Of a DNA stretch of 64,000 nt, positions 1-64,000 are shown piece after piece. The notes under the pieces are model-generated. The model was not told where the DNA came from and did no database searches. It saw nothing but the letters and a program-made list of their open reading frames with translations. How positions within the stretch are numbered: position 1 is the first letter of the stretch; each line of letters opens with the position of its first letter. The stretch lies in the sequence record NC_019410.1, one strand, 5' to 3'. A program made the position numbers and the translations under genes.

Positions 1-162
1 GCGGTACATCCCCTGCTTCCAGAGGTTGGCTTCGTCGTCCATCGCGTGGCTCGACTTGTTGTACTCGGGATCGGGCTCGAACCCGAGCCGGCGGATGCCC
101 TCGTCGAAATCGGCCAGGACGCCGTCCATGTCGAGATAGATGGCGAAGTTCTTCAGGTTCAT
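1..162 (-). CDS. HAD-family 5'(3')-deoxyribonucleotidase-like protein (runs off window start)
   Basis: Manual translation MNLKNFAIYLDMDGVLADFDEGIRR; HAD motif I DxDGVLxDF; GGAG RBS upstream of ATG 162. Confidence 0.75.
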   Translation of the reverse strand, partial: MNLKNFAIYLDMDGVLADFDEGIRRLGFEPDPEYNKSSHAMDDEANLWKQGMYR

Positions 163-164
163 GG

Positions 165-365
165 TCACTCCGGAAATTGCGCGTGCAGCCCCATGGCGAT
201 GCGCGCCAGTTCGTAGGCGGTCTTGGTCTCCAACTCGCGGGTCGGCGTGCGCTCGATCTTGAGTTGGTCGCTCATCATGTGGATGGCGTGGATGATGTCG
301 CTCTTGCGCCTCTTCTCGTAGTAGCGGTGCGACGCGGTGGCGCGGATTTCGACGATCGCCATCAC
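165..365 (-). CDS. hypothetical protein (66 aa)
   Basis: ORF track; coupled to neighbours. Confidence 0.65.
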   Translation of the reverse strand: MMAIVEIRATASHRYYEKRRKSDIIHAIHMMSDQLKIERTPTRELETKTAYELARIAMGLHAQFPE

Positions 366-724
366 AGGGCTCCCGCGCAGGCCAGAGCCATCGCCCAGCC
401 GCGCTCGGTCGGCTCGAAGCGGGCGATTGGCCCCTTGACGTTCGGATCGTCGGAGAAATGCGGGTCGAGCCAGCCCTTGTTGGCGTGGATCACCTCGTCG
501 AGCGAGCGCGCCTCATAGACCAGGATTTTGCGGCCCTCGTAGTTGAGGGCGTCGGGGTACATGATCTCGACCACCGTGCAGCGGCCGACCTCCTGGCCCC
601 GGATGAGCCTCCAGCGCGCCGGGTCGGGATCGCCCGGCGTCAGCGTCACGGGAGACTGCCCGCCGGAGAAAAGCCGCATCTTGCTGGGCTCACGCGCCGA
701 GCGTCCGGTCGAGAACAATCGCAT
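362..724 (-). CDS. hypothetical protein (~120 aa)
   Basis: ORF 362..811 trimmed to ATG 724, just after upstream stop at 732. Confidence 0.65.
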   Translation of the reverse strand: MRLFSTGRSAREPSKMRLFSGGQSPVTLTPGDPDPARWRLIRGQEVGRCTVVEIMYPDALNYEGRKILVYEARSLDEVIHANKGWLDPHFSDDPNVKGPIARFEPTERGWAMALACAGAL

Positions 725-731
725 CCCCACC

Positions 732-1118
732 CTAGTCTCCCAGGCCCTGCATGGCGTTGTCGCGACTGTCCTCGGCGTCGGGCCGAGACGCCAGGGCCGC
801 CAGAAGGTCAACCGAGAGGTGGCGGTTGTAGATCGCCACGCCCTTATACTTGAAAAGCTCGCTGGCTTCGTGGATCAGAGCCCGCTCAACCGCCGCCCAG
901 GCCGTCTGGACGATCTCGGTGTCGGTGGCGTAGTAGGAGAGCTTCCACTTGCGCCCCTTCCACATCTCCGGCTCGCCGGTGACGGTGTTGACCCCGTCCT
1001 TGCAGACGATCTGGAGCCAGACCTCGGTGCGGCTGGTCCCGAGTCGGAACTCGAAGCCAGGATAGCTCAGGCGGTCGACGATGGTGCGGATCGATTGGGC
1101 GCTGCGACGATTCGCCAT
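732..1118 (-). CDS. hypothetical protein (128 aa)
   Basis: ORF track; protein-like composition; operon packing. Confidence 0.7.
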   Translation of the reverse strand: MANRRSAQSIRTIVDRLSYPGFEFRLGTSRTEVWLQIVCKDGVNTVTGEPEMWKGRKWKLSYYATDTEIVQTAWAAVERALIHEASELFKYKGVAIYNRHLSVDLLAALASRPDAEDSRDNAMQGLGD

Positions 1119-1120
1119 GC

Positions 1121-1582
1121 TCAGGGCCTCGACTTGATCAGCTTCTTCTTGCGTCGGGGCGGGCGCGGCGCGAGCGGGAAGCCGTGATCCGCGTACACGG
1201 GTTCGGGCGGCGGGGCGGGGAGGTCCGCCGGGCGTTCTAGGCTAAAGGCGTCCGCGTCGAGGTCGTAGATCGACACCCGATCGCTGTAGCCGTAGCGGTT
1301 GTCATGGTAGGTGATCCCGACGTCTCCCAGGCTGGAGACCATGATCACCCGGCAGGCCTTGCCCTTGTAGCGGCCGTAGAGCTTCGGCATGAAGCCGGCC
1401 TCCTCGATCGCCAGGGTCTCGGTGGCGTTGCCGGCGTTCAGCGCCAGGAAGCCCCGCACGATGGCCGGCAGCTTGTAGTCGCAGATCGCGCGGCTGTTGC
1501 TGACCTCGTAGGGCATGCCGATCTTGCCCTCCATCAGGGCGCCCAGGACCTCGGCGTCGCTCAGGGTTTCAGTCTCGGCCAT
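1121..1582 (-). CDS. hypothetical protein (153 aa), basic C-terminal tail
   Basis: ORF track; operon packing. Confidence 0.7.
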   Translation of the reverse strand: MAETETLSDAEVLGALMEGKIGMPYEVSNSRAICDYKLPAIVRGFLALNAGNATETLAIEEAGFMPKLYGRYKGKACRVIMVSSLGDVGITYHDNRYGYSDRVSIYDLDADAFSLERPADLPAPPPEPVYADHGFPLAPRPPRRKKKLIKSRP

Positions 1583-1838
1583 AGGTGATCCTGTACGGGA
1601 GCCCGCCGACGCAGATTTTCCCGCGTCGGCCGTCGGCGGTGGTGAAGCGGAAGCCCTGGCGGTTCTTGGTGCCGGCGCAGGACCACCATGCGCGGTGGAA
1701 GCTGACGACCTCGGCGCCGGTGGCGCGCTCGACCAGATGTCGAGCGTGACGCCCCTCCCAGGTGTAGGCCCAGACCCCGATGGCGAAGAAGACCAGAGTC
1801 AGGGAGCCATAGACGGCCCCTTTGACATAGTCCTCCAT
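1569..1838 (-). CDS. small membrane-anchored hypothetical protein (89 aa)
   Basis: N-terminal hydrophobic helix GAVYGSLTLVFFAIGVWAY. Confidence 0.7.
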   Translation of the reverse strand: MEDYVKGAVYGSLTLVFFAIGVWAYTWEGRHARHLVERATGAEVVSFHRAWWSCAGTKNRQGFRFTTADGRRGKICVGGLPYRITYGRD

Positions 1839-2215
1839 CAGGCCGCCACGAGCCCGGTGATCACGTCGGTGACGATGCGGCGTTTCTCGGCCGGCATGCC
1901 CGCCAGCGCCAGGATCGTCTTGGCGCCGATCTCGGCGACGGCGGTCTCGACGTCGGCCCGGCCGTCGGTCAGGAACGCCGGATCGTCGACCGGCGGATAG
2001 AAGTGCCCGATGTCCTTCTTCAGGAACTGGGCCGCCTCGTAGAGCTTCGAGGACGAGATGCGGTTGTGCCCGCGCTCGTATTTCTGGACCTGCTGGAAGG
2101 TCACGCCGATCGCCTCGGCGAGTTGGCCTTGCGAGAAGCCGGCCGTCTTGCGGGTGTCGCGCAACTTGCGCCCCACATAGACGTCGACGGGGTGCGGGGT
2201 CTTGTCGTCAGCCAT
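1838..2215 (-). CDS. XRE/HTH_3 transcriptional regulator (alphaproteobacterial type, 125 aa)
   Basis: PHPVDVYVGRKLR...SQGQLAEAIGVTFQQVQKYERGHNRISSSKLYEAA; start trimmed to ATG 2215. Confidence 0.9.
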   Translation of the reverse strand: MADDKTPHPVDVYVGRKLRDTRKTAGFSQGQLAEAIGVTFQQVQKYERGHNRISSSKLYEAAQFLKKDIGHFYPPVDDPAFLTDGRADVETAVAEIGAKTILALAGMPAEKRRIVTDVITGLVAA

Positions 2216-3194
2216 GAGCGGCTTCCTCCTTCTGCTTCTTGGACCGCAGGTCGCGGCGGTGCTTAAAGGCCGCGCGCAGGGCCTGGGTGGTGTCGTCGTG
2301 CATGCCCAGGTCCGCCCCATCGGGCGCGACCACGCTGTTCTGGAGACCGAACCGATAGCCCTCGGCCGTCAGTTCATAGACCGCCTGCTCCTCGTGCATC
2401 TGGGCGAGGTGGCGATAATATTCGGCCAGCGCCAGTTCGTAGTCGCCCAGGAAAAGGCGCGCGTTGCGCTCGACGCCGGCGACCTCGGCGCGGAAGGTCA
2501 GCAGGAACCGCCCAGGCCCGACATGCGTCAGCTTGTAGCCGTGTTCGGCCAGCACCTCGTCGACGGTCTTGGTGACCGTGTAGATATGGAAGGTGTAGAC
2601 GGCTTCGATGTGGGTGTCGTCGTAGAGATACTCGGACCGGTTTTGATGCTCGCCGATGTAGGGACCCCACTTGTGGTAGCGCCAGCCGCCGGACGCGGGC
2701 TGGTGCTCACGCCGGACTTCCACCATCGAGATGAAGTAGGGCGTGTCCGGATCGTCGATCAGGTCGGGGATGCAGGCGAGAAGCTGCTCGGGGCTGTCGC
2801 AGACGCCGTAGCTTTCGACCAGATAGGGGATGCGCCTATAGCCCTCGGGGACCGGCGGGACCTCGTCCAGGTACTCGGTGTCGAGCACCTCGATCTTGTA
2901 CTTGTCGTGGAGCAGGTTGATCCGCGCCCAGCGGCGGTCTCCGTCGGCCTTGATCCAGGCCCGGACCGCAGCGCTGCGCTCCTCCTCGGTCTGCCCGCGT
3001 TCGTGGGGCGGACCCCACTTGCTGTCACGGTCCTCGATCTTTTCGACGATCTCGTACTCGGGATTCCAGGAGCCCATCGAGTAGACGCCCTGGTGGAGGC
3101 GAATGGGCTTGCGGGCGCGGTTGTTCATTTCCGCGATCATCTTGGCGATCGGGTCGACTTCCGAGGCGGGGCGCAGGGTGATGTCGTAGAGCAT
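2208..3194 (-). CDS. hypothetical protein (~328 aa)
   Basis: ORF 2208..3293 trimmed to ATG 3194 overlapping upstream TGA. Confidence 0.7.
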   Translation of the reverse strand: MLYDITLRPASEVDPIAKMIAEMNNRARKPIRLHQGVYSMGSWNPEYEIVEKIEDRDSKWGPPHERGQTEEERSAAVRAWIKADGDRRWARINLLHDKYKIEVLDTEYLDEVPPVPEGYRRIPYLVESYGVCDSPEQLLACIPDLIDDPDTPYFISMVEVRREHQPASGGWRYHKWGPYIGEHQNRSEYLYDDTHIEAVYTFHIYTVTKTVDEVLAEHGYKLTHVGPGRFLLTFRAEVAGVERNARLFLGDYELALAEYYRHLAQMHEEQAVYELTAEGYRFGLQNSVVAPDGADLGMHDDTTQALRAAFKHRRDLRSKKQKEEAAHG

Positions 3195-3475
3195 CAGGCG
3201 GCGCCCTGGGCGATTTCGTAGGTGATCTTCGAGACGCCGATGTCGACCACGAACCGGTCGGGCGAGCCGTCGAACACGTAGTTGGCCTGACACCCAATCG
3301 GCATCATCTTGCCGTTGTCCATCCAGATCGCGTCCGGAGTGGCCTCGACCACGCCGCGCACCTGGGCCTGAGCCGGAGAAGGTTGCATCTCCACGCCGCC
3401 CACGGTGATCGCCACGGCCGCGAGACGCGCGCCCGGCTGGTTCAACTTGGCGATCAGGTCCTGGATCGAGTTCAC
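3194..3475 (-). CDS. hypothetical protein (~93 aa)
   Basis: GTG 3475 preceded by AGAAGGAGG RBS and promoter. Confidence 0.7.
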   Translation of the reverse strand: MNSIQDLIAKLNQPGARLAAVAITVGGVEMQPSPAQAQVRGVVEATPDAIWMDNGKMMPIGCQANYVFDGSPDRFVVDIGVSKITYEIAQGAA

Positions 3476-3480
3476 GCGGC

Positions 3481-3548
3481 CTCCTTCTGTCGTTGTGTCG
3501 ACATAAGCTCTAGCCGTGGTTTTCCGGCCTGTCAACACACAACCGCCA
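3481..3548 (-). promoter_or_regulatory. phage promoter cassette (TGGC / TTGACA / TAGAGC / CGACACAAC / RBS)
   Basis: Minus strand TGGC-N9-TTGACA(3535-3530)-N17-TAGAGC-N6-CGACACAAC...GAAGGAGG. Confidence 0.8.
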
Positions 3549-3553
3549 AGGGT

Positions 3554-3586
3554 CAAAAGAAAACCGCCGCCCCGAAGGACGGCGGT
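3554..3586 (-). terminator. Rho-independent terminator
   Basis: ACCGCCGTCC-TTCG-GGGCGGCGGT followed by TTTCTTTT on minus strand. Confidence 0.85.
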
Positions 3587-3612
3587 CATGACAGAGCATG
3601 TCAGGAGGGACG

Positions 3613-5736
3613 TCAGACGTCCAGAGCGAAGGCCGGCGGGGAGACGTCCGGCTTCTGAATGATGAATCCCCGATCCAAGAGGGGCGGGAAGACCTGCTTG
3701 AGCACGCCGGCCGCGACCCCGGCTTCCTCGGCGATTTCGGCGAACGTGAAGGCCTCGCGCTGGCCGGCGCTGGCGACAAACAGATCGTTGAGCGCCAGGA
3801 TCACCGCGCCCGCCGGACTGATCTCGTAGGCCATGTCGAAATTCGGGTCTTCTGACAGCCGCAGCAGGCCTTCCGCCTCCAGGTTCGCGATGAGCGCCTT
3901 GAGTTGGTCAACCTTGACCGCGCCAAGATGGGTTTGGATTTCCCAGGGCGCCGCCGGCTCCTCGGCGCGCACGGCTTGCAGCGTCGCGATCAAGGCGATC
4001 GCCGGCATGGCCCGCACGATCATCTCGTCGCCAACCGTCAGGTCCGGGGCGTTGACCAGCAGGTCATTGATCACCGCGTCGCCGTGGGTCTCGACATAGG
4101 TCCGCAGCCGCTTGAGGGCGACCAGGAAATCGTCCTTGGTGATCGGCTCGATGCGGAAGGTCAGGAGCGGGTCGGTCGGAATCTCCGAGAAGTAGGCCCG
4201 ACCCCGGTGGCTCCAGCCCTCGACCACATGCAGGAAGAGATCGATCGGCATGGCGACGGCGCCAAAGCCCAGTCGCGCATCGTCCGTCGCCTCCTCGACC
4301 TGCGCCAAGGCGTTGTCGATCGCTTCGAGCGTGAAGCCCCCGACAAGGCCGTTTTCCGCCGCGTCCAGCACGTTGGCCGCTTCTTCGGTGCCGAGCCCTT
4401 CGACGACCATTTCCGAGGCCTCCTGAGCCGTTTCCTGCGGCAGGGCGTCGGCGAGCTTGCTCATCGCCTCGGCGACGCCGCTCGTGTCGAGTTCCAGCTT
4501 CAGGGCCAGCTTCTCGGGACGCGCCGAGTAGGGCACGCCCTGGATCACCACGGCGCCCAGGTCGCCGACGACGCGCTTGGTCACTTCCAGATAGGCGTAG
4601 CGCGAGGCGGCGTTGAGCAGCGACAGCCGTTCGAAGACGATCTGCTGCTCCTGCTCGCGCGACAGGATGCCCGTCTCCAGGATGAATAGCGGCTCGGAGC
4701 CATCCAGCGGGGGCTTGGCCTCGCCGTCGTCTTCCGGAAGGTCCTCGTCGAAATCGGCGCCGCTGATCGGCTCGCTCTCCGGCGGGGTGAAGCGGATGCC
4801 CGGCTCGCGGGGCGGTTCGGCGGGAGTGGCGTCGTCGAGAGGCATGTCGGTCCTTTGAGGCTTGGAGGTGATGAAGAGCGTGGTGAGATCGACGTCCCAG
4901 ACCCCGCGCCCGTCGGTGAAGAGCGCCATGAAGGTCCCCAGGCGCGCATCCCAGCGGATGGTCTGGATCACGCCGTTGACGTCGCCATAGACGCCGGTCG
5001 CCCCCACGAGTTCATCGCGCAGGACCTCCGCATGGTCGTGGCACTCACCAAGCGTCGCCGGACGCACGGCGTGGAACGGGTATTGCTGATAGGCGCCCGG
5101 CGGCGAGACGAGGCGGACATTGACGTAGAGCGGCCCCAGATGGGTGTGGGCGTCGCGCAGGAAGCCGACCACGGTCTCCCCGTCGTTCTGGGTCGCCACC
5201 ACGGGCATGCCGGCGCAGTTAGCCGTCAGGACCGCCGGATAGTCCTGGGGATAGGCCACGGCGTACAGGTGGAGATGATCACCCCGGCGCTGGGCCTTCC
5301 AGTCGGCGACACACCAAGCCGCCACCCGCGTGGCCCCGAACTCCGGCGTCTCCTCGATCAAGACGCCGCCGTCCGGAAGGTCCGCCTGCCCGACGTAAGG
5401 AACGACCTCGCTATGGCTGACGCTCCAGGCGGGCTTGGGAAATTGCGGGGTGATCATGAGCTTCTCGGTGAAGGTGAGATTGATGGCGTCGGCGTAGTGA
5501 ACATACGGGCCGACCGGGGTGGTCCATGGCGGATCACCCTTGCGGATGTCCGACAGCGGCACCGCGACGTGCCTGCCGTTGGGCTGGACGATGTCGGCCA
5601 GGATGCGCGGCGGCTGGTGCATCAGGGTCACGACGTGCCCCTCGCCCGCCTCGAAGGTGCGGCTCTTGGGCCACCAGACCTTGGACCCGGTCCAGTGGAT
5701 CGACTGGATGACGAGGTCTTGTTCGGTCCCGATCAT
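3613..5736 (-). CDS. large hypothetical protein (707 aa) with probable C-terminal winged-helix domains
   Basis: ORF track; C-terminal KALIANLEAEGLLRL...YEISPAG and FTFAEIAEEAGV...LLDRGFIIQ. Confidence 0.75.
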   Translation of the reverse strand: MIGTEQDLVIQSIHWTGSKVWWPKSRTFEAGEGHVVTLMHQPPRILADIVQPNGRHVAVPLSDIRKGDPPWTTPVGPYVHYADAINLTFTEKLMITPQFPKPAWSVSHSEVVPYVGQADLPDGGVLIEETPEFGATRVAAWCVADWKAQRRGDHLHLYAVAYPQDYPAVLTANCAGMPVVATQNDGETVVGFLRDAHTHLGPLYVNVRLVSPPGAYQQYPFHAVRPATLGECHDHAEVLRDELVGATGVYGDVNGVIQTIRWDARLGTFMALFTDGRGVWDVDLTTLFITSKPQRTDMPLDDATPAEPPREPGIRFTPPESEPISGADFDEDLPEDDGEAKPPLDGSEPLFILETGILSREQEQQIVFERLSLLNAASRYAYLEVTKRVVGDLGAVVIQGVPYSARPEKLALKLELDTSGVAEAMSKLADALPQETAQEASEMVVEGLGTEEAANVLDAAENGLVGGFTLEAIDNALAQVEEATDDARLGFGAVAMPIDLFLHVVEGWSHRGRAYFSEIPTDPLLTFRIEPITKDDFLVALKRLRTYVETHGDAVINDLLVNAPDLTVGDEMIVRAMPAIALIATLQAVRAEEPAAPWEIQTHLGAVKVDQLKALIANLEAEGLLRLSEDPNFDMAYEISPAGAVILALNDLFVASAGQREAFTFAEIAEEAGVAAGVLKQVFPPLLDRGFIIQKPDVSPPAFALDV

Positions 5737-6158
5737 GCGGACGCCGCCGCGCCGGCCGGCGTCAAGCCGTAGATGGTGGGGCCTCGCGGCGACTTTCCGA
5801 GCGCGACCACTTCCAGATAGCCCATATTGTTCAAAGCCTTGGCTGTTTCATGATCGGGGTGATCGTTGAAGACGTTGAGGCGCCCGCCCTCGCCCATCGC
5901 CTGGGCGGCGCGCAGAAGACTCGCCTCGGCTTCGGTCAGGGTGACCAGGGCGACGTCCTCCAGCGCCACGTCGATCACGCAGGTCTGACCCTGATGAACG
6001 AACTCGATGATCGCCAGCCGGCGATAGGTCCCCGGCAGGACCGCGAGACAGACGCCTCGGACCTCGACCTTCTGGCGGGCGGTGATCGGGAGATAGAGGC
6101 TCGTCTTGACGGCCTTGCCCTTGAGGGACAGATGCTCGTGCGTCGCCAGCGGGATCAT
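5733..6158 (-). CDS. hypothetical protein (141 aa), wHTH-like C-terminus
   Basis: AKALNNMGYLEV...IYGLTPAG; ATGA coupling. Confidence 0.7.
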   Translation of the reverse strand: MIPLATHEHLSLKGKAVKTSLYLPITARQKVEVRGVCLAVLPGTYRRLAIIEFVHQGQTCVIDVALEDVALVTLTEAEASLLRAAQAMGEGGRLNVFNDHPDHETAKALNNMGYLEVVALGKSPRGPTIYGLTPAGAAASA

Positions 6159-6400
6159 GGCTCGACCTTCCGGACAGTGTAGGAGAATTCGTCGTGGACG
6201 CGACCGTCGAAACTAGCCTCGTAGCCGGGGCCGAGTTCGGCCAGGATGCGCGCCTCGATCTCGGCGAAGTCGATTTTCGCCATCGCCTGTTCGGCCGCCC
6301 GCATCTGCTGGAGGAAGCCGTCCTTGATCTGGCGCCCCGCCTCGGTGCGGATCGGGATGTTCTGGATCGGCGGCTCGGATTTCGACAGACGCTCGCCCAT
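6155..6400 (-). CDS. hypothetical protein (81 aa)
   Basis: ORF track; coupled. Confidence 0.65.
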   Translation of the reverse strand: MGERLSKSEPPIQNIPIRTEAGRQIKDGFLQQMRAAEQAMAKIDFAEIEARILAELGPGYEASFDGRVHDEFSYTVRKVEP

Positions 6401-6948
6401 CAGGCCCTCCGGCGATAGACCCGCACCGGGCGGGTGGGGAGGCGTTTCTCAGGCGGCTTATAGGCGACCAGGGCATGGCTGATGCAGTAGACGCCTGCCT
6501 CGGCGCGGCACCCGCAATGGCCAAAGTCCGGCGAGTTCGGGTCGCCATAGGGCCAGCGGCACATTCCGCGCTTGAGTTCGGCCGTCGCGAACAGCCGCGC
6601 CGGGCGCGGCGGGATGACCGCCGTCCCTTCAGGGACCAGGGCGAGCTTGGGCTTGGCCGGCGGAGCGGGCTTTTCGACCTTCTTGGGCTTGCGCGCCGTG
6701 GCCTTCTTGACCTTGCGGACCTGGATGCCCAGGCCGCGCGTCTTCTTGCGGCGGGCGGTCGGAGGCGGAACCTTCTCGCCCAGTTCGCCGGCGGCCTTCA
6801 GTCGGTCGGCCTTGCCGCAGACGGCGCTCTTGGTGCGCGGCACGCTCAGGCGCTGACCGATCTCCTTGGTCCCGACCGGCTCCGCCCAGAGCTTCTTGAG
6901 CAGGGCGATGTCCTCGTCCGGCCAGTCGGAATTCCGCTTCTTCACCAC
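6400..6948 (-). CDS. gcrA: GcrA cell-cycle regulator homologue (182 aa)
   Basis: N-term WPDEDIALLKKLWAE...EIGQRL...SAVCGKADRL and C-term CRWPYGDPNSPDFGHCG...YCISHALVAY match the two GcrA domains. Confidence 0.9.
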   Translation of the reverse strand: MVKKRNSDWPDEDIALLKKLWAEPVGTKEIGQRLSVPRTKSAVCGKADRLKAAGELGEKVPPPTARRKKTRGLGIQVRKVKKATARKPKKVEKPAPPAKPKLALVPEGTAVIPPRPARLFATAELKRGMCRWPYGDPNSPDFGHCGCRAEAGVYCISHALVAYKPPEKRLPTRPVRVYRRRA

Positions 6949-7170
6949 GCTTGCACTACTCCTTGATCTCGACGCTCTTGGGCGGATTGGGATGAGGAAC
7001 GAAGACCAGGGCCACGTCCTGACCGCCGGTATAGCGCGTGCGTCGGCTATAGAGCCAGCCGCCTTCCACCGCCAACCGCTCGGTCACCTGACCATCGGCT
7101 TCGTCGATCTTTTCCCACTTGGACTTCTTAGCCATCTTCCCCTCGAATTTGGCGGCACCCTAGAGGAGCG

Positions 7171-7219
7171 TTCGAGTGTTGACAAGCACCAATGTCGCTG
7201 GCTTTCGAGTGTTGACAAG
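7171..7219 (+). repeat. 16-bp direct repeat TTCGAGTGTTGACAAG x2
   Basis: Copies at 7171-7186 and 7204-7219, each with TTGACA. Confidence 0.85.
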
Positions 7220-7265
7220 TCCGGTGCTCGTCTATAGGGGAGACCGGGACGACAACGAAAGGAGC
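7199..7265 (+). promoter_or_regulatory. phage promoter cassette
   Basis: TGGC-N9-TTGACA(7212)-N17-TAGGGG-N6-GGACGACAAC-GAAAGGAG. Confidence 0.8.
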
Positions 7266-7270
7266 CTGCC

Positions 7271-7579
7271 ATGCGCTATGTGCTCGACTATGCCGACGAC
7301 CGGGACAACCCGGTCTATACCGATTTCCAGGCCGGCGACCGCAAGGCGGCCATCGCCAAGGCCAAGCGCCTGCTCGCCAAGGCGATCAAGACCGTCGATT
7401 TCTCGCTCCACGGGGCCTACATCTTCGTCGATCCGACGGGCGTCGCCCGCGACGTCGACGACATGATCCCGTTCGGCATGCTGAGCACGATGGCCTACGC
7501 CAGCATCGTCACCCCGTCGATGATCTCGTTCGACGACCGCGACGCCAAGGCGGCGATCGCCGCGAGGCTCGCCCAATGA
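7271..7579 (+). CDS. hypothetical protein (102 aa)
   Basis: AAAGGAG RBS; first gene after promoter. Confidence 0.75.
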   Translation: MRYVLDYADDRDNPVYTDFQAGDRKAAIAKAKRLLAKAIKTVDFSLHGAYIFVDPTGVARDVDDMIPFGMLSTMAYASIVTPSMISFDDRDAKAAIAARLAQ

Positions 7580-7788
7580 TGGATCGTCAGGACGTCCAGC
7601 CCGGCTTCATCTATCGCGGCGGCAAGAACGGAACCCTGCGTCAGATCGTGAGCTATGGGGCGACCGAGGATTTCGTCTGCTGGGCCAATCCCCACGACCG
7701 CCTGCCCTACGGCGGCTTCATCTCCACCATCTGCACGTCCAGGACGTCGTTCGCCCGCTGGGCCGACAAGATCGAGGAAGAGGTCTGA
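7576..7788 (+). CDS. hypothetical protein (70 aa)
   Basis: ATGA coupling. Confidence 0.7.
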   Translation: MMDRQDVQPGFIYRGGKNGTLRQIVSYGATEDFVCWANPHDRLPYGGFISTICTSRTSFARWADKIEEEV

Positions 7789-8069
7789 TGCTGTACAGCA
7801 TGATCACGGGCGACTCTCCCGAAGACGAATTCGCCGACTATGAGTTCGCCAACGGGACCCAGGTCCACAATTCTCAAGCCGAGGACGATGGAACCTTCCG
7901 TCGCATGATCACCACGCCCAAGGGGATCAACGTCACCTTCTGGAACGTGATGCCCGTCGAGATCGTGGGCGAGGTCGCGGCCGAACTCGATCGGGTCGCG
8001 GCGGTCAACTTCGAGCAGGGCAAGCGTGCGAAGGCAGGTGAAATCATTCGCGTGTTGGGGCTCGGATGA
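7788..8069 (+). CDS. hypothetical protein (93 aa)
   Basis: TGATG coupling. Confidence 0.7.
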   Translation: MLYSMITGDSPEDEFADYEFANGTQVHNSQAEDDGTFRRMITTPKGINVTFWNVMPVEIVGEVAAELDRVAAVNFEQGKRAKAGEIIRVLGLG

Positions 8070-8338
8070 ACACCTTCTTCCTTCGGCAGACCAAACGGGA
8101 CGAGCAGGGTCGACGCTACTTTGAGTTCGTCGATCCTGACCTGACCCAGCGCCTCTATGTCCGCAAGCCGCCGGACGACTGGTCCGAGGGCTTCCCGATC
8201 GTCCTGGAGGACTTCGTCGATGGCAAGCCCGCCGGCTCCATCATCTGCCCGGCCGGGAAGAAGCGGGGGCATGGCTTCGCGGCCTTCTTCAAGGCCAACC
8301 CTAAGGATTTCCGCAAGCTCAAGAAAGGTCGCCTATGA
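8066..8338 (+). CDS. hypothetical protein (90 aa)
   Basis: ATGA coupling. Confidence 0.7.
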   Translation: MNTFFLRQTKRDEQGRRYFEFVDPDLTQRLYVRKPPDDWSEGFPIVLEDFVDGKPAGSIICPAGKKRGHGFAAFFKANPKDFRKLKKGRL

Positions 8339-8592
8339 GGATTCCCCAGCCCGTCGAGTTCACCGTGGCCGACCTCATCGCCCACCTTGCGACCCTGCCC
8401 CAGGACGCCAAGGTCGGCGTGCGCGGCGGGTTCGGGGGCTTCCGGCCGCTCGACGAGATCGCCCCGATCGAACTCGTCACCTTCTACGGCGAGACCGACG
8501 TCGACCGCATGACGCTGGCGACCGCCGACCCCATCGCCATCAACTGGAAGGGCAAGCGCGGCGAGCCCTTCACGGCCATCATTCTCGACTAG
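8335..8592 (+). CDS. hypothetical protein (85 aa)
   Basis: ATGA coupling; TVADLIAHLATLPQDAKV. Confidence 0.7.
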   Translation: MRIPQPVEFTVADLIAHLATLPQDAKVGVRGGFGGFRPLDEIAPIELVTFYGETDVDRMTLATADPIAINWKGKRGEPFTAIILD

Positions 8593-8600
8593 GAGGACCC

Positions 8601-8840
8601 ATGACCAACCGTGTCTGGATTGAACTCGAACCGTCCGCGTCCGAGGGCCACGCCCGCGCCGCCGCCGCGTCGGCCATGCTGAAGCGCCTGGGTGTCGACG
8701 TCGGCGTCCACAAGCCGGTGTTCTGGCACGAGCGCAATGAGCGCTACTGCTTCACGCTCGACGCCTCGGGCGTCTACGTCGAGGCCGAGGACCACGGCCA
8801 CTGGTACAACCTCGATTTCCTGGCGGGCGCCGATGTCTGA
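8601..8840 (+). CDS. hypothetical protein (79 aa)
   Basis: AGGAGG RBS before ATG 8601 within ORF 8157..8840. Confidence 0.7.
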   Translation: MTNRVWIELEPSASEGHARAAAASAMLKRLGVDVGVHKPVFWHERNERYCFTLDASGVYVEAEDHGHWYNLDFLAGADV

Positions 8841-9228
8841 GGTCTTCCCGCCGATCCGCCCCCGCGAGGCCAGGGACGAGGAAATCCACGGCTTCGTCGT
8901 CCGCTACGGCTGGTTCTGGAACGTGACCCTGCTGAACGGCACGATCCTGGCCTTCGATCCCGACGATGTCGACCCCTGCCGCTACGGCGTGACGGGCAAG
9001 GACGACTTCCGCAACCTCGCCGGCGCGCCCGAGACGATCGCGGCCTACGAGTGCGTCCAGGGCTGGCACGCCAAGGCCAAGCACCTCTCGGGCTGGACCG
9101 AACGTCACGACGACCGGCTCGAAGCCCTGCGGACGGCTTATCGCCGCCTGGAGGAGCAGCGCGAGCGCAACAGCCGCGCCCTGGAGGAGCACGGCGGCAT
9201 CTTCAAGTTTCTGGAAGGTCAGGACTGA
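8833..9228 (+). CDS. hypothetical protein (131 aa)
   Basis: ORF 8692..9228 trimmed to MSEVFPP. Confidence 0.7.
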   Translation: MSEVFPPIRPREARDEEIHGFVVRYGWFWNVTLLNGTILAFDPDDVDPCRYGVTGKDDFRNLAGAPETIAAYECVQGWHAKAKHLSGWTERHDDRLEALRTAYRRLEEQRERNSRALEEHGGIFKFLEGQD

Positions 9229-9470
9229 TGCAGAGGACCCTCCATTCGACCGGCCAGGAACTTTCGGTCAAGTTCAAGTTCCCGAGTGAAAACCTGACCT
9301 TGACCGTGCATGCCGAACAGGACAGCCCGATGGCGTTCCTTTGGGTCGAAGGCCGTTCGGTCGACTATTTCGAGAAGCTCCTGAGCTTCGAGCCGGCCGA
9401 TCTCGATCTCTTGATCGCCACCCTGTCCGAGGCGCGCAAGATGATCCGCGAGCGCGAGCCGCAGGACTGA
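9228..9470 (+). CDS. hypothetical protein (80 aa)
   Basis: TGATG coupling; MQRTLHS. Confidence 0.65.
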   Translation: MQRTLHSTGQELSVKFKFPSENLTLTVHAEQDSPMAFLWVEGRSVDYFEKLLSFEPADLDLLIATLSEARKMIREREPQD

Positions 9471-9471
9471 C

Positions 9472-9726
9472 ATGCTGACCAAGGACGAGATCACCTTCGC
9501 GGGCCTGATCAAGGCCATGGAGGACGCCCGACGCACCGCCAAGGCGGCGGGCGATCTCGTCAGCACGGCCGAGATCGACCGCTGGTTCAAGGAACACGCG
9601 CCGATCATCCGGGAGGTCCGCGACAAGGCCGAGGCCGACGAATTCGACGCTGGCGCGAGAGTGTTGACAGCCTCTGAGGAAGGGGCTAAAGACACCCTCG
9701 ACGACAGCGAAAGGAGCCTGCCTTGA
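9472..9726 (+). CDS. hypothetical protein (84 aa)
   Basis: ORF track; 3' end overlaps next promoter. Confidence 0.65.
   Translation: MLTKDEITFAGLIKAMEDARRTAKAAGDLVSTAEIDRWFKEHAPIIREVRDKAEADEFDAGARVLTASEEGAKDTLDDSERSLP
9651..9716 (+). promoter_or_regulatory. phage promoter cassette
   Basis: TGGC-N9-TTGACA(9664)-N17-TAAAGA-N6-CGACGACAGC-GAAAGGAG. Confidence 0.8.
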
Positions 9727-10742
9727 CCGACTTCCCGATCATCCGCGCCGCCATCTCGCCCCGCCGGACCGCCCAGTTCGACGCCGCCCTGGCGAACGTG
9801 AAAGCCTTCACCGAGGAAGGCGTCCTGATCAAGGCCGAGTGGAACGACATCAAGGACACGTTCAGCCGCGCGATCGCCGAGACCTGGGACGCGTTCAAGG
9901 ACAAGGAATACTATCCTCGCGCCCGCCAGGGCGAGCATGAGAACGTCGGCAAGCTCTACTGGGAGCTTCTGAGCCCCTACCCCCATGTCCTGGCCGGCTA
10001 TCTGAAGAAGGTCCAGAACGCCAAGAACATCGAGCCGGCGATCCTGCGCGATTTCCCGATCGCCTTCTTCACCGAGGCCCTGCCGCTCAACGACATGCTG
10101 GTCGCCCTGAAGCCGCTGATCGGCAAGCGCGCGCCGAAGAAGACCAAGGTCCAGATCGAGCGCGAGGGCAAGGAACGGACCTGTCAGGTCTGCGGTCGCG
10201 GCATCCTGGCCGAGAACGGCCGGATCGCCCACCACGGCTATCAGCGCCCCGGCATGGGTTATCAGACCCCCTCGTGCAGCGGCGCCCTGGAACTGCCCTT
10301 CGAGATCAGCCGCGACGCCTTGGGCGCCGACATCGAGAACCTGAAGGCCTACCGCGCCCGCCGCCAGACCTATCGCTCCGACGTCAACCTGGAACTGGTC
10401 AGCCTGCCGGTCAAGTATCAGGTCTCCGAGCAGGACCCGCGCCGCGCGCCGGGCTTCAAGCACGTGGTCGACAAGATGATCCACGTCACCCGCGCCGACT
10501 GGGACGCCCAGAAGGCCGAAACCCCCGAGGCCTTCGCCGGCAAGTACGGGCCGCGTAAGCCCAACTACACCTACGAGCCCTTCACCTTCGACGCCCTGAA
10601 GACCCAGGTCCTGGGCATGGTCGACGGCGAGATCGAGTTCATCACCGGCACGATCCGGGCGCAGCAGAAGCGCTATGACGACTGGAAGCAGACGATGGAG
10701 TTCGTCGACGGCCAGTATCGGATGCTGGAGGTCGCGGCTTGA
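9723..10742 (+). CDS. hypothetical protein (339 aa) with CxxC...HH...C zinc-finger-like motif
   Basis: TTG start after RBS; RTCQVCGR...IAHHGY...PSCSG. Confidence 0.75.
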   Translation: MTDFPIIRAAISPRRTAQFDAALANVKAFTEEGVLIKAEWNDIKDTFSRAIAETWDAFKDKEYYPRARQGEHENVGKLYWELLSPYPHVLAGYLKKVQNAKNIEPAILRDFPIAFFTEALPLNDMLVALKPLIGKRAPKKTKVQIEREGKERTCQVCGRGILAENGRIAHHGYQRPGMGYQTPSCSGALELPFEISRDALGADIENLKAYRARRQTYRSDVNLELVSLPVKYQVSEQDPRRAPGFKHVVDKMIHVTRADWDAQKAETPEAFAGKYGPRKPNYTYEPFTFDALKTQVLGMVDGEIEFITGTIRAQQKRYDDWKQTMEFVDGQYRMLEVAA

Positions 10743-10927
10743 CTATCACCGCCCACGCAGAATCCGTCCTGGCGCTCCAGGCGCAGGCCGCCGACACCCT
10801 CAATCGGGTGATCGGAGAGCGCAACGCCGCCACGGGCGCGAAGAAAACGCGCCTGCGCCGCCTGACCCTGATCCTTGAAGACGTGATGGGCGCCTGCAAC
10901 GACGCCGTGGAGGAGATGCGCCGGTGA
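10739..10927 (+). CDS. hypothetical protein (62 aa)
   Basis: TTGA coupling. Confidence 0.6.
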   Translation: MTITAHAESVLALQAQAADTLNRVIGERNAATGAKKTRLRRLTLILEDVMGACNDAVEEMRR

Positions 10928-11319
10928 TCTTCAGTTCCAAAACCCAGCCCCACTGCCGCTGCTGCGCCAAGCCGATCAAGAAGCACACCCGCCGCCACTA
11001 TTTCGGCTCCAGGGAAGCCAAGGACAACGGCTGGTCGCTCGACCGGATCGAGACCCCGATGTCGGAGGACGAACTGCGTCGGCTGGTGAACGGTCATATC
11101 GTCTCGTTCGCCTGGAGCCACGACGTCACCTACGACGCCAACTACAAGGCCGTGCGGAAGAAGACCCACATCGCCTGGGCCAACGTCTGGGACGGCGAGA
11201 CCTACGAGGACGGTTATTTCTGCACCCTGCGATGCGCCGCCGCGTTCGGGAGCATGGTCGCCGAGCACTATCCCGATATCCACACCCAGGCCTACGCAGA
11301 CTTCAAGGGCAAGCGATGA
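10924..11319 (+). CDS. hypothetical Cys-rich protein (131 aa)
   Basis: CRCCAK...YFCTLRCA. Confidence 0.7.
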   Translation: MIFSSKTQPHCRCCAKPIKKHTRRHYFGSREAKDNGWSLDRIETPMSEDELRRLVNGHIVSFAWSHDVTYDANYKAVRKKTHIAWANVWDGETYEDGYFCTLRCAAAFGSMVAEHYPDIHTQAYADFKGKR

Positions 11320-12038
11320 ACGACGAGATCAAGAGAACCCACGAGGCCTACGGGACCATCGGCTATAGCCACACTCAGGGCGACACCGATCTGGTCGGCG
11401 TCGACTACGCCCAGGGCCACTATGTGACCCTGACGATCAAGACGGCCGTCGCCTATGAGGGCGAGACCCATGACCGCTTCCACGGCGACAAGTACATCTG
11501 CAAGGTGGCGATGAGCGAGGTCCAGTGGGCCGCCTTCATCGCCAATCCGAACCGGGGCGACGGCGTGCCTTGCACCTTGCAGTTCTATCGCGATCCGCTG
11601 ACCGGCGAGACCAAGCACCCGAAGTATCATCGCGAGCAAATGACCCGCGTCGAGCGCACCCGCGAGGCCGTCACCGCCCGCGCCAAGGCCCTGTCGACCA
11701 AGGTCAAGGAGGCCCAGGCCGAGCTTCAGCGGCTGATGGACGGCGGCCCGATCAAGAAGGGCGATCTGAAGACGCTCAAGGACCTGCTCTACTTCGCCAA
11801 CCAGGACATGGAGTCGAACCTCGGCTACTTCGTCGAGCGGGTGGAGGAGACCATCGACAAGGCGGTGGTCGACGCCAAGGCCCAGGTCGACGCCCACGTC
11901 GACTTCGTGGTTCGCGAACTGGGGGTGCGGGCTCTGGGCGCGCGGCTCCAGGAGGCCATCGACGCGGGGCATGATCCTGGCGCCGTGGGGCAGGCCCTGA
12001 TCGGGCTCGTGGCGCCGCCGGAGGCAGACCCGACGTGA
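11316..12038 (+). CDS. hypothetical protein (240 aa) with coiled-coil
   Basis: ATGA coupling; MNDEIKRT. Confidence 0.7.
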   Translation: MNDEIKRTHEAYGTIGYSHTQGDTDLVGVDYAQGHYVTLTIKTAVAYEGETHDRFHGDKYICKVAMSEVQWAAFIANPNRGDGVPCTLQFYRDPLTGETKHPKYHREQMTRVERTREAVTARAKALSTKVKEAQAELQRLMDGGPIKKGDLKTLKDLLYFANQDMESNLGYFVERVEETIDKAVVDAKAQVDAHVDFVVRELGVRALGARLQEAIDAGHDPGAVGQALIGLVAPPEADPT

Positions 12039-12280
12039 GCCGCCGGTTCCTCAACCGCTGGGCCGAGGCGGTCGACGGCTCGCCCCAGTCCAAGCCCTTC
12101 CGGACCAAGGGCCTGTCGTTCGCCCATGCCCGCAGGACGGCGCGGGAGACCCAAGGGGTCGTCGCCGTCGAACACCAAGAACCCGTCAGCGACGCCTCGC
12201 CCAACTGGGCGGTGATCGAGCGCTGGGAATTCTATCCCGACGGCCGTGAGCGCCGCACCCTCAAGCTGGAGACCGTCTGA
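12035..12280 (+). CDS. hypothetical protein (81 aa)
   Basis: GTGA coupling. Confidence 0.6.
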   Translation: MSRRFLNRWAEAVDGSPQSKPFRTKGLSFAHARRTARETQGVVAVEHQEPVSDASPNWAVIERWEFYPDGRERRTLKLETV

Positions 12281-12281
12281 C

Positions 12282-12776
12282 ATGACCCGCAGCACCGCCG
12301 ACATCATCGCCCGCATCAAGGCCCTGGAGGAAGACCCCAGCGACTTCTTCGGCTTCCAGACCAATGATCTGGTCTGCTACCTGCCGTTCGAGGACGCCAA
12401 GCCCTGGCTGAATGAAAACGCCACGCCCGAGGTCTGGACGCCCAACGTCAAAACCCCCGAGGCGATCAAGCAGGTCATCCTCGACTACATGGAGTTCGCC
12501 TGGGACAAGGCCAACAACCGGCGCGGCCTGTCCGCCGGCCGCTCGCTCGATCACATGAAGGCGTGGCTCTGGATGCTGGAGGAGGACGCGGCCTGGGTCG
12601 CGGCCCTGAAGCTCTCCGACTATACCCACTACGGCAAGCCGCAGCTTCGCGCGATCTGCAAGCGCTTCGGCTGGGACTGGACGCAGTGGGACGACGGGCG
12701 GTGGTCCAGCCGCGAGTTCGGCGATGATCACGCGCCCGAGGACGTCGAGGAAGTCGGGATCATCGAGCCCGCCTGA
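12282..12776 (+). CDS. hypothetical phage protein (164 aa)
   Basis: Trimmed to MTRSTAD; Trp-rich globular sequence. Confidence 0.7.
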   Translation: MTRSTADIIARIKALEEDPSDFFGFQTNDLVCYLPFEDAKPWLNENATPEVWTPNVKTPEAIKQVILDYMEFAWDKANNRRGLSAGRSLDHMKAWLWMLEEDAAWVAALKLSDYTHYGKPQLRAICKRFGWDWTQWDDGRWSSREFGDDHAPEDVEEVGIIEPA

Positions 12777-12784
12777 GTCTTTCC

Positions 12785-12850
12785 TGGCGCGAAAGTGTTG
12801 ACAGCCTGAAGGGACTCCTCTACACCCACGCTCGACGACAACGAGAGGAG
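12785..12850 (+). promoter_or_regulatory. phage promoter cassette
   Basis: TGGC-N9-TTGACA(12798)-N17-TACACC-N6-CGACGACAAC-GAGAGGAG. Confidence 0.8.
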
Positions 12851-12855
12851 TTCCC

Positions 12856-14616
12856 ATGGCCGAGACCATGTCCCTGAGTTTCCGGATCGAAGGCGCCGCT
12901 CTGGTGGAGCGGGCGCGCGATCGCGTCATCGAAGGTAACTGGGAGCACGGCCTGCGCATCCTGGTCGAGGGCCTGCACGGCATGTCCTACGAACTCGCGA
13001 TCGACATCCTGCTTGGCAAGCACACCCTGGGCGGCTGGTCCTCGGACCCCGAGGGCGTCTATCTCACCGACCAGGACCCGGAGGACGAGACTTTCAAGCG
13101 CTACAAGGAAACCCTCGACTACCAGTTCGCCGGCGTCTTCAAGCTGGACGACGGCCGGATCATGCGCCCCTACGCGGTGGTCGACAGCTTCTCCAAGATC
13201 GACTTCGACTCTAGGGTCCGCTTCCTGCGGCTGGCCCAAGGCTCGGACCCGGTGTTCTCGCGCCCCAAGCGCTATCACGACCCCCGCGCCGAGATCAACG
13301 GCGAGGAGATCGACTGGGCCTATCGCGCCCTGCACTACGCCGACGAGCCGACCCAGGACATCGTCCGTCTGGTCCGCATGGAGGGCTTCCACCCCACGAT
13401 CCGCGCGGCGGTCCTGTTCAAGGAAGTCCGCGACTATCCCAAGCTCCTGCTCCCGAAGGTCGAGACCGACGCCCAGAAGGCCGTCGACGTGGCGATCAAG
13501 GCCCAGCGTGGTCTCTCCAAGCGCGGGCACGTCTACGAGTATGGCGCTGGTCAGGACTTCGACAAGGAGCACTACAAGACCACCATGGGGATCGATCAGG
13601 TCCCCACCGCCTGGACCGTGCGCAACCCGAAATACGTCGATCCCGACGCCAAGTTCGTGAAGGACACCCTGGCCGAGATCGACGGCGACAAGCGCTCGGC
13701 GCCGGCCGGTGATTACGCCGGCGCCATGAACCGGATGATCAAGGATGAGATGGACGGCGGCATGGACATCAGCGCGGCCGTCGCCATGACCCAGGCCAAG
13801 ATGGCGCTGCTGGGCGGCATGGCCGAGGACCCCGAGCAGCGCCTGCGGGCGATCAACGACGCCTACGCCGCCAAGTACGAGAAGGCCGAGGGCCGCAGCG
13901 TCGAGGAGTACCGCAAGGCCATCATCGCCCAGGCCGGCGATGATTTCTTTGATCTCGCGTACACGGATGTGAACGGCAAGGACGTCGTCCTGAAGGTCCC
14001 GACCGCGCCGTTCGAGCAATGGGCGCTCTGGCGCACGGCCGGCTCCCACCTCGCCAAGCCCTGGAAGCGGGTGACCTACACCGGCTTCAAGACGTTCGGC
14101 GATGATCCCTATCACACCGACTGGGTGCTGGGCGCTGGGCTCAATCCTGAGGATTGGCCGATCATCGAGGCCGACAACCCGCCGCTCCACAAGGCCGCCT
14201 GGGACAAGCGCTTCCGGCTGGCCGAGGAGAAGCTGGGCGGCAACATGCGCGTCCTGCTCGGCAAGGGCTTCGTGACCGGCAAGATCGTGATGCTCAAGCC
14301 GGGCGAGGCCCTGTCACCGGGTGAGATCGGCGTGATCCGCAACGCCGGCCCCGACTACGTCCAGGCCGCCCAGAGCGCGATCGAGCACAACACCGCCTTG
14401 ATCTGCGAGAACGGCGGCAGCGTCGCCCACCTCGTGGTCGAGTACCTGGACAAGCCCCTGCGCCTGACCCGGATCGAGAACGCGCGCAAGATTTTCAAGG
14501 ACGGCATGACCGTCTACCTCGACTTTGACAAGTCGACGCGAGAGATCGCCAAGGGTGGCCTGGGGCCGAGCCCTGCCGATCTTGGCCTCGACACGGAATG
14601 GGAGATTTTCGAATGA
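12856..14616 (+). CDS. 586-aa protein with C-terminal PEP-utiliser mobile (phospho-histidine swivel) domain
   Basis: GKGFVTG...LSPGEIGV...LICENGGSVAHLVVE...FKDGMTVYLD matches the G.EG...EPGEILV...VTERGG..SHAAI...IKDGD.V.VD pattern. Confidence 0.7.
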   Translation: MAETMSLSFRIEGAALVERARDRVIEGNWEHGLRILVEGLHGMSYELAIDILLGKHTLGGWSSDPEGVYLTDQDPEDETFKRYKETLDYQFAGVFKLDDGRIMRPYAVVDSFSKIDFDSRVRFLRLAQGSDPVFSRPKRYHDPRAEINGEEIDWAYRALHYADEPTQDIVRLVRMEGFHPTIRAAVLFKEVRDYPKLLLPKVETDAQKAVDVAIKAQRGLSKRGHVYEYGAGQDFDKEHYKTTMGIDQVPTAWTVRNPKYVDPDAKFVKDTLAEIDGDKRSAPAGDYAGAMNRMIKDEMDGGMDISAAVAMTQAKMALLGGMAEDPEQRLRAINDAYAAKYEKAEGRSVEEYRKAIIAQAGDDFFDLAYTDVNGKDVVLKVPTAPFEQWALWRTAGSHLAKPWKRVTYTGFKTFGDDPYHTDWVLGAGLNPEDWPIIEADNPPLHKAAWDKRFRLAEEKLGGNMRVLLGKGFVTGKIVMLKPGEALSPGEIGVIRNAGPDYVQAAQSAIEHNTALICENGGSVAHLVVEYLDKPLRLTRIENARKIFKDGMTVYLDFDKSTREIAKGGLGPSPADLGLDTEWEIFE

Positions 14617-14909
14617 GCGAGAAGTGGCAACCGGTGGAGGAAGCCGCCAATAACCTCTCCGGCTGGAACGTGCGCTCGGCCCAGATGGCGGTCGCCGGCG
14701 GGACCCTCTATCGGACGATCGTCTCGCGCGACAGCCAGGGCGCCGCGCCGGCGGTGAGCACCACCTTCGTCCCGGACGCCGCGCCGCAGTTCACCGTCCA
14801 GGTGACCGACGAGGACCTCCGGAGCCTTGCCGAGTGCAAGGACGTCGCCAGGGCGCGCAGCCTGTTCCGGGGCATCCTGAAGGCCCACGGCCTGGAGATC
14901 ATCGCCTAG
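14613..14909 (+). CDS. hypothetical protein (98 aa)
   Basis: ATGA coupling. Confidence 0.65.
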   Translation: MSEKWQPVEEAANNLSGWNVRSAQMAVAGGTLYRTIVSRDSQGAAPAVSTTFVPDAAPQFTVQVTDEDLRSLAECKDVARARSLFRGILKAHGLEIIA

Positions 14910-15134
14910 ATGCCGGTCTACGAACTCTCCGTCACCGCGATCCACCGCGACACCGTCACGATCGAGGCCGATAGCGAGGAGGCGGCCCGCGCCCGCATCC
15001 TCGAAGAAGGCTATGCCAATGGGGACGACATAAAGTCGGTTCACCACGATGTCGATCCGGAGATCGAGATCGGCGACGCGCGCGATGTGACGGACGAGCA
15101 GTGGATCATCAGCACCTCGGACGAGGAGGACTAA
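14910..15134 (+). CDS. hypothetical acidic protein (74 aa)
   Basis: TVTIEADSEEAARARI motif; abuts neighbours. Confidence 0.7.
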   Translation: MPVYELSVTAIHRDTVTIEADSEEAARARILEEGYANGDDIKSVHHDVDPEIEIGDARDVTDEQWIISTSDEED

Positions 15135-15644
15135 ATGGCCGACTTCAGCCGCGCCCGCCGGTCCATGGAGACCGCCGACCTGATCGAACGCCTCAAGGCT
15201 CTCTACGATCTGGAGGACGCCCGCGATATCCCAGACGAGGAGACCAAGGCCACCTTGAAGGAGGCGGTGGTCCATCTTGGGAGCCTGCATGCGCAGGTCG
15301 AGGCCGAGCGCGCCATGGTCAAGACGGTGATGGACCAGTCCCAGGGCTACAAGACCCTGCTCCTGACGGCGTCTGAGGACCCGGACTTCAAGCGGGCGGC
15401 CTCGCAAATTCGCCTGATGGATACCTATCCCCCGCGTCTGCGGGTGGCTGTCAACGCCTTCCAGCGGGCGATGGACGAGGCCGGACATCTCTCGGGGCCG
15501 GAGGGCCGCAAGATCAACGACCTGATCCAGGGCCATCTCCAACATGACCTCGCCGGCGTCATGGGGATGTCGATGAGCTACAATATCCGCGCCGCCGTCG
15601 CCGCGCTTCACGGCCTTCCGACCCCGGAGTCCAAGACCGAATGA
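15135..15644 (+). CDS. hypothetical protein (169 aa)
   Basis: GAGGAGG RBS. Confidence 0.7.
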   Translation: MADFSRARRSMETADLIERLKALYDLEDARDIPDEETKATLKEAVVHLGSLHAQVEAERAMVKTVMDQSQGYKTLLLTASEDPDFKRAASQIRLMDTYPPRLRVAVNAFQRAMDEAGHLSGPEGRKINDLIQGHLQHDLAGVMGMSMSYNIRAAVAALHGLPTPESKTE

Positions 15645-15853
15645 GCCGTCGCTACACCGGCCCGCGCTTCTGGATCGAGGAGGACGGACGCGTCCACAAA
15701 ATCCTCGACGGGGTCTCCGAGGTCGTCACCACCCTGACCGGGGACGAATTGAAGCTCCTGCGGGCCTGTGGCTGGCGGATAGGCTCGTCCACCCGTCGCT
15801 ACGCCTACAACCCCGCCCACCTTCTCCGCAACGCCCTGGGAGCCGCCAAATGA
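15641..15853 (+). CDS. hypothetical protein (70 aa)
   Basis: ATGA coupling. Confidence 0.65.
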   Translation: MSRRYTGPRFWIEEDGRVHKILDGVSEVVTTLTGDELKLLRACGWRIGSSTRRYAYNPAHLLRNALGAAK

Positions 15854-16422
15854 TCGACCCGAAAGCCAAACTCGCTGACCAAGTCGCCGGCCTCGGCCGT
15901 GACGGCGCCCGGCTCTGCGCCGAGGTGCAGGAACGCTGCGCCAGCAACATCGCCGACTCCGTGCTGGAATTCGTCGCCGACGCCGAGACGATCATCGAGC
16001 GCCAGCAAAAACGCGTCGATGAACTCCAGGTCTCGACGGCGCGTCGGATGCACGTCGAGCGGGCCTATCTGCGGGTGATCCAGGAGTTCATCGCCGCCAA
16101 GCGCCTGCCGAGCCTGACGGCGTTCCATGACGCGGTCGGCATGCTCCAGGCCCAGACCGAGCAGATGAACGGCGACATCGAGCGGCTCGCGACCTATCTG
16201 CGCGGACTGGACCGGCGCGCCATGGACCCTAAGCTGAAGGACCTCGTGGAGCACCTGGACTTCTACATCTTCCACGAGTTGATGCGGAAGATTCACTACA
16301 TCGAGCATTTCGTCCTGCGGGACGCCCGCCTCGCCCTGGTCAGCCTGACCGAGGCCGACTTCGGGCGGATGGGGCTGGGCGAGCGGCCCGAGCCCCCGGT
16401 CAGCCAGGACATGCCGTCGTGA
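15850..16422 (+). CDS. hypothetical coiled-coil protein (190 aa)
   Basis: ATGA coupling. Confidence 0.7.
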   Translation: MIDPKAKLADQVAGLGRDGARLCAEVQERCASNIADSVLEFVADAETIIERQQKRVDELQVSTARRMHVERAYLRVIQEFIAAKRLPSLTAFHDAVGMLQAQTEQMNGDIERLATYLRGLDRRAMDPKLKDLVEHLDFYIFHELMRKIHYIEHFVLRDARLALVSLTEADFGRMGLGERPEPPVSQDMPS

Positions 16423-16652
16423 TCGAGCACGTCTATCGTCGCGATCCGCGCGGGCGCGATTACGGGCTTCAATGCCTGGACCTCGACGAGGCGCTGAAGA
16501 TCGTCGCGGCCGAGAAGCAGGACTTCCTTCTGCGCTTGGTCGCGGTCCTGCACGAGAACAACCTTCTGCGCGACGCCGACGTCATGGAACTGCTCGGCAG
16601 GGGCTGGGCGCTCGAACCCTATGATCTCCACTACAGCGACGACGACGATTAG
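16419..16652 (+). CDS. hypothetical protein (77 aa)
   Basis: GTGA coupling. Confidence 0.65.
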   Translation: MIEHVYRRDPRGRDYGLQCLDLDEALKIVAAEKQDFLLRLVAVLHENNLLRDADVMELLGRGWALEPYDLHYSDDDD

Positions 16653-16655
16653 GCG

Positions 16656-16707
16656 TTGACAACACTCTCGCGCCAACATAGAACCACCCTCGACGACAAC
16701 GAGGAGG
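16656..16707 (+). promoter_or_regulatory. phage promoter cassette (28-bp identical core, copy 1)
   Basis: TTGACAACACTCTCGCGCCAACATAGAA then N6-CGACGACAAC-GAGGAGG. Confidence 0.85.
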
Positions 16708-16712
16708 CTTCG

Positions 16713-17096
16713 ATGAAGCTCGCGACCCAAGACCGCACCGACCCGCGCCTGAACGCGCGCTATCGCCTCGCCAAGGCGGTGTTCTACTATGGCGGCCCGC
16801 ACGAGTACCCGATCCACCTGAACGACTGGTGGAACGAGGTGACGCCGGCCGACGTCGAGGACCGCATCTCCGAACTCTGCCGCGAACTCTCCAAGCTGTC
16901 GGGTCAGACCCTGGCGCCGGCGACCTTCTACGAGCGGATGAAGCTGGGCTTCGTCGACCTCCCGGAAGTGAAGGACGAGGACTTCGCCACCCTGTCGGAG
17001 ACGACCCGCAACAACCTGCTCGCCATGCAGGACCGCTTCTCGGTCCACGGGAGCGGCTTCATGCTCTACTGGAACATCGTCAAAGAGGAGGCCTGA
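16713..17096 (+). CDS. hypothetical protein (127 aa)
   Basis: ATG 16713 after GAGGAGG. Confidence 0.75.
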   Translation: MKLATQDRTDPRLNARYRLAKAVFYYGGPHEYPIHLNDWWNEVTPADVEDRISELCRELSKLSGQTLAPATFYERMKLGFVDLPEVKDEDFATLSETTRNNLLAMQDRFSVHGSGFMLYWNIVKEEA

Positions 17097-17099
17097 GCC

Positions 17100-17459
17100 T
17101 TGGATCGCAACGACCCCGCCCAGCCCATGTGCAAGATCGCCGTCCTGGCCGGCCCCCTGTGGGAGGTCGATACCGACAACTGCGAGACCCTGCTGGTCCC
17201 GATCAAGGACGTCCCGCACCCCTGCGCCGAGAACTTCCAGGACGAGATCGACATGGCCCTCAACATGAGCGGCGAGGCCATGGACTGGCGCCGCGTCGAG
17301 GGCTACGCCGCCGTCCTGCGCGATCCGCGCGGCGCGGACATGTCGCCCGTCGAGGGGCCGTTCGCGACCGCCGAGGAGGCTTTCGCCTACGTCAAGGACC
17401 AGTGGAGCGACCGCATCCCCGGCTCGATGGGGCTGGCGCCCTACGAGGCCCCGCAATGA
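17100..17459 (+). CDS. hypothetical protein (119 aa)
   Basis: TTG start after GAGGAGG. Confidence 0.65.
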   Translation: MDRNDPAQPMCKIAVLAGPLWEVDTDNCETLLVPIKDVPHPCAENFQDEIDMALNMSGEAMDWRRVEGYAAVLRDPRGADMSPVEGPFATAEEAFAYVKDQWSDRIPGSMGLAPYEAPQ

Positions 17460-17725
17460 TCAAGGTGACGCGCCGCATGACCTGGGCTGACGCCGGCCGC
17501 TGCTCCAAGACCGACTGGACCGCGTGGCTCATCCCCGCCGGCCCGCTGATCGCGGCGCTGCCGTTCGCCGCCCTGACCGGCGCGTGCCTGTCGATCAAGG
17601 ACCCGACCCACACCAATCTGGCCATCGCCTTGCTGCCCGGCGCGGCGATGCTCTTCAACGGCTGGATGGCGACGTTCGCCTTCGACCAGTTCCTGCGCGG
17701 GCGGGCCGGCGAGGAGGTCCGCTGA
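17456..17725 (+). CDS. small membrane protein (89 aa, ~2 TM)
   Basis: ATGA coupling; two hydrophobic segments. Confidence 0.65.
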   Translation: MIKVTRRMTWADAGRCSKTDWTAWLIPAGPLIAALPFAALTGACLSIKDPTHTNLAIALLPGAAMLFNGWMATFAFDQFLRGRAGEEVR

Positions 17726-17726
17726 C

Positions 17727-18155
17727 ATGAAGCTCTTCATCATCATCCTGGCGGCGATCCTGTGGCTGGGCGACACCGCCCGCGCCCAGTCCCTGCCGTT
17801 CCGCCTGACCCAGCCGCTGAACTACGGCAGTGATCTCCACTACACCGAGACGCGCGACGCGTCCGCCTCGCGCGAGCCGCTCAAGCGGGTGATCGTCGAC
17901 CTGTCGCGCTCGTCCACGGTGGTCATCGAGCGGGCCTGGACCTATGCCGAACTCGCCGGCGCCCAGACGACCTGCGGCGAGATCGTCCTCAACGGCCGCC
18001 GTCAGAGGTTCGTCCTCCAGGAAGGCCCCAAGACCGCCGTGATCGGCCCGGCGGTGCCCGCCTACTTCTGGTCGCTCGACGTGCCGGACTACCAGTTCCG
18101 CAACGCCGGATGCCTGCGCGACCGCGCCGCCCTGATCATCCCGCCGAGGTTCTGA
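17727..18155 (+). CDS. putative secreted protein (142 aa)
   Basis: Signal peptide MKLFIIILAAILWLGDTARA-Q. Confidence 0.7.
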   Translation: MKLFIIILAAILWLGDTARAQSLPFRLTQPLNYGSDLHYTETRDASASREPLKRVIVDLSRSSTVVIERAWTYAELAGAQTTCGEIVLNGRRQRFVLQEGPKTAVIGPAVPAYFWSLDVPDYQFRNAGCLRDRAALIIPPRF

Positions 18156-18158
18156 TCC

Positions 18159-18224
18159 TGGCGTTCTTGTGTTGACAAGGCCAGCGCCGCTGGCCTAGAA
18201 CGTCGTGGACGACAACAGGAGGGA
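18159..18224 (+). promoter_or_regulatory. phage promoter cassette
   Basis: TGGC-N9-TTGACA(18172)-N18-TAGAAC-N5-GGACGACAAC-AGGAGGG. Confidence 0.8.
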
Positions 18225-18226
18225 CC

Positions 18227-18583
18227 ATGCCGCTCTACGACTTTCCGACCGGACCGACCACGATGGCGGACATCGAGGCGTTCGTCGCCGGCGCCCAGGC
18301 GGTGGTGACCGCCCAACTGGCCAAGGCCTTTCCCGGCGTGTCCGCGCCGGTCCTGGAGATCGCGCCGGTTCACCCGAGCAGCCAGTTCGCCAAGATCGTC
18401 GCGGTCGACGCCAGCCAGCGCTCGGCCTGGGCGTTCGTCCGACTGGAGAACGGCCTGATCTACAAGCCCTCGTCGTGGAAGGTGCCGGCCAAGCATGCGC
18501 GTGGCACGATCCACACCGCCGCGCACGGCGCCGAGTACGTCGACTGGACCGGCCCGCGCTACGTCAAGGACCTGCGTCGATGA
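18227..18583 (+). CDS. phage hypothetical protein (118 aa)
   Basis: SAWAFV...GLIYKPSSWKVPAKHARGTI resembles a motif common in phage early proteins. Confidence 0.75.
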   Translation: MPLYDFPTGPTTMADIEAFVAGAQAVVTAQLAKAFPGVSAPVLEIAPVHPSSQFAKIVAVDASQRSAWAFVRLENGLIYKPSSWKVPAKHARGTIHTAAHGAEYVDWTGPRYVKDLRR

Positions 18584-18846
18584 GGAACTTCTCCGTTCTC
18601 CTGTCGCTGCATGACGAGCGCCGCCTCTACGTGGTCGAGGCGTCGGACCCCGGCAAGGCGGTGGCCTTCGCCAAGCGCGTGGCGGCGGCGCACGACACCG
18701 TCGGCTCCAACTGGGAGATGGAAGTCGTCTTCCACGGCGCTTCCTACCTCGCCATGAAGGGCGCTTCCGTCAAGGTCATCGATCTGCGCTCCAGCGCGCA
18801 GGAACAGGAACCGGTGCCGCACGCTCAGCGTGGGAGTGGTTGCTGA
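18580..18846 (+). CDS. hypothetical protein (88 aa)
   Basis: ATGA coupling; MRNFSVL. Confidence 0.6.
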   Translation: MRNFSVLLSLHDERRLYVVEASDPGKAVAFAKRVAAAHDTVGSNWEMEVVFHGASYLAMKGASVKVIDLRSSAQEQEPVPHAQRGSGC

Positions 18847-19259
18847 TGCGCGTCGAGGACGGAAAGGCCATCGTCGATGACGTCTGGGCGGTGGTCAAGG
18901 GCCACCTGCCCGGCGCCATCCATTTCGTGCGCCTCAATTGGGTCGGTCGCCTGCTGCACGGTGGCGACATGCTCCACTACTGGGGCATCCAACAGCCGAC
19001 CCAGATTCCTGGCGTCGCCTATGTCTGGGACGACGAGACCAACGATGGCCCGCTCGGCGGCTGGATGGGTCCGGAGACCAAGATCATCGCCCGCTTCGCC
19101 GACCAGCGCCAGGGCCTGGACGTCCTGCGCGCGGCGATGGAGACCAAGGCGCGCTTCGACGCCCTGGTCCGCCAGGGCGAGGACTTGCTGCTCGCCCTCA
19201 AGGCCCAGCGTGACCAAGCCCTGTTCGCGGCCTTGACCCAGGGGGTTCCCGAGGCATGA
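18846..19259 (+). CDS. hypothetical protein (137 aa)
   Basis: TGATG coupling. Confidence 0.7.
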   Translation: MRVEDGKAIVDDVWAVVKGHLPGAIHFVRLNWVGRLLHGGDMLHYWGIQQPTQIPGVAYVWDDETNDGPLGGWMGPETKIIARFADQRQGLDVLRAAMETKARFDALVRQGEDLLLALKAQRDQALFAALTQGVPEA

Positions 19260-19666
19260 GCTTTGCGATCCGCTACTTTCCCGGCCCGCGCCTGGGCTAT
19301 GGCAAGGTCGTCTCCCGTCACGGGCGTCACGTCCTCTTCCAGGCCTATGCTGGGAACGATCCCCAGCCGGGGACCCTGCCCGAGGTCGTTCACTGGGACG
19401 ACATCATCGAAGGTCGCTTTGCCTCGGTCGCCAAGGTCATCCTGGCGATCGACGAATCCATGCGCTGGTTCAAGGCCCTGGAAGCCGAGCGCGGCGCCGA
19501 GCAGTCCGCCGAGGTCCTCATGACGCATCTGCGGCGCTATGAGCGCGACGACTGCGAGGTTTGCCACGGCGCGCGCGGCGGGGTGCGGGGCAACGAGAAC
19601 ATCGTCGATGGCAAGGTGGTCTGTGACTACTGCACCATGGACATCCTCGACGCGAGGAAAAGCTGA
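19256..19666 (+). CDS. hypothetical protein with C-terminal CxxC...CxxC zinc finger (136 aa)
   Basis: CEVCHG...VVCDYC. Confidence 0.7.
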   Translation: MSFAIRYFPGPRLGYGKVVSRHGRHVLFQAYAGNDPQPGTLPEVVHWDDIIEGRFASVAKVILAIDESMRWFKALEAERGAEQSAEVLMTHLRRYERDDCEVCHGARGGVRGNENIVDGKVVCDYCTMDILDARKS

Positions 19667-19887
19667 TGGGGGCCTACGCCTACTGCCAGAACCCCGACTG
19701 CGGCGCGCCGCACGATCGCCCGTCGGCCCGTGAGGTCGTGGAGCGCGAGCGGCGCTGCTACGCCTGCGGGAAGGACGTCCCGGTCTATGACGATCTGGCC
19801 GACATCCTCGAACGGATGGAGGGCCGGATCGACGATCTGGAAGCCGAGGTCAAGGCCCTGAAGGGAGAGACCGATGGGCCTGCGTAA
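19666..19887 (+). CDS. zinc-finger protein (73 aa)
   Basis: CQNPDC...CYACG plus coiled-coil tail. Confidence 0.7.
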   Translation: MGAYAYCQNPDCGAPHDRPSAREVVERERRCYACGKDVPVYDDLADILERMEGRIDDLEAEVKALKGETDGPA

Positions 19888-20230
19888 AATCCCGCCGCGC
19901 TCCTCCTGGTGGATGGGCTATGCTCTCAGCACGGCGTTCAAGAAGCCCTCGCACGAGGAGCGGATCGCCCGGCTGCGCGCCGTTCAAGGGCATAGGCTCT
20001 CGGGCGCCCAGATGCGCGACCCACTCATGAAGAAGCTGGTGCGCGAGGGCCTCGTGCGCCTGCATCGCTCGTCGAACGCCGAGCATTACAAGAGCGCCCG
20101 AGGCGGCTTCATGAAGTCCACCGAGGCCTATCTGACGCCGGCCGGCGAAGCCTATCTGGCGGACCCGACGCCGCATCACGTCCCGAAGTCCGAGCGGACC
20201 GAGAAGACCAAGGGGGTGCGGGGCAAATGA
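19874..20230 (+). CDS. hypothetical basic protein, wHTH-like (118 aa)
   Basis: LMKKLVREGLVRL...YLTPAG. Confidence 0.65.
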   Translation: MGLRKIPPRSSWWMGYALSTAFKKPSHEERIARLRAVQGHRLSGAQMRDPLMKKLVREGLVRLHRSSNAEHYKSARGGFMKSTEAYLTPAGEAYLADPTPHHVPKSERTEKTKGVRGK

Positions 20231-20625
20231 CCGCGACCCGCCAAGAGATCAAGGACGTCCTCGACCGCGTGGCGAACCTGCGCGAGCCTGACCGTGAGGT
20301 CGAGCTTGCCGTCTGGAACATCGTCAGCACCCAGGGGCGCTGGGCGTGGCACACCCATCATGAGACGATCCACCAGATCGCCAGCGATGGGCGATATGGC
20401 TACGGCATCTGCTCGCTGGAGCGGCTGACCTCGTCGATCAACGACGTGTTGTCGTTCGCCCACTATGCCGATCTCCATTCCCTCGAACTCCTGGAGAAGG
20501 GTCTGGCGCGGGTCAAGTTGCTTCCGCGTCATCTCTACGACCAGGACTACGACGTCCAATTCTTCTTTTGCCGCGACATGCTCATGGTGATCCTGGAGCA
20601 TTGTCTTGAGAAAGCCAACGCATGA
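20227..20625 (+). CDS. hypothetical protein (132 aa)
   Basis: ATGA coupling. Confidence 0.65.
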   Translation: MTATRQEIKDVLDRVANLREPDREVELAVWNIVSTQGRWAWHTHHETIHQIASDGRYGYGICSLERLTSSINDVLSFAHYADLHSLELLEKGLARVKLLPRHLYDQDYDVQFFFCRDMLMVILEHCLEKANA

Positions 20626-21011
20626 GCTTCGTCTATCTTGCGATCCCCTACACCTCCCAACTGGAGGACGAGGCCGAAGCCAAGGCCGAGCGCGACGCCC
20701 GAATGGTCGAATTCTGGAAGGCCGCCGCCTTTCTGATCGACCGGGGCGATCACGTCGTCTCGCCCATGACCCTGGAGCCGGCCCTGGTCGCCGTGCCCGA
20801 CATGCCCTACCGCTGGGAGCACTGGAAGGAATACTCGATCAAGATGATCGGGATTTCGTCGAAGCTGGTGGTCCTGCAACTGCCCGGCTGGTCGACCAGC
20901 CGGGGCGTCATCGGCGAGATGCACGCGGCGGGCGAAGCCGGCATCGAGATCGAGTTCCTGACCCTTCAGACGGTCGCGACGTGGTTGAGCACCAGGGAGA
21001 TTGAAGCGTGA
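20622..21011 (+). CDS. DUF1937 / nucleoside 2-deoxyribosyltransferase-like protein (129 aa)
   Basis: VYLAIPYT...VVSPM...W...LVVLQLPGWSTSRGVIGEM pattern. Confidence 0.75.
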   Translation: MSFVYLAIPYTSQLEDEAEAKAERDARMVEFWKAAAFLIDRGDHVVSPMTLEPALVAVPDMPYRWEHWKEYSIKMIGISSKLVVLQLPGWSTSRGVIGEMHAAGEAGIEIEFLTLQTVATWLSTREIEA

Positions 21012-21463
21012 TCCAGTTCCTCAAGGACATCACGGGCGTCACCGCGCGCGCCGAAGCCCTGGAGCGCGCAAAAGCCAAGGCCCTGCATGCCAATCAGTTG
21101 GCCCAGGCGCGCAAGGTCGGGGAATTTCAGGTGGTGCAGGAAGACCGCAAACTCTTCCACTATCAACTGTTTCTCACCCCCTCCACGCTCGACGGGTCTT
21201 GGTTTTACCTGGGGAGCTACGGCCACATCTGTAGCCGGGTCAACGCCCACTCCTTCTCGTCTCTGGAAGAGGCCAAGGTGGCGGGTGCGGCGGCGGGCGC
21301 TCAATGCCGCGAGCGCATCGCCGGCGAGATGGAGCGCCAGCAGCAGTTCCGCAATATCTACGCCCCGCCGGAGTTCCTGGCCAAATCCGTCAACGCCTTC
21401 AAGTCGAGTGAGGACCTGCTGATCGAGGTCGCGCGGACGGTGTCCCAGAGGTACCAGCGATGA
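21008..21463 (+). CDS. hypothetical protein (151 aa)
   Basis: GTGA coupling. Confidence 0.65.
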   Translation: MIQFLKDITGVTARAEALERAKAKALHANQLAQARKVGEFQVVQEDRKLFHYQLFLTPSTLDGSWFYLGSYGHICSRVNAHSFSSLEEAKVAGAAAGAQCRERIAGEMERQQQFRNIYAPPEFLAKSVNAFKSSEDLLIEVARTVSQRYQR

Positions 21464-21726
21464 GCGCGGTCGCTCTGAAGTTCGACACGCTCGCCGACGC
21501 CGAGATGGCGGTCGCCCAGGCGCTCTATGAGCACTGGGTGCGGAGCGAGCGCGCCCGTCATGTCACCTGGAACATCCCCGGCTGGGTCGAGCCGCCCGCC
21601 TGGGCGGACATGAACTGGACCGAGCGCACGCACTGGCTGGTCGAGGCCGGCCTCGTCGTCGACTGCCTGCTCGAATTCGTCAAGAACAACCCCGGCGCCT
21701 ATGGAGAGAGCCATGAACCGTCGTGA
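21460..21726 (+). CDS. hypothetical protein (88 aa)
   Basis: ATGA coupling. Confidence 0.65.
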   Translation: MSAVALKFDTLADAEMAVAQALYEHWVRSERARHVTWNIPGWVEPPAWADMNWTERTHWLVEAGLVVDCLLEFVKNNPGAYGESHEPS

Positions 21727-22333
21727 ACTGATCCTGGGCGCCGGCGCGGTCGTCGCGGCCTCGGCCCTGCCGAGCGTGGTCGAGGCCGCGCGCATCGAGC
21801 CCATTCGACGCTTGCTCCTGGAAAGCGGCTTCGTCCAGCACGAGACCTTCGCCACCTCTTGGATGGCGATCTGGACGGAAGACTCCCACGCCTCGCGGCA
21901 TGCCGAGGTCGTCCGGGCCTGGATCGACGAGACGGTCCAGAGCGGCTATCTCAAGTGTGGCGGCGAGACCTACATCCTCGATAAGCACGTGCGGCTTCCG
22001 CAGGTGGACTTCACGATCTCCCCGGCCGACAAGGTCTGGTCGCACTGGTCGGGCTGGGTCGAGGAGGCAGGGCTGAAGGTCGTCGTGCGCGTGCTCGCGT
22101 CCGATCCCCAGGTCGATGCGACCTTCGATCCGGTCTATCTGATGAAGACCCGCTGGCAGACCGACGGGACCCAGGCTCCGGAGGAGACTCGCTACCTCGT
22201 CCGCCGGCCGCTCCTGCGTTACCACGAGGAACGCGAGCTTCGCTACGCCCTCGGGGACACCGCCGGCTACTCGCCGAACTCGTTGGTCGAGTTCGACAAT
22301 GGCTGGCTTCTCGACATGGCGAAAAGCGCATGA
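21713..22333 (+). CDS. hypothetical protein with twin-arginine-like signal peptide (206 aa)
   Basis: MNRRELILGAGAVVAASALPSVVEA; GGAGAG RBS. Confidence 0.7.
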   Translation: MNRRELILGAGAVVAASALPSVVEAARIEPIRRLLLESGFVQHETFATSWMAIWTEDSHASRHAEVVRAWIDETVQSGYLKCGGETYILDKHVRLPQVDFTISPADKVWSHWSGWVEEAGLKVVVRVLASDPQVDATFDPVYLMKTRWQTDGTQAPEETRYLVRRPLLRYHEERELRYALGDTAGYSPNSLVEFDNGWLLDMAKSA

Positions 22334-22833
22334 TCCGCTCGACCGGAGAAGCGCCCGAGACCCGCGCCGGCCGTCTTGCCGAGGGCTATGCCGCGCAGAA
22401 AGCCGCGATCAAGAAGCTGCTGGACAGTCCGCCCGAGGTGGTGAACGCCCATTGGCAGCGCCTGAGCGCGATGATCTGGGCGCACTGTGATCTGCGAGTC
22501 CTCGGGGAGTGGCAGGAACGGCCGGTCCGGGGCTGGATCGCCGAGCACATCAACGCCCCGTTCGACATCTGCCTTTCCCAGGACGGGAACGGCCGCACGA
22601 TCAGCGATACTGATCTGGCGATCTCGATGATCTCCAATCTGCTCCCGACGGCCTCGATCGAAATTCGAAAGTGGCCTCCCGGCGGAATCCAAATGCCCTG
22701 GGAGTTGAAGCTGGACACGCGCTTCAGCGCCGGCCGCCACCAGGGCCTTCTCTGGGGTTTCGGCCACAACATCGCCCAGGCCGCTTGGCGCGCCTATTTC
22801 AGCTACGTCAACAAGGAGCCCACCGATGTCTGA
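22330..22833 (+). CDS. hypothetical protein (167 aa)
   Basis: ATGA coupling. Confidence 0.65.
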   Translation: MIRSTGEAPETRAGRLAEGYAAQKAAIKKLLDSPPEVVNAHWQRLSAMIWAHCDLRVLGEWQERPVRGWIAEHINAPFDICLSQDGNGRTISDTDLAISMISNLLPTASIEIRKWPPGGIQMPWELKLDTRFSAGRHQGLLWGFGHNIAQAAWRAYFSYVNKEPTDV

Positions 22834-23044
22834 CGTCTTCGATGAGGTCGAGCGCCGCCTGAACCGCCGGCGTCCCGGCTTCTGGATTCACAAGGTCGCC
22901 ATCGCGATCATCGTGGTGATCGCCCTGTTGGTCGTCGCCGGCGCCGCCGTCCAGGTCTTCAACCCGACCCTGGCCGTCCAGTGGCAGGCCAAGCAGGACG
23001 CGGCCTATGACCGCGCCTACGAAGAAGCCCGGCGGGCCGAGTGA
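22826..23044 (+). CDS. small membrane protein (72 aa)
   Basis: AAGGAG RBS; TM VAIAIIVVIALLVVAGAAV. Confidence 0.7.
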   Translation: MSDVFDEVERRLNRRRPGFWIHKVAIAIIVVIALLVVAGAAVQVFNPTLAVQWQAKQDAAYDRAYEEARRAE

Positions 23045-23535
23045 TGGCGATCTTCGCGCCCGAATACACCTGGGAGGCGATCGGCACCGATGTCGCCGTT
23101 GGCCTGACCGAGGCGGTGATCCGGGGCGAGGCCGCACCGGTCTGCGTCGGCTCCTCGCTGCACGCCATGGAATTCCACGTCATCTGGCGCGGCGATCTCT
23201 ACCGGGCCTTCACCGGCATGGGGAGCGATCCCGACTGGACCTGCGCCGAGAAGGGCGTGCGGGTCCCCCATCCGCTGGACGGCAAGAAGATCGACGAGAT
23301 CGAGAAGGACCGGCATCGCGACGAGGAACGCTACCGCCGCGAGATCGAGACCATGCCCGGCCGGCACCTCTACATCTGCCGCAAGACCGATGACCTCCAG
23401 GACATCCTCGCCCGCATCCCGATGGACCTGCGGATGCGCCACGAGATGTCGAACATGATCACCCTCCTGGCCCGGATGATGCTGGTCCAGAACTCCACCC
23501 GCACGCTTTCCCGCTCCAAACTCGACCGGTTCTGA
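23044..23535 (+). CDS. hypothetical protein (163 aa)
   Basis: TGATG coupling. Confidence 0.65.
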   Translation: MAIFAPEYTWEAIGTDVAVGLTEAVIRGEAAPVCVGSSLHAMEFHVIWRGDLYRAFTGMGSDPDWTCAEKGVRVPHPLDGKKIDEIEKDRHRDEERYRREIETMPGRHLYICRKTDDLQDILARIPMDLRMRHEMSNMITLLARMMLVQNSTRTLSRSKLDRF

Positions 23536-23536
23536 C

Positions 23537-24058
23537 ATGACCACCCAACGCCTCGATTTCTCCAGCGACGTCAACTGGCCCCCGAAGGTCGACTTCGATC
23601 TCAAGAAGCTGCGCTACGACGTGGCGGTCGAAATCCTGGAGACCCTGTGGCCCAAGCATCGCCACGACAAGCGCCACGACCTGTCGCTGCTGGGCTCGCT
23701 CTGCAAGGTCAAGTTCGGCGCGGCGGGCTTCAAGGCCGACGACATCAAGGAGCAGACCCTGGCGGTCATGCGCACGCTCGAAGCGGCCAACTTCGTGCGC
23801 AACGACGGCGGCGACTGGCACCTGACGGCGACCGGGGCGATCTGGGTCCTGGTGGCCCGGACCGCGCCCTCGGGCTGGGCGACCGAGAGCGCCCTGCTCC
23901 ATCACATCGAACTGGCGACCTTCCCCGCCGCCGAGATCGCCTGGGCGATCGAGTCCTGCCCCTATTTCCACGTCCGCAAGGGAAGCCTGTTCGACGACAA
24001 GGTCTTCGACCTCCAGGCCTACCAGCAGCCGCTCGACGGGTGGAACGGATGGCGCTGA
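23537..24058 (+). CDS. hypothetical protein, wHTH-like (173 aa)
   Basis: VMRTLEAANFV...WHLTATG. Confidence 0.65.
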   Translation: MTTQRLDFSSDVNWPPKVDFDLKKLRYDVAVEILETLWPKHRHDKRHDLSLLGSLCKVKFGAAGFKADDIKEQTLAVMRTLEAANFVRNDGGDWHLTATGAIWVLVARTAPSGWATESALLHHIELATFPAAEIAWAIESCPYFHVRKGSLFDDKVFDLQAYQQPLDGWNGWR

Positions 24059-24585
24059 CCCCCGAGGCCTGGGACAGCCTGATCCTCGACCTGCGGACCG
24101 CCGCCGAGGACAAGGACCGCGAGGCCTGGGACGACGCGATCCAGGCCCTGGAAAGCGCCTTCGACGAGCATGTCGAGGGACCGCTGGAGAGCCATCCCAA
24201 CACCCTGGCCTGGAAGAAGAGCCTCGACGAGAAGACGCGGTTCCTGGCCGGCTGGCGCCACTGGGGCGGCGGGGCGCGTGACGTCCCCGACGCCTATCGG
24301 GGCGATCCGCACTTCAACCGGGGCCGGTCCGGCGCGGCGATCGCCCAGGACATGAGCGCGGTGAAGGACCTTGACGCGTGCTTCCACCCGGTCAAGCATC
24401 GGATCGCCGGCGGGGATAATCAGGTCCTGCCGCGCCACCCCGCCGTCTACGGCTCCTACGCGGTCGAAATCTGCCGCCTCTGCCGGGGGTGGACCCTGGT
24501 TCAGCACGGGACGCCCCGATGGCGTCCTGGCCCGTACTATGACGCCTACGAGAAGGCGATGCGCGAGGAAGAGGAGCGCTGCTGA
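24049..24585 (+). CDS. hypothetical protein (178 aa)
   Basis: ORF 23647..24585 trimmed to MALTPEAW. Confidence 0.65.
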   Translation: MALTPEAWDSLILDLRTAAEDKDREAWDDAIQALESAFDEHVEGPLESHPNTLAWKKSLDEKTRFLAGWRHWGGGARDVPDAYRGDPHFNRGRSGAAIAQDMSAVKDLDACFHPVKHRIAGGDNQVLPRHPAVYGSYAVEICRLCRGWTLVQHGTPRWRPGPYYDAYEKAMREEEERC

Positions 24586-25280
24586 TGCTCTACGTGTTCG
24601 GGGACATCCACGGCCGCCTCGACCTCCTGGAGAAGGCGCGGCACGAAATCCGTGTACGCGGCGACTGCACGCAGATGATCTTCCTCGGGGACTATGTCGA
24701 TCGCGGTCCCGAGAGCAAGGGCGTCGTCGAGGCCGTGATGGCGCTCCAGGCGCAGGGCGAGATCGCCCTGATGGGCAACCATGAGGAACTGATGCTGACC
24801 GCCTGCCAGATCAAGTCCTACAACGCCATGTCCAAGCTCTGGGTGTCGAACGGTGGCAAGCAGACCCTGAAGTCCTACGGCGCCGGCGACAATGCCTGGA
24901 ACGCCAAATGGGACCTGATCCCCCAGGAGCACGTCGACTGGCTGGCGCGGCTCAAGCCGATCCACGAGACGCCGGGGCGGGTGTTCGTCCACGCGGGCCT
25001 CGCGCCGGGGGTGGCGATCAAGATGCAGGAGGAGGAACATCTTCTCTGGATCAGGGACAAGTTCCTCAACGCCTCGGCCGACCAGTTCGAAAAGCACGTC
25101 GTCCACGGCCACACCCACACCCATGCGCGCAAGAAGATCGAAGAGCCCGAGCTTCTCGCGCATCGGACCAACCTCGACACCGGGGCCTTCTACACGGGCG
25201 TCCTGGCCGTCGGGGTGTTCGACCCCGACGGCTACGGCGGACCCGAGGAGGTGCTGTTGATCCGCGAGGACGACGCATGA
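24585..25280 (+). CDS. Ser/Thr protein phosphatase / calcineurin-like metallophosphoesterase (lambda NinI/PphA type)
   Basis: GDIHG, GDYVDRG, GNHE, HAG, HGHT, DTGA motifs intact. Confidence 0.92.
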   Translation: MLYVFGDIHGRLDLLEKARHEIRVRGDCTQMIFLGDYVDRGPESKGVVEAVMALQAQGEIALMGNHEELMLTACQIKSYNAMSKLWVSNGGKQTLKSYGAGDNAWNAKWDLIPQEHVDWLARLKPIHETPGRVFVHAGLAPGVAIKMQEEEHLLWIRDKFLNASADQFEKHVVHGHTHTHARKKIEEPELLAHRTNLDTGAFYTGVLAVGVFDPDGYGGPEEVLLIREDDA

Positions 25281-25861
25281 TCCCCGACTTCGTCCAGAAG
25301 GCGCGCAAGCTCCTGGGCCTCTATGGCGACAAGCCCAAGATCAAGCCGGTCGATCCCGCCGCGCCGCTGGGCGGGGCGAGCGTCGGTCAGGTCTTCGTTT
25401 CGCCGGTTCCCCAGGTCCCTTCCGGGAGCAGCCACGGCGCCTTGGGTGGCCCTGGCGGCGGATCGATCCACACCGGCTCGGGGCACGGCGTCATCATGAT
25501 GGGGGCGGGCGGCGGCGGCTCGGCCCAAATCCTGGTCTATAACGGCGCGACGACGACATGGGCGCCCATGCCCGAGGCCGTGGTCAAGACGGTCGAGAAG
25601 CCCAAGACGCGGCCGGGCCTGACGGCGGGAGAGGACGAGGTCATCACGACCATGGTTCACTATGGCGATATCGAACTGGTCCTGGAGCGCGACCGCAGGT
25701 TCGCCTTCGTCCGTTTCGGCCTGGAGCTTGCCTATCCCCGCGTCTCGGGCCGGATGCTCAAGTCCTTGATCAAGAAGGGCTATCTGAAGGCTATCGAGCA
25801 TGACGAGATGGGCGGGCCGCAGGTGGCGGTGGTCGTGGCGGGCAAGGTCGCGGTCTGCTGA
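25277..25861 (+). CDS. hypothetical protein, Gly-rich N-half, wHTH-like C-terminus (194 aa)
   Basis: ATGA coupling; MIPDFV. Confidence 0.65.
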   Translation: MIPDFVQKARKLLGLYGDKPKIKPVDPAAPLGGASVGQVFVSPVPQVPSGSSHGALGGPGGGSIHTGSGHGVIMMGAGGGGSAQILVYNGATTTWAPMPEAVVKTVEKPKTRPGLTAGEDEVITTMVHYGDIELVLERDRRFAFVRFGLELAYPRVSGRMLKSLIKKGYLKAIEHDEMGGPQVAVVVAGKVAVC

Positions 25862-25868
25862 ATTTTGT

Positions 25869-25934
25869 TGGCGTTAGAACGTTGACAGCCTCGGCGTGAT
25901 GTCATAAAAGCCTCCTCGACGACAACGAGGAGGG
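25869..25934 (+). promoter_or_regulatory. phage promoter cassette
   Basis: TGGC-N9-TTGACA(25882)-N17-TAAAAG-N6-CGACGACAAC-GAGGAGGG. Confidence 0.8.
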
Positions 25935-25938
25935 CCAC

Positions 25939-26358
25939 ATGGCTTACGCAATTCCGGACCTGAGCACGTTCACGTTCCACGATCCCAAGGTCGAACGGTT
26001 CGCCAAGGCGATGATCTCGACGATCGAGACCGCCCAGACCATCCTCACGGCCTTCGCCAACGATCTCGCCGACAATCCTCTTCAGGCGTTCGAGCATAGC
26101 TACGGCGCCAAGATGGCCGCCGCCCACAGGGACGTCGCCAAGGGGCTGCTCAACGAAGTCCTCGACGCGCTGCTGCACGGTCAGGACAAGACCTGGGCCT
26201 ACATCGGCCAGGACCTGCGCGAGCGGCTGATGTATCGCGTGATCTACGCGGCCTCGAACCCGCCGCGCTCGACCAACGTCGAAGGCAACGACATGGCCCG
26301 CTTCGTCCTGCGCGCCGAGGCCGACATGCTCGACCGCATGACCAAGAGCCGCTTCTGA
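25939..26358 (+). CDS. hypothetical protein (139 aa)
   Basis: Strong RBS. Confidence 0.75.
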   Translation: MAYAIPDLSTFTFHDPKVERFAKAMISTIETAQTILTAFANDLADNPLQAFEHSYGAKMAAAHRDVAKGLLNEVLDALLHGQDKTWAYIGQDLRERLMYRVIYAASNPPRSTNVEGNDMARFVLRAEADMLDRMTKSRF

Positions 26359-26672
26359 TGCGGATCGTCGACTTCGCGACGTTCGTGACGCTTCCGGCTG
26401 GGACCCTCTACCAGGAGATCGACCAGTACGGGAGCCCCATCAGCGCCCTGGCGATCCGCCACGACGTGCTGTTCGACGGCGATCGCCCGTTCGACTTCAT
26501 CTACGAGGAAATCCTCTACCAGACGGCCGACGGCTTCCTGGGCGACCCGCCGAAGCTGGCCGAGTTGGGGACCAAGCGCTGGGGGCTCTTCGATGACGAG
26601 ACCCTGTTCATCGTCTACGAGACGCAGGACCGCGCCCGGCTGGCCAAGATCATCCTGGGAGACGCCGCATGA
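26358..26672 (+). CDS. hypothetical protein (104 aa)
   Basis: TGATG coupling. Confidence 0.7.
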   Translation: MRIVDFATFVTLPAGTLYQEIDQYGSPISALAIRHDVLFDGDRPFDFIYEEILYQTADGFLGDPPKLAELGTKRWGLFDDETLFIVYETQDRARLAKIILGDAA

Positions 26673-27052
26673 AGTCGCTCGACGAACGCATCCGCGACGC
26701 GATCGACACCCCGCGCCCGGCCTGGATCGAGCGCGTTGGGAGCCGCTATCAGGTGATCACCAAGGGCGTGCTGTTCCCGAATACGCGCAACCCGGTCGGC
26801 AAGACCTGGGCGCTGCGCTCTGGCGCCCTGACCTACATCCGCCAGCAGTATCTCACCCTGCTGGAGGGCGACTGCCCGCTGCCGGCCGCGACCCAGGAGC
26901 AGCGCGACGCCTACCAGAACGAAGGGCGCGAGCGCCGCGCCGTCGTCGAGCAGTTGGCGACGGAACTGGATCGGCCCTACACGGACGTCTGGCGCGTGGT
27001 CCGCGACCTGGAAGCCCAGGGCCTGCTCCGCTTCGAGGAGGCCCGCCCATGA
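26669..27052 (+). CDS. hypothetical protein with C-terminal HTH-like motif (127 aa)
   Basis: VEQLATELDRPYTDVWRVVRDLEAQGLL. Confidence 0.7.
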   Translation: MKSLDERIRDAIDTPRPAWIERVGSRYQVITKGVLFPNTRNPVGKTWALRSGALTYIRQQYLTLLEGDCPLPAATQEQRDAYQNEGRERRAVVEQLATELDRPYTDVWRVVRDLEAQGLLRFEEARP

Positions 27053-27270
27053 CGCCGCAGACCCAGAGGACCTTCATCCTGTCCGGCGTGGGCTTCTTCC
27101 TCGGCTTCCTGCTGGTGTTTGGCCTCATGAGCGCCACGCAGGCCTCCTACAACCGAGGCTATCGAGACGCCAAGGCCGACACGCGCCGGGACGAGCCGGC
27201 ATGCTTCGTCACCGAGCGCTGCTACCTGGGCCAGGACGCCGACGGGCGGTGGTTCATCGAGCCGAAATAG
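27049..27270 (+). CDS. small membrane protein (73 aa)
   Basis: ATGA coupling; TM FILSGVGFFLGFLLVFGLM. Confidence 0.65.
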   Translation: MTPQTQRTFILSGVGFFLGFLLVFGLMSATQASYNRGYRDAKADTRRDEPACFVTERCYLGQDADGRWFIEPK

Positions 27271-27271
27271 T

Positions 27272-27336
27272 TGGCGTTCAAGTGTTGCCAAAGCTGATCT
27301 GATCAGCTAGAACCCTCGCCGACGACAACGAGGAGG
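27272..27336 (+). promoter_or_regulatory. phage promoter cassette
   Basis: TGGC-N9-TTGCCA(27285)-N17-TAGAAC-N6-CGACGACAAC-GAGGAGG. Confidence 0.75.
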
Positions 27337-27340
27337 CCCC

Positions 27341-27535
27341 ATGCCGCACCTGAGCAAGACGCCGTTCGACTTCGACTTCACCAGTGACGCTTTGGCGGCA
27401 ACGCTGGAATTCGAGCGCAACACGACCGAGTTCTACCGCTACGAGACAGTCTTCACATCCGGTCGTGCGGCAACTCACGTTCTCGTCATGGAAGAAGACG
27501 GGAATTTCGTCGGCTTCGTCTCGGGTGAAGCCTGA
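27341..27535 (+). CDS. hypothetical protein (64 aa), atypical codon usage
   Basis: Strong RBS; more A/T-ending codons than neighbours. Confidence 0.65.
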   Translation: MPHLSKTPFDFDFTSDALAATLEFERNTTEFYRYETVFTSGRAATHVLVMEEDGNFVGFVSGEA

Positions 27536-27927
27536 TGCAGCACCTCGACCCCCGCATCGGCTACCTGAACTCGGGCGTCTACTACGCCTTCGTCCACGGC
27601 TACGACAAGCCCGAGACGCGCGGCACGCTCGAAGAGGTCGAGATCGCCCTGGGCCTGCGCAAGCCGGCGATCGCGAAGGCGCCGGCGTTCGAAGAGACCC
27701 GCACCCGCTCGGGCGGCTGGAAGCGCACCTTCGGCTCGATCAACGGCAAGCCCCTGACCCTGACGATCAGCGAGGCCGACAGCGTCTGCGCCGACGTCGA
27801 GTGCGGTCGGTTCGGCTGCTCACTGTCGCTGCTCTGCGACTTCGGGACGGTCGAGGAAGACGGCCCGCACGTGCGCCAGTCCACCATCGACCAGATGGTC
27901 GAGTGGGCGCTGACCAAGGGCTGGTAG
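27535..27927 (+). CDS. hypothetical protein (130 aa)
   Basis: TGATG coupling. Confidence 0.7.
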   Translation: MQHLDPRIGYLNSGVYYAFVHGYDKPETRGTLEEVEIALGLRKPAIAKAPAFEETRTRSGGWKRTFGSINGKPLTLTISEADSVCADVECGRFGCSLSLLCDFGTVEEDGPHVRQSTIDQMVEWALTKGW

Positions 27928-28161
27928 ATGAGCCGCATCCGTGTCATCGACCGCGACGGGTTCATGCAGGGCTGGGTCGACGCCCGCGTCGGCCTGCCGA
28001 CCTATTCTGGCCCCGTCACCCGCTGGACCGAGAAGGGCTCGTTCTGGACCACCGGAGCCGACGGCGAGGAGCGCCTTTGGAAGGCCGGCAACCACCAGCC
28101 CTGCGTCTACAAGAGCAAGCTCCGCAAGAGCGACATCATCCACGCGCGACGGGAGGGCTAA
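27928..28161 (+). CDS. hypothetical protein (77 aa)
   Basis: Abuts upstream stop. Confidence 0.65.
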   Translation: MSRIRVIDRDGFMQGWVDARVGLPTYSGPVTRWTEKGSFWTTGADGEERLWKAGNHQPCVYKSKLRKSDIIHARREG

Positions 28162-28162
28162 C

Positions 28163-28480
28163 ATGAGCCTGCTGGCCATCTATTTGACGGGCGCGGCGCT
28201 CACCGGCGCGGCGACGGCCGTCTACCTCTTCAAGGTCCGGGCGCCGGCGACCAAGGAGACCTACACCACCACCTGGGGCTATGTCGAAACCGACGACGTC
28301 AACGAGACCGGCAACCACCTGGGGGCGATCCTCCTGATGGCGCTCTTCTGGTTCGTCATGGTTCCGATGGGGATCGTCATGGGCCTCTGGCATCTGCTGG
28401 TCCGCGCCGTAGACAAGGCTTGGCGCCGCCGCACGTCGCGCCGCGAGAAGACGCACGTCGGCACCCATCGCTATCTGTGA
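28163..28480 (+). CDS. membrane protein (105 aa, 2 TM)
   Basis: GGAGG RBS; two hydrophobic segments. Confidence 0.7.
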   Translation: MSLLAIYLTGAALTGAATAVYLFKVRAPATKETYTTTWGYVETDDVNETGNHLGAILLMALFWFVMVPMGIVMGLWHLLVRAVDKAWRRRTSRREKTHVGTHRYL

Positions 28481-28496
28481 TCGCCGCCAGCCCGGC

Positions 28497-28538
28497 TGGC
28501 TTCAGTGTGTTGACGGCGCGTCGCTCGCCCGCTAAGAA
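28497..28538 (+). promoter_or_regulatory. promoter (TGGC class, no GACGACAAC box)
   Basis: TGGC-N9-TTGACG(28510)-N17-TAAGAA. Confidence 0.65.
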
Positions 28539-28596
28539 GGGCTGACGGTCACGCTCTGGCTGCATGAATTTTCAATCCGAAAGAGGCCTTAAGTAC

Positions 28597-30627
28597 ATGG
28601 ATTTCCACGTCTTTAAGACGGCCGTCGCCAAGCAGTGGGCCGCGATGACCAAGGATGACGCGACCCTGTTCCGCGTCGACGTCGACAAGGACCTCCTGTG
28701 GTCGACCTATCTGGGGGCGTTCCCGGCCGGGACCGATCCGATCTTCCGCGAGCGCTCCGAGCACGACTGCTCGTGCTGCCGCAACTTCATCCGCAACGCC
28801 GGCGACGCCGTGGCGGTGGTGAACGGCCAGATCGTCACGATCTGGGATGGCAAAATCGAGGGCGAGCCGGCCTACCAGCAAGTCGCCGCCACCCTGGCGG
28901 CCCTGGTCCGCTCGCGCCCGGTGCGCGACATCTTCCTGCACGACCAGAAGACCATCGGGACCGACAAGAACGTCGAGACCATGCTGGGCGGCGACATCAC
29001 CTGGAACCACTTCTTCGTCAATGTCCCCTCGCGCTTCGTCAAGAAGGGCAAGGACATCCCGACCGCGCTCCACATCCCGCGCACCGCGCAGGAGACGCTT
29101 CTGCGCGCCGTGACCGAGATCACCGACGAGGCGATCGACACGGTGCTGGACCTGATCGCCCAGAACGCGCTCTATCGCGGGGCCGAGCATAAGTCGGCGG
29201 TGGTGGCGTTCCAGAAGGCCAAGAAGACCTTCGAGGGCCTGTCGGCCGCCGACAAGGCGCTGAAGGCCTGGGTCAACGTCACCAACGGCGAAATCTGGGG
29301 CTCGGTCTCCGGCATCCGGAGCACGGTGATCGGCTCGCTGCTGGTCGACCTGTCGGCTGACGTCGACCTGGAGGACGCGGTCAAGAAGTTCGAGGCCAAG
29401 GTCGCGCCGCACAACTACAAGCGCACGACCGCCCTGGTGACCAAGAAGCAGATCGAGAACGCCAAGAAGACGATCTCCGACCTGGGCCTGACTTCGGCCC
29501 TGGAGCGGCGCTACGCCGTCCTCAAGGACGTGTCGATCAACGACGTGCTGTTCGCCGACCGCGACGCCAAGTCGGTGATGAACGATGTCTTCGACGATCT
29601 GGCCGCCGACGTCGCCGAGAAGGCCAAGTCCTACGACAAGGTCGAGGAGGTCTCGATCGACAAGTTCCTGTCCGACATCCTCCCGAGGGTGTCGAGCGTC
29701 GAGGCCCTGGTCGAGAACCGCCTGACGAGCAATTTCGTCAGCCTGATCGCGCCGGTCGATCCGACCGCCGGCTCCCTCTTCAAGTGGGGGAACAACTTCT
29801 CCTGGTCCTATGCCGGGGAGGTGGCGGACTCGATCAAGGCCCGCGTCAAGGCGGCCGGCGGCAACGTCACCGGCGATCTCTGCTGCCGTCTGGCGTGGTT
29901 CAACTATGACGACCTCGACTTCCACATGAAGGAGCCGGGCGGTAACCTGATCTACTTCCGCCAGAAGTCCTCGCCCTACACGGGCGGGCGCCTCGACGTC
30001 GACATGAACGCCGGCGGGGGCCATACCCGCGAGCCGGTCGAGAACATCTTCTACGGCGATCGCCGGACGATGAAGGAAGGCGTCTACGAACTGATGGTCC
30101 ATCAGTTCAGCAAGCGCGAGTCCAGCAACGTCGGCTTCGAGGTGGAGATCGACTACCTGGGCTCGATCACCCGCTACGCCTACACCACGGCCCTGCGCCA
30201 GGAGCAGGTCGTCAAGGTGGCGCAGTTCAAGTACAGCCACGCGCGCGGCATCGAGTTCATCTCCTCGCTCCCGGCCTCGTCGGCGAGCAAGGACGTCTGG
30301 GGCGTCAAGACCGAGACCTTCCGCAGGGTCAACGTCATCATGCTCTCGCCCAACCACTGGGAAGGCGAGCCGGGCGTGGGGAACAAGCACTGGTTCTTCA
30401 TGCTGGACGGGGGCGTCAACGAGGACGGCGCTCGCGGCTTCTACAACGAGTTCCTGAAGGATAGCCTCACGCCCCACCGTCGCGTCTTCGAGATGCTGGG
30501 GTCCAAGCTGAAGCCCGCGCCGGCGGCTGAACAACTCTCCGGCCTGGGCTTCTCCTCGACCAAGCGCGACGAACTCGTCGTGCGCGTCAAGGGGGCCTTC
30601 ACCCGTACCCTCAAGATCAAATTCTAA
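28597..30627 (+). CDS. large conserved phage protein (~676 aa), C-terminal YfaP/DUF2135-like beta-sandwich
   Basis: AAGAGG RBS before ATG 28597; HDCSCC near N-term; RLAWFNYDDLDFHMKEP...LDVDMNAG...PVENI...GVYELMVHQF. Confidence 0.75.
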   Translation: MDFHVFKTAVAKQWAAMTKDDATLFRVDVDKDLLWSTYLGAFPAGTDPIFRERSEHDCSCCRNFIRNAGDAVAVVNGQIVTIWDGKIEGEPAYQQVAATLAALVRSRPVRDIFLHDQKTIGTDKNVETMLGGDITWNHFFVNVPSRFVKKGKDIPTALHIPRTAQETLLRAVTEITDEAIDTVLDLIAQNALYRGAEHKSAVVAFQKAKKTFEGLSAADKALKAWVNVTNGEIWGSVSGIRSTVIGSLLVDLSADVDLEDAVKKFEAKVAPHNYKRTTALVTKKQIENAKKTISDLGLTSALERRYAVLKDVSINDVLFADRDAKSVMNDVFDDLAADVAEKAKSYDKVEEVSIDKFLSDILPRVSSVEALVENRLTSNFVSLIAPVDPTAGSLFKWGNNFSWSYAGEVADSIKARVKAAGGNVTGDLCCRLAWFNYDDLDFHMKEPGGNLIYFRQKSSPYTGGRLDVDMNAGGGHTREPVENIFYGDRRTMKEGVYELMVHQFSKRESSNVGFEVEIDYLGSITRYAYTTALRQEQVVKVAQFKYSHARGIEFISSLPASSASKDVWGVKTETFRRVNVIMLSPNHWEGEPGVGNKHWFFMLDGGVNEDGARGFYNEFLKDSLTPHRRVFEMLGSKLKPAPAAEQLSGLGFSSTKRDELVVRVKGAFTRTLKIKF

Positions 30628-30646
30628 CGGAAGGACCTGAAAGACC

Positions 30647-31069
30647 ATGAGCACCGATCTCTTCGAAATCGCCGCGCGCGAGAAGTTCCGCTTCGACAGC
30701 CCCAAGGGCGACCTGGGCGTGGAAGAACTGTTCGACCTGCCGCTGACCAGCACCGTCGCCGGCAAGGCCAACCTGAACGACATCGCCGTCGACCTGTTCA
30801 AGCAGATCAAGGACCTCGACAACATCTCGTTCGTCACGCCCAAGAAGGTCGACCCCTCGATCGGCCAGCGCCTGGACATCGTCAAGCGGGTGATCGAGAT
30901 CAAGCAGGCCGAGAACGCGGCAAAGCTGAAGACCGCCCAGGACAAGGAGACCCTGCGCATCCTGGACGAGGCGATCGCCGCCAAGAAGTCCGAGAAGATC
31001 GCCGGCACCTCGCTGGAAGACCTGGAAGCCCAGCGCGCGGCCCTGCTCTCGGGCGGCGCCTCGGCCTAG
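30647..31069 (+). CDS. phage hypothetical protein (140 aa), coiled-coil C-terminus
   Basis: LFEIAAREKFRFDSPKGDLGVEELFDLPL; AAGGA RBS. Confidence 0.75.
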   Translation: MSTDLFEIAAREKFRFDSPKGDLGVEELFDLPLTSTVAGKANLNDIAVDLFKQIKDLDNISFVTPKKVDPSIGQRLDIVKRVIEIKQAENAAKLKTAQDKETLRILDEAIAAKKSEKIAGTSLEDLEAQRAALLSGGASA

Positions 31070-31094
31070 CCTCCGGGCGGGCTGACATAGGCGC

Positions 31095-31148
31095 TTGACA
31101 ACACTCTCGCGCCAACATAGAAGGGCCTCCGACGACAACGCCGGAGGC
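31095..31148 (+). promoter_or_regulatory. phage promoter cassette (28-bp identical core, copy 2)
   Basis: TTGACAACACTCTCGCGCCAACATAGAA-N6-CGACGACAAC-GCCGGAGG. Confidence 0.85.
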
Positions 31149-31155
31149 CCTTTTC

Positions 31156-31464
31156 ATGTCCGAGATTAGCTGCACCACGCCGGTTCCGAATAATCCGCGC
31201 TACGTGATTGTTACCGTCGATGGTCGGAAATATCGTTTCTCAGCGGCTGAGCGACGCCGACGCGGCGATGTCGTGATCAACTATGTGCTCGGAAGTCGAA
31301 AGGGCAAATGGGGCCAGTCGACCGATTGGGTCTCCCTGCCCCAAGGCCCCAAGCGCCGGACGGTGGTCTCCTCGGCCGCCGAGTTCCTCGCTTCGTCCCC
31401 AGACATTCCGGCTGAAGAACAGTCGGTCTGGGCCGGCGTCGCCTTTGCGAACCTCGCCCAATGA
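31156..31464 (+). CDS. hypothetical protein (102 aa), atypical codon usage
   Basis: GGAGG RBS; many A/T-ending codons. Confidence 0.6.
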   Translation: MSEISCTTPVPNNPRYVIVTVDGRKYRFSAAERRRRGDVVINYVLGSRKGKWGQSTDWVSLPQGPKRRTVVSSAAEFLASSPDIPAEEQSVWAGVAFANLAQ

Positions 31465-31913
31465 CCTATCCCATCCAGATCGATCCCGCGATCCTCGCCC
31501 TGGGCGCCGCCTGGAAGGCGGCTGACATCCTGGAGCGCGACCTGCGCGCCAAATGGACCTACGACAGCCACGACCGCGCCACCTACGAGGCCTGGAAGCT
31601 CGCCGACGACGCGCGCAACGCCGCCTTCAAGGCGATGACCAGCGCCCTGCCCGATCCGGGCAAGCCGGTGTTCATCAGTCCCACCGACTGGCTGGCCCAG
31701 CAGGACAACTGGCGCACCTACTATGCGCCGGTGAAGGCCTGGAACTCGGCGCCGCACTGGAACAACTGGTACCCGTGCCTGGGCCACTATGAGTTCAACG
31801 CCCGCACCGGCGAGCACTTCTACCGTGGGGCCGAGATGTACGACCGCTGCATCGAGGAGGCCGTCCGGCGCAATGCCGAGTACGCGGCATACTACGCCAA
31901 GAAGGCCGCCTGA
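31461..31913 (+). CDS. hypothetical Trp/Tyr-rich protein (150 aa)
   Basis: ATGA coupling. Confidence 0.7.
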   Translation: MTYPIQIDPAILALGAAWKAADILERDLRAKWTYDSHDRATYEAWKLADDARNAAFKAMTSALPDPGKPVFISPTDWLAQQDNWRTYYAPVKAWNSAPHWNNWYPCLGHYEFNARTGEHFYRGAEMYDRCIEEAVRRNAEYAAYYAKKAA

Positions 31914-31914
31914 C

Positions 31915-32163
31915 ATGACCAAGTCCGTCCAGGTCCAGCGCGGCAAGACCACCTACCACGTCACCTTCGACGAGGCCGGGCAGGTCTCGTCGATCATCGG
32001 CGTCGCGGTGGTCGGCAAGGTCCCGCGCTACAAGGGCGGCACGCGCCGCGTCACCTATTCCGGCGCCAGCAACGGCTGGCACGCCAGCGCCGGCCGCCCC
32101 ATCCCCATGCAGCTTCGCCCGATCGCGGACGAGGCGTTCCAGATCAAGGAGGCCCAGTCTTGA
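31915..32163 (+). CDS. hypothetical protein (82 aa)
   Basis: Trimmed to MTKSVQ. Confidence 0.65.
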   Translation: MTKSVQVQRGKTTYHVTFDEAGQVSSIIGVAVVGKVPRYKGGTRRVTYSGASNGWHASAGRPIPMQLRPIADEAFQIKEAQS

Positions 32164-32969
32164 GCGACTTCCAGCTTTCCGCCCAGCACCAGCGGATCGT
32201 CAACAACACGATCGACGCGCTGGACTATCTCTTTCGGCGCAATGGCGAGCCGTCCTCGGGCGGCGAGATGCCGTTCAACCGGCTCGATCTCGGGAGCATC
32301 GCCGACAACATCTCGGCCGTCCTGGCGGTGCTCCCCAGCCACGCCGACATCCTGACGAAGTACCTCTTCATCGCCCAGGGGTTGCTTCGCGAGATCGCCA
32401 ACTACCACGCGGGCGACACCCTGGCGCTCGACCTGCGCCGGATGGCGCAAGCCCTGCGCCCCTTCTACAAGACCCGCGCCGCCGCTGGTCTGTCGCCGGC
32501 GGCCCAGCAGACCCTCGACTTCATGGTCGAAGGCCTGCGCTTCCTGGCCGAGAACGACTGCGAGCCTCCGTCGGGTGGCGAGCAGATGTACAACCGCATC
32601 TCGCTTCTGAGCCGCACCGGCTCGGACGCCAAGCGCCTGCGCCAGGAGGCCCCCAACCTCGACGTGGTGATCACCCAGGTCGAGGCCCTGTTCATCGACC
32701 TCTGGCATTATCGCGCCATCGCCCTGAAGGACGTCCAGGACGCCTTGGAGGCCCTGGAGCCCTACTATGTTCCGCCCGCCTGGACGGTCGCGCCGGCCCC
32801 TGCGCCGGCTAAGCCCGCCGCCCGCATCGTCTCGAAGGCCGAGGCCCTGGAACTCCTCGACCACATCGCCACGACGGCCTCCGTCCTGCGGATGCAGATG
32901 GGGCCGGCCAACGCCGACATCACACTGGAGCGGGTCAAGACGCTCGAAGCCTTCGTCAATCAGCAATAG
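32160..32969 (+). CDS. hypothetical protein (269 aa) with an internal tandem duplication
   Basis: Two copies of T(I/L)D...EP(S/P)SGGE..(F/Y)NR..L; AAGGAGG RBS, TTG start. Confidence 0.7.
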   Translation: MSDFQLSAQHQRIVNNTIDALDYLFRRNGEPSSGGEMPFNRLDLGSIADNISAVLAVLPSHADILTKYLFIAQGLLREIANYHAGDTLALDLRRMAQALRPFYKTRAAAGLSPAAQQTLDFMVEGLRFLAENDCEPPSGGEQMYNRISLLSRTGSDAKRLRQEAPNLDVVITQVEALFIDLWHYRAIALKDVQDALEALEPYYVPPAWTVAPAPAPAKPAARIVSKAEALELLDHIATTASVLRMQMGPANADITLERVKTLEAFVNQQ

Positions 32970-32978
32970 GGGGCCAGC

Positions 32979-33428
32979 ATGACCACTCCGCTCTGCCTGA
33001 ATCCGGACGGCGCCGACTTCCAGGCCCAGGCCGTCCTCGCCCTGGTCCGCTTCATCATCGGCGACGACTTCGAGCCGTCCTGGAACGCGGCGAAGCAGGT
33101 CTTCGAGGGCGAGCCCCAAGTCGCCCGCTTCGATAGCCCGCGCTGCCACGGCTACGTGATCTGGCTGGTCGATCACCGCGCGGCGGTGTTCGGCGGCGAA
33201 CCCCGGCAGATCAACATCACCCTCTACCAACACGGGGTCAGCGACGAGATCGTCATCAACGCGTGGCTGGGCGAAACCAACCGCTGGATGGTCCCGACCT
33301 ATCACGACATGCCCGGCCTCGATCTGATGTTCAGGCACGTGACCTTCCGCTGCCTGGACGTCAAGTCGGCCGCCTACTACGTCGCCGACCTGATGAAGGA
33401 GTTCTGGGCCGAGGGCTCGCCGCGATGA
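32979..33428 (+). CDS. hypothetical protein (149 aa)
   Basis: ORF track. Confidence 0.65.
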   Translation: MTTPLCLNPDGADFQAQAVLALVRFIIGDDFEPSWNAAKQVFEGEPQVARFDSPRCHGYVIWLVDHRAAVFGGEPRQINITLYQHGVSDEIVINAWLGETNRWMVPTYHDMPGLDLMFRHVTFRCLDVKSAAYYVADLMKEFWAEGSPR

Positions 33429-33727
33429 GCGACCACGATGCCTGCCTGACCAACTGGGTCCTCTGCGACGCGCCCGGCGGCGGGCTGGTGGTGATCGGCG
33501 AAATCATGGCCGACAAGCGCGGACGCTGGCCGGACGGGCGGCTCATCCATACCTCGCTCCTCCAGGCCAAGGCCGAGGCGGTGGCGCCGGGCGCGGTGGT
33601 CGCCACGCTCAACTCCCGCTACATCCTCGGGCGCAAGGCCGAGGAGATCACCGTCCGTCACTTCGTCGGGGCGATGCTCGCCCGCGTCGCGATCAGACCG
33701 CTTGACAACACTCTCGCGCCAACATAG
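33425..33727 (+). CDS. hypothetical protein (100 aa)
   Basis: ATGA coupling; GEI...RWPDGRLIHTS...TLNSRYILG. Confidence 0.65.
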   Translation: MSDHDACLTNWVLCDAPGGGLVVIGEIMADKRGRWPDGRLIHTSLLQAKAEAVAPGAVVATLNSRYILGRKAEEITVRHFVGAMLARVAIRPLDNTLAPT

Positions 33728-33790
33728 AAGGGTCCTCGACGACAACGGCTGTCCGAAATTTGTAGACGGATTTCGGACATAGAGGAGCAA
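33702..33790 (+). promoter_or_regulatory. phage promoter cassette (28-bp identical core, copy 3) with hairpin in leader
   Basis: Core 33702-33729; GACGACAAC 33738; TGTCCGAAAT-N10-ATTTCGGACA 33750-33779; AGAGGAG RBS. Confidence 0.85.
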
Positions 33791-33794
33791 CCCG

Positions 33795-34178
33795 ATGGCC
33801 CAGCGCCTGAAGATCAAGGAAGTCGTGGTGGCGCAGCAGGACGCTGTCTACCACTGGCGTGGTGAGGAAGGCGACGAGTATCAGGTCATGAGCCTCGTCC
33901 ACGTCCAGACCCTGGACGGCCGCTGGTTCCTGATGCCGGCCATGCGCCCCTACACCCGCGCCGAGGAGGCCGCGTTCGACGAGGCCTGCGGCGAAATCCT
34001 GTTCGGGATGAAGACCCGCTACTCGGACCCGCAGGCCTTCGCCGCCATCGTCCGCGCCGCCGGCTCGATCGATCCTGATCTGTGGGTCGAGTATCAGCCC
34101 GACACCCGCACCCTGGAAGAGAAGTTCCACGACGACTGGGTCGAGGAACAGTTCGACCGCCAACGCTTCGCCGCCTGA
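33795..34178 (+). CDS. hypothetical protein (127 aa)
   Basis: Strong RBS. Confidence 0.75.
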   Translation: MAQRLKIKEVVVAQQDAVYHWRGEEGDEYQVMSLVHVQTLDGRWFLMPAMRPYTRAEEAAFDEACGEILFGMKTRYSDPQAFAAIVRAAGSIDPDLWVEYQPDTRTLEEKFHDDWVEEQFDRQRFAA

Positions 34179-34188
34179 GGAGGACCCG

Positions 34189-34656
34189 ATGAGCTACCAA
34201 CAAGCCCTGATGGACGCCCAGGCCGCGTTCCACGCCCACGAGATGGACGTCAACGACCGCGCCTGGGAGCGCTGGCTCAAGAAGCTGGAGGACGTCCTCG
34301 GCTTCGACGTCGACGCCGACAACTCAAAGGAGGCCAAGGCCTTCTACTGCGACATGGGCTACTCGCTCGACGAGACCTTCGAGATGTTCGACAAGGGCAT
34401 GAGTGTCGAGCAGGCCCGCGTCGCCATCCTGCGCGCGTGCTACGAGGCCGCCGCCCGCGCCGCCGGCGTGGGCCTGGACGCCCTGGTCGAGGCCGAGGCG
34501 CGCGCCGTCGCCACCCGCGACGCCCTGCCTGAAAAGCGCAAGGTGGACCGCGAGCAGTACGCCCGCTACGCCGAACTGCTGGGCAAGATGATCGCCCGCA
34601 TCCGCGAGGTCGGCGACGACTCGGGCGCGGCGCTTGAGAAGGCGTTCGGCCAATGA
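34189..34656 (+). CDS. hypothetical protein (155 aa)
   Basis: GAGGAGG RBS. Confidence 0.75.
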   Translation: MSYQQALMDAQAAFHAHEMDVNDRAWERWLKKLEDVLGFDVDADNSKEAKAFYCDMGYSLDETFEMFDKGMSVEQARVAILRACYEAAARAAGVGLDALVEAEARAVATRDALPEKRKVDREQYARYAELLGKMIARIREVGDDSGAALEKAFGQ

Positions 34657-34880
34657 GCGGCGGTCTCCACATGCGCCGAATCGATCACCCGCCGGGCCAT
34701 GAGCTTCACGGCGTCACCGAGCGCGAGTTCGAGTGGTTCGGCAAGTCCTACCACGTGCGCAAGGAGTCCGGCGCCGTGCGGGTCTGGGTCCGCAAGAAGC
34801 GTGGAAGCCACTACCGCTTCCTGTCGCGCGACAGCGTGATCGCCGCCTGCGTCCGCCAAGCCTCGGGGCTGTTCCAATGA
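34653..34880 (+). CDS. hypothetical protein (75 aa)
   Basis: ATGA coupling. Confidence 0.6.
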   Translation: MSGGLHMRRIDHPPGHELHGVTEREFEWFGKSYHVRKESGAVRVWVRKKRGSHYRFLSRDSVIAACVRQASGLFQ

Positions 34881-35269
34881 GCCGCCCGTCGATCGCGGTG
34901 GTCGCCGCCACGCCGGCCCTGGCGCCCATGCACTGGGAGATCGTCGACCTCAAGGTCTGCGACGACAGCCGGGTCAAGCTGAACGGTGATGGGACGATGT
35001 TCGCCCGCGCCGCCGACCCGACGGCGCTGGGCTGGATTCCGTTCAAGATCGTCCTGGGCTGCTTTGAGACCTTCGCCGACGCCTACGAGGCCCGCAACAA
35101 GGCCCGGTCGCTCTGGTTCAAAGCGGCCGAAACGGTCGACGCCGCCGCCGAGGCGGTGGTCGCCGCCGAACAGGCCCTGGCGCGCGCCCGCGCCGTCCAG
35201 GCCCAAGCCGAAAGCGCCCAGCGCGCGTCCTGTCGCGAGCCGTTCCTCGGCACGCCCACCGACTACTAG
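34877..35269 (+). CDS. hypothetical protein (130 aa)
   Basis: ATGA coupling; MSRPSIA. Confidence 0.65.
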   Translation: MSRPSIAVVAATPALAPMHWEIVDLKVCDDSRVKLNGDGTMFARAADPTALGWIPFKIVLGCFETFADAYEARNKARSLWFKAAETVDAAAEAVVAAEQALARARAVQAQAESAQRASCREPFLGTPTDY

Positions 35270-35277
35270 GAGGTCCC

Positions 35278-35655
35278 ATGCGCAAGCCCAAGAAGACCGA
35301 GCAGGCCTATATCGTGTCGGGGACGTGGCCGTTTCCGACCGACATGCTGCGCTACGACGACGCCCGCCCGGCGACGGAGGGCGACGCCAACCTGATCAAG
35401 GCCCTGGAGAGCGAGGACCCCTCGCTTTCGGACCTGCGCAACCGCGTCCAGATCAAGCTGATCCGCCCGGCCAACGGCCTGCCCGCCGTCAAGCGCTGGG
35501 AGTCCTTCCTCTGGAAGGTCGTGGGCGGCGACGAGGAGGTCGCGGCGGACGTGGCGTGGCGCGACGCCCTGGATAACCGCGACGCCCTGCGCAAGTCCGG
35601 CCTCGCCAAGCTGACTCCCGCCGAGCGCGCCGCGCTCAATCTCGACATCCGCTAG
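35278..35655 (+). CDS. hypothetical protein (125 aa)
   Basis: GGAGG RBS; FPTDMLRYD motif. Confidence 0.75.
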   Translation: MRKPKKTEQAYIVSGTWPFPTDMLRYDDARPATEGDANLIKALESEDPSLSDLRNRVQIKLIRPANGLPAVKRWESFLWKVVGGDEEVAADVAWRDALDNRDALRKSGLAKLTPAERAALNLDIR

Positions 35656-35669
35656 GACAAGGAGGTCCC

Positions 35670-36155
35670 ATGCCCTGCAATTCCGAATATCAACAGCCGA
35701 ACGCGCGCGAAGCCGAGTCCAAGAAGGTCGCCGGCCTGCTGGTCTATGTCCACGATAAGCTGGGCCGCACCGATCTTTCGAGCAGCATCCGTACCATCGC
35801 CAACATCTATTACGGCGCGCCCGGCCGTTGCGATGAACTGACCGAACGGCTCTGCTCGATGCTGCGCGACCTGACGCTCGATGAGCAGAACGAGGTCATC
35901 TACGACGGCCGCAATCCCAAGGCGCGCGAACTGGCCGACTGGTGGGAGCGCCACCAGGAGCATGACCGCAAGCGCGCCGAGGCCGAAGCCCAGGCCGCCA
36001 AGCCCACGCTGAAGCAAGCCGTCTCGGCGGTGATCGCCCAACTCGACTATTCGGCCGACGGCAAGGTGTTCCCGACCGAGGGGAGCGATCAGCTTCCCCC
36101 GAAGCTGGCCAAGGCCCTGAACGACATGACCGACGCCTGGAACGACGGGCGTTGA
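35670..36155 (+). CDS. phage hypothetical protein (161 aa)
   Basis: AAGGAGG RBS; MPC...LC...LADWWERHQ motif. Confidence 0.75.
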   Translation: MPCNSEYQQPNAREAESKKVAGLLVYVHDKLGRTDLSSSIRTIANIYYGAPGRCDELTERLCSMLRDLTLDEQNEVIYDGRNPKARELADWWERHQEHDRKRAEAEAQAAKPTLKQAVSAVIAQLDYSADGKVFPTEGSDQLPPKLAKALNDMTDAWNDGR

Positions 36156-36159
36156 TCGT

Positions 36160-36224
36160 TGGCTCCGATGTGTTGACAAGAAGCGGCGGCCTCCTGTAGA
36201 AGCATCCTCGACGACAACAGGAGG
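36160..36224 (+). promoter_or_regulatory. phage promoter cassette
   Basis: TGGC-N9-TTGACA(36173)-N18-TAGAAG-N6-CGACGACAAC-AGGAGG. Confidence 0.8.
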
Positions 36225-36231
36225 CCCCGCC

Positions 36232-36726
36232 TTGACCGACACCATCGCGCCTGGAACCGAGTTCGAAGACGCCGTCACCCTCGGCGTCGAGATCATCCAG
36301 TCCAAGCCGCCGCACCTGACCGCCCGTGAGGCGGTCGAGAAGTTCCAACACCAGCCGGACGAGTTCCGCCTGCTGGTGACCCGCTTCAACAAGGCGACCG
36401 CCGCCTTGCCGGCGGTGGTCCACGGCCACCAGTTGCAGTCGACCTGCGCCAAGTGGGTGCTCGACTCGGCCCAGCGGTTGATCGACCTGCCGTTCGAGAC
36501 GATCGAGCAGCGCGTGGCGTTCTACGCCAAGCAGATGACGCTCCCGGCCTATGGCTACCTGATGGATCGCTACAAGGACCGGCTCGACGCCAAGATCGCC
36601 ATCATCCGGGCCTGCCTGGAAGACCGCAACCACGTCGGCGCCAGCTACAACCTGGGCATCCTGGAAGAGGACTTCCAGGAGATGGTCGACCGTCACGACG
36701 ATCTGGTCTCGGACGGCTACCCTTGA
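36232..36726 (+). CDS. hypothetical protein (164 aa)
   Basis: TTG start after AGGAGG. Confidence 0.7.
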   Translation: MTDTIAPGTEFEDAVTLGVEIIQSKPPHLTAREAVEKFQHQPDEFRLLVTRFNKATAALPAVVHGHQLQSTCAKWVLDSAQRLIDLPFETIEQRVAFYAKQMTLPAYGYLMDRYKDRLDAKIAIIRACLEDRNHVGASYNLGILEEDFQEMVDRHDDLVSDGYP

Positions 36727-36798
36727 TGGGCGCTTGCAGCCGTCACAACTCCAGCCTAGCTTCCTCGCGCCGCGCTGTTGCGGTCATGAGGATTCGAA

Positions 36799-37059
36799 AT
36801 GGACAGGCTGAAAGTCAAGCTCTTCGCCAAGGGGATTCATACCTCGGCCGAGGCCCTGGTCGATGCGATCGCGGCGCTTCCGGAGGGGCCGGAGAAGGAT
36901 GCGGTGGTCGCGGCCGAGAAGCAGTTGCACGCGCGGCTGAACTGGGGCGCGGCGAAGGCCGGCGAGTTCTTCGGGGACGAGTCGATCTCGCTCCTGGCGC
37001 GGCGCCGCACTGGCGGCGAGGACAAGCCGGACGCCCCCGAGGTTCCGCCCGGCGGCTGA
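36799..37059 (+). CDS. small helical protein with Pro/Gly-rich tail (86 aa)
   Basis: GAGG RBS; ends TGGEDKPDAPEVPPGG. Confidence 0.7.
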   Translation: MDRLKVKLFAKGIHTSAEALVDAIAALPEGPEKDAVVAAEKQLHARLNWGAAKAGEFFGDESISLLARRRTGGEDKPDAPEVPPGG

Positions 37060-37069
37060 CGGGTGCGTC

Positions 37070-37594
37070 ATGGGCCTGACGGGCTGCACCTTTGCAGTCC
37101 TGACGGCCGGCTCGGTCGCCTATGCGATCGACCGTGGCGGCAAGGCGCTGAAGCTCAGCGCCTTCCTGCTGCTGGCGTCCTGGGCGTTCTCGGTCACCCT
37201 GGGCCAGACCCTCAACGCGGGCATGAAGCCCTATGTCTACGCCTGGGTCGACGCCCTGTTCGCCGGCGCGATGGGGATATTGATCTCCGCCCGGCTCCAG
37301 CGCTGGCGGGTCGCCCTCTTCACCCTGGCGATCGCCCAGATGGGCCTCCACCTGATCATGATCGGGGTCTGGGATTTCTCGCTGCACGCGCGGCGCCTCC
37401 ACATCCTAGCCCTCAACCTGACCTATGGCCTGGAACTCTTCGTCCTGACGATCGGGGCGGCGACCTATCGCGCCGAGGCCGAGGACGACATGCCGGCGGT
37501 GATCGAGGTCCAGCACCGCTTGATCGGGACCGACGACGGCCGCGTTCTCGATTGGCTTGAATGTGTTGACAAAGCCAGAGAGCCCATCCTATAA
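37070..37594 (+). CDS. integral membrane protein (174 aa, ~5 TM)
   Basis: Successive hydrophobic segments; AYAIDRGG...LLLASW...VDAL...W motif. Confidence 0.75.
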   Translation: MGLTGCTFAVLTAGSVAYAIDRGGKALKLSAFLLLASWAFSVTLGQTLNAGMKPYVYAWVDALFAGAMGILISARLQRWRVALFTLAIAQMGLHLIMIGVWDFSLHARRLHILALNLTYGLELFVLTIGAATYRAEAEDDMPAVIEVQHRLIGTDDGRVLDWLECVDKAREPIL

Positions 37595-37618
37595 GCTCCC
37601 TCGACGACAACGAGGAGG
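37553..37618 (+). promoter_or_regulatory. phage promoter cassette
   Basis: TGGC-N9-TTGACA(37566)-N18-TATAAG-N6-CGACGACAAC-GAGGAGG. Confidence 0.8.
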
Positions 37619-37623
37619 CCCCC

Positions 37624-38055
37624 ATGCCGAAGACAAGTCCCGCGACCCTCTCCCGCGCTCTCGCCTATCTGGCGATCACCGGCGGGACCTCCTGCCTGAC
37701 CATCAACACCCGCGTGGCCATGCACCCCTACTACGATCTGGTGCCGCGCGTGGTCAAACTCGGCGAGACCGAGTTGACCCTGCACGTCTACAAGCTCAAC
37801 GCCGAGGGCAAGGCCCTGGCCGAGAAGTCCAAGCTCTGGCGCGGTCACCAGAAGCTCCTCGACATGGGCTTCCAGTTCAAGAAGAACCGCCGGCGCCAGT
37901 CGTCGCGGTTCCTGTCCTACGAGCATGCCGAGCACATGGAGCGCAAGAGCCTGCGCGGCGCCTTCATCTCCGGCGATCGGGTCTACGCCCAGCCGGCGCC
38001 GGGCCAGACGCCCGAAGGCAAGAAGGACTGGGACTACATCGAGGTGGCCCTGTGA
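37624..38055 (+). CDS. hypothetical protein (143 aa)
   Basis: Strong RBS. Confidence 0.75.
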   Translation: MPKTSPATLSRALAYLAITGGTSCLTINTRVAMHPYYDLVPRVVKLGETELTLHVYKLNAEGKALAEKSKLWRGHQKLLDMGFQFKKNRRRQSSRFLSYEHAEHMERKSLRGAFISGDRVYAQPAPGQTPEGKKDWDYIEVAL

Positions 38056-38411
38056 GCGAACGCACCGCGATCGACATCCTCCGCCACGCCGCCGAACTCC
38101 TGGAGACGCGCGGCTGGGGCCAAGGCGCCACCGTGGTCGACACGGCCGACGCCGGCGGCGCCCTGTGCGCCAATATCGCGCTGGGCCTCGCCTCGGTCCG
38201 CATCGACCCCAAGGACTACGCCGCCTACACGGGCGCCCAGGTCGCCCTCCTGAAGCATCTGGGGATCGACCTGGGGCCGGCCCTGCTCCAGAAGACCACC
38301 AAGTCCAGCCTGATCATCGAGTGGAACGACGCGCCCGAGCGCGCCGCCCGCGAGGTGACCGACGCCCTGCGCGGCGCGGCCGACGGCCTTAGCCGGGAGG
38401 CGCAGCCTTGA
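38052..38411 (+). CDS. hypothetical protein, WNDAP family paralogue 1 (119 aa)
   Basis: Manual translation MSERTAIDILRHAAELLETRGWGQG...WNDAPERAAREVTDALRGAA; GTGA coupling. Confidence 0.75.
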   Translation: MSERTAIDILRHAAELLETRGWGQGATVVDTADAGGALCANIALGLASVRIDPKDYAAYTGAQVALLKHLGIDLGPALLQKTTKSSLIIEWNDAPERAAREVTDALRGAADGLSREAQP

Positions 38412-38788
38412 TCACTCCCGTCCAGCAAATCCTCACCGACGCGGCCGTGCTGCTTGAAGAGCGCGGCTGGGGCCAAGGCAACGACACGATCCGGACGGCC
38501 GACCAGGGCGGCGCCATGTGCCTCAACCTCGCCCTGGGCGCAGCGCCCTCCGAGGACTTGGAGACCTTCCGCGCGGCCCAGTACGCCCTCATCAACCATC
38601 TGGGCCTGGAGGTGGTCACCGAATATGATCGCTTCGCCGGCCTGATGCGTGAGATGCCGGGCGTGACCCTGGTCAACTGGAACGACGCGCCGGGACGCAC
38701 GGCCCGCGAGGTGACCGACGCCCTGCGCGCGACGGCGCTGTCGGTGGTGGTCGACGCCCTGGCGGCGGCAGAAGAGGCCATGGCCTGA
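38408..38788 (+). CDS. hypothetical protein, WNDAP family paralogue 2 (126 aa)
   Basis: AAVLLEERGWGQG...WNDAPGRTAREVTDALRA. Confidence 0.75.
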   Translation: MITPVQQILTDAAVLLEERGWGQGNDTIRTADQGGAMCLNLALGAAPSEDLETFRAAQYALINHLGLEVVTEYDRFAGLMREMPGVTLVNWNDAPGRTAREVTDALRATALSVVVDALAAAEEAMA

Positions 38789-39132
38789 TGCCGCGTCCCG
38801 CCCAACGCCGCCACGCCCTCTACCTGCTGGTCGTCAGTTGCGGCCCGCTGGTGATCATGAAGGGGCCGGAGGCCTTCACCCCCTGGCCGGTCCTGCGCAA
38901 GGCGATCCTCAAGACCATGCGCGAGGCGCACGGGCTGAAGGCCTCCGAGGTCTCGGCCGTCGAGGGTCTTGCCGATCCGCGCAGCGAAGACCCGCAAGAC
39001 CGCAACGCCGTCGAGAAGTTCGCCGCCGCCTTCGCCGGCTCGGACAACTTCCCGGCCTTCCATCTCTACGCCTGGACTGGCGAAGGCTTCGCCCTGGTCC
39101 GCGCCCCTCTGGAACAGGAGACCGCCGCCTGA
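38788..39132 (+). CDS. hypothetical protein (114 aa)
   Basis: TGATG coupling. Confidence 0.65.
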   Translation: MPRPAQRRHALYLLVVSCGPLVIMKGPEAFTPWPVLRKAILKTMREAHGLKASEVSAVEGLADPRSEDPQDRNAVEKFAAAFAGSDNFPAFHLYAWTGEGFALVRAPLEQETAA

Positions 39133-39788
39133 TGCCGCTCTACCTGACCCAGTACCCCCTCGACTGGCCCGGCACGACGGCCAAGGGCGGCGCCAAGACG
39201 ACGCTGTTCGCCCGCGATTACGTCGAGGCCGAGGCGTTCTGCAAAGCCCGCAAGCTGGGCGAGGTCCTGATCGACCCCGCCGAGCACATCACCGCCCGCG
39301 ACGCCTCCGTGCTCAACCACATGCGGCCCGAAATGCCTTCGGACCTCCTGCGGCGCCGGCGCTACAGCGATGCGCTCCACGCTGGGGCCTTCCTGTCGTT
39401 CGTGGGGCTGAAGTCCGGCTATCTTCAGGTCGAGGAACTGCTGGGCGATGTCTCGCCCGTCCACGAACTGGCCCACTGGGTGATGTTCCGGGACATGCAC
39501 GCGGAAAGGGGCGCGGCTTGGAAGCCGCCTTCGGCCGAGGTGCTGATGAGCCATGCCGATCGCCTGGAGATCATGGAACGGCAGGTCCCCGGCTTCCACC
39601 CCCGCTCGATCTCGTACACCGAACCACGGGGGCTTCCGATCGAAAGCTGGGAACGCGCCGAGGCGATCCGGCAATGGGACCTGGAGAAGCTCGCGGGCTT
39701 CGCCGATGACTATCCGCGCCAGCGTCGGATCGTCCAACGTCAACGCAAGAAGCGCGCTGAGAAGATCGCGCGACTGGAGAACGCATGA
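39132..39788 (+). CDS. hypothetical protein (218 aa)
   Basis: TGATG coupling; MPLYLTQYP. Confidence 0.7.
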   Translation: MPLYLTQYPLDWPGTTAKGGAKTTLFARDYVEAEAFCKARKLGEVLIDPAEHITARDASVLNHMRPEMPSDLLRRRRYSDALHAGAFLSFVGLKSGYLQVEELLGDVSPVHELAHWVMFRDMHAERGAAWKPPSAEVLMSHADRLEIMERQVPGFHPRSISYTEPRGLPIESWERAEAIRQWDLEKLAGFADDYPRQRRIVQRQRKKRAEKIARLENA

Positions 39789-40318
39789 CCCCGACCGATG
39801 AGCTTTTGAACCGCGCCGCCCAGCGCCTGGAACAGCGTGGCGGGCGAGACGCCTACAGCGCCCTGCTCGACGTCTCGCAAGGCGGCGAGAGCATCGCCGA
39901 GGCCCTGGAGGCGGTGATCCTCCACCTGGGCCTGCCCTATGATCCGACCCGTCGTCTGCGCGGGCCGGTCCTGCGCTGGTGCCTCGCCGAGGACCGCACC
40001 CAGACCCAGGTGCTGGGCGCCCTGCGCGGCGCGGCCCTGTCCATCAAAAAGGCCCGCATGAGGGACCCTTACGAGATCATCAACGGCTGGTGGTGGCTGA
40101 GCTTCGCCGACGACACCGGCTTCCTGGGCGTGGCGGTCCTGCACGCCGAGAGCTTCGACGCGGCGCTGCGCAAGAGCGGAGCCACCGGGCTCAATCCGGG
40201 CGGCTCGGTTCAGGGCGTGCCCCTCCCCGAGGAGTACGTCCCGGCCGAGCCCTATCGCAATCGCCTGCTGAACGCGGCCGAGGCCATTTCCGCCGGCGGG
40301 ATCAAGGTGAGCGCATGA
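39785..40318 (+). CDS. hypothetical protein with diverged WNDAP-like N-domain (177 aa)
   Basis: LLNRAAQRLEQRG...EDRTQTQVLGALRGAA. Confidence 0.7.
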   Translation: MTPTDELLNRAAQRLEQRGGRDAYSALLDVSQGGESIAEALEAVILHLGLPYDPTRRLRGPVLRWCLAEDRTQTQVLGALRGAALSIKKARMRDPYEIINGWWWLSFADDTGFLGVAVLHAESFDAALRKSGATGLNPGGSVQGVPLPEEYVPAEPYRNRLLNAAEAISAGGIKVSA

Positions 40319-40794
40319 CCGAGGCCCGCATCTACAACGGCGCGGCCGGCGCCATCTTCATCCGCAACCCCAAGTACGGGGTGATCGAGACCGACTCCCT
40401 GGTGGTGATCGACCGCCCGGACGACCTCGACCATCACGGCCTGATCGGGCGGCTCCACATCCAACCCGGCATGGACACGGTGATCGTCAAGGCCGGCGTC
40501 GTCCACGTCAACGTCTATCCGTGTCAGGTCCGGCCGCTGAAGCTGGGCGAGCGGATCGGCGACCCCGAGGCCAACGCCCACCTCAACCAGATCGCCGAGA
40601 TGGTCGGCGAGGGCGAGGACGTCGGGGCGGCCTGGGAGAGCGTCCAGGCGATCATCACCGAGCGGGACAACCTCAAGACGGCGGCCGAGCGCGTGCGCGA
40701 CTGCCTGCGGTCGGCCAACCTGACCGACTCGGTTCAGGACGTCCGCTACGAGATCGAGACGGCCGCCAATTTCATCGCCGAGGCCCTGTCATGA
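40315..40794 (+). CDS. hypothetical protein (159 aa)
   Basis: ATGA coupling; MTEARIY. Confidence 0.7.
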   Translation: MTEARIYNGAAGAIFIRNPKYGVIETDSLVVIDRPDDLDHHGLIGRLHIQPGMDTVIVKAGVVHVNVYPCQVRPLKLGERIGDPEANAHLNQIAEMVGEGEDVGAAWESVQAIITERDNLKTAAERVRDCLRSANLTDSVQDVRYEIETAANFIAEALS

Positions 40795-41552
40795 AGGTCC
40801 CGCTGAAGCAATGCCCGCCCGGCCCGTTCCTCTATGAGGGCGTCCTGGGCTTCAAGACCGAGTACGGGGCGATGTCCACGCGCGAGCTTCCGAGCCCGCC
40901 GCTGTCGGGGCGCCACCAGCGCGAGTGGTACGTCACCGACCACGCCGACGCCTATTGCATGTCGTCCGGCGAGGCCTTCTGGGCGGGCGCCAAGACGCGC
41001 GAGGAGCGGGACGAACTCCTGGTCCAGCCGCTCTACGAGGGCTGGCTGAAGCTCAACCGACCGAGCGATCGCGAACCCTCCGCCCTGGAGCGGGCCTTGG
41101 TCGAGTGCATCGCCGTCGCCTCGCTCTATGATAATCCCGCCGGGGTCTACGCCAAGAACATCCTGGACGCGATCAGAACGGGTGGCGATGAAGGCCTCAA
41201 GGCGCTTGCCTCGCCGCTCTCCGAAGTGGTGCGGGAGCGTGATCGCTTGAAGCAGGCGATCGACACGGCCCTGGTCCAGATCAGCGGTGGTCTCTGCTAC
41301 TTCACGGCCGACGCCAAGCACGCCCAGCTTCGTGATGCCGAGAAGACCCTGGAGCGGGCGCTGAATGGCGACGAGACCCCGTTCGAAAAGCGGGTCTATG
41401 GCGAAGAGCCGGCGGCCGACTGGAGCCTGGAGCTTCACGTCTTTCACGCCGCCAACAACCCCGACCTGCCGCAGGCCACGCGGGAGCTTCTCAAGACCCT
41501 GTGGAAGGCCTACTGCGAGATGGAACAACGCTGCGAAGGAGCCTCGACTTGA
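40791..41552 (+). CDS. hypothetical protein (253 aa)
   Basis: ATGA coupling; MKVPLKQCPPG. Confidence 0.7.
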   Translation: MKVPLKQCPPGPFLYEGVLGFKTEYGAMSTRELPSPPLSGRHQREWYVTDHADAYCMSSGEAFWAGAKTREERDELLVQPLYEGWLKLNRPSDREPSALERALVECIAVASLYDNPAGVYAKNILDAIRTGGDEGLKALASPLSEVVRERDRLKQAIDTALVQISGGLCYFTADAKHAQLRDAEKTLERALNGDETPFEKRVYGEEPAADWSLELHVFHAANNPDLPQATRELLKTLWKAYCEMEQRCEGAST

Positions 41553-42097
41553 ACATTCTGCAAGACCTCCTCGCCCACCCCGAGAACATGACGGACGCCT
41601 ACGCGTCCTGCATCTCGATGCGGATCGGCGACACCCTGGCCAGCCCTCGGCGCCAGGACCTCTTCGATCTGGCGACCACCCTGACCTCGATCTCGCACGC
41701 CCTGCTGGCCCAGGCCCCGCAGGAGGTGCGCAACGTCCTGATCCACGACAAGGGCGACATGGGCGATCCGGTCATGGTCGCCTTCCGTCTCGGGCAGTTG
41801 TCCATGGCCGGCGAGATCATGGGCTACGAGGCCAGCCGCCGGGCCGATGACGACATCATCGAGGTGGTTCGCGCCCACCGGGGCTTTCTGTCCGACATCG
41901 CCGCCGGCCGCAACACCCAGCGCGAACTCGCCGCCCAGTTCGGGATGTCGGGTCGGGAGGTCCGCGTCACCCTGCGGCTCCTCGGGAGCAAGGGCCTCGT
42001 CAACACCGTGCTCGGCAAGAAGGTCGGCGAGTTCGAGGCCCGGCTGACGCCACTGGCCGAATCGGTGCTCGACCAGATCAGGAAGGCCGCCGCATGA
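41549..42097 (+). CDS. wHTH DNA-binding protein (MarR-like C-terminus, 182 aa)
   Basis: TQRELAAQFGMSGREVRVTLRLLGSKGLV...ARLTPLA; AAGGAG RBS, TTG start. Confidence 0.7.
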   Translation: MNILQDLLAHPENMTDAYASCISMRIGDTLASPRRQDLFDLATTLTSISHALLAQAPQEVRNVLIHDKGDMGDPVMVAFRLGQLSMAGEIMGYEASRRADDDIIEVVRAHRGFLSDIAAGRNTQRELAAQFGMSGREVRVTLRLLGSKGLVNTVLGKKVGEFEARLTPLAESVLDQIRKAAA

Positions 42098-42450
42098 GCG
42101 AGGGCGCCAAGCGCAAGCGGGCCGCCCGGCGCGCGCCGCAAAAGACGCTGATCGAAAAGCTCGACACGATTCTCGACGAGAGCCTCGCCGGGATCGAGCA
42201 TCCCTCGCAGGTGGCGATCAATGTCTGCGTGCCCCGCGCGGACCTTCAGGAGGCCGTCAGGGGCCTGAAGCTGCGGGAGGTGTCCACCGGCCTGCCCGAG
42301 GACTTCCTGGTCGCCTGGGACGATCTGCGGCGGGCGATCACCGCCGTCGAGACCGCCAGCCTCTACTCGATCGGCGAGGCCGTCCGCTGGCTGGAGGAAG
42401 AGCGCATGAAGTTCGACGCCAAGGTTCGCGACACGGCAAGGTACGCATGA
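42094..42450 (+). CDS. hypothetical protein (118 aa)
   Basis: ATGA coupling. Confidence 0.7.
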   Translation: MSEGAKRKRAARRAPQKTLIEKLDTILDESLAGIEHPSQVAINVCVPRADLQEAVRGLKLREVSTGLPEDFLVAWDDLRRAITAVETASLYSIGEAVRWLEEERMKFDAKVRDTARYA

Positions 42451-42773
42451 CCCCCAAGACCTTCATCGACAAGTTGCGGGTCGGCGCTCAGAAGGCGCTC
42501 GCTCGCTCCAGGGCCTGGACGCCCGAGGAGAACATCGTGCTCCAGACCCTGGTCTGGGCGCCGGCCAACATCCAGCAGCGCTCGGACCTCTATGTGGCGG
42601 GCGTCATGCGCGGCATGCTGGCCCTGATCTCGACCATGAGCGGCAAGGTCTCCGAGGAGATCAAGACCCTCCTGTGGATGGCCGGCGAGGCGACCGAGAC
42701 CAACGCGCCCGTGCCGGACGATCAGGTCCTGGCGGCGCTGGCGGCCCTCGACGGCCTGCATGCGAGGGGCTGA
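42447..42773 (+). CDS. hypothetical protein (108 aa)
   Basis: ATGA coupling. Confidence 0.7.
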   Translation: MTPKTFIDKLRVGAQKALARSRAWTPEENIVLQTLVWAPANIQQRSDLYVAGVMRGMLALISTMSGKVSEEIKTLLWMAGEATETNAPVPDDQVLAALAALDGLHARG

Positions 42774-43168
42774 TGGTCAGCGCCTACCAGCAATCGCTCA
42801 ACGCCCAGGCCTCGGGCCTGTCGACCCAGGCTGATCCGCTCGCCCGAGGCTACTGGAAGAACGGCCAGTGGGTGCGCAACTCGCTGCACGACCGCCTCAA
42901 GGCCTACATCGCCAGGGTCCCGGACGTGGAGTTCCATCGCTACTCGTCGCGACCGGCCGGCGCGATCACCGTCCGGGGCATTTCGCCCAACGCCTATGTC
43001 CCGGTCACCGATCAGAGGAGCCCGCCGGCCCCGTTCAGCAAGGACAGGTGGTGCTACATGCCCAAGACGATGCGCGCCCTGGTGGAGGAGGGCGTCCTGA
43101 TGGTCGCCAGCCTCGACGTCCAGATGGACGGCAGCACCAAGGTGGCGATCTACAAGCCGGTGCGCTGA
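42773..43168 (+). CDS. hypothetical protein, wHTH-like family (131 aa)
   Basis: TGATG coupling; PKTMRALVEEGVLMV. Confidence 0.7.
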   Translation: MVSAYQQSLNAQASGLSTQADPLARGYWKNGQWVRNSLHDRLKAYIARVPDVEFHRYSSRPAGAITVRGISPNAYVPVTDQRSPPAPFSKDRWCYMPKTMRALVEEGVLMVASLDVQMDGSTKVAIYKPVR

Positions 43169-43446
43169 TGCGACGGTTCATGCGCGCCCCCAGCCTGTCG
43201 ACCTATCCGATCCCCTACCAGCTTGAGCGCTACCTGCTCAACAACCGCGACGTGCGACTGGTGCGCTGCCGTGACGGCTGGCGCCTCCAGGGCCGAACCG
43301 GCGTCTTCCACCGATCCCGTGTACCCGGCACCGGGCGCTACTCCTGGCGGTCGGTGGCGATCTGCCTGGACAGCCTCTGCGTGATCGAGAGCTATGACGA
43401 GACCATGCGCCCCGACGTTGTCGGGCTCGCCAAGGACGTGGTGTGA
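43168..43446 (+). CDS. hypothetical protein (92 aa)
   Basis: TGATG coupling. Confidence 0.6.
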   Translation: MRRFMRAPSLSTYPIPYQLERYLLNNRDVRLVRCRDGWRLQGRTGVFHRSRVPGTGRYSWRSVAICLDSLCVIESYDETMRPDVVGLAKDVV

Positions 43447-43808
43447 TGGTCTGGTGGGACCCTCAGGCGCTGGTCAAGAGTCACTGGTCCTATGATCCGA
43501 AGGACGGCACGCGCCCCTATTACATGTTCGAAGGCCGGCGCTACAAGAGCGCCATCGCCGCCGCCACCGCCGAGGTGCTAAGCAATCGCCTGTGGGCGTT
43601 GTTCGACGTCCTCCCAATCCTGCTGCGCTGCGCCGACGGCTCCTATGTCGTCGACTGCGAACCGATCGGGAGCGAGCCGCACCTGCCGGCCCCCGACATC
43701 CGGGTCTCCAGGCGCATCGCCCTGGGCTTGGTCGAGGCCGGGCTGCTGCTGATCACCGAGTACAACGAGCGCGGCGTCCCTGACCGCCTGGAGCTTGCCG
43801 CCACATGA
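43446..43808 (+). CDS. hypothetical protein, wHTH-like family (120 aa)
   Basis: VSRRIALGLVEAGLLLITEYNERG. Confidence 0.7.
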   Translation: MVWWDPQALVKSHWSYDPKDGTRPYYMFEGRRYKSAIAAATAEVLSNRLWALFDVLPILLRCADGSYVVDCEPIGSEPHLPAPDIRVSRRIALGLVEAGLLLITEYNERGVPDRLELAAT

Positions 43809-44071
43809 GAGGCCTTCCCAAGCCCGCCGAGGTCCAGCTTCGCCGGTACCTCCAGGGCGGTCACTTCAAGCACCTGATCCGGGCCTATCGCGGCTGGCGG
43901 CCCTACAATCCCGCCACCGGGACCATCCACGTCGACAAGCGATTCTCGACCAAGACGGTCCAGCGGGCCGTCAGCGCCGGCACGCTCGACGTCTACGAGT
44001 TCGACGAGGAGGGGCAGGTCCAGGTCTACGCCCTCGGCGCCCAGTTCCTCGGCTGGAAGTCCTCGTCATGA
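43805..44071 (+). CDS. hypothetical protein, wHTH-like family (88 aa)
   Basis: FSTKTVQRAVSAGTLDVYEFDEEG. Confidence 0.7.
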   Translation: MRGLPKPAEVQLRRYLQGGHFKHLIRAYRGWRPYNPATGTIHVDKRFSTKTVQRAVSAGTLDVYEFDEEGQVQVYALGAQFLGWKSSS

Positions 44072-44376
44072 CCCCGCACGAAAAGGCGATGACCAAGTCG
44101 GTGATGCGCATCTGCGACGACATCCGCATGGTCGGCGGCGGGACGGGCGAGGCGACCGCGCTCTGGAAGTTCGTCTACCGCCCGGCGATCGAGACGGGGC
44201 GCGCCGGGCGCTACGCCTTCGTGACGGCCAAGCGCGACATGCCCTTGCCAATGCGGACCGCCAGGGGTTATCGTCGCTGCGAGATGGAGGCGGTGGTCGA
44301 CGTCGGCTATGCGGGGCTGCGCCCCGTGGCCTGGGACGAAACCGGCCGTGTCCTGGAGTATCGGGGTCGGGCGTGA
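44068..44376 (+). CDS. hypothetical protein (102 aa)
   Basis: ATGA coupling; MTPHEKAM. Confidence 0.65.
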   Translation: MTPHEKAMTKSVMRICDDIRMVGGGTGEATALWKFVYRPAIETGRAGRYAFVTAKRDMPLPMRTARGYRRCEMEAVVDVGYAGLRPVAWDETGRVLEYRGRA

Positions 44377-44993
44377 AGGCCGATTGGCGCGAGACATTGG
44401 CGGTCGCTTTTGACCGGCCTCTTCCGGCTGCGGACGAGGTCAAGGACCCCTACGCCTTCGATCCCACCGCGCCGGCCATCATCCTCGACTTCGCCACCCC
44501 GCCCGAGCCGCCGCCCGAAAACGAATATCGCTGGCTGGCCCTGGACGCGGCGGGCGAACCGCTGGGGGAGTTCTGGACCATCCCGCTGGCGGCCGAGGGG
44601 CTCGCCCATATCCTCTACCCAGGCCACGCCCAGATCGTGCGGGGCAACGCCACCAGCCGCCTGCGGGCCAAGCGTCTCTCGCGCCTCTGCGAAGCCCAGA
44701 ACTGGCGCTGCTGCTACTGCTATGGAGTGATGCGCCTGCCGGTCGAGTGCCTCCCCCAGGCGCCGGACATGGCGACCCTGGAGCACCTGCACCGCCAGAC
44801 CGACGGCGGCGGCGGGCGGCTGGACAATCTGGTCGCCGCCTGCGCGTCCTGCAACTCCCACCGGGGTGGCTTCACGCCGCTGAAGTGGTGGAAGGTCCGC
44901 CAGCGCCTGCTCCCGGTCTGGCCCGCCTGCACGACGATGACCGAAGCCGCCCGTTACAACCTGCGCGGCTATGGTCCGCTGCGGGCCGGCTAG
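44373..44993 (+). CDS. HNH endonuclease (206 aa)
   Basis: CCYC...ATLEHL...GG...LDNLVAACASCNSHRG. Confidence 0.88.
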   Translation: MKADWRETLAVAFDRPLPAADEVKDPYAFDPTAPAIILDFATPPEPPPENEYRWLALDAAGEPLGEFWTIPLAAEGLAHILYPGHAQIVRGNATSRLRAKRLSRLCEAQNWRCCYCYGVMRLPVECLPQAPDMATLEHLHRQTDGGGGRLDNLVAACASCNSHRGGFTPLKWWKVRQRLLPVWPACTTMTEAARYNLRGYGPLRAG

Positions 44994-44998
44994 GTGGA

Positions 44999-45045
44999 AC
45001 AACCGTTTTTGGTTGTATTTCCGGAATACAACCTTTTTCGGTTGT
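44999..45045. promoter_or_regulatory. tandem palindromic operator-like sites ACAACC-N6-GGTTGT x2
   Basis: Sites at 44999-45016 and 45028-45045, joined by near-palindromic ATTTCCGGAAT, immediately upstream of TTGACA 45058. Confidence 0.7.
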
Positions 45046-45092
45046 AGCGCGATTGTGTTGACAGGGTTTACAGAACCGGGCTAGACCGGAGG
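45045..45092 (+). promoter_or_regulatory. promoter (TAGC variant of TGGC class)
   Basis: TAGC-N9-TTGACA(45058)-N18-TAGACC then GGAGG. Confidence 0.7.
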
Positions 45093-45094
45093 CC

Positions 45095-45523
45095 ATGATG
45101 GCTTCCGCCCCGTTCATCCCGTTGCTCCTCAAGGTCGGCGCGACCCGCCGGCGCTTGGCCGCCGCGCCCCAGCGGGTGCGCGACAAGGTCAACGCCCAGG
45201 CGGAGTTCTACACCGACGCCAAGGAGAAGGCCCGCCGGCGCCGGGCGTTCATCCTGACGGCCCTGCTCGACGAGTTCTTTCACGGCACGGTAGTGTTCGA
45301 GCGCAACGCCCACGGGACCTACGACGCCCATTTCACCGGCACCTCGGCGCAGTTCCAGGCCCTGGACCGGCCGAGCGCCCACCTCCTCCTGGACGCGCGG
45401 TGGTCGCTCAAGACCCTGCGCTATCCCCTGTCGGTGGGCGATCTGGTGGTCGACGCCATGGACGAGAACAGGACGCCGCTGCGGCTGATCCAGCCCCCGA
45501 TCCTTCCGGAGGACGCGGCGTGA
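45095..45523 (+). CDS. hypothetical protein (142 aa)
   Basis: GGAGG RBS. Confidence 0.7.
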   Translation: MMASAPFIPLLLKVGATRRRLAAAPQRVRDKVNAQAEFYTDAKEKARRRRAFILTALLDEFFHGTVVFERNAHGTYDAHFTGTSAQFQALDRPSAHLLLDARWSLKTLRYPLSVGDLVVDAMDENRTPLRLIQPPILPEDAA

Positions 45524-45876
45524 AGCGCCAGACCCAGATGGACCTCAACGGGATCACCCGCGCCGAGGCCGCCTGCGTCGCGGCCCTGATCCACGGCACG
45601 CGGCTGAAGTTCGTCGACCGCGCGCCCGACGGCTATTATCGGGTCGTGGCCATGGTGACGCGCGATCTCACGCACCAGAAGCCCGACGGGCGGGTGCGGC
45701 TGAAGTGCTACGAGCGCAAGTTCTCCCGCCCGACCATCGACAAGCTGGTGGCGCGCCGGGCGCTCCAGGTCGTCCAGATGGACGAGCAGGGCCGCGTCCA
45801 GATCGCCGCCTCGGCCGAGATGGTTCACGCCTGCATGGCGCTGCACGGGATCAGACTGAAGAGGCCCGGCGGATGA
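45520..45876 (+). CDS. hypothetical protein, wHTH-like family (118 aa)
   Basis: GTGA coupling; FSRPTIDKLVARRALQVVQMDEQG. Confidence 0.7.
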   Translation: MKRQTQMDLNGITRAEAACVAALIHGTRLKFVDRAPDGYYRVVAMVTRDLTHQKPDGRVRLKCYERKFSRPTIDKLVARRALQVVQMDEQGRVQIAASAEMVHACMALHGIRLKRPGG

Positions 45877-46202
45877 TCCGGCGCCGCGTCACCCGGCGAC
45901 AGGCCGAGGCCAGGGCCGCCTATCGCGTCGCCGACGCGGTCGGCTATCTGGGGCCGCACCATCTCCTGGTCGAGAAGGTCCCCGGCGGCTGGGTGCTGGT
46001 CGATCGCCTGGAAGGCAACTACGCCCGCCGCGAGCCGCAGGACTTCATGACCTGCACGACCGACGATCTTTCCGAGGCCACGCGCTGGGCCTGGAACTCG
46101 ATCACCGAGGCCTGCGCCCAGTGCCGCCTTTCGCTCCAGGCCATCGCCTGGGATCACCTGCTGCGCCCGGTCCAGTACACCCTCAACAAGGAGCCCCTGT
46201 GA
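45873..46202 (+). CDS. hypothetical protein (109 aa)
   Basis: ATGA coupling; MIRRRV. Confidence 0.65.
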   Translation: MIRRRVTRRQAEARAAYRVADAVGYLGPHHLLVEKVPGGWVLVDRLEGNYARREPQDFMTCTTDDLSEATRWAWNSITEACAQCRLSLQAIAWDHLLRPVQYTLNKEPL

Positions 46203-46531
46203 GCGCCGCCTTCCGCGTCAAGCGCATCCTCGACTACATCGAGGGCCTGCGCGCCATGGGCGATGGCCGCCCCGCGACGATCCACGTCGACCACATCCGG
46301 GGCGACGTCTACCGCCTGCGGGTGATCGAGGCCAACGGCGAGACGTCCTATGGCTTCTACTCGCCGCGCCACTACTCGGCCGATCTCATCCCCGCCGCGC
46401 GCGGCGTCTTCTCGCGCTTCCGCCTTAGCTCGATCCGCGACGGGGTGCTGCTCTGGCGCGACGACGCGGACCTGGAGATGATCTCCTGCGACCACCGCCA
46501 GCGCCCGATCGACTTCGTCGTCCGCGCCTGA
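46199..46531 (+). CDS. hypothetical protein (110 aa)
   Basis: AAGGAG RBS, GTGA coupling. Confidence 0.7.
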   Translation: MSAAFRVKRILDYIEGLRAMGDGRPATIHVDHIRGDVYRLRVIEANGETSYGFYSPRHYSADLIPAARGVFSRFRLSSIRDGVLLWRDDADLEMISCDHRQRPIDFVVRA

Positions 46532-46563
46532 GCCAACGTCGCGAACCGTGACCGTCATGACGC

Positions 46564-46592
46564 TTGACACGCCCGCAGGGCCGCGCTAACCA
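46564..46592 (+). promoter_or_regulatory. sigma70-type promoter
   Basis: TTGACA-N17-TAACCA upstream of the 373-aa gene. Confidence 0.55.
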
Positions 46593-46744
46593 TTTTCCTT
46601 AACGCAACCCATACGAAAATCCTGGTCCAGGGCGCCGCTGAACAGGCTCCCCGGCCGCGCGAAGCCCCGGACCCCAAAAGGGTGTCGCCCGAGGGCGCCG
46701 TAGGCGGACGCCAAATTTTTTCGTAAGAATGAGGAAATACATCC

Positions 46745-47866
46745 ATGCCCCGTGGTCCGCTGGTCGAGAAGTACGTCAAGGGCAAGCTCTACAGCCAGCG
46801 CCAGTTCCGCCGGCTCATCATCGACACCCTGCGGGCCATCCTCGATCTGCCCGGCTACGAGAAGGGGGCGCGCGCCCGCGACATCGCCGACAAGTTCGGC
46901 GACCCCGCCTGGGTCGAGGCCGAGAACCTGCGGCTGATCGCCGTCACCCTGAACAACCTCAAGACCCAGGGGCTGGTCAAGCAGATCGAGCGCGGGCTCT
47001 ACAAGGTCAACGAGGCCAAGGTCGATCTGGGCCTGGACCAGATGGAGCAGACCGAGCAGACCATCGCCGAGGTCCTGCGGGCCGAAGGGGGCTACGCCAA
47101 GCGCCGGGTGATCGACCGCGAGCACGACGCCGACAGCCAGTCGACCGACGTCAAGGCCGGCGACATCCAGCGCACCCTCACCCGCGTGCTGATGAACAGC
47201 CAACGAATCCAGAAGGCCTACGGGGGGATGGTCTACGCCTTCTACAACCTCCCCCAGGCCGAATTGTCCCTCCTGCCCCAGATGGGGAAGTGGCTCCACC
47301 TCCAGTCGGCCGCCGCCACCCGCATGCTGACCGGCCAACCCTCCCACGAGGTCTACGGCCTGATCGAGAAGGCCACCCGCCTCCAGTACCGCCACATCGG
47401 GGCGGTCTTCAAGTTCGTAATCGACCACATCGACGAGGACTTCGCCGACGCCGCGCGCGGCTTTGAGCCCCTGCACGAGGCGATGGCCGAATTCAACGAC
47501 GCCTTCTCGGACGTCAACGCCGGCGCCCGGAACAAGATCGAGGACCGGTTCGGCCCCGAAGGCGAAGACCACCGCCAGATGCGCGAGGCCGGCAAGACCT
47601 ACACCGAGATCGACGACGCGCGCGAAGCGGCCTTGCGCGCCTACGACGCCGAAGCCCCGCTGCGGCTGATCGACCTCTTCTGCGAGGGAAACCCCCAGGC
47701 CCACGAGCGCGCGCCGCTCTCTTTCTACGAGGCGTTCGCCGACTGGGCGATGCTCGACGCGGCCCAACTCAGCCGGGGCATCCTCGTCGCCGACTTCACC
47801 CGCGCCAAGCGGATCAAGAAGCTCGACGACCGGGAAGACGGCCCGCTGCCCGGCTATGAGGGCTGA
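46745..47866 (+). CDS. 373-aa DNA-binding protein with tandem wHTH-like domains (candidate replication initiator or regulator)
   Basis: GAGGAA RBS; ARDIADKF...IAVTLNNLKTQGLVKQIERGLYKV; directly followed by AT-rich island. Confidence 0.7.
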   Translation: MPRGPLVEKYVKGKLYSQRQFRRLIIDTLRAILDLPGYEKGARARDIADKFGDPAWVEAENLRLIAVTLNNLKTQGLVKQIERGLYKVNEAKVDLGLDQMEQTEQTIAEVLRAEGGYAKRRVIDREHDADSQSTDVKAGDIQRTLTRVLMNSQRIQKAYGGMVYAFYNLPQAELSLLPQMGKWLHLQSAAATRMLTGQPSHEVYGLIEKATRLQYRHIGAVFKFVIDHIDEDFADAARGFEPLHEAMAEFNDAFSDVNAGARNKIEDRFGPEGEDHRQMREAGKTYTEIDDAREAALRAYDAEAPLRLIDLFCEGNPQAHERAPLSFYEAFADWAMLDAAQLSRGILVADFTRAKRIKKLDDREDGPLPGYEG

Positions 47867-47920
47867 TCGGCTGGAGGCCCAAAAGGGCTGGCCGCTCTGG
47901 GTTTGTCAACCAAAGCCCTA

Positions 47921-48172
47921 CTCCTCTATGGTCCATAAAGGTACACATATTAAATACATTCTTAGTTTACTCTGTATATGTAAACCTCTCCCTATACTCT
48001 CTATACCCTCTAAAAGCTAACCTAATTAAATACATAGTTAGTAATATGTGTGTCTTTCTACCATTTTACTACCCAGTTATTTATTATAGTTAGTTTTTCT
48101 CCTATAGTGTAGGGTAGAGAAGAGAAGAAAGGATGAAAAGTGGACTATCTACTAAATGAATAGATAATAATC
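47921..48172. other. AT-rich non-coding island, candidate replication origin
   Basis: 68 G+C in 230 nt (about 30%) over 47941-48170; IR ACACATATTA/TAATATGTGT; DR ATTAAATACAT. Confidence 0.55.
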
Positions 48173-48456
48173 CCTGCCGGGCAGACCTCGAAATTGGCGT
48201 CGAGCAAATCCCGAGCAAATCCTGGTCGCCTCGCCGCCTCGCCGAGGGGATCGACACGGTATGCAGGACCCGGAGGGAGAGCGGAGCGTGTCCAGGCCGT
48301 GTCGGCGGTGGTCCTGGCGATCTCCCTGCCGGGAGACCCGTCGACCGCCCAACCCGTCGACCGTCCTGCCGAGAAACGACCCGTCATCCAACACGGCGTC
48401 CAGGTCCCGGAGGGCAAGAGCCCGATAGGGCGGGTTCGGGCCGTGTCGGCGGGGAG

Positions 48457-48485
48457 TTGACAGTCGTTGATCACGACGCTAGACG
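48457..48485 (+). promoter_or_regulatory. sigma70-type promoter
   Basis: TTGACA-N17-TAGACG; CACGACG/CGTCGTG inverted repeat spans the -10. Confidence 0.55.
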
Positions 48486-48567
48486 TCGTGAATCTTGACA
48501 TACGCCCGTCTGCATGAGAGACGTGGTTAACGAGATGGGCTGCTCCAAGGCCCCTCGGGAGCCACCC

Positions 48568-49278
48568 ATGCCGACCCCCACCACCCTCCGCTCGACCTCG
48601 CCGTCCGATCCGCGCCCCACCGCCATCGACCCTGACGTCCTGGCCCTGGCGATCGGCAAGGTCCTGCCCGACATCCTGGGCTGGGCGCGTCTGCGCCAGC
48701 CGGGCTTTGGCGAGGCCGATGTCCACCACGCGGTGGTCACGGCGCTGCACATCGCGGGCCTCGACGCCTTCCGCCTCGGCGTGGTCCTGGCCTCGCAGTT
48801 CAACTGGTCGGTCGACTACAGCCTCGTGCGCCTGCTCGACAGCGTCATCGAGGCCCTGCCGACCGCCTACCGGGCGGTGACCGGCCGCTGGGTCGCCCGC
48901 ACCGGCACCCGCTTTCCGGCCAAGGAAGGCGACACCATCGAATTCCTCGACGCGGCCGGTCGCCGCCGCGTCGGCAAGGTGGTCGGGGTCGCGGCCCTGA
49001 CCGCCACGGCCTATGTCCAGCCCGCCGTCGGCACCGAGTTCACCGATCCGCCGGTCGAGATCGCCGCCGAGGCGGTGGTCGCCAACGTCACCCAGAAGCG
49101 CTACCAGCCCGAGCACCCGATCCTGGGCGCACGCTACGATGACGCCCCAACGCTGGGGGCTCTGGCCGAGGCCGAACGCGCCCGCCGCACTGACGCGGCG
49201 GCTTCGCCGAGGACGCCGGCGCCCCACCCGCACCTGACCGACTTCCGCCCGGACCCTGACGGGCCGGCCATCGCCTGA
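48568..49278 (+). CDS. hypothetical protein (236 aa)
   Basis: GGGAG RBS before ATG 48568. Confidence 0.7.
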   Translation: MPTPTTLRSTSPSDPRPTAIDPDVLALAIGKVLPDILGWARLRQPGFGEADVHHAVVTALHIAGLDAFRLGVVLASQFNWSVDYSLVRLLDSVIEALPTAYRAVTGRWVARTGTRFPAKEGDTIEFLDAAGRRRVGKVVGVAALTATAYVQPAVGTEFTDPPVEIAAEAVVANVTQKRYQPEHPILGARYDDAPTLGALAEAERARRTDAAASPRTPAPHPHLTDFRPDPDGPAIA

Positions 49279-49288
49279 GACCCTCCCC

Positions 49289-49462
49289 ATGAGCCTTTCC
49301 TTCAACGACGATCCCGAGCAATGCGTGCGTGACGCGCTGGACCTCGACCTGGACGAGGTGGCGGTGGTCTGCCGCGACGCCTCGGGCGAGGTCTATGTCC
49401 TGGCCTCCACCAAGGGCCGGCGCCTGGAGCGCCTGCTCGCCGACGGGGTCGACCTGACGTGA
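49289..49462 (+). CDS. hypothetical protein (57 aa, below ORF-track cutoff)
   Basis: Manual translation MSLSFNDDPEQCVRDALDLDLDEVAVVCRDASGEVYVLASTKGRRLERLLADGVDLT; stop overlaps GTG of resolvase. Confidence 0.6.
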   Translation: MSLSFNDDPEQCVRDALDLDLDEVAVVCRDASGEVYVLASTKGRRLERLLADGVDLT

Positions 49463-49974
49463 AGATCATCGGCGTCGATCCGGGCATCGCCGGCGGCGTC
49501 GTGCTGCTGGACACCAAGGCCTGCACCCTGGCGGTTCACGACATGCCGACCGAGCCCTCGACCAAGGGCCGGCGGCTGGCGTCCTCGGCCCTGTTGACCG
49601 TCTTCCTGCACGACGTCGCCCCCGATCACATCTTCCTCGAAGAGGTCGGGGTCCGGCCCGGCGAGGGCGCGGTCGGGGCCTTTTCGTTCGGGCGCGGCAT
49701 GGGACGCCTGGAGGGCGTGGCGGCCGGCACCCGCACCCCGCTGACCATGGTCACGCCCCAGGAATGGAAGCGCGTCACCAAGACCCCGGCCGACAAGAAG
49801 CGCGCCATCGCCCGCGCCTACCAACTCTTCCCCCGCTGCGTGAAGCTCTTCCAGGGGCCGCGCGGCGGTGAAAAGGACGGGCGCGCCGAAGCCGCCCTGA
49901 TCGCCTTCTACGGGGCGATGAAGCTCGGCGCCGTCCCCTCCTCTCCCATCGACCCGGCGGAGTTTCCGGCTTGA
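49459..49974 (+). CDS. ruvC: RuvC-like Holliday junction resolvase
   Basis: IIGVDPG, FLEEV, AFSFGRGMG, DGRAEAALIA catalytic motifs. Confidence 0.88.
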   Translation: MKIIGVDPGIAGGVVLLDTKACTLAVHDMPTEPSTKGRRLASSALLTVFLHDVAPDHIFLEEVGVRPGEGAVGAFSFGRGMGRLEGVAAGTRTPLTMVTPQEWKRVTKTPADKKRAIARAYQLFPRCVKLFQGPRGGEKDGRAEAALIAFYGAMKLGAVPSSPIDPAEFPA

Positions 49975-50615
49975 CCCAGCCCCAGTACCTGACGCGCCAA
50001 GCGCTTTTCCGCCGCCGCCAGCGCGGCGACATCTGGCCCGTCCACGACGATGTCTACTACAGCGCCGGCGCCTCCACCGTCGTCGACGATCCGCGCGAGC
50101 CCAACATCGTCCCGACCGGGGTGCTCGACGCGGCCGGCGAGATGCTGCTGAAGGTCCACATGCCGATCAAGGTCCCGATGGGCTTCGCCCTGCCGGTGGT
50201 CGAGGATCGCGACGACGCCGACGAGGTGGTCTCCTACGTTCCCGAGAGCCAGTTGATCGTCTCCGACATCGGCCTGGGGCGCGGCTATGTCACCCCCGAG
50301 GAAGCCGACGCCGGCGAGATCGACGGCCATGAGGCCCACGAGGAACACCCCGGTCAGGCCTCGATCCGCATCCCCGCCACCAAGGAAGTGATCGCCGCCC
50401 ACGGGGCGATGGGCGAGGCGGCCGAACGGGTCGCCGATCAGGTCACCGCCCTGCACCTCGATCTCACCCCCGAGGGGATCATCGTGCTGCGCGGCCTGAT
50501 CGCCGCCCAGGGCGAGGCGCTGATCGCCTTCCTCCAGGCGGCTCACACCGCGCGGGCCGAGGGCGGCGAGGCAGACGAAGCCGAGGACGAGGACGATGGC
50601 CCCGAAGAAGCCTGA
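49971..50615 (+). CDS. hypothetical acidic protein (214 aa)
   Basis: TTGA coupling. Confidence 0.7.
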   Translation: MTQPQYLTRQALFRRRQRGDIWPVHDDVYYSAGASTVVDDPREPNIVPTGVLDAAGEMLLKVHMPIKVPMGFALPVVEDRDDADEVVSYVPESQLIVSDIGLGRGYVTPEEADAGEIDGHEAHEEHPGQASIRIPATKEVIAAHGAMGEAAERVADQVTALHLDLTPEGIIVLRGLIAAQGEALIAFLQAAHTARAEGGEADEAEDEDDGPEEA

Positions 50616-50901
50616 CCTCTCGACCCGGTCGGGCGCGGCCCGCCATAGCGCCGAGCGCGACAAGGCCCTCGACGCGGCGGTCTCCGCCTTCCACGAGGCG
50701 GTTCGGATGTACACGGGTCTGACCGCCCAGGCCAACCTCAACAAGGTCCGCCCGGCCATCGTCGAGGAGTACCGCTTCGGGGCGATCGCCGCCTTCGAAG
50801 CCCTGCTCGACAACATGAAGACCGCCTCCGACGCCCTGGTGATCCTCAACGCCGTGCGCGGGGCCTCCCCGCCCGACAAGCCCAAACGCACCGAGCTTTA
50901 G
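50596..50901 (+). CDS. hypothetical protein (101 aa)
   Basis: GAGGA RBS. Confidence 0.7.
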   Translation: MAPKKPDLSTRSGAARHSAERDKALDAAVSAFHEAVRMYTGLTAQANLNKVRPAIVEEYRFGAIAAFEALLDNMKTASDALVILNAVRGASPPDKPKRTEL

Positions 50902-50904
50902 ATC

Positions 50905-51780
50905 ATGCCGCGCCTTTCCAACGATCGCCACGAGATGTACGCCCTGATGCGGGCCAAGGGCATGAAGCCGCAAGCCGCCGCCCAGGCCGCCGGCTTCGTG
51001 GCCGGCTCGTCGATCTACGCCGAACTGGAGAAGGACCCCGAGGTCCAGGCGCGCGCCCAGGAACTGCTCGACGAGAACAACCTCAAGCGCGAGCAGATGC
51101 GCACCGCCGCCACCGAGGCGGCCAAGGTCGTCGGTCAGGTCTCGGGCCTGTCCAAGGCCTGGGTGCTTCAGAAGCTGGCCGAGAACGCCCAGATGGCGGC
51201 CCAGGACGGCGACTACAAGGAGAGCAACGCCGCCCTCAAGCTGATCGGCGACGAGTTCGGCATGTTCAGCGGCGCTTCCTCGGAAGGGACCGAGGGCCAG
51301 AACGGCGAGCGCGTCTACGACCTCGACGGGCTGAGCGCCCTCCTCGTCAAGGGAACCTCGGCGATCCCCGTGCCGCCGCCCAAGGTCGACCCCTCCGCCG
51401 CCTTCGACCTGATCGCCGGCAACGGGGCCGCCGCCCGCCGCGCCCGCGAGAGCCGGGCCTTCTCCGACGGCGAGGAAAGCGACGCGGTGTTCTCCGAGGA
51501 CGCCGATATCGACGCGGTCATGGACGGGGCCTGGAGCGGCCCCAGCCCCGACGACTACCTGGAGGCCGAAAATTCGCGCCAGGAGGCCCCTGAAGCCGCT
51601 GACCGACCCGAGCCCCCGGCCGACCCCGTTCCGGCCGCTGGCGACCCCGCGCAAGAGCCGGAGACCTGGGAGCAGATCGATCCCAAGACCTCCCCCGAAG
51701 CGATCATGGCGCGCATCCAAGCCGCCGGCCAATCCCCGACTTCCAGCGATGACCGGCCCAAGCGCCGCTCCTCGCGCTGA
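50905..51780 (+). CDS. terS: probable terminase small subunit (291 aa)
   Basis: N-terminal HTH RHEMYALMRAKGMKPQAAAQAAGF...KDPEVQARAQEL, coiled coil, acidic tail; directly upstream of TerL. Confidence 0.65.
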   Translation: MPRLSNDRHEMYALMRAKGMKPQAAAQAAGFVAGSSIYAELEKDPEVQARAQELLDENNLKREQMRTAATEAAKVVGQVSGLSKAWVLQKLAENAQMAAQDGDYKESNAALKLIGDEFGMFSGASSEGTEGQNGERVYDLDGLSALLVKGTSAIPVPPPKVDPSAAFDLIAGNGAAARRARESRAFSDGEESDAVFSEDADIDAVMDGAWSGPSPDDYLEAENSRQEAPEAADRPEPPADPVPAAGDPAQEPETWEQIDPKTSPEAIMARIQAAGQSPTSSDDRPKRRSSR

Positions 51781-51792
51781 CCCTAGAACGCC

Positions 51793-54525
51793 GTGAGCTA
51801 CTATCCGATCGAGGACCGCGCCAAGGCCCGGTCCGTCGTCAAGAACCTGCTGGACCTTCAGCGCGAGGCGGTCAAGGCCTCTCGCGGCGGCCTGATCCTG
51901 CCGCCCGACCAGAAGGCGATCATCACCCAGGTCACCGAGACCGAGGACCCGGCCCGCTGGGTCGACCTCCTGGGTCAGTTCGCCGATCGCGTCCAGACCG
52001 ATCACCTCGCCCGGCTCAAGCCCCTGGCCAAGCACGACTTCAACGCCTTCTGCGAATACGTCAACCCCGAGGAGGCCCCGGCCTCCAAGTGGCACGTCTA
52101 CCTGACCTCGCTCCTCCAGGAGATCGAGAACAACCACGAGCTTGAGCGCTTCGTGCTCAACTGCCCGCCCGGTCACGCCAAGCCGCTCGACGTCGACACC
52201 GAGGTCCTGATGGCCGACGGGTCCTGGAAGCGCCTGGGCGACATCACCGTGGGCGAGTACGTGGTCGGCGAGAGCGGCGCGCGCTGCAAGGTCACCGCCG
52301 TCCACGAGCAGGGCGAGCTTGCCACCCTGAAGATCACCACCGCCCACGGCCGCCAGATCATCGCCGCCCCCGATCACGCCTTCCGGGTCGGAAACACCTG
52401 GAAGGAGGCGGGCAAGCTGCGGCCGGGCGACGCTCTGTCCGTGGTCGGCGCCGCCAACCTCAACTACGACGCCAGCGGCAAGACCATCGACCACTTCGAG
52501 CTTGCCGCCTACCTCCAGGCCAAGGGCGGACGCTCCTACTTCCACCGCGTCCACAAGAGCGGGCCGAAGACCTACCGCAACGTCTTCCTGTGGACTTCCG
52601 ACCACCGCGAGGCCAGCAAGATCAGCGCCTGCCTCAAGCGCCTGGGGATCGCCTTCAAGGGGCGTCTGGCCAAGCACGAGCAGGTCTGGAAGATGCGTCT
52701 GGCCACCGAATGGGGCGACGCCCTGGCCGAGGAGTATGGCCTGGACGCGCGGATCGACGCGCGGCGGGTTCCGGCCTTTGTCACGAAAGGCGACGAGGAG
52801 CAGATCGCCCGCTACCTGTCGACCTACGCCTCCCTGGCCGGCGAGGCGCCCGACCGCTACACCATCCCGCGCATCATCCTCTACTTCAAGAACCCGGCCT
52901 TCGCCCGCGACATCCAGCGGCTGTTCGCCGTGGTCGGCGTCAACGCCCGCATCGAGGGGCGCAAGACCGGCCGCACCCGGCTGATCCTGTCGGGGCCGGA
53001 CCTGGAGGCCTACTTCGCCGCCGGCCTGACCTACACCGGCCCCAACGCCGACAAGCTCGACGACAAGCGCGTGGCCTTCCCGACCTCGCCCTCGCTGCTG
53101 GCCGACACCGTCACCTGGATCGAGCCGCACGGCGTGCGCCCCTGCCGCTGCCTGACCGTCGAGGACGAGCACACCTTCATCGCCGAAGGCGTGGTGGTCC
53201 ACAACTCGACCTACGCCTCGCGCCTGTTCGTGGCGTGGCGCCTGGGGCGCGATCCGCGCCAGAAGATCATCGGCGGCGGTCACTCCCAGCGCTTCGTCGA
53301 GAACGAGTTCTCCGGCAAGATTCGCAACCTCGTGCGCACCCCGCAATATCGCGACGTGTTCCCCGACGTGGTCATCGACCACGCCACCTCGGCCAAGGAC
53401 ATGTGGGCGATCGCCGGGCACGGCGGGCAGTACGCCGCCAAGGGCGCGGGGCAGGCCATCCACGGTCTGCGCGCCCACTTCGTCTGCGTCGACGACCCCT
53501 ACCGGTCGATCGAAGTGGCCGAGTCCGCGATCGAGCGCGAGAAGATCAAGACGTGGTTCTTCGGCGACGTTGGCTCGCGTCTGTTGCCGCTCGCCAAAGT
53601 ATTCCTCATCATGACGCGCTTCCATGAGGAAGATTTGACCGGGGAGATCATCAAACTCAACCAAGAAGTTCTCACCGGCGCCGACCGTTATCACATCGTT
53701 GAAGCGCCCGCCCTGTGCTACGACCCCGAGAACGACGTCCTGGGCCGGGCTCTGGGCGAAGTTTTGTGGGACTACTATGACTTGCATTATTTCAAGCGCA
53801 AGCGGTCCGAGTGGAAGTACCAAAGATTTGCTTTGGTTTATCAACAACTTGCCGACGCGGCCTCGGACACCTCCATCGCGTCCAAGTTTCAGACCTACGA
53901 TCACCTGCCCCACCTGGAGCCGAAGGTGCTCAAGGCCCGGCTTGACGCGGGTCACGCCGACGAGCGCGGGCGGCCGATTCCGGACCGCAAGGAGCACTTC
54001 CGGCGGGTGGTGGTCAGCGTCGACTCGGCCAACAAGCCCGGCGCCCGCAACGACTACAGCGTCGCCCAGGTCTGGGGGGAGACCCACGCCCGCAAGCACT
54101 ACCTGATCTACCAGGAGCGCAAGAAGGTCGACATCACCGGCCTGACCGAGATGATCGAGCGGGTGGCCAAGCGCTACGAGGTCGACGCCATCCTGGTCGA
54201 AGACAAGGGCAACGGCACCGCCTACATCCAGGCGCGGGGCCAGACCGACAGCCAGCGGCGGCTCGCCCCGGCCCCGATCGAGGCGATCCAGGTCCCGAGC
54301 ACCTATTCCAAGGAGTTCCGCTTCAACGAGATCGTCCCGATGATCGAGGCCGGCGAGGTCTTCCTGCCGGGCAAGGCCCCGTGGCTCGACCTGCTGATCC
54401 GCGAAATCGGTCAGTTCCCCGAAGGCGCCCATGACGACCAAGTCGACGCCATGACGCAGTACCTCCGCTGGGCCAAGTCCAAGCGCACGCGGTTCGGCGC
54501 GCGCAAGGTCGGCTCGATGGGCTGA
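51793..54525 (+). CDS. terL: terminase large subunit with intein (910 aa precursor, ~569 aa spliced)
   Basis: Walker A PPGHAK/S split by intein; Walker B FVCVDDP; coupling motif MTRFH; nuclease VVSVDSA...NDYS...HDDQVDAMTQ. Confidence 0.95.
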   Translation: MSYYPIEDRAKARSVVKNLLDLQREAVKASRGGLILPPDQKAIITQVTETEDPARWVDLLGQFADRVQTDHLARLKPLAKHDFNAFCEYVNPEEAPASKWHVYLTSLLQEIENNHELERFVLNCPPGHAKPLDVDTEVLMADGSWKRLGDITVGEYVVGESGARCKVTAVHEQGELATLKITTAHGRQIIAAPDHAFRVGNTWKEAGKLRPGDALSVVGAANLNYDASGKTIDHFELAAYLQAKGGRSYFHRVHKSGPKTYRNVFLWTSDHREASKISACLKRLGIAFKGRLAKHEQVWKMRLATEWGDALAEEYGLDARIDARRVPAFVTKGDEEQIARYLSTYASLAGEAPDRYTIPRIILYFKNPAFARDIQRLFAVVGVNARIEGRKTGRTRLILSGPDLEAYFAAGLTYTGPNADKLDDKRVAFPTSPSLLADTVTWIEPHGVRPCRCLTVEDEHTFIAEGVVVHNSTYASRLFVAWRLGRDPRQKIIGGGHSQRFVENEFSGKIRNLVRTPQYRDVFPDVVIDHATSAKDMWAIAGHGGQYAAKGAGQAIHGLRAHFVCVDDPYRSIEVAESAIEREKIKTWFFGDVGSRLLPLAKVFLIMTRFHEEDLTGEIIKLNQEVLTGADRYHIVEAPALCYDPENDVLGRALGEVLWDYYDLHYFKRKRSEWKYQRFALVYQQLADAASDTSIASKFQTYDHLPHLEPKVLKARLDAGHADERGRPIPDRKEHFRRVVVSVDSANKPGARNDYSVAQVWGETHARKHYLIYQERKKVDITGLTEMIERVAKRYEVDAILVEDKGNGTAYIQARGQTDSQRRLAPAPIEAIQVPSTYSKEFRFNEIVPMIEAGEVFLPGKAPWLDLLIREIGQFPEGAHDDQVDAMTQYLRWAKSKRTRFGARKVGSMG
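52183..53205 (+). mobile_element. intein (341 aa), Pro1 / Cys-F4, degenerate LAGLIDADG domain
   Basis: Starts PLDVDTEVLMADGSWK; block B AAPDHAF; block F CRCLTVEDEHTF; ends GVVVHN with Ser+1. Confidence 0.92.
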
Positions 54526-54598
54526 CGAGGCCCGTTAACCACGTTTGTTAACCTCCGCCGGGGCCTTAACCCTAACACGGCGAGGGTTAACAGGTCCA

Positions 54599-54736
54599 GG
54601 GACCCTTCGAAATTAACCTTTCGGGGACCCTGGGAAATCGTAAGGCAGGGACCCTGGCCATTTTCCGGCTGGGGACCCTGGCAAATTCACCGCCGGGGAC
54701 CCTCCGAAATTCATCCTCGGGGACCCTGGCAAATCA
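54599..54736 (+). repeat. six ~24-bp tandem repeats, core GGGACCCT(GGC/CCG)AAATT
   Basis: GGGACCC at 54599, 54624, 54648, 54672, 54696, 54720. Confidence 0.9.
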
Positions 54737-54747
54737 AGGAGCCGGCG

Positions 54748-54939
54748 ATGGCCGAATTTCTCGCCCTGATCCCCAACCTCGCGCCGTTCCTGGTCTGGGG
54801 AATCCTCCTCTGGATCGCCGCCGAGGTGGTCTGGAGCGTCTGCCTCTGGGTCTATGGCCTGCGGACCCTGTTCAAGTTGCACCGCGATGATCTGGCCGAG
54901 GCGATCAGCTTCGAGCGGGCCTTGAGCCCCTTCGACTAG
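54748..54939 (+). CDS. small membrane protein (63 aa)
   Basis: AAGGAG RBS; hydrophobic LAPFLVWGILLWIAAEVVWSVCLWV. Confidence 0.7.
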   Translation: MAEFLALIPNLAPFLVWGILLWIAAEVVWSVCLWVYGLRTLFKLHRDDLAEAISFERALSPFD

Positions 54940-55022
54940 GCGCGGCCTGCCGACCTAAGTCACGGACTGTAGGTTTCGTGACAAGGTGAGATATTCCACA
55001 ACGATTTCAAAGGCTTACTGCG

Positions 55023-55271
55023 ATGTCGATCCGCACGTTCTTCCACGATCTGGCCGTCCGTTTCGTCGTTTTGGGGTGGATTTTTGCCCGAAAACCGCTG
55101 AAATGGGCTCCAAAAGGGCATAATTTTCAGCCTAAACCGCCGGTCCAGGTCGGCGCCCTGGCGGCCGGCTCGCTCCTCGCCCTCAGTCTGGCGCTCGGCG
55201 GGCTCTGGTTCCGCTTCACGTTTCCGGACAAAAGTCAAGTGGTCTCGCGCCGGCCGCAGGCTATGTCATAG
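55023..55271 (+). CDS. small membrane protein (82 aa)
   Basis: Two hydrophobic segments; lower GC; weak RBS. Confidence 0.5.
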   Translation: MSIRTFFHDLAVRFVVLGWIFARKPLKWAPKGHNFQPKPPVQVGALAAGSLLALSLALGGLWFRFTFPDKSQVVSRRPQAMS

Positions 55272-55332
55272 ACCGTGGGCTTCGTGACCAGATCACGCTT
55301 CCGTTACCGCTCCAGCCCTTGTGAGGCCTCGG

Positions 55333-55437
55333 ATGTTCGCCTTTCTCCGCCGGCTCAGCCTCGCCGCCGTCCATGGCGTGCTCTGGGCGATCCTCCTGGC
55401 GATGCTCGCCCTGGGCGGGCCGCGCCGCCCGCTCTAA
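55333..55437 (+). CDS. 34-aa hydrophobic peptide
   Basis: Manual translation MFAFLRRLSLAAVHGVLWAILLAMLALGGPRRPL; GAGG RBS. Confidence 0.55.
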   Translation: MFAFLRRLSLAAVHGVLWAILLAMLALGGPRRPL

Positions 55438-55489
55438 AGCGTCATATCTGACGCCTAAGGCCCCCTAAGGCCTCATCTGTGAGACATTC

Positions 55490-55525
55490 AACGCCCTCGT
55501 GTTCCTCTGAACGCGGGGGCGTTTT
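55490..55525 (+). terminator. Rho-independent terminator
   Basis: AACGCCCTCGTGTTC-CTCT-GAACGCGGGGGCGTT (G-U pairs) then T-run. Confidence 0.7.
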
Positions 55526-55630
55526 GACGTCGGCGCATTTTTGACTTGACGCGCGAGCGTTTTGACGCGGGCGCATTTTTGATTCGACGGGCGAGCGTTT
55601 TGACGTCCGAGCATTTTTCAACTTGACGTC
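55519..55630 (+). repeat. three 38-bp tandem repeats
   Basis: GCGTTTTGACGnnnGnGCATTTTTnAnTnGACG units at 55519, 55557, 55595. Confidence 0.9.
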
Positions 55631-55657
55631 GTTCCATTTACCGGGAGCGCCTTAGGG

Positions 55658-55824
55658 TTAACGCCGGCCGCCGAGCCCTGGGGCGATTTACCACCGCCAC
55701 GTTAACCTAACGCCTGTTAACCTATCGGTTGTTAAGGTTAACGCCCCGTTAGGGTTAACGCCCCTTAACCCTGCCCGCGTTAAGGTTAACGCGCCCCGGC
55801 CCAGGCCCTACCCGTTAACCTTAA
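55658..55824. promoter_or_regulatory. dense cluster of 11 TTAA (CtrA half-site-like) motifs
   Basis: TTAA at 55658, 55702, 55717, 55732, 55738, 55755, 55765, 55780, 55786, 55815, 55821. Confidence 0.7.
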
Positions 55825-55848
55825 CCGCCCGACCCCCGCGCCCAGGCC

Positions 55849-55882
55849 ATACCCGGTAGGGCCTGACGGCCCTACCGGGTAT
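55849..55882. repeat. perfect 15-bp inverted repeat with 4-nt loop
   Basis: ATACCCGGTAGGGCC-TGAC-GGCCCTACCGGGTAT. Confidence 0.9.
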
Positions 55883-55936
55883 GACCCCGCGCCCCGGCGG
55901 AGGCCAGGGACCGCCCCGGCGCTTTTTCGCGCCCCG

Positions 55937-55968
55937 TTTACCTTTTGTTAACGTCTGGCCTCTAGGGT
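55937..55968 (+). promoter_or_regulatory. CtrA-box promoter 1
   Basis: TTTA-CCTTTTG-TTAAC-N10-TAGGGT. Confidence 0.8.
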
Positions 55969-56016
55969 CGCCCTTGTCCCCGCCGCACTCCCGCGCCGGG
56001 CAAGGAGCTTCCCGCC

Positions 56017-56202
56017 ATGGTCCCCGACTCGATCATGAACCCCCGCGACCACTTCCACCGCCTGCGCGAGGAAACCGCCCGCGCTCTGGTCGAGGCCTTC
56101 GCCGAATCCGACCCCGGCGAGGATTACCGCGCCGAGGAAAAGGCCGGCGCGTGGGTTGTCGCCTATTACGACGCGGCGGGCGAATTCGTCGCCTATCTCT
56201 AG
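56017..56202 (+). CDS. hypothetical protein (61 aa)
   Basis: AAGGAG RBS. Confidence 0.7.
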   Translation: MVPDSIMNPRDHFHRLREETARALVEAFAESDPGEDYRAEEKAGAWVVAYYDAAGEFVAYL

Positions 56203-56226
56203 CCGCCTTCGCCCCCTGGCGCCGCG

Positions 56227-56258
56227 TTAACGGTTTGTTAACATGTCGGCGCCAGGGT
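56227..56258 (+). promoter_or_regulatory. CtrA-box promoter 2
   Basis: Perfect TTAA-CGGTTTG-TTAAC-N10-CAGGGT. Confidence 0.8.
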
Positions 56259-56301
56259 CGCCCTAGCCCGGCGCGTCGCCGCGCCTTCGGAGAAAACCGC
56301 C

Positions 56302-57105
56302 ATGCTCTACACCCCCGCCGCCCGCCGCCTTCGCGGCTATCGCGAAACCGCCGCGAAGAACGCCGAAATTCACGCCCGCCCGCACATGGCCGGCAACGTC
56401 GCCGGCTACAACGAGTCGGTGTGGCCGACGACGGCGCTAGGCGTCGCCGCCAAGGCCGGCGCCTTCAAGCGCCCCGAAACCGCCGGCAACTGGTCGGAGG
56501 ATCGCAAAGCCTATTACGCCCCCGCGTGGCCGGCCGGCTGGCGCGTGCTGGGCACGGCCGAAGAGGTCTGCCGCAAGGAAGGCTCGCGCCGGGTGGAACA
56601 TTCCGGATGGTACACGACGCCCGACGACTACAGCGCCACGCTTTCGGGCTATGTGCTGCAAATCCCCGCCCGCGACGGCCGCCCGCAATACGTCGCCGGG
56701 ACCGCCCATAGTGAATGGGACGGGGTGACCCTCTACCCCGCCGACCGCTACGACAACCCGCTTGACGCGGCGAGCGCCGCCGACCGTCACGCCGAACGCG
56801 ACGCCGAAGAGGAACGCGAATATCAAACCGCGTGGCAAGCGGGCCAGCGCTACGCCGAACTCGGCGCCGAAGCCAAGGAGGCCCGCAAGGAAGCGCTGGC
56901 GATCCTCGCCGAACGCCGCAAGGTCAAGGGGCTGGAAACCCCCGCCTTGTGCGGCGCGATCCGGGCGCAAGTCGCGGCCCTGCTAGGCCGGATCGAAGAG
57001 GCGCGCGCCTCGCGCGCCAAGCTCAAGGAAGGCGAGGACTCGCGCCTCATGTTCTACCCCTCCGCCGCCATGGTCGCGGCCTTCAATGACGGCGCGGCGT
57101 CGTGA
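56302..57105 (+). CDS. hypothetical protein (267 aa)
   Basis: GGAG RBS. Confidence 0.75.
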   Translation: MLYTPAARRLRGYRETAAKNAEIHARPHMAGNVAGYNESVWPTTALGVAAKAGAFKRPETAGNWSEDRKAYYAPAWPAGWRVLGTAEEVCRKEGSRRVEHSGWYTTPDDYSATLSGYVLQIPARDGRPQYVAGTAHSEWDGVTLYPADRYDNPLDAASAADRHAERDAEEEREYQTAWQAGQRYAELGAEAKEARKEALAILAERRKVKGLETPALCGAIRAQVAALLGRIEEARASRAKLKEGEDSRLMFYPSAAMVAAFNDGAAS

Positions 57106-57311
57106 AGGTCGCCCGCGATAGCTTCGCCGTGTTCTGGACCCTCCCGCAAGGCGGGGTCCAATTTCACGCCGACATAAAACGGGCGCTCTATCCGACCGCC
57201 CGCGACGCCGCCCGCGCTTTTAGCGCCATGTTCCCCCGTGACCGGGTCCGGAGCGTCCGCGACGCCTCCGGCCGCTTCCTGGCCTTCAAGGAGTCCGCCC
57301 CGTGCGCCTGA
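57102..57311 (+). CDS. hypothetical protein (69 aa)
   Basis: GTGA coupling. Confidence 0.6.
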   Translation: MKVARDSFAVFWTLPQGGVQFHADIKRALYPTARDAARAFSAMFPRDRVRSVRDASGRFLAFKESAPCA

Positions 57312-57583
57312 CAAGCTACAACGTCAACGGAACCGGCTTTAAGGGCGGCTCCGCCCCGCCCGTCCCCGCCCAAGGCCTGACCGGTCACGCCGACGGCTTG
57401 AACCTTTGGGTTCCCTCGCGCGAGCATATCGCCGCCATGCTCCCGCAACGCTGGCGCCACGCCTTCGCCCGCGCGTCGTTTTGGTATGACGCGCACGACA
57501 ATAAAAAGCCGTGTCGCGCCGACCTCTACGACTCGCGCGGCCGGTACCTGACTCAGGTCTGGGCGCACCCGGTTTTCAGCTAG
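57302..57583 (+). CDS. hypothetical protein (93 aa)
   Basis: AAGGAG RBS, GTG start. Confidence 0.65.
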   Translation: MRLTSYNVNGTGFKGGSAPPVPAQGLTGHADGLNLWVPSREHIAAMLPQRWRHAFARASFWYDAHDNKKPCRADLYDSRGRYLTQVWAHPVFS

Positions 57584-57589
57584 GCCAGG

Positions 57590-57625
57590 ACGCCCCGGAA
57601 AATCTTCCGGGGCGTTTACCTTTTG
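57590..57625 (+). terminator. terminator overlapping CtrA box
   Basis: ACGCCCCGGAA-AATC-TTCCGGGGCGT then TTACCTTTT. Confidence 0.75.
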
Positions 57626-57678
57626 TTAACCTCTGGCCTCTAGGGTGACTTTCGCCGCCGGGCAATCCCGCCCGCCGG
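57615..57678 (+). promoter_or_regulatory. CtrA-box promoter 3 plus AATCCC-loop hairpin
   Basis: TTTA-CCTTTTG-TTAAC-N10-TAGGGT; GGGC-AATCCC-GCCC at 57660-57673. Confidence 0.8.
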
Positions 57679-57704
57679 ACCCTCTTTCAAGGATTGCTCC
57701 CGTC

Positions 57705-58754
57705 ATGACCTCTCATTCCATGGTCGCGCACCGTTGGGCGCAGGACGACGAGAACGGCCGCACCGCGCGCGGCTTCAACATGTATTTCGAGCGCTACGGG
57801 CGCGGCGCCGACCGCGTCAACGTGATTTTTTCCTACGGGACTCACTTCCCGGCCGCCGCCTTCGTGACCGACGCGCACGGCCGCCGCGTGGTTCTGGTGA
57901 CGACTCGCGGCTACAGCGTTTCGACCGCGAAACACCTTTCCCACATCCGCCGCGCCATCCCGTCCGGGACCCCCTGCTTTTCCGTGCCGCACGTGTCGCG
58001 GATGCACAAGCCGGGCGGGTCGGGCGACTTCCACGGGGACAACCTGCGCGCCTATGTCGAGAGCGCCGCCGGCCTCGCCGAAAAGGCCAAGCGCGCCCGC
58101 GTCAACGGCCCTTGGCTGCTTAGCCAAGCCCGCGAAACCCTCGCCGAAGCGCAACGCTACGCCGACGCCTTCAAGCTGAAAACCAAGGTTCCGGCCTTGG
58201 AAGACGTCGCCGGCCAATGGGCGAAGATGACGGCCGCCAAGGCGCGGGCCGAAGCCAAGGCCAAGCGTGACGCCGAAAAGGCCGCCAAGGCGCGCCGCGA
58301 AGCCGAACGGCTCGCCGACGCCGAAGCCTTCGCCGCTTGGATGCGCGGCGAGCGCCAGAGCGCCCCGTTTAGCTACCGGGTGCGCGATGACGGGACCGTC
58401 TATCTTCGCCGCTTCCGGGGCGTGGTCCGCGACCTGCGCAGCCAAGAGCGCGACGGCTCGCGCGTCGATGAACTGCAAACCTCGCAAGGCGCGGCCGTGC
58501 CGTGGGAACACGCGGTCAAGGCCTTCCGGTTCATCAAGCTTTGCCGCGAACGCGGCGAGAGCTTCCACCGCAACGGCCGGGTGATTCGCGTCGGACACTT
58601 CCAAGTTGACGCGATCAGCCCGAACGGGGACATGACGGCCGGTTGTCACCGGTTCGCGTGGGATGAAATCGAACGCCTCGCCAGGGCCGAAGGGGTTTTC
58701 GACCTCCCCGCCGACGCTGGCGCCGTCGAAACCCGGCAAGCCGAACCGGCCTAA
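57705..58754 (+). CDS. hypothetical phage protein (349 aa)
   Basis: AAGGATTGC leader; FSYGTHF...GYSVSTAKH and TSQGA...VGHF...GCH motifs. Confidence 0.75.
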   Translation: MTSHSMVAHRWAQDDENGRTARGFNMYFERYGRGADRVNVIFSYGTHFPAAAFVTDAHGRRVVLVTTRGYSVSTAKHLSHIRRAIPSGTPCFSVPHVSRMHKPGGSGDFHGDNLRAYVESAAGLAEKAKRARVNGPWLLSQARETLAEAQRYADAFKLKTKVPALEDVAGQWAKMTAAKARAEAKAKRDAEKAAKARREAERLADAEAFAAWMRGERQSAPFSYRVRDDGTVYLRRFRGVVRDLRSQERDGSRVDELQTSQGAAVPWEHAVKAFRFIKLCRERGESFHRNGRVIRVGHFQVDAISPNGDMTAGCHRFAWDEIERLARAEGVFDLPADAGAVETRQAEPA

Positions 58755-58772
58755 GCCTCCCCGCCCCTCTCG

Positions 58773-58799
58773 CGCCCCGGCTCCCCGCCGGGGCGTTTT
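58773..58799 (+). terminator. Rho-independent terminator
   Basis: CGCCCCGG-N7-CCGGGGCG-TTTT. Confidence 0.75.
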
Positions 58800-58809
58800 C
58801 GTGTACGCG

Positions 58810-58873
58810 GTAACCTTTTGTTAACTTCTGGCCTCTAGGGTGACTTTCGCCGCCGGGCAATCCCGCCCGCCGG
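58810..58873 (+). promoter_or_regulatory. CtrA-box promoter 4 plus AATCCC-loop hairpin
   Basis: GTAA-CCTTTTG-TTAAC-N10-TAGGGT; AATCCC at 58859. Confidence 0.8.
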
Positions 58874-58889
58874 CCAAGGATCGCAGACT

Positions 58890-59189
58890 ATGAATCTTTT
58901 CGTTGTCGCCATTGACCCCGCCCTCATCCCTTCGGCCGCCGGCTTCGTGGTCGCCTCCCCCTACGGGTGCGGCAAGTGGCGCGCGTGCGTCGGGAGCGAG
59001 GCGGACATGATCGCGCTTCGCGACAAGATGCGCCGCGCGCACCCGGCCCCGGAAGGCTACAGCGTCCAGCCCCTGGCGTCGTTCCTGGCCTATCTGGAGA
59101 CGGTCGGGGATAGCCCTTATGACCGGTTCCGCGCCCATGACGCCGCCGCCCGCATCCTTGACACCCTGACGACGCATCTCGCCGCCTAG
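58890..59189 (+). CDS. hypothetical protein (99 aa)
   Basis: AAGGATCGC leader. Confidence 0.7.
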   Translation: MNLFVVAIDPALIPSAAGFVVASPYGCGKWRACVGSEADMIALRDKMRRAHPAPEGYSVQPLASFLAYLETVGDSPYDRFRAHDAAARILDTLTTHLAA

Positions 59190-59247
59190 CCCCGCCAAGC
59201 CCCCGGCCGCGCGCCGGGGGCGCTTTCCCTCGAAAGGATCGCCGACC

Positions 59248-59559
59248 ATGACAACCCGTCTTATCGCCGTTCGCGGCCCGACCGCCGCCGAACTCGCCGA
59301 CCCGTCCAGCCGCGCGGGCGGCGCCGAAGTCGTTTTCGAGCGCCGCGACCGCGAAGGCCGCACGCGCCTTGTGTTCGCCTCGACCTGCTACGGCTCATAT
59401 CAGCAATGGGGCGAAACCCGCGACGTGCTCGCCGACAACGTCGAGGCGGTCACGCTCTGGGCCGAAGGCATGGCGGCCGTTGCCGCCCTCATCGACGAGA
59501 GCGACGACGACGACGAGAGCGACGACGCCCCGGCCGAAGATGACGACGGGGAGGCGTGA
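59248..59559 (+). CDS. hypothetical protein with acidic tail (103 aa)
   Basis: AAGGATCGC leader. Confidence 0.7.
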   Translation: MTTRLIAVRGPTAAELADPSSRAGGAEVVFERRDREGRTRLVFASTCYGSYQQWGETRDVLADNVEAVTLWAEGMAAVAALIDESDDDDESDDAPAEDDDGEA

Positions 59560-59562
59560 GCC

Positions 59563-59982
59563 ATGCGCACAACCAAGGCTCAACGCTTCGCCGCCATCGC
59601 CTTTGACGCCCTGGCCAAGGCCCTAAGCGAGCCGCGCCAAGCCGTCGCCCGCGTGACCAAATGGGAGGGCGCGGGCCATAGCTTCGCCAACCTGCAACGC
59701 GATTATGAGCGGTACGGCCCCGGCGCCCGCTCATGGTTCGGCCGGGCTGAAATGCGCTTCTTTGGGACGCGCCTAGAGGCCGCGCCGCTGGATTTCCCGG
59801 CGCTGGGCTGCACCCTCTTTCTGACCTCCGAAACCCCGCCCGGCGCCGGCCGGGTCTGGACCCTTCGCGCCTATGTCTGGGCTTCGGCCGATATCACCAC
59901 GCTAACCCATGGCGACGAAACCGACGCGGCGACCGCGCAAGCGGCCTTTGACCTGCTTTGGCGGGTCCTTTCCGGACAGTAA
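59563..59982 (+). CDS. hypothetical protein (139 aa)
   Basis: GGAGG RBS; WFGRAEMRFFGTRL motif. Confidence 0.7.
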   Translation: MRTTKAQRFAAIAFDALAKALSEPRQAVARVTKWEGAGHSFANLQRDYERYGPGARSWFGRAEMRFFGTRLEAAPLDFPALGCTLFLTSETPPGAGRVWTLRAYVWASADITTLTHGDETDAATAQAAFDLLWRVLSGQ

Positions 59983-60042
59983 CCTTTTGTTAACTTCTGC
60001 CCGCTAGGGTCTTCTTGCGGCCGGGCAATCCCGCCCGGCCGC
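59979..60042 (+). promoter_or_regulatory. CtrA-box promoter 5 plus AATCCC-loop hairpin
   Basis: GTAA-CCTTTTG-TTAAC-N10-TAGGGT; perfect stem GCGGCCGGGC-AATCCC-GCCCGGCCGC 60017-60042. Confidence 0.8.
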
Positions 60043-60060
60043 ATCTTGGAGACAGCGCCC

Positions 60061-60333
60061 ATGACCCGCGCTCAAGCCCTCGCCGACATGAACGCCCTTC
60101 CCGGTATCATCGCCTCCTTTGAGCGCGAGACGGGCGAATATCGCGTGACCCTGCGCTTTGGCCCGCTCCCCATGGGGCGCGGCGCCCAAGAGTGGATGCG
60201 CGCGCGCCGCGAAGCCGTCGCCAGCTACAGCGACGACAAGGCCGACGCCCTGGCCACCGCCCGCGACATGTCCGCCCGCTGGGAGGCGATGAGCGCCGAA
60301 GAGCGTTCGCGCCTCTATCACAACCCCGCCTAA
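60061..60333 (+). CDS. hypothetical protein (90 aa)
   Basis: GGAG RBS before ATG 60061. Confidence 0.7.
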   Translation: MTRAQALADMNALPGIIASFERETGEYRVTLRFGPLPMGRGAQEWMRARREAVASYSDDKADALATARDMSARWEAMSAEERSRLYHNPA

Positions 60334-60399
60334 GACCCCGCGCGCCGCCCTGGCCTTCGCCGGGGCGGCTCCCTCAACCCCTCGCAAGGATCGCACCCC

Positions 60400-60684
60400 A
60401 TGACCGCCCGTAAGCCCCTGACCAAGGAACAAAAGGCCCGCCGCCGCGCGACCCGCCGCGCCGCCCGCCTCAACTGGTCGGATGAGCGCCGCGCTCGCGA
60501 ATTCGAGCGTCAAGCCCGCTTCTTCCTGATGATCGCCACCCGCGCCCAAGGCGCCGGCCAAGGCCAGGAAGCCGCCCGCCTCGCCACGGTCGCACAACGC
60601 AAGGTGACTAACTGGCGCATGGCGCAGGCCTGCGCCCGGATTAACGCCCTGGCCGCGCATCCGTTCGCGGCCGTGGTCGCCTAA
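60400..60684 (+). CDS. hypothetical basic protein (94 aa)
   Basis: AAGGATCGC leader. Confidence 0.7.
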   Translation: MTARKPLTKEQKARRRATRRAARLNWSDERRAREFERQARFFLMIATRAQGAGQGQEAARLATVAQRKVTNWRMAQACARINALAAHPFAAVVA

Positions 60685-60697
60685 GGAGGCCCGCCCG

Positions 60698-60880
60698 ATG
60701 ACGCACCCTCACGCCCTGGCGCTGATCGCCCTCGCCGAAAAGGTGTTACCGCTTACCCGGCTGCACCCGCTCGACCAACGCGCCGCCGCCGTCGATCTAA
60801 TCGGCGACCTCTACCGCCTCGCCGACGATATCGACGCGACCCCGCAAGCCCCCGCCCTGACGCAACCGAAGGCCGCCTAA
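60698..60880 (+). CDS. hypothetical protein (60 aa)
   Basis: AAGGAGG RBS. Confidence 0.7.
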   Translation: MTHPHALALIALAEKVLPLTRLHPLDQRAAAVDLIGDLYRLADDIDATPQAPALTQPKAA

Positions 60881-60883
60881 GCC

Positions 60884-61474
60884 ATGAACCCGAACCGCTA
60901 CCGCCTCGCGCCCCGCGACCGCTTCAGCCGTGAGCTTGCCGAAACGCTCTATCAGGCGGCCGAAGCCGTCGCCCGCGTGATTCCGCTCATGCCGGAGTCC
61001 GCCCCCGATGAGCGCCGCGCGCTGGGCAAGGTCCGCGCCGACCTTCTAACCCATAGCGCCGGCGCCCTTGTTCCCAAGCCGCCGGCCGCCGTGCTCGAAA
61101 CCCTCGTTTGGGTTGTCGAGATGGCGCAAGATCGCGCGACTAACGCCGATTTCAACACCGCCCAAGAAGGACTCGACGAGCACGAGTCCCTAGCCTTTGT
61201 CGCCGACTGGCTGGAAGCCGAAGGCCAGGACGTGACGCCGATTCGCAACGCGCAACCGTCCGCCGACGCCCTGGCCGAACTCGCCGCCCGCCGCGACGCC
61301 GAACAAGCGGCGCTAGACGCCTTGGAGGCCGAAGCCCTGGCCGAAGCGCCGGGCGACGTGATCACCGACGCCTTGCGCCCCTATCTGGGCGCCGCCCTGG
61401 CCGAAAACCACGCCGACGACGTGCTAGACGCCCTCACGCGCGCCGGCTTCCAAATCACCCGCAAGGAGGCCTAA
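60884..61474 (+). CDS. hypothetical protein (196 aa)
   Basis: Operon packing. Confidence 0.7.
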   Translation: MNPNRYRLAPRDRFSRELAETLYQAAEAVARVIPLMPESAPDERRALGKVRADLLTHSAGALVPKPPAAVLETLVWVVEMAQDRATNADFNTAQEGLDEHESLAFVADWLEAEGQDVTPIRNAQPSADALAELAARRDAEQAALDALEAEALAEAPGDVITDALRPYLGAALAENHADDVLDALTRAGFQITRKEA

Positions 61475-61479
61475 AGCCC

Positions 61480-62058
61480 ATGACCGACTCCGCCAAGATC
61501 ACCGGCGCGCTCGCGCTACTCGCCATCGCGGCCGATAATCTCCGCCAAGGCCCGGCCATGTCCAAGGCCGCCGACAACGTCACCAACGTCTGTAACTACG
61601 CCCTGACGCGCGCGACCATGCTCAAGGCCGCCGACCAAATCGGCGAGGCGCTGGAGGCGCTGGGCGCCCTGCAAGCGGGCGGCTATGTGATCGCCCGCCG
61701 CCGCGACGTTTTCACCGATGCGGGCGAGAAGCTGGGCGACCTGTTGGCGGCGCTTTATGACGCCGTCCCGAACTACGCCGTAAGATCGCAGCGCCTCGCC
61801 GACGCCCTGAGTCCCGCGCGAAATTACGTCTATCAGCCCCGGTTCCGGGTCAAGCTGGACGCCGCGCCCGGCGCGCTTTTGACCGACTGCGACACGGGCG
61901 CAACGGTCTATTTCCAGCCGGGCGACGACGCCGACGCCTTCCGGGCCGAATTCGCCCCGTGGGTTCACGCCGCCAACGTGACGGCCGAAGGCGCGGCCCT
62001 GGCCTCGATGATGAACCCGACCGCCGAAGAGTATTTCAGCCCCGCCACGGGGGTCTAA
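61480..62058 (+). CDS. hypothetical protein (192 aa)
   Basis: AAGGAGG RBS. Confidence 0.7.
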   Translation: MTDSAKITGALALLAIAADNLRQGPAMSKAADNVTNVCNYALTRATMLKAADQIGEALEALGALQAGGYVIARRRDVFTDAGEKLGDLLAALYDAVPNYAVRSQRLADALSPARNYVYQPRFRVKLDAAPGALLTDCDTGATVYFQPGDDADAFRAEFAPWVHAANVTAEGAALASMMNPTAEEYFSPATGV

Positions 62059-62063
62059 CGCCC

Positions 62064-62366
62064 GTGGCCCTGACCTTCGCCCCGCAATCGACGCGCTACG
62101 CCGTGGAAGTCCCCGAACGCGACTTTCTGGCCCTGACCCGCGCCGAGGAAATTCTAGCCCCTGGCCCCTATCTGGAGCCGTCGCTTAGCGAGCGTTTGGA
62201 GGCGCAAGCCGGCGTTTGGGATGTCGAGTATAACGGCCATTTCGGCGCGGCCGTTTACTTGACGCTCGACGTTGACGCCGACTCCCCGGCCGCCCGCGAC
62301 GCCCTGGCCTCGATCATCGCCGACCAACTGGCCAAGGCCAAGGCGTGGAAGCGCCAGCCCGCCTAA
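62064..62366 (+). CDS. hypothetical protein (100 aa)
   Basis: GTG 62064 within ORF 61959..62366; WDVEYNGHFG motif. Confidence 0.65.
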   Translation: MALTFAPQSTRYAVEVPERDFLALTRAEEILAPGPYLEPSLSERLEAQAGVWDVEYNGHFGAAVYLTLDVDADSPAARDALASIIADQLAKAKAWKRQPA

Positions 62367-62547
62367 GTCATCATTCCTATCGTCTATGACTTGTCACCGG
62401 CCGAACTCTTGCCCGGTGACAGTCTGGGCAAGTAAAGCTCACTCTGGATTTTATGACTTAGCGCAAAGGATTGAAATTGCTCGAAAAATTCCTCGAAGCT
62501 CACAAAGTTGTTTTCTGGCTGCTTTTGCTGGCCTGTTTGTGGCGCTT

Positions 62548-62613
62548 TTAACGGTTTGTTAACCCCTGGCCCTCTAGGGTCGAATTCCCGGCGCGGCAAT
62601 CCCGCCGCCCGGC
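62548..62613 (+). promoter_or_regulatory. CtrA-box promoter 6 plus AATCCC-loop hairpin
   Basis: Perfect TTAA-CGGTTTG-TTAAC-N11-TAGGGT; GCGGC-AATCCC-GCCGC. Confidence 0.8.
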
Positions 62614-62634
62614 CTTCCTTCGGAGCTTCTGATC

Positions 62635-63081
62635 ATGTTCGCTTCCGTGACCCTTCCCGCCCATGACGCCCAAGGCCTGAGCCTCGAAACCGTCCACATG
62701 GTTTTCGCCCGCGAACTGGCGCAACATTTCGACCACGTGATTTCCGCCCCCGTGGTCGAAAGCTGGCGCGACGAGGACACCGGCGCCGACCACGCGCAAG
62801 CCGCCGTTTGCTTCACCGTCTCGGCGACCCCCGCCGCGTGGGAAGCCAAGGGCGGGCGCCTCGCGCGCCGGCTGGAAAACCTCGCCGCGCGCTATGCCGC
62901 CGACTGCGACGCCCCGGCCCTGACTGTCACCCACTGCGACGGCCAAACGGTCTATGTCGGCGCTCTGGAAGCCCTGGCGCGCCCCGCCCCGGTGCAAGGC
63001 CCGACCCGTGAGGCGGACCCGGCTTTCCTCCCCCGCCAGCGTGAGGACAAGGCCGCCCGCTTCGATCGCCTGACCGCCTAG
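62635..63081 (+). CDS. hypothetical protein (148 aa)
   Basis: GGAG RBS. Confidence 0.7.
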   Translation: MFASVTLPAHDAQGLSLETVHMVFARELAQHFDHVISAPVVESWRDEDTGADHAQAAVCFTVSATPAAWEAKGGRLARRLENLAARYAADCDAPALTVTHCDGQTVYVGALEALARPAPVQGPTREADPAFLPRQREDKAARFDRLTA

Positions 63082-63097
63082 CCCCTGGCCTCCCCCT

Positions 63098-63130
63098 AGC
63101 GCACCGCCCCTAGAAAGGCGGTGCGCTTTT
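63098..63130 (+). terminator. Rho-independent terminator
   Basis: AGCGCACCGCC-N8-GGCGGTGCGCT-TTT. Confidence 0.8.
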
Positions 63131-63139
63131 CTGTGTCTG

Positions 63140-63172
63140 TTTACTTGTTGTTAAGGAATAGCCTGCTAGTGT
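63140..63172 (+). promoter_or_regulatory. CtrA-box promoter 7
   Basis: TTTA-CTTGTTG-TTAA-N12-TAGTGT. Confidence 0.7.
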
Positions 63173-63223
63173 CCCCTTGTTGGCGGACGCATCCCGCGCC
63201 CGCCCCTTTCTGGATCGCTCCCC

Positions 63224-63616
63224 ATGGCTCGCCCCTCTGACCTGCTCAACGTCAACGCCGCCCGCGTCCTGGCTTGCCTTGAGCCTATCGCCGCCGCCGC
63301 TAAGACCGCCCCGGCCGCCGACCGCGCCGCCCTTTCCTACCTGCTCGACGCTGGCGAGTATGTCGCCGCGTGGCGCCGCAACCTCACGGAAACCGACCGC
63401 CGCAAGGCCTATGGCGCGGCCTGCGCCGCCGAAGCCCTGGCGCTCGCTAACGCCTATCAGCCCGCCACCCTGCAAGGCGGCGCCGTCCGCCGCGCTCTGG
63501 GCGCCTATGCCGCCGCCCTAAAGGTCCTGCTAGACGGGGAGCCGGTCAAGGCGGTGCGCGCCGCCGAAGGCGCGGCGCTTTCGGTCCGCGCTCGCTACGC
63601 CAACACCCGCCTTTAA
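63224..63616 (+). CDS. hypothetical Ala-rich protein (130 aa)
   Basis: GGATCGC leader. Confidence 0.7.
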   Translation: MARPSDLLNVNAARVLACLEPIAAAAKTAPAADRAALSYLLDAGEYVAAWRRNLTETDRRKAYGAACAAEALALANAYQPATLQGGAVRRALGAYAAALKVLLDGEPVKAVRAAEGAALSVRARYANTRL

Positions 63617-63644
63617 CCTCTTGTTAACACCTCCCGGCTATGGT
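63613..63644 (+). promoter_or_regulatory. CtrA-box promoter 8
   Basis: Perfect TTAA-CCTCTTG-TTAAC-N10-TATGGT; first TAA is the upstream stop codon. Confidence 0.8.
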
Positions 63645-63670
63645 CGGGAGGTCGCAAGGAGACACCCGAC

Positions 63671-63865
63671 ATGACCCGCCCCGGCCCCGCCTCGCTCCTG
63701 ACCCCGCAAGCCCGCTTCTCGTCGCCGCGCGTCCTGATCCTTCCGGGCGCGGCTCCCATGCCGATTCGCCAGCCGCGCGGCCTTTGCGCCGTCGAGTGCG
63801 TCGCCCTTGGCGTGACGCTGGGCGCGGCGCTCTACCTCGCCGCCCGCGTGTTCGGTCTGGTCTGA
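63671..63865 (+). CDS. small protein with C-terminal TM helix (64 aa)
   Basis: AAGGAG RBS; VALGVTLGAALYLAARVFGLV. Confidence 0.6.
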   Translation: MTRPGPASLLTPQARFSSPRVLILPGAAPMPIRQPRGLCAVECVALGVTLGAALYLAARVFGLV

Positions 63866-63899
63866 CCAGACCCCCGCCCCGCCCCCGGTCGGACCGGTC

Positions 63900-63928
63900 G
63901 GGGGTGTGTCCCATAATGACACACCCCC
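63900..63928. repeat. perfect 11-bp inverted repeat
   Basis: GGGGGTGTGTC-CCATAAT-GACACACCCCC. Confidence 0.8.
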
Positions 63929-64000
63929 GCCACCTAGTATCTTTTTTGATTCGGAGGGACCCAAAGGCCCCCTACGTTAACCATTTTTGGCGGCGCCCCC

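Follow-up and report, generated by a model that had tools for sequence, protein, structure and literature searches.

One of the closest described systems to the one analysed here is the set of CtrA-site clusters in the direct terminal repeats (DTRs) of phiCbK-like phages, published in 2022 (Mascolo et al., PMC9437464). The promoters of phiCbK gp005 and gp018, both within the repeat, are bound and activated by phosphorylated CtrA (CtrA~P), and their activity is lost in a ctrA mutant (PMC9437464). The phage GcrA was published in 2012 (Gill), and both Gill 2012 and Mascolo 2022 (PMC9437464) proposed that it shifts the cell-cycle state of the host. A 2023 report describes TgrL together with a time course of infection (PMC10688885).

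On the host side, the Caulobacter GcrA/CcrM module has been studied in detail (Fioravanti 2013; Haakonsen 2015; Wu 2018, 2023): residues R33, N34, I37, G38, H41 and R42 of host GcrA read m6A-YGAKTCG (PMC5887438), and host GcrA boxes work at -30, -20 and +5 to +30 (PMC9976885). SciP keeps many CtrA-activated host promoters silent during G1; its targets carry the in-vivo consensus (G/A)TTAACCAT(A/G), and pilA-like G1 promoters are not among them (PMC4083442). In phi29 with host Spo0A, and in LexA-controlled phage switches, host-regulator sites in phage promoters tie infection to the state of the host. T5-type phages have a pre-early region in the terminal repeat, with small genes that carry their own promoters.

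Genome layout and promoter classes

The window, a 64,000-nucleotide stretch of DNA, is Caulobacter virus Karma (CcrKarma; JX100811/NC_019410), matching record positions 157829-221828 at 100% identity; all other coordinates are those of the window unless stated. CcrKarma is a close relative of phiCbK with a 222-kb genome of 66% GC, of which the window covers the right-hand third. The right copy of the DTR, 10,254 bp (10.25 kb) on the plus strand, occupies 53747-64000 (repeat_region 211575-221828) and is identical to record positions 1-10254. It begins within the 3' end of terL and contains gp334-gp353. Across the genome GANTC is depleted 3.8-fold, and a Pfam search of the phage genome found no CcrM-like methylase.

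Karma lacks an RNA polymerase of its own, and its genes stand behind three separate promoter types that the host sigma-73 RNA polymerase would read. The promoter classes are spatially separate in the window and do not overlap, which agrees with a preliminary description of this DNA. Our preferred explanation, which in our judgement has about an even chance of being correct, is that of three promoter types with the cell cycle being read at class III. Most of the cascade interpretation has appeared in print before, either as data or as a hypothesis; class II and class III appear to be undescribed before, and their description makes the role of the phage GcrA testable.

CtrA-box promoters in the terminal repeat

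The CtrA box TTAA-N7-TTAA occurs in the whole 222-kb genome as three perfect and six one-mismatch sites, and all nine lie inside the DTR. Eight near-perfect boxes (55937, 56227, 57615, 58810, 59979, 62548, 63140 and 63613) are part of promoter modules, termed class I, every one of which falls in the repeat. Here the box takes the place of the -35 element, with 25-26 nt from the start of the box to the start of the -10, a spacing found in 44 of 45 class I promoters from four phages; the module, with its shared -10 and leader hairpin, is kept at invariant spacing in phiCbK, Rogue and Colossus. All eight promoters read on the plus strand. That of gp337 (55937-56001) has a one-mismatch box, a CTAGGG -10 and an ACUCCC-loop leader hairpin, and that of gp338 (56227-56301) has the perfect box TTAACGGTTTGTTAAC and, as its orthologue in phiCbK, the gp005 promoter. 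AAUCCC-loop leader hairpins follow in the modules of gp341 (57612-57678; hairpin 57653-57678), gp342 (58807-58875; hairpin 58848-58875), gp345 (59976-60042; hairpin 60017-60042, with a perfect 10-bp stem) and gp351 (62546-62614; hairpin 62587-62614), the last of which has a perfect box and corresponds to the orthologous gp018 promoter of phiCbK. The gp352 promoter (63140-63190) has a CAUCCC-type hairpin, and that of gp353 (63613-63670) combines a perfect box with a CTATGG -10. The box that the preliminary description had placed at 56-64 kb is thus present in all eight modules, and the AAUCCC hairpin that it had coupled to the box follows only four of them. GANTC occurs in none of the eight class I promoters, and the SciP-type CAT extension is absent from every class I box.

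These are the same phage group, repeat and sites as those of the published clusters, to which Karma adds the anatomy of the promoter: the box in place of the -35, the fixed spacing, the shared -10, the leader hairpin and the missing SciP extension (compare PMC9437464). As class I promoters carry the CtrA box where a -35 would otherwise stand, they should need phosphorylated CtrA. Swarmer cells, which are the cells that the phage infects, are rich in CtrA~P, and from the missing CAT extension we infer firing in G1, as in the host pilA class. Because the repeat stands at both genome ends, the class I small genes sit on the first-entering end, whichever that is.

Mascolo et al. read the timing of class I-type promoters oppositely, arguing that CtrA-activated phage genes are silent in the swarmer cell and fire later (PMC9437464), and their argument weighs against our placement of class I in G1. 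The DTR genes would then form a late gate that opens upon re-accumulation of CtrA in the predivisional cell, in keeping with the activation of two phiCbK repeat promoters by CtrA and with the G1 silencing of many CtrA-activated host promoters by SciP. We consider such a gate unlikely, given that the (G/A)TTAACCAT(A/G) extension carried by SciP targets is found in none of the class I boxes and that by 15 min 14% of the mRNA already comes from phiCbK, all its genes taken together (PMC10688885). The small-gene layout of the DTR also resembles a T5-type pre-early region: both are ~10-kb non-permuted repeats of small genes with their own promoters and terminators. T5 pre-early promoters are ordinary host promoters, whereas those of the Karma DTR would need a cell-type-specific activator. 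Two-step DNA entry (first-step transfer) is a feature of T5; the likeness of phiCbK-type phages to it is one of repeat layout.

Just left of the first class I promoter, about 12 TTAAC/GTTAAC half-sites are densely packed at non-canonical spacing (55657-55826) and are adjoined by three 38-nt tandem repeats (55511-55624). The cluster may serve as a sink for CtrA or as some other cis site.

The phage GcrA

The product of gp234 (6400-6948, minus strand) matches PF07750 well above the cut-off (E 5e-25; 89 bits against 26.9), and aligns with host GcrA over both domains and with 7YE1 chain G over residues 8-169. The interface with sigma-70 domain 2 is kept at W120, G123, D124, P125, F130, Y142, V149, A150 and Y151, with changes at K119R, S126N and F132H, and the Cys3His zinc ligands are retained. 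The phage protein thus shares its family, sigma contacts and zinc site with the host module. At the six base-contacting positions, by contrast, the phage residues are K, S, C, G, D and R, only two of them identical to the host residues. As four of six differ, GANTC reading may be lost, and the DNA specificity of the phage GcrA is probably altered. The Rogue GcrA is 62% identical to that of Karma; the repeat DNA of the two phages is ~75% identical.

Class III promoters and the 45-48 kb region

Operator-guarded and plain TTGACA promoters had been proposed between 45 and 48 kb, and we located both, on the plus strand. Upstream of gp322 (44999-45086), two 18-bp palindromes, ACAACC-N6-GGTTGT, precede a TTGACA-N17-CTAGAC promoter with its TTGACA at 45058; the Rogue orthologue of this promoter has a GACGACAAC leader. 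A plain consensus sigma-73 promoter, TTGACA-N16-CTAACC with a leader of ~150 nt, precedes gp326 (46564-46591). Further downstream, a four-element region (48457-48531, plus strand) with tandem promoters at 48457 and 48495 heads the gp327-resolvase-terS-terL operon. It comprises the promoter P1 (TTGACA-N16-CTAGAC), an inverted repeat that spans the P1 -10, a class III box (48485-48500) and, on the other strand, a GTTAACCAC half-site (48523-48531).

The class III box consists of GTCGTGAATC directly abutting TTGACA. There are 23 copies in the genome, of which the one upstream of terS/terL is the only copy in the window; all 23 lie 46-236 nt upstream of the start of operons for portal, head, tail, lysis, nucleotide and DNA synthesis, and packaging (resolvase-terS-terL). 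The box recurs 19 times in phiCbK, 22 times in Rogue and not at all in Colossus, and controls gave 0; Rogue keeps the 15-mer without a change at syntenic sites. Embedded in the box is a GANTC of the CcrM/GcrA type, TGAATCT, at about -40 to -36. A TTAAC half-site lies within 70 nt of 12 of the 23 boxes, close to the -10 or to the start of transcription, where 1% would be expected (P about 1e-18), and 8 of the 23 promoters have predicted matches to the SciP consensus, with the CCAC variant and either strand counted. These CtrA/SciP-type half-sites lie outside the DTR and are absent from the published full-site scan (PMC9437464). The Karma/phiCbK, Rogue and BL10 lineages have both GcrA and the class III box, and Colossus has neither, which amounts to one phylogenetic contrast.

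We propose that class III is the site where the cell cycle is read: CtrA and SciP would damp these promoters during host G1, and the phage GcrA, with its sigma-binding domain intact and its DNA-reading residues altered, may help them to fire when bound to sigma-73. Up to three host inputs (CtrA, SciP, and GANTC methylation/GcrA) would then act on different classes, and one of the regulators is encoded by the phage as well, both unlike the phi29/Spo0A and LexA switches. A GANTC embedded in a recurrent phage promoter element recalls the host GcrA/CcrM module. Its position at about -38 and its flanks, which differ from the preferred YGAKTCG, do not, and it lies at neither of the host GcrA positions (the -35/-10 spacer or +5 to +30); this counts against a GcrA reading of class III.

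The same non-canonical position and flanks would fit another account, in which the classes reflect separate module origins and tuning of promoter strength and, the CtrA class excepted, the embedded GANTC and TTAAC motifs play no part in regulation. The phage GcrA might then act on host genes (Gill et al.) or titrate sigma-73. The promoter classes coincide with genome blocks, class III genes differ in reported timing, and predicted GcrA and SciP sites have no positional skew according to Mascolo et al. (PMC9437464), all as that account would have it. Ancestry alone seems doubtful to us, because the 15-mer is exact at syntenic sites in Rogue despite the divergence of GcrA and the repeat DNA, because the TTAAC association is so strong, and because the box retains its GANTC against the genome-wide depletion. 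Reading of the cell cycle at class III, the explanation we prefer, does not make the box a clock by itself: class III stands upstream of replication genes, which are reported as early, as well as of structural genes, reported as middle or late, so timing cannot be set by the box alone.

Class II promoters and the gcrA operon

Class II promoters consist of TTGGC, GTTGACA, a CTAGAA -10 and a leader of ~20 nt that opens with an invariant GACGACAAC. The window holds ten copies of GACGACAAC, all on the plus strand and ~36 nt downstream of a TTGACA. With variants, we count 13 promoters between 3.5 and 37.6 kb, 12 on the plus strand (7212-37566) and one on the minus strand (3535), which bears out the TGGC/TTGACA/GACGACAAC class described earlier for 3-38 kb; leftwards the class continues on the other strand to 134 kb of the genome. 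The minus-strand promoter (3440-3548), a variant with TTGGCG, GTTGACA, CTAGAG and a GACACAACGACAG leader, precedes gp230-gp229-gp228 (tgrL) and genes beyond. On the plus strand follow those of gp236 (7199-7256; divergent from the gcrA promoter), gp245 (9651-9708; a GACGACAGC variant), gp251 (12785-12842), gp258 (16643-16700; the ACACTCTCGCGCCAAC-spacer subclass), gp262 (18159-18216), gp280 (25869-25926), gp284 (27272-27329; TTGCCA -35) and gp288 (28497-28596), a class II-like promoter with TGGC, GTTGACG, CTAAGA and a different, longer leader. The spacer subclass returns at gp290 (31082-31139), where the leader box lies within the loop of an 8-bp stem that takes in the ribosome-binding site, and at gp296 (33689-33746), which has a long leader; the last two precede gp302 (36160-36218) and gp305 (37553-37611), the head of the long gp305-gp321 operon.

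We rejected a sigma-54 reading of the TGGC element. The GG-N10-GC spacing (TGGCAC-N5-TTGC) is absent, TGGC standing 9-10 nt before TTGACA, two bases over; position -12 lacks a GC, and 16-17 nt on stands a conserved -10 of the sigma-73 type.

Class II promoters are near the sigma-73 consensus and would drive early accessory genes, including tgrL. The gp235-gcrA-gp231 operon has a plain promoter of its own (7150-7190, minus strand; TTGTCA-N16-CTAGGGT), kept in phiCbK and Rogue, in which we found no CtrA box, GANTC or GACGACAAC. Both would be expected to fire without any phage factor. The preliminary description had instead envisaged a cascade in which the CtrA class fires first, and GcrA, with a phosphatase and a phospho-His protein resetting CtrA/DivK, then turns on class II in imitation of the host's G1-to-S handover, before the origin fires. 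In its favour stand the CtrA box at the -35 of the DTR promoters, the partitioned cell-cycle sites and a GcrA with its sigma-binding domain kept; GACGACAAC also lies just past the predicted start, within the +5 to +30 zone of host GcrA (PMC9976885), and, of the phages examined, only those with GcrA have many exact GACGACAAC promoters (Karma 18, phiCbK 15, Rogue 20; Colossus 1; reversed control pattern 0). Activation of class II by GcrA and a handover from CtrA through the gcrA gene nevertheless seem very unlikely, since near-consensus promoters should need no activator, 11 of 12 class II promoters lack GANTC (that of gp251 has it), Colossus keeps a related GACGA[T/A]CA leader without GcrA, the gcrA promoter is not of the CtrA class, and tgrL is at its peak as early as 15 min, the first time point of the published time course (PMC10688885).

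Other proteins and a low-GC island

The phospho-signalling arm of that cascade is unsupported. Of the proteins named in the preliminary description, GcrA, the XRE protein and the phosphatase are confirmed by their profile matches. The XRE-family protein gp228 (1838-2215, minus strand; HTH_3, PF01381, E 3e-12) is the orthologue of phiCbK TgrL (gp216), for which early expression is published (PMC10688885); the start of the gene matches the tgrL primer in print exactly, and phiCbK has an identical promoter region. The product of gp278 (24585-25280, plus strand) matches the calcineurin-like metallophosphatases (PF00149; E 4e-15; 57.3 bits against 21.5) and is, on this match, a generic lambda-type enzyme resembling NinI. 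The 586-aa gp251 (12856-14616, plus strand) had been called a phospho-His swivel protein. Its C-terminal ~100 aa score below the PF00391 cut-off (11.7 bits against 23.1; E 0.21; profile positions 2-68 of 72), and a single-sequence structure model reached a pLDDT of 45. The GGSVAH motif aligns with GGLTSH of 2E28, a pyruvate kinase C-terminal domain (PDB match, E 0.02), with the loop histidine at the canonical GG-x-x-x-His spacing, and all 30 of 30 language-model neighbours fall in PF00391 clusters; the C-terminus is thus probably a phospho-His swivel domain of the PEP-utiliser type. The N-terminal 380 aa gave no match, and the protein as a whole looks like a dikinase-type enzyme. Neither gp278 nor gp251 has a feature that ties it to CtrA, DivK or PTS-Ntr.

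Between the gp326 and terS/terL operon promoters lies a 250-bp island of 27-42% GC (47920-48170), a candidate unwinding element or origin.

Three promoter classes along the CcrKarma genome

Karma (CcrKarma, JX100811/NC_019410) belongs to the phiCbK-like siphophages and has a genome of 221,828 bp; the window shows 100% identity to its record positions 157829-221828. Genes run leftwards from ~7135 and rightwards from ~7271, and the right-hand copy of the direct terminal repeat (DTR) occupies 53747-64000 (10,254 bp), with its left edge inside the 3' end of terL. Operon starts and gene positions were taken from the deposited annotation; positions are those of the window unless marked as genome. 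The partition of promoter classes along the genome, put forward in the preliminary description, is real, and the best-supported reading of the promoter sequences is a host-polymerase programme in three parts. Its first part would comprise CtrA-dependent DTR genes (class 1), its second early genes with constitutive expression, among them tgrL and the gcrA operon, and its third the core operons, with promoters that combine a methylation site with a CtrA/SciP half-site (class 3).

CtrA-box promoters of the terminal repeat

Genome-wide, TTAA-N7-TTAA occurs at three distinct perfect and six one-mismatch sites, all nine within the DTR. Eight of them belong to a repeated module, in which the box is followed by ~10 nt, a CTAGGG-type -10 element, a leader hairpin rich in GC and a ribosome-binding site; the earlier account of promoters with a CtrA box and an AAUCCC hairpin was correct. 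In 44 of 45 class 1 promoters from the repeats of Karma and the related phages phiCbK, Rogue and Colossus, the box start lies 25-26 nt from the -10 start, and the CtrA box thus stands in place of the -35 element, an arrangement shared with host promoters that CtrA activates. The AAUCCC-loop hairpin is found in four Karma leaders, with AUCCC or ACUCCC in others, while Colossus leaders have mostly AUCGG loops on different stems. The perfect boxes preceding gp338 and gp351 are orthologous to the phiCbK gp005 and gp018 promoters, which are bound and activated by CtrA~P (PMC9437464), and the CtrA class is already published for that sister phage.

The in-vivo SciP consensus, (G/A)TTAACCAT(A/G), marks CtrA promoters silenced in G1, and SciP does not target promoters of the G1 class, pilA among them (PMC4083442). 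Class 1 boxes carry no SciP-type extension. From these promoter sequences we think that class 1 would fire first, as had also been held in the preliminary description; Mascolo et al. (PMC9437464) think that it fires late.

A putative early promoter class with a conserved leader element

The genome holds 19 copies of the element GACGACAAC, 18 of them within one architecture, which we term class 2: TTGGC, 8-9 nt, GTTGACA, 16-17 nt, a CTAGAA-like -10, 7-10 nt and GACGACAAC, directly followed by GAGGAGG and a start codon. Variants included, the window contains 12 such promoters on the plus strand, between 7212 and 37566, and a single minus-strand one at 3535; on the minus strand the class extends to genome 134 kb. 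Exact copies number 15 in phiCbK and 20 in Rogue, with the TTGGC element kept in all three phages; a reversed control pattern gave no match. As judged from their elements, these are near-consensus sigma-73 promoters, a sigma-54 reading of TGGC being ruled out by wrong spacing. The motif was not found in the literature searched.

The timing of the class comes from tgrL. Karma gp228, the TgrL orthologue of the XRE family, begins exactly as the published phiCbK tgrL clone does and is preceded by the class 2 variant at 3535, a promoter that is identical in phiCbK. Since tgrL is maximal when first sampled, at 15 min (PMC10688885), we take class 2 to be an early class.

Several class 2 leaders (e.g. 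31123-31150) place GACGACAAC in the loop of a 4-8-bp stem, the 3' arm of which is the ribosome-binding site (CCUCCUCG...CGAGGAGG), with transcription of the 5' arm depending on the start site; two of these stems carry a terminator annotation. A subclass at 16656, 31095 and 33702, also present in phiCbK and Rogue, shares the identical spacer ACACTCTCGCGCCAACATAGAA and lacks the upstream TTGGC, but holds its reverse complement, GCCAA, inside the spacer. Colossus has promoter families of its own: TTGACG-N11-GTTTCTTTACA-N8-GACGA[T/A]CA (~14 copies), GAGAGTTGACAG[A/C]CGGC (~10 copies) and GCCAG-N4-5-TTGACA, often followed by TTAACC (~6 copies).

A GANTC-holding box at core operons

The class 3 element, GTCGTGAATC fused to TTGACA, emerged when intergenic DNA was screened for k-mers in a search for late promoters, and forms part of a 17-bp near-palindrome, TGTC-N2-GANTC-N2-GACA. 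Of its 23 copies in Karma, 22 are at genome 19.6-116.3 kb and the other is in the window, at 48485-48500; every copy is located 46-236 nt 5' of an operon start. The operons so led are structural (portal; scaffold and major head; head-tail adaptor; tail genes) or encode endolysin-holin, ribonucleotide reductase, DNA polymerase, helicase and resolvase-terS-terL. The 15-mer recurs at syntenic positions in phiCbK (19) and in Rogue (22), which is much more diverged, is multi-copy in a BL10-sized viral contig and is absent from Colossus. A TTAAC half-site lies at most 70 nt after the box in 12 of the 23 copies versus 1% expected (P ~1e-18), and eight of the 23 carry GTTAACCAT or GTTAACCAC on either strand. 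The analogous Colossus element, CCAGAATTC-TTGACA, has no GANTC, yet is still followed by TTAACCAT.

In the literature searched, the class 3 string appeared in unrelated contexts only, with no description of the box. An abundant site of a host regulator was rejected as a reading of the box, as bacterial genomes show scattered single matches at about the chance rate, and four copies in one Opitutaceae MAG are the inverted-repeat ends of an unrelated element. Equating the TGTCGTG arm with the SciP motif TGTCGCG was likewise rejected, that motif being contested and the in-vivo consensus different.

Phage GcrA and its possible targets

The product of gp234 is a true GcrA (PF07750). Aligned to host GcrA structures 7YE1, 5YIX and 5YIU, it retains the residues that contact sigma-70 domain 2 and the zinc ligands, as listed by Wu et al. 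2018, and from this residue conservation we infer that it would bind sigma-73. At the base-contact positions R33, N34, I37, G38, H41 and R42 it has K, S, C, G, D and R, respectively. The gcrA operon (gp235 to gp231) has its own TTGTCA-N16-CTAGGGT promoter, which is kept in phiCbK and Rogue and has no CtrA box.

GANTC, the CcrM site read by host GcrA, is depleted 3.8-fold across the whole genome (297 observed versus ~1123 expected), with a density in the DTR of ~2x the genome average. Host GcrA boxes work in the spacer or at +5 to +30 (PMC9976885); GACGACAAC falls within the latter zone but is not GANTC, which is missing from all eight class 1 and from 11 of 12 class 2 promoters. The preliminary description had phage GcrA driving class 2, a link that we find unsupported because class 2 almost entirely lacks GANTC and because Colossus, with no GcrA, still has a GACGA[T/A]CA leader, there combined with a promoter type of its own. 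The case for GcrA as a class 2 activator is weakened by this leader, and also because GcrA occurs in a single clade, so that only one contrast is available. A CcrM-like methylase of the phage itself was considered and rejected: gp126 falls among the C5-cytosine methylases, and gp129 gave no match in Pfam.

The more likely target of phage GcrA is class 3, rather than class 2. Against this stand the non-canonical GANTC position and altered DNA-contact residues, the differing reported timing of class 3 genes, and the co-occurrence of GcrA and box, again a single contrast. We further speculate, while considering it improbable, that phage GcrA is a retargeted sigma-73 cofactor. The altered DNA-binding domain would read the GANTC-holding GTCGTGAATC that abuts the -35 element at each of the core operons. 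As the infected cell lacks CcrM during most of its life, phage DNA replication would alter box methylation; the GcrA-box pair would tie core and late expression to phage DNA replication and the host G1-to-S transition, and the CtrA/SciP half-sites would keep class 3 promoters down in G1. If true, the phage would bear a copy of the host epigenetic cell-cycle module, directed at promoters of the phage itself.

For the control of the bacterial cell cycle, Caulobacter serves as the principal model, with phiCbK as its classic phage. That the phage has CtrA sites and gcrA was known before, and the promoter map can address their roles: it makes both lytic deferment, the late-firing idea of Mascolo et al., and the hypothesis that GcrA resets the cell testable by reporters, ChIP and in-vitro transcription. 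For annotators, the three motifs are offered as operon-start markers in this phage subfamily.

A role in phospho-signalling had been suggested for two further proteins, but no feature ties either to CtrA, DivK or PTS-Ntr. One, gp278, is a calcineurin-like metallophosphatase. The other, gp251, has no significant family match; three concordant weak signals at its C-terminus suggest a PEP-utiliser swivel domain, with a His at canonical spacing, and a single-sequence fold of this region (pLDDT 45) is too low for use.

Other features of the terminal repeat and its surroundings

Among ten DTR-encoded proteins scanned (gp338 to gp352), none belongs to an informative family; the sole match is that of gp344 (59563-59982) to DUF7447 (E 8e-22). 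Just past terL, within the DTR, GGGACCCT occurs six times at 54599-54727 with a period of almost exactly 24 nt, preceded by four TTAAC half-sites (54534-54613). By its arrangement, this array looks like iterons or a packaging/replication cis site. At 55511-55826, 5' of the first class 1 promoter, three 38-nt tandem repeats (GCGTTTTGACG...CATTTTTGA) are followed by ~12 irregularly spaced TTAAC/GTTAAC half-sites. A copy of GTTAACCAT at 63976-63983 (genome 10231), 17 nt from the extreme end of the genome and DTR, lies 5' of the gp021 block in the left DTR copy.

At 45 kb, two ACAACC-N6-GGTTGT palindromes lie 5' of a promoter without overlapping it, and gp326 is preceded by a plain consensus promoter. 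Between gp326 and the promoters of the terS/terL operon, a 250-bp island (47920-48170) has 27-42% GC versus 66% for the genome and is a candidate DNA-unwinding element or origin.

Follow-up and report, generated by a model that had tools for sequence, protein, structure and literature searches.

A repeated promoter cassette of Caulobacter phage CcrKarma with a module fused to the -35 hexamer and a box at the predicted start site

The window analysed here (64,000 nucleotides; record positions 157829-221828 of NC_019410.1) is the right end of the genome of the Caulobacter phage CcrKarma (Karma), and it carries a series of similar promoters (Table 1). One of them precedes gp230-gp229-gp228, in which gp228 is a homologue of TgrL, its N-terminus MADDKT agreeing with the start encoded by the tgrL cloning primer in the PMC10688885 supplement; in phiCbK, gp218-216 are preceded by the same cassette. 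The operon of gp235 and gp234, the latter encoding a GcrA-like protein (Pfam PF07750), is transcribed divergently from gp236 by a promoter that, when its sequence is read directly, uses a near-palindromic -35 core and has neither TGGC nor the start box. The gp236 cassette itself is accompanied by an additional GAGTG-TTGACA copy at 7174-7184. In the whole Karma genome, there are about 28 cassette promoters, all oriented as their downstream genes and nearly all located within 113-203 kb; the family reaches far beyond the window.

Table 1. Cassette promoters of the window and the divergent promoter of the GcrA-like gene (window coordinates; box starts are those of exact GACGACAAC copies)
Gene(s)	Class	Extent	Strand	TGGC-N9-TTGACA	Box start	Features
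gp230-gp229-gp228 operon	A	3473-3548	-	3530		module TGGCGGTTGTGTG 3536-3548; -35 TTGACA 3530-3535; -10 TAGAGC 3507-3512; degenerate box 3494-3502; GTG start 3473-3475
gp235 to gp234 (GcrA-like) operon	divergent promoter	7157-7185	-			TTGTCA 7185-7180; spacer ACACTCGAACGCTCCTC; -10 TAGGGT 7162-7157
gp236	A	7199-7273	+	7199	7248	module 7199-7211; -35 7212-7217; -10 TAGGGG 7235-7240; box 7248-7256; ATG 7271
gp245	A	9651-9725	+	9651		consensus module TGGCGCGAGAGTG; box GACGACAGC 9700-9708; TTG start 9723
gp251	A	12785-12858	+	12785	12834	from motif counts
gp258	B	16656-16715	+		16692	inverted module CACTCTCGCGCCA 16663-16675 within 17-nt spacer, none upstream; -10 TAGAAC; box 16692-16700
gp262	A	18159-18229	+	18159	18208	palindrome GGCCAGCGCCGCTGGCC in spacer
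gp280	A	25869-25941	+	25869	25918	orthologous promoter in Rogue is class B
gp284	A	27272-27343	+		27321	-35 TTGCCA; palindrome AGCTGATCTGATCAGCT in spacer
gp288	A	28497-28599	+			-35 TTGACG; degenerate box GACGGTCAC; 53-nt leader
gp290	B	31095-31158	+		31131	inverted module 31102-31114; box 31131-31139
gp296	B	33702-33797	+		33738	inverted module 33709-33721; box 33738-33746
gp302	A	36160-36234	+	36160	36210	from motif counts
gp305	A	37553-37626	+	37553	37603	overlaps annotated 3' end of gp304
gp322	variant	45045-45097	+			module TAGCGCGATTGTG; -35 TTGACA; -10 TAGACC; box absent; ATG 45095

The box GACGACAAC occurs 10 times in the window, always on the plus strand, against 0.54 expected from shuffles (maximum 3), and these are exactly the ten positions at which the preliminary description had placed it. 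TGGC-N9-TTGACA has 8 occurrences where 0.05 would be expected, and two further copies with a one-base variant of the -35 bring the count to the 10 promoters reported earlier. For these two (-35 at 27285 and 28510), TGGC does lie at -13, but the hexamers are TTGCCA and TTGACG rather than TTGACA. Likewise, of the box variants proposed, the one at 9700 (GACGACAGC) has a single mismatch, whereas the one near 3492, which is GTCGACACA at 3494-3502, has three mismatches and is weak. The TAGC variant at 45058 is present as described, and the box is absent there. As far as sequence can tell, the cassette is a real promoter class, the factors binding it being putative.

The consensus of Caulobacter RpoD (sigma73) is TTGaCgS / GCtANAWC (PMC8144410). 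In Karma, 26 of the 28 sites have TTGACA as the -35 and the remaining two have TTGCCA and TTGACG, whereas the -10 is mostly TAGAAG or TAGAAC, that is, of the Caulobacter type (GC)TAgAAg/c; both hexamers fit RpoD. This agrees with the earlier view of sigma70-type promoters bearing two additional conserved elements. Among the 22 Karma promoters having the box with at most two mismatches, the spacer is 17 nt in 18 and 18 nt in 4, the gap between the -10 and the box is 6-7 nt in 19, and the start codon lies 19-25 nt from the box start in 21, the one exception being 57 nt; the Shine-Dalgarno sequence (SD) follows the box at a distance of 0-4 nt. An E. coli-style promoter scan detected none of the cassette promoters because their -10 does not have T at the last position. 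In this respect, and in the hexamers generally, the cassettes are similar to Caulobacter RpoD housekeeping promoters, which also have G/C instead of T at the end of the -10; they differ in that a fixed 13-bp block is added upstream and a fixed 9-nt box at the start. A search of the representative genomes of 185,579 bacterial and archaeal species did not find the full cassette, and, in line with the claim of novelty made at the outset, no description of it was found in the papers searched. A sigma54 promoter (TGGCAC-N5-TTGC), which has GG and GC dinucleotides a helical turn apart and neither a -35 nor a -10, can be ruled out, since TTGACA lies 9 nt after TGGC, GA replaces GC and a -10 follows at 17 nt. 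The sigma54 spacing is about 2 nt shorter than the TGGC-to-TTGACA gap.

TGGC was originally thought to be a free-standing element at about -47. Instead, it is the outer end of a module, TGGCGNGAGAGTG, which abuts the -35 and has the form TGGC-N5-GTG (13 bp, consensus TGGCGCGAGAGTG). The 13-bp block is probably a single recognition module. Within one genome TGGC, GTG and the box are fixed, whereas the spacers and the N5 positions vary freely. The promoters of gp258, gp290 and gp296 have no upstream TGGC because the module sits inverted in their spacers (class B). Such a spacer-borne module with none upstream is found in three Karma and five Rogue promoters, and no Karma or Rogue promoter has the module in both places. 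A C/T polymorphism of the upstream copies recurs in the flipped ones, and class B spacers are alike at 16-17 of 17 nt between orthologues, whereas their upstream flanks have diverged.

The 9-nt box starts at the predicted +1, 6-8 nt downstream of the -10, as had been proposed. Its exact 9-mer is kept in 19 promoters, and its conservation exceeds that of the -10. In long leaders, such as the 57-nt one (box at 33738) and those in Colossus, it tracks the promoter and not the SD. The predicted folding energies of promoter-born leaders range from 0 to -2.6 kcal/mol. In read-through RNA, CCUC could pair with GAGG, whereas in promoter-born RNA it could not. A hairpin is found at only two Karma sites. 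The gp290 box is located in the loop of an annotated rho-independent terminator (31123-31150; GGGCCTCCG...CGGAGGCCC-TTTT), and the 57-nt leader of gp296 contains a stable hairpin.

The expectation that the motifs would be conserved in relatives was borne out in Rogue and Brevundimonas phages. Between orthologous promoters of Karma and Rogue, identity is ~35% upstream of -48, 58-83% in the module and 92-100% in the -35, a profile that points to selection on the module. The module is conserved at 19-20 of 20 nt in Rogue and Brevundimonas phages; the 19-20-mer is present in Bajun, Kabachok, Kikimora and Gurke, and the 20-mer of the gp245 cassette, which overlaps the 3' end of gp244, also occurs in Brevundimonas phages. 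In Colossus and BL9 the module slot is occupied by other sequences, A-rich in BL9 (AGAAAR). The GACGA start box has a wider distribution than the module, with ACGA lying between +34 and +44, counted from the -35 start, in 21 of 29 promoters of Karma, 22 of 25 of Rogue, 15 of 17 of Bajun and 20 of 36 of Colossus. BL9 has no GACGA box, and therefore the box is not universal.

With moderate confidence, we propose from these patterns that the cassette is the main class of Karma promoters for host RpoD, that the module is likelier an operator, and that the box is a start-site and 5'-leader element. Host RNA polymerase containing RpoD would read cassettes heading short operons of small genes, arranged in two divergent arms (about 113-203 kb). 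These genes are probably early, as suggested by the tgrL homologue within a cassette operon, tgrL being reported as early and highly expressed. Transcription would start from the first G or A in GACGACAAC, and the resulting leader would be fixed, free of U and unstructured, its 19-25 nt leading directly into the Shine-Dalgarno sequence. The module would be a duplex-DNA site of a sequence-specific protein positioned on or beside the -35. Each promoter has a single copy, upstream or flipped into the spacer, and for this reason a role as an operator that tunes or shuts off this promoter class is likelier than an alpha-CTD or activator contact. Geometry alone makes the operator role the more likely one; class A would also fit a class II activator beside a perfect -35. 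Bajun and Kabachok have one promoter each with both arms, at different spacings (3 and 6 nt), and these arrangements look more hairpin-like than a rigid dimer site. The box is conserved above the -10, and its GACGA core is shared throughout the subfamily whatever the module, which is why we favour a role at the start site and in the 5' leader. Its reader would be something that none of these phages lacks, either a core phage protein or, on the host side, RNA polymerase or the ribosome. The roles first suggested for the box, as an initially transcribed signal, an RNA-protein site or a translational enhancer, fit the sequence alike. The flipped module and the differing slot sequences in relatives with the same host point to a regulator-like reader that may have changed between phage lineages.

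It is tempting to go further and speculate that a phage switch protein reads a half-palindromic operator around the -35 (GAGTGTTG-A-CAACACTC, extended to TGGC/GCCA), of which one arm suffices on either side, and thereby controls about 30 early promoters, with the GACGA box as a second independent handle. We consider this unlikely; if true, it would represent a -35-embedded operator logic undescribed for phage early-gene shut-off.

In the idea put forward initially, the alpha-CTD or an activator touches TGGC at about -47, and the phage GcrA-like protein is the candidate activator. On that view the promoters would form a delayed class switched on by this protein. The gene distribution fits this in part: the GcrA gene is found in Shapirovirus, Poindextervirus and Bajun, where the module is present, and not in Colossus, PW and BL9, where it is absent. 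In addition, the GcrA operon's own promoter has neither TGGC nor the box, and GAGTG in the module is one base off GANTC. However, this match across phages represents only one evolutionary contrast, and in Kabachok, which does have TGGC-N9-TTGAC promoters, no gene was detected by tblastn with two GcrA queries. GcrA is reported to activate mainly at methylated GANTC and to contact sigma domain 2 rather than far upstream DNA (PMC4647560). The cassettes, like GcrA/CcrM-dependent Caulobacter promoters (PMC4647560), are RpoD promoters in a system encoding a GcrA-family protein, but methylatable GANTC is not enriched in them: the 28 windows of 110 nt hold 7 sites where 4.5 would be expected, and only 5 promoters have any. 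Furthermore, promoters with a near-consensus -35, spacer and -10 seldom require an activator, and at class B promoters, where the module is flipped into the spacer, an upstream activator or alpha-CTD contact has no room. All in all, we find the activator reading rather improbable. Nonetheless, T-rich runs just upstream of TGGC in many promoters resemble an UP element (A+T fraction 0.5-0.64 at -56 to -52 versus 0.34 in the background), and there may therefore be an UP-like contribution. The E. coli UP element spans -60 to -38, and the T-rich runs and the A-rich slot of BL9 are points of resemblance to it, whereas the Karma module (-48 to -36) is G/C-rich and its inverted copy is located within the spacer. 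An UP element acting only from upstream is rejected for class B promoters, which have nothing upstream. Two other candidate regulators were rejected as well. The TgrL/XRE matrix in PMC10688885 S2 Table gave a best mean of +1.4 bits at any offset, and matches of at least 8 bits in 4 of 28 promoter windows against 4.3 expected. Full CtrA boxes (TTAA-N7-TTAA) are confined to the terminal repeat (record positions 2481, 8802 and 9867 plus their repeat copies), and no cassette contains one.

The box might instead act after initiation, as a 5' RNA operator for a translational repressor or nuclease, for which T4 RegA and RegB are analogues, or as a -10-like sigma pause element. In lambda PR', AACGAT at +1 to +6 pauses sigma-bound polymerase near the promoter. 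In both cases a conserved element with ACGA follows a 6-7-nt discriminator, but lambda has one such promoter and here there are about 30. An exact 9-mer in 19 promoters exceeds what open-complex contacts should need, the box abuts the SD, and CCUC pairs with GAGG in read-through but not in promoter-born RNA. Moreover, positions 4-9 (GACAAC) agree with the RpoD -10 pattern TANAWC at 4 of the 5 positions that it specifies. However, this match is statistically weak and is poorer in Colossus (GACGATCA), the box stays by the promoter in long leaders, and, with the two terminator-type sites set aside, the arms show no covariation (p = 0.40). No gene resembling those for Q, RegA or RegB was identified, and we know of no Q-type antiterminator in these cassette phages. 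A post-initiation role thus seems to us quite doubtful. Still less probable is that the extra conservation mostly reflects common descent of a spreading promoter unit mediating gene shuffling, with TGGC and the box nearly functionless. Arbiol and colleagues reportedly described in 2010 such units in T4-type phages, the PeSL (promoter-early stem-loop) cassettes. These too are repeated early-promoter units before small ORFan genes at recombination junctions, some with a hairpin, but their sequences are unrelated, nothing here points to excision or mobility, and hairpins occur at just the two Karma sites. Homology breakpoints do coincide with cassette edges between Karma and phiCbK (27336 and 31158) and between Karma and Rogue (18156, 31158 and 36153). 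At the gp284 promoter, phiCbK homology stops directly after the box; gp290, a Karma-only gene, directly follows a cassette; the three class B copies have 28 identical nt in common; and one orthologous promoter differs in class, being A in Karma but B in Rogue. Nevertheless, breakpoints at gene borders are expected anyway and only some fall at cassettes, the footprint in orthologous pairs is sharp, spacers and N5 vary while the fixed elements do not, and the module 20-mer survives among phages with proteins only 33-43% identical.

For the preferred reading, RpoD promoters with an operator-like module and a start box, one of the closest parallels is provided by the strong early promoters of coliphage T5, in which Gentz and Bujard are said to have noted conserved blocks outside the hexamers in 1985. 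T5 (and T7, T4) early promoters are likewise present in many copies, are used by unmodified host polymerase and are conserved in the initially transcribed region as well as ahead of the -35. In them the upstream block is A/T-rich (UP-like), whereas that of Karma is G/C-rich and invertible into the spacer, and the Karma start box is an exact 9-mer. PhiCbK serves as the standard phage in the Caulobacter model system, and we know of no mapped promoters for its transcription programme. The consensus could provide a genome-wide operon map covering roughly half the genes, and two sequence handles (the 19-mer beside the -35 and the 9-mer at +1) with which to trace the factors driving early expression or shutting it off; the cassettes could also serve as strong, compact promoter-and-leader parts for Caulobacter engineering. 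At the variant gp322 promoter, whose Rogue orthologue has a complete box, the ATG lies 8 nt past the -10, and therefore this mRNA may be leaderless.

The repeated unit in this window is a real, conserved promoter class, in which a 13-bp module (TGGC-N5-GTG), the -35, a spacer, the -10, a 9-nt box at the predicted +1 and a leader form one cassette. The original observation holds, apart from minor corrections. The box, GACGACAAC, is present in 10 copies at the positions given in the preliminary description, all on the plus strand, compared with 0.54 in shuffles; a proposed variant near 3492 is weak, having 3 mismatches. TGGC-N9-TTGACA had been assigned to 10 promoters and occurs in eight copies against 0.05 expected, whereas the -35 reads TTGCCA at 27285 and TTGACG at 28510, with TGGC at -13 kept. 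The TAGC variant reported at 45058 is indeed there, but it is not accompanied by a box. The window comes from Caulobacter phage CcrKarma (Karma) and extends to the right end of its genome. Window positions equal record positions (JX100811.1) minus 157828, and window 7000-19000 (12 kb) is 100% identical to JX100811.1 164828-176828. Scanning the rest of the Karma genome brought the number of exact boxes to 19, of which 18 lie 35-37 nt downstream of the point where a TTGACA begins. The module and the box, together or singly, mark about 28 promoters. Cassette promoters are co-oriented with the downstream genes (minus strand at 122-165 kb, plus strand at 165-204 kb). Outside 113-203 kb the scan found TGGC at only two promoters (record 53071 and 81919), and further TTGACA-N17-TAnA promoters are almost absent there. 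Nearly all genes within 3481-37618 are annotated as 'hypothetical protein', and the final 10.25 kb of the window are the terminal repeat. The annotated 3' ends of two upstream genes, gp244 and gp304, run into cassettes, so that some bases are common to promoter and coding sequence.

The hexamers match the Caulobacter RpoD consensus, quoted as TTGaCgS / GCtANAWC (PMC8144410). An E. coli-type promoter scan detected none of the cassettes, because their -10 ends with G/C and not with T. Of the 22 Karma promoters with at most 2 box mismatches, 18 have a 17-nt and four an 18-nt spacer; in 19 the box follows the -10 after 6-7 nt, and in 21 its first base lies 19-25 nt ahead of the start codon. As for timing, the N-terminus of gp228, MADDKT, is the start encoded by the cloning primer of phiCbK tgrL (gp216), the gene of the XRE repressor TgrL. 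In the operon headed by the cassette at 3535(-), gp228 is the third gene; cassette and gene order are alike in phiCbK. The tgrL gene is reported to be early and highly expressed, with a peak at 15 min (PMC10688885). Because the timing comes from this one gene, 'early' is what we infer for the class as a whole.

The expectation that the consensus would be kept in relatives holds for Rogue, phiCbK, Bajun and other Brevundimonas phages. phiCbK has the same cassette set as Karma, and in Rogue (Poindextervirus) there are about 30 cassettes, among them members of both classes distinguished below. Across 12 orthologous Karma-Rogue pairs, identity rises from about 35% upstream of -48 to 58-83% within the module and reaches 92-100% at the -35. 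Bajun, which infects another host genus, has TGGC/TGTC-N5-GTG-TTGACA and a GACGAC box, and the 20-mer cTGGCGCGAGAGTGTTGACA is found exactly in Kabachok, Domovoi, Kikimora, Papperlapapp and Gurke. In Kabachok, TGGC-type and TTTACA-type promoters are mixed. Colossus and PW (Colossusvirus) are without TGGC and carry GAG-TTGACA-GNCGGC or TTGACR-N9-GTTTCTTTACA together with the box GACGATCA, while BL9 (Bertelyvirus; L030, CcrBL9 190001-240000) has TRCA-AGAAAR-CTG in the 13-nt slot before TTGACA and no GACGA. The lineage comparison thus reveals host-type hexamers common to all lineages, a -35-adjacent slot that varies between phage lineages on one host, and a GACGA start box more widespread than any other accessory element. 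An extended -10, (G/A)TT(T/C)CTTTACA, is common to Colossus (stretches L026-L028) and Kabachok (L034). A viral-contig scan for GTGTTGACA...GACGACAAC gave genuine matches only in Karma, Rogue and BL10; nine metagenomic matches, without TGGC and without a -10, were dismissed as chance. The full cassette was absent from all representative bacterial genomes scanned.

The upstream element is one 13-bp module. According to information content, its conserved positions are TGGC at -48 to -45, a purine followed by A/T at -40 and -39, and GTG at -38 to -36; the most frequent full form is TGGCGCGAGAGTG. In class A promoters the module is fused to the -35. Three promoters of the window and five in Rogue belong to class B; the three of the window have no upstream module, and their spacers read ACACTCTCGCGCCAACA, the reverse complement of the module. 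The two forms mirror about the A at -32 because the perfect palindrome GAGTGTTG-A-CAACACTC contains the -35. No promoter of Karma or Rogue has the module in both places. The C/T polymorphism tolerated in upstream copies recurs in flipped ones, the spacers of class B orthologues are alike at 16-17 of 17 nt next to diverged upstream flanks, and one promoter, that of the gene starting ATGGCTTACGCAATTCC, differs in class between Karma (A) and Rogue (B). Taken together, these patterns argue for one and the same constraint on flipped and upstream copies. In the divergent region around 7180, the same palindromic core serves the minus-strand promoter of the operon of the GcrA-like gene, a promoter without TGGC and without the box. 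Perfect palindromes in the spacers of two class A promoters, GGCCAGCGCCGCTGGCC and AGCTGATCTGATCAGCT, may be further operator sites.

TGGC had been proposed to be an activator or alpha-CTD contact, possibly read by the phage GcrA homologue. On geometry alone, we favour the module as a predicted operator rather than an activator site, since a single copy appears to suffice whether it stands before or after the -35, and in its flipped form it occupies DNA that RNA polymerase has to contact. Two promoters carry both arms, at differing spacings (Bajun record 33174, Kabachok L034:20015), which is as compatible with a hairpin as with a dimer site. The GcrA-like protein is a full-length PF07750 member, and the searches located its gene in Shapirovirus, Poindextervirus and Bajun but not in Colossus, PW or BL9, a pattern that matches that of the module. 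However, cassettes are not enriched in GANTC sites, which GcrA reportedly needs (PMC4647560), and Kabachok has TGGC promoters yet no detectable GcrA gene. These two results weaken the case for GcrA. TgrL does not seem to read the module: scanning with its published matrix gave no fixed-position match and no enrichment in cassettes. A sigma54 reading of TGGC...TTG is contradicted by wrong spacing and the presence of a -10, and the winged-helix gp198 by a search that gave no match in phiCbK, itself a carrier of cassettes. The LexA-like HTH protein gp110 is still a candidate, as it is present in every lineage including the Brevundimonas phages and diverges with the lineages (30-82% identity); nothing links it to the module. 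Upstream of gp110 (gene at L003:30988-31788, a phage genome stretch), the gene's own promoter at record 81919 on the minus strand has the TGGC module and TTGCCA and no clear -10 or box.

The box is located where +1 is expected. With the 57-nt leader at window 33738, it adjoins the -10 and not the ribosome-binding site, and in two Colossus promoters with long leaders it is likewise beside the -10. Since the box stays by the -10 when leaders are long, it is part of the promoter and start site. It may act in initiation or escape, or at the RNA level. Box-initiated leaders are predicted to be unstructured (0 to -2.6 kcal/mol). The usual discriminator, CCTC, is complementary to the Shine-Dalgarno (SD) GAGG, so read-through RNA could mask the SD whereas promoter-born RNA cannot. 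Such masking is just a possibility, because no site-specific covariation remains when two terminator-type sites are excluded: for a selected CCTC-GAGG hairpin, own versus swapped arms gave p = 0.21 by stem length, and by folding energy p = 0.043 became 0.40 without them. At an annotated rho-independent terminator of the window and near record 134055 (minus), a terminator-like hairpin with TTTT behind it has the box in its loop. The terminator is nested in the promoter, its 5' arm placed after the -10 and before the box. Transcripts arriving from upstream should end at this point, and box-born ones, being without the 5' arm, should read on. The gp296 leader of 57 nt contains a stable hairpin, TGTCCGAAAT...ATTTCGGACA (-19.4 kcal/mol, z = -2.9), also found in Rogue and phiCbK; Rfam gave no family match anywhere in the window, this hairpin included. 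The gp322 promoter has an SD-like GGAGG immediately after the -10 and an ATG 8 nt past the -10, so that gp322 may be translated from a leaderless mRNA. In Rogue, by contrast, the orthologue comes with a normal box and leader.

Karma-phiCbK homology ends at 27336 and 31158, both of them cassette 3' ends, and at 27336 the phiCbK sequence diverges directly after the box. Homology with Rogue breaks at 18156, 31158 and 36153. However, other breaks fall away from cassettes, and the link between cassettes and breakpoints is therefore only suggestive. Genes unlike phiCbK (gp284-gp285 and gp290) stand directly behind cassettes, which places the homology break at the cassette 3' edge.

In line with the view that the consensus had not been described, no account of it was found by searches on the box and on early promoters, start sites and transcriptomes of CbK-like phages, in a body of literature that included only a minor part of subscription-journal papers. 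The cassette promoter class was not found in the literature searched, and in the phiCbK genome paper 'promoter' appears once, with no motif given. Strong early phage promoters of a known kind likewise have conserved flanking blocks. The two unusual traits of the cassette are the predicted either-orientation module about the -35 and the start box common to a phage subfamily.

Coordinates of promoter, leader and gene features in Karma
Feature	Frame	Position	Strand
gp228	window	1838-2215	minus
Cassette overlapping gp244 3' end	window	9651-9726	
Cassette overlapping gp304 3' end	window	37553-37594	
Class B promoter	window	16656	
Class B promoter	window	31095	
Class B promoter	window	33702	
Spacer palindrome GGCCAGCGCCGCTGGCC	window	18178-18195	
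Spacer palindrome AGCTGATCTGATCAGCT	window	27291-27308	
gp284-gp285	window	27336-27925	
Nested rho-independent terminator	window	31123-31150	
gp290	window	31158-31461	
gp296 leader hairpin	window	33747-33790	
gp322 promoter	window	45082-45097	
Second-class copy	window	48485-48500	
Second-class copy	window	46554-46569	
Second-class copy	record	19595	
Second-class copy	record	22538	
Second-class copy	record	25619	
Second-class copy	record	30589	
Second-class copy	record	33335	
Second-class copy	record	47507	
Second-class copy	record	56905	
Second-class copy	record	71936	
Second-class copy	record	78496	
Second-class copy	record	94152	minus
Second-class copy	record	101836	minus
Second-class copy	record	107819	minus
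Second-class copy	record	116266	

A second class, GTCGTGAATC-TTGACA, has 18 copies in Karma with at most 3 mismatches in the upstream 10-mer, mostly in structural, replication and terminase regions. A TAnAAn -10 at 17 nt is missing; often there is an inverted partner on the upstream side, TTCACGAC-N7-GTCGTGAA, and on the downstream side GTTAACC(AT), resembling a CtrA half-site. These look like middle or late promoters with a putative dimeric activator site. The box was considered as a half-site of this activator, its Karma variant CACGAC resembling TCACGAC, and this was rejected since the two do not covary: in Colossus the palindrome is now CTGGCAC/GTGCCAG and the box is still GACGA. The Colossus second class is alike in layout and different in palindrome, ACTGGCAC-N12-GTGCCAG-AATC-TTGACA.

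Follow-up and report, generated by a model that had tools for sequence, protein, structure and literature searches.

Where does replication start in the phages related to phiCbK, the classic phage of Caulobacter and type of a subfamily of 200–350-kb siphophages, and what is the function of the AT-rich, non-coding island that follows one of their genes for a putative DNA-binding protein? Gill 2012 names no origin (PMC3556154), and in Mohammadi & Ely 2025 an origin is merely postulated (PMC12195562), which agrees with the remark in the first-pass annotation of this DNA that its author knew of no origin defined for these phages. Dolichocephalovirinae were reported to persist as stably inherited, replicating episomes (PMC12195562), and the episome report of 2025 makes the question of the replication start pressing (PMC12195562). 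The DNA analyzed here (the window) comprises the last 64 kb of the 221,828-bp genome of CcrKarma (NC_019410.1, 157829–221828), a phiCbK-like jumbo siphophage of Caulobacter with a GC content of 66%; all positions below are those of the window unless given in kb. It was compared with 11 further Dolichocephalovirinae phages, namely phiCbK and ten more diverged ones, from at least four genera and including Brevundimonas phages. We tentatively interpret the island, at a little under even confidence, as a unique cis site bound by the protein gp326, most probably a replication origin with its initiator.

The 701 bp between gp326 and gp327 (47867–48567) are annotated as non-coding. Within this gap, the island (47920–48175) has a GC content of 31%, falling to 26% in its lowest 100 bp. 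It corresponds to 205.7–206.0 kb of the Karma genome and to about 199.65–199.95 kb of phiCbK, in which the gp326 counterpart is gp311. The first-pass annotation had described it as the most AT-rich stretch of the window; this was confirmed, and it is also the lowest GC of the entire 221,828-bp genome, in which the next lowest value was 39%. The small repeats reported in the same place were all recovered by an exact position check: an inverted repeat formed by ACACATATTA at 47943 and TAATATGTGT at 48042, direct repeats of ATTAAATACAT (47949 and 48025) and ATAGTTAGT (48034 and 48086), GTTTAC at 47965 with GTAAAC at 47980, a tract of 85% pyrimidine (47985–48011) and a tract of 93% purine (48111–48140). 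These repeats are fragments of larger units, each of which consists of a pyrimidine tract and an AT-rich core of ~30 nt.

In CcrKarma (Karma), the array has three units: two in direct orientation, offset by 76 bp, and an inverted one with the purine-tract end GGGTAGAG. Unit 1 (47915–47966, + strand) contains the pyrimidine tract GCCCTACTCCTCTATGG (47915–47931) and core 1 (47937–47966), the register of this direct repeat being a reading of the sequences. Unit 2 (47985–48048, + strand), 76 bp further on, contains the pyrimidine tract 47985–48011 and core 2 (48012–48048), the left arm of a dyad. Unit 3 (48062–48140, − strand) contains core 3 (48062–48098), the right dyad arm, and next to it, in + strand order, the purine tract 48099–48140. 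Inside this tract, at 48112–48119, lies the motif (T)GGG(G)TA[TAG][AG]G, which is conserved throughout the subfamily. The 30-nt direct repeat (47937–47966 and 48013–48042; 77% identity, spacing 76 bp) was better than 299 of 300 dinucleotide shuffles. The 37-nt imperfect dyad (48012–48048 and 48062–48098; 73% complementary) was not significant on its own, with 112 of 300 dinucleotide shuffles equally good. The repeat pattern is nevertheless not a product of chance, because it recurs in all other phage lineages examined. No core-like sequence was found elsewhere in the 221.8-kb genome, and the island is thus unique.

A homologue of gp326 followed by the same layout was present in 11 of 11 further phages, with core sequences diverged beyond recognition. 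Each of these phages has a gap of 565–1006 bp that holds the GC minimum of the locus and contains direct repeats, an adjacent inverted copy and the terminal (T)GGG(G)TA purine motif. With Karma counted in, the motif was found at the right edge of the island in 12 of 12 phages. The repeat-offset test covered 11 phages, Karma included, and the best direct-repeat offset was 76–79 bp in every one of them, though their cores share no sequence; the chance of a top offset in this range is ~3% per lineage. Two to five direct cores per array were observed in this fixed phase. The last direct core faces the inverted one, so that each array closes with a large imperfect dyad (70–86% complementary among the phages); a pyrimidine tract borders this dyad on the left and the complementary purine tract on the right.

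The similarity of the cores tracked the closeness of the proteins (Karma with BL57, Ccr5 with BL10), and the pyrimidine/purine tract was constant. In Ccr5, the flanks of the locus are 89–96% Karma-like, and the gene and the island are CcrBL10-like instead. Gene and island of Ccr5 and CcrBL10 formed one continuous block of 78.6% nucleotide identity, and at the protein level Ccr5 agreed at 77% with CcrBL10 versus 36% with Karma. The right breakpoint of this exchange coincides with the island edge, where Karma–Ccr5 similarity returns at 48189 with 96% identity. Because both were replaced jointly in Ccr5 by a CcrBL10-like version, gene and island are inherited as one module. The sequence comparisons support the view of the island as a genuine cis element, conserved across the subfamily and built of repeats of the protein-binding type. 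They likewise support its physical and evolutionary coupling to a tandem winged-helix gene, by adjacency in 12 phages and by the joint swap.

The gene gp326 (CcrKarma_gp326, YP_006989706; 46745–47866, + strand) encodes a protein of 373 aa that is annotated as hypothetical and that we propose to bind the island. It belongs to PHROG 10876, of unknown function, and the profile search included 114 cluster representatives; homologues were present in all Dolichocephalovirinae checked. An AF2 model with a pLDDT of 93.9 consists of two tandem winged helices and a helical domain, and the tandem winged-helix segments claimed earlier from the sequence were borne out by this model, by fold matches to both segments and by an internal duplication. 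Winged helix 1 (aa 14–96; 46784–47032, + strand) was modelled with a pLDDT above 95, and its residues 18–96 matched wHTH regulators and linker histone H1/H5 with a VIA-align Z of 8.8; profile matches were a weak one to H1x and weak ones to the AbiEi wHTH. Winged helix 2 (aa 97–177; 47033–47275, + strand) is forkhead-like, its residues 90–172 matching the DNA-binding domains of FoxP4, FoxA2 and FoxM1 with Z values of 7.9–8.6. It is an internal duplicate of the first (hhalign of residues 6–96 versus 97–178, 82% probability, E 1e-5). The C-terminal domain (aa 181–345; 47285–47779, + strand) is all-helical, with conserved F312, G315, H320 and an LSRG motif (342–345), and gave no Pfam, fold or atlas match. 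An attP-like attachment site of a tyrosine or serine recombinase was considered for the island and rejected, with this domain all-helical and no match to Phage_integrase or another Pfam family even at E 10.

Searches with the gp326 model against the PDB (Foldseek, VIA-align wide), AFDB clusters, BFVD and the ESM Atlas yielded nothing beyond generic winged helices and the orthologue of gp326 itself. The AbiEi match was limited to aa 42–94 of winged helix 1, was weak (E 2e-4) and occurred in 8 of 65 family members; AbiEi antitoxins of AbiE toxin–antitoxin systems have a C-terminal domain of their own besides the wHTH and are paired with an AbiEii nucleotidyltransferase gene, and no nucleotidyltransferase gene adjoins gp326 in Karma. 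The distant homologue L022 sits after an RlaP-type nucleotidyltransferase gene. No island was found downstream of the distant homologues L011, L022 and L028.

Upstream of gp326, a candidate host sigma-73-type promoter was read by eye at 46564–46592 on the + strand (TTGACAC, 14 nt, GCTAACCA; the −10 is weak). In Colossus and CcrPW, the gp326 homologue starts a divergent transcription unit and so has its own promoter there. Just past the stop codon, a GC-rich hairpin is predicted by folding (47865–47897, + strand); it has no U run in Karma and is thus no canonical terminator. In Colossus, the same place is occupied by an annotated canonical intrinsic terminator (fold z −7.6), and in CcrPW, Bambus and Kabachok by a GC hairpin and then a T run as judged by sequence, the fold of the Bambus hairpin being no better than shuffles (z −0.63). 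On the other side of the island, the exchangeable cassette of gene and island has its right edge at the small GC hairpin CCTGCCGGGCAGG (48173–48188), which was flagged as terminator-like on the minus strand and had no significant fold. The GC-rich spacer beyond it contains two tandem copies of the 11-mer CGAGCAAATCC (48201–48222, + strand), also found in phiCbK and Ccr5. Two tandem sigma-73-like candidate promoters of gp327 and the resolvase–terminase operon follow at 48457–48519 on the + strand (by reading: TTGACAG, 14 nt, GCTAGACG; then AATCTTGACAT, 10 nt, GCATGAGA). The promoter box AATCTTGACA is kept in 11 of 12 phages, and CcrSC has TTTCTTGACG instead.

The first gene past the gap, gp327 (48568–49278, + strand), is a conserved syntenic neighbour without a Pfam, NCBIfam or PADLOC match. 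Directly downstream, a RuvC-type resolvase, TerS and TerL are encoded in conserved synteny. For gp324, gp325, gp327, gp328, gp330 and gp331, only PHROGs of unknown function and no Pfam or NCBIfam match were obtained; gp330 and gp331 similarly had no PADLOC match.

The points that favor an origin are the lowest GC content of the genome, the ordered repeats in a fixed phase, the joint inheritance of gene and island, the uniqueness of the site and the tandem winged helices. We also count the arrangement in Colossus, with a canonical terminator before the island and separate promoters after it. The first-pass annotation had proposed a phage origin with its initiator, and this proposal is supported in part: the repeat element is conserved, unique and coupled to the gene; kinship to initiators and support from GC skew were not found. 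The skew followed transcription and showed no sign change at the island. Its cumulative curve turned only at transcription turns (~81, 114, 122 and 165 kb), and the skew itself became more negative to the right of the island, from −0.042 to −0.094, the reverse of the classical origin step. GC skew was therefore discarded as an origin indicator, as it tracks gene orientation only. Fold searches with the AF2 model gave no Rep chain among the best 50 structural matches of each search, and no kinship of gp326 with Rep, lambda O, Orc/Cdc6, ParB or recombinases was detected by sequence or fold. No DnaA box with up to one mismatch was found in the gap and no CtrA box (TTAA-N7-TTAA) in the island. CtrA boxes were found in the terminal repeat instead. 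Furthermore, the replication gene block (81–114 kb) is distant from the module, which adjoins the resolvase and terminase genes.

Several known systems resemble the module in part. The Rep initiators (RepE of F, RepA of pPS10, pi of R6K; Rep_3) have two tandem winged helices and bind asymmetric repeats as monomers. In these systems, the gene adjoins AT-rich direct repeats with an inverted copy, and each protein is specific for its own repeats. gp326 likewise has two tandem winged helices and is encoded beside AT-rich direct repeats with an inverted copy. In contrast to the Rep systems, neither gp326 nor the 65 family members matched Rep_3 or another Rep HMM, and gp326 had no Pfam or NCBIfam match. 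The Karma-type array has a period of 76–79 bp and cores of ~30–36 nt, compared with iterons of 17–22 bp, and here each unit carries a pyrimidine/purine tract, gp326 has an extra helical domain of 165 aa, DnaA boxes are missing and the inverted copy is not at the promoter of the gene. What gp326 shares with Rep is the fold class, with no Rep chain among the best 50 matches per search.

The lambda O protein with ori-lambda and G38P of SPP1 with oriL represent phage systems in which an origin binder with an N-terminal domain of winged-helix type acts on several repeats and an AT-rich stretch. In these systems, protein and origin co-vary among related phages, and the origin, with four repeats of ~19 bp, is located inside the initiator gene. 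Our module shares the phage-encoded winged-helix protein, the repeats beside AT-rich DNA and the co-variation. It differs from lambda O in that no Phage_rep_O match was found, the repeats are long-period and lie downstream of the stop codon, and the gp326 gene contains no core copy. In archaeal Orc1/Cdc6–ORB origins, especially the haloarchaeal ones, an AT-rich island lies by the initiator gene in a high-GC genome. ORB boxes are ~30–36 bp long, have a G-run end, stand in inverted orientation on the two sides of the DNA that unwinds and are recognised by a winged helix. The likeness is one of layout only, and no homology is claimed; gp326 has no AAA+ module according to Pfam and to the model, which comprises only the two winged helices and the helical domain. 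A weak match to ORC4_C, a winged-helix family, occurred in 1 of 65 family members (E 3e-4). TubR–tubC, ParR–parC and SopB–sopC are centromeres with small DNA-binding adaptors: the phased repeats form a single array, and the gene of the protein dedicated to them lies alongside. TubR is a winged-helix protein, and oriP of EBV combines a family of direct repeats with a dyad symmetry element. The island resembles these as a unique phased array beside a dedicated winged-helix gene and in its direct repeats plus dyad, and differs from them in lacking a gene for a partner NTPase, and in repeat length and period; no sequence or fold relation to them was found.

On these grounds, the island is the best candidate so far for a replication origin of the phiCbK type, a putative function. 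Each asymmetric AT-rich core of ~30–36 bp would be bound by gp326 in a monomer-type manner, with one winged helix per half-core. Several gp326 molecules on the phased array could assemble into a higher-order complex, possibly with wrapped DNA, at the place where the duplex of this 66%-GC genome is least stable. Its likeliest purpose would be DNA opening and the recruitment of phage helicases and of the T7-like DNA polymerase. The island would thereby be the replication origin of phiCbK-like phages and gp326 their origin-binding initiator.

A more elaborate form of this mechanism, in which the array is a new type of phage origin whose dyad is opened by a gp326 scaffold and whose outward purine tracts prime bidirectional synthesis, is quite improbable in our estimation. 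The 76–79 bp per unit would correspond to about one superhelical turn of wrapped DNA, and the G-run followed by polypurine would serve as start sites, those of the left units lying on the − strand and that of the right unit on the + strand. Purine-rich transcripts might then form persistent RNA–DNA hybrids acting as primers like polypurine tracts, and the T7-like DNA polymerase could extend them in a phage without a recognised primase. One site would then be used in lytic replication as well as in the reported episomal state. A T7-type promoter was discarded as unsupported: the − strand of unit 2 carries TATAGGGAGA, but none of the large unannotated proteins was detectably a single-subunit RNA polymerase, and the purine motif was not enriched elsewhere in the genome.

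The anatomy of the locus would also fit a centromere or episome-maintenance site, since a unique site with phased repeats and a co-inherited, specific winged-helix protein would be expected if gp326 were a centromere-binding or tethering protein and the array its partition site. Such a function would serve the plasmid-like persistence implied by the reported stable episomes (PMC12195562), and the missing origin-type skew would be no obstacle to it. We consider it rather unlikely, as no ParA, ParM or TubZ-type NTPase is encoded beside the module, no Par or Tub protein is annotated genome-wide, and known centromeres are not required to be a genome's point of lowest duplex stability. Transcriptional control, with gp326 as regulator and the array as operator or insulator for autoregulation or for the timing of the gp327–resolvase–terminase operon, would agree with the nearest structural relatives of both winged helices, which are transcription factors (DtxR/IdeR, IclR, MarR, forkhead). 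It would also agree with the position of the island, past the end of one transcription unit and ahead of the conserved tandem promoters of the following unit, and with the RNA-seq contigs that cross it. However, the cores end ~320 bp upstream of these promoters and are placed behind gp326, not at the promoter of that gene; neither promoter has a core copy nearby, nor was one found elsewhere in the genome; and an operator needs neither five phased units nor the GC minimum of the genome. We consider control of transcription unlikely. For an accessory site of packaging or concatemer processing, either a helper site of the terminase or a cruciform or hairpin used in duplicating the 10-kb terminal repeat, the neighbouring resolvase, TerS and TerL genes with their conserved synteny and the large imperfect palindrome at the array end can be cited; hairpin use in terminal-repeat duplication is said to have been proposed for T7. 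We regard this as very unlikely, because TerS is a different protein from gp326, the dyad is imperfect (70–86%) and folds at best marginally beyond shuffles (z −1 to −2), and the mapped boundary of the terminal repeat lies 5.6 kb away inside terL (window position 53747; PMC3556154) with its own conserved sequence. An injection-stop signal as in T5, prompted by an A1 homologue, was likewise judged unlikely, because the terminal repeat does not include the island, which lies 16 kb from the right end.

A structured non-coding RNA, in which pyrimidine tract, cores and purine tract form a long hairpin, is disfavoured, and we regard it as most improbable. Such a hairpin can be drawn, a −10-like TATAGT was read by eye ahead of the purine tract, and contigs from RNA-seq of phiCbK infections run unbroken across the island. 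The latter are Logan contigs of four phiCbK runs, strandless and with a depth that is flat by construction, and read-through transcription or carried-over phage DNA would alike give this result. No Rfam 15 match was found in the window; a sub-threshold hit to mir-71 on both dyad strands reached 26.5 bits against a gathering score of 50. The folding z was −1.1 on the + strand, no better than shuffles, and a marginal −2.0 on the − strand. The mismatches of the dyad (12 G·T, 17 A·C and 41 other) show no G·U bias on either strand, which fits degenerate protein sites and not an RNA stem, and the extra direct copies in 76–79-bp phase have no role in a hairpin. The first-pass annotation had named transcription of the island as a non-coding RNA as evidence against an origin. 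This may apply in part, in that reads cover the island. The Rfam, folding and wobble tests were all negative.

Our analysis replaces a vague AT-rich spot by one delimited, genome-unique candidate with named units, a conserved period, a purine motif and a modelled cognate protein, and the Karma, Rogue/BL57 and Ccr5/BL10 types provide natural specificity variants. The island may additionally explain the tendency of assemblies to break there. If it is an origin, gp326 would found a new initiator family with more than 100 metagenomic sequence clusters, acting on repeats of an unusual, long-period geometry. As a centromere or a switch, the island would still be the main cis-regulatory landmark of these genomes.

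The window matches positions 157829-221828 of CcrKarma (Karma, NC_019410.1) at 100% identity in BLAST and constitutes the final 64 kb of the record of this phiCbK-like jumbo siphophage (Dolichocephalovirinae, Shapirovirus). Gp326 (46745-47866), annotated as a hypothetical protein, is followed by an AT-rich non-coding island and by gp327 (start 48568), beyond which gp329 (RuvC-type resolvase), gp332 (TerS), and gp333 (TerL with intein) lie on the same strand. The intein encoded in the TerL gene (51793-54525) carries Hint and LAGLIDADG homing-endonuclease signatures. The 10.25-kb terminal repeat starts at 53747, and the physical left end of the Karma genome lies within the large terminase gene. 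A ~320-bp phiCbK segment with a small gene (phiCbK gp310) is missing from Karma immediately 5' of gp326 (46532/46538), and at 48317-48370 Karma has an additional 52 bp in the GC-rich spacer, where short CCGTCGACC-type repeats abound. Two tandem putative host-type promoters (48457-48519) precede gp327 and occupy the same place in the comparison loci L002-L005, L013, L015-L019, L021, and L029. The AATCTTGACA promoter box was present in 11 of 12 Caulobacter and Brevundimonas phages and in one metagenomic relative, and was far better conserved than the spacer around it; CcrSC carries TTTCTTGACG at this position.

The ~30% GC assigned to the island by the first-pass annotation held: 47920-48175 has 31% GC, falling to 26% in its lowest 100 bp. 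Its rank as the most AT-rich stretch of the window extends to the whole 221,828-bp genome, rebuilt from the record, where second place has 39% GC. All repeat coordinates were exact on re-checking, and the short repeats proved to be pieces of bigger units, namely a 30-nt direct repeat (47937-47966 and 48013-48042, 76 bp apart), an imperfect 37-nt dyad (48012-48048/48062-48098), and a pyrimidine tract (47985-48011) with a mirror-image purine tract at 48111-48140. Taken within Karma only, the direct repeat exceeded 299 of 300 shuffles, and the dyad was not significant against 300 shuffles. Scanning the whole Karma genome located core-like sequence (the ~30-nt AT-rich repeat piece) exclusively in the island.

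It is the comparison among phages that, at the sequence level, establishes the feature as real. Island identity was 94.7-100% within the Karma/phiCbK group, and no alignment was possible outside it. In all ten diverged phages compared (Ccr5, Rogue, BL57, CcrBL10, Colossus, CcrPW, CcrSC, and the Brevundimonas phages Bajun, Bambus, and Kabachok), a gap of 565-1006 bp directly 3' of the gp326 homologue (24-57% identical, tblastn) contains the GC minimum of the locus (26-38%). Side-by-side reading and a repeat finder revealed one plan common to all compared islands: two to five direct units, in each of which a pyrimidine tract (about CCCCTAnnC) is joined to an AT-rich core of ~30-36 nt, and a final direct core separated by 7-25 nt (56 nt in CcrSC) from an inverted core that faces it. 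The inverted unit ends with a purine tract whose motif, (T)GGG(G)TA[TAG][AG]G, delimits the island on the right in all phages compared. The top direct-repeat offsets in ten phages were 76, 76, 79, 79, 76, 77, 78, 79, 76, and 77 bp, and in an eleventh, Rogue with its degenerate array, 76 bp; a band of four values among 121 possible offsets has a chance of ~3% per lineage. Of these core types, at least seven have no recognizable sequence in common. The arrays of Bambus and Kabachok, each with five direct cores and an inverted one, have the appearance of textbook repeats for protein binding.

Among distant metagenomic homologues, L024/L025 and L029 have an island-like, repeat-bearing gap, as the truncated L026 probably does; L011, L022, and L028 had no island-like gap 3' of the gene. 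On L022 (6362-9026), a 279-kb metagenomic jumbo-phage contig, genes for Thg1-like and RlaP-type nucleotidyltransferases immediately precede the homologue. Outside the phiCbK group, the family may have other partners. The circular Brevundimonas phage records of Kikimora (L020) and Gurke start 120-170 bp past the stop of the gp326 homologue, and contigs L024, L025, and L026 end 61-390 bp past it; assemblies seem to break within the repeat island. In the GC-rich spacer of Bajun (L013, 7870-7965), a 30-nt element occurs twice, each copy with the palindrome CTGTCCATATATGGACACTTAGCG, and resembles an operator-type site of its own, placed between island and promoters.

Sequence comparison indicates that the gp326-type gene and its island form a single module. 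The flanks of the Ccr5 locus are Karma-like (89% and 96% nucleotide identity on the two sides), and no similarity to Karma was found from about 46960 to 48188; the same interval matches CcrBL10 without a break at 78.6% identity, spanning leader, gene, and island. Correspondingly, the homologous proteins of Ccr5 and BL10 are 77% identical, those of Ccr5 and Karma 36%. As the right breakpoint in Ccr5 coincides with the right edge of the island, gene and downstream array were swapped jointly. Closer proteins go along with more similar cores (Karma and BL57 both with GTTAGTAATAT, Ccr5 and BL10 both with ATGCT...TTAAT), and the pyrimidine/purine tract is invariant across all compared phages.

Searches of gp326 (373 aa) against Pfam and NCBIfam were negative, and its PHROG has no assigned function. 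When 1.8 billion representatives were searched with a profile, 114 clusters came up, mostly full-length (340-430 aa), and an AlphaFold2 model (pLDDT 93.9, pTM 0.86) was built from an alignment of 65 of the 114 cluster representatives. The tandem wHTH segments noticed initially were borne out as two winged helices, aa 14-96 (similar to DtxR/IclR/MarR regulators and linker histone H1, Z 8.8) and aa 97-177 (forkhead-like, Z 8.6), which are duplicates according to profile-profile comparison. The all-helical domain modeled at aa 181-345, with conserved F312, G315, H320, and LSRG, had no match in PDB, AFDB clusters, BFVD, ESM Atlas, or Pfam. In the annotation of BL57 (L005, 1781-2820), the homologue is split into two ORFs, and in RBC57 (PV231353.1, 74960-76075) the match is broken into four pieces despite 98% identity; these splits may be frameshifts or sequencing errors.

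That the island acts as an RNA is very improbable. It is spanned without a break by RNA-seq contigs that come from four libraries of phiCbK infections, so reads cover the island, although the contigs do not separate transcription from DNA carry-over. Rfam gave no real match, and neither strand of the island folded clearly better than shuffles. Arm mismatches in nine dyads (12 G.T, 17 A.C, 41 other) equal the chance expectation without selection for RNA pairing, and a hairpin model leaves the additional direct copies at fixed phase unaccounted for. The repeats are therefore read as putative DNA sites for a protein.

The proposal of a phage origin plus initiator is supported as to the repeats, the AT-richness, and the coupled protein; GC skew and homology speak against it. 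The island is the least stable DNA in the genome, a genome-unique site with phased putative binding sites set around a dyad, coupled to a specific DNA-binding-type protein and conserved across the entire subfamily. In Colossus, a canonical terminator stands at the start of the gap (CcrPW, Bambus, and Kabachok have terminator-shaped hairpins 3' of the homologue), and the separate conserved promoters stand at the end of the gap. Against an origin, the island has neither DnaA nor CtrA boxes, some distant homologues (L011, L022, L028) lack an island, the 76-79-bp period differs from classical iterons, the module adjoins packaging genes, away from replication genes, and the GC skew turns only with transcription, just deepening right of the island. 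No link of gp326 to Rep_3, lambda O, AAA+ initiators, ParB, or recombinases was found, so that homology does not establish the term initiator. In line with the initial remark, a literature text search yielded no defined origin for these phages: Gill et al., 2012 (PMC3556154) mention none, and Mohammadi & Ely, 2025 (PMC12195562) only postulate one to account for episomal persistence. A centromere or episome-maintenance site is unlikely; a regulatory site ranks just below it. Still less probable is a packaging accessory site, which the neighboring terminase genes would suit. An origin with gp326 as its initiator is the best single reading, plausible if tentative.

Three perfect CtrA-type boxes (TTAA-N7-TTAA; 56227-56241, 62548-62562, and 63613-63627; two identical, TTAACGGTTTGTTAA) lie within the terminal repeat, compared to 0.01 expected per window by chance. 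Phages of the phiCbK-like group are reported to have CtrA sites clustered in their terminal repeats (PMC9437464), and the Karma boxes agree with this. Besides the island, only 53750-53858 and 62407-62569 fall below 45% GC (per 100 bp). The former sits at the terminal repeat's left boundary inside terL (53747) and holds a DnaA-box-like TTATCAACA at 53838; the latter (39% GC) contains one CtrA box.

The core of the finding is a conserved module of a winged-helix gene and a phased repeat array. It combines an uncharacterised protein family with an unusual repeat geometry. The module is probably a cis array with its cognate binding protein, likely an origin and its initiator.
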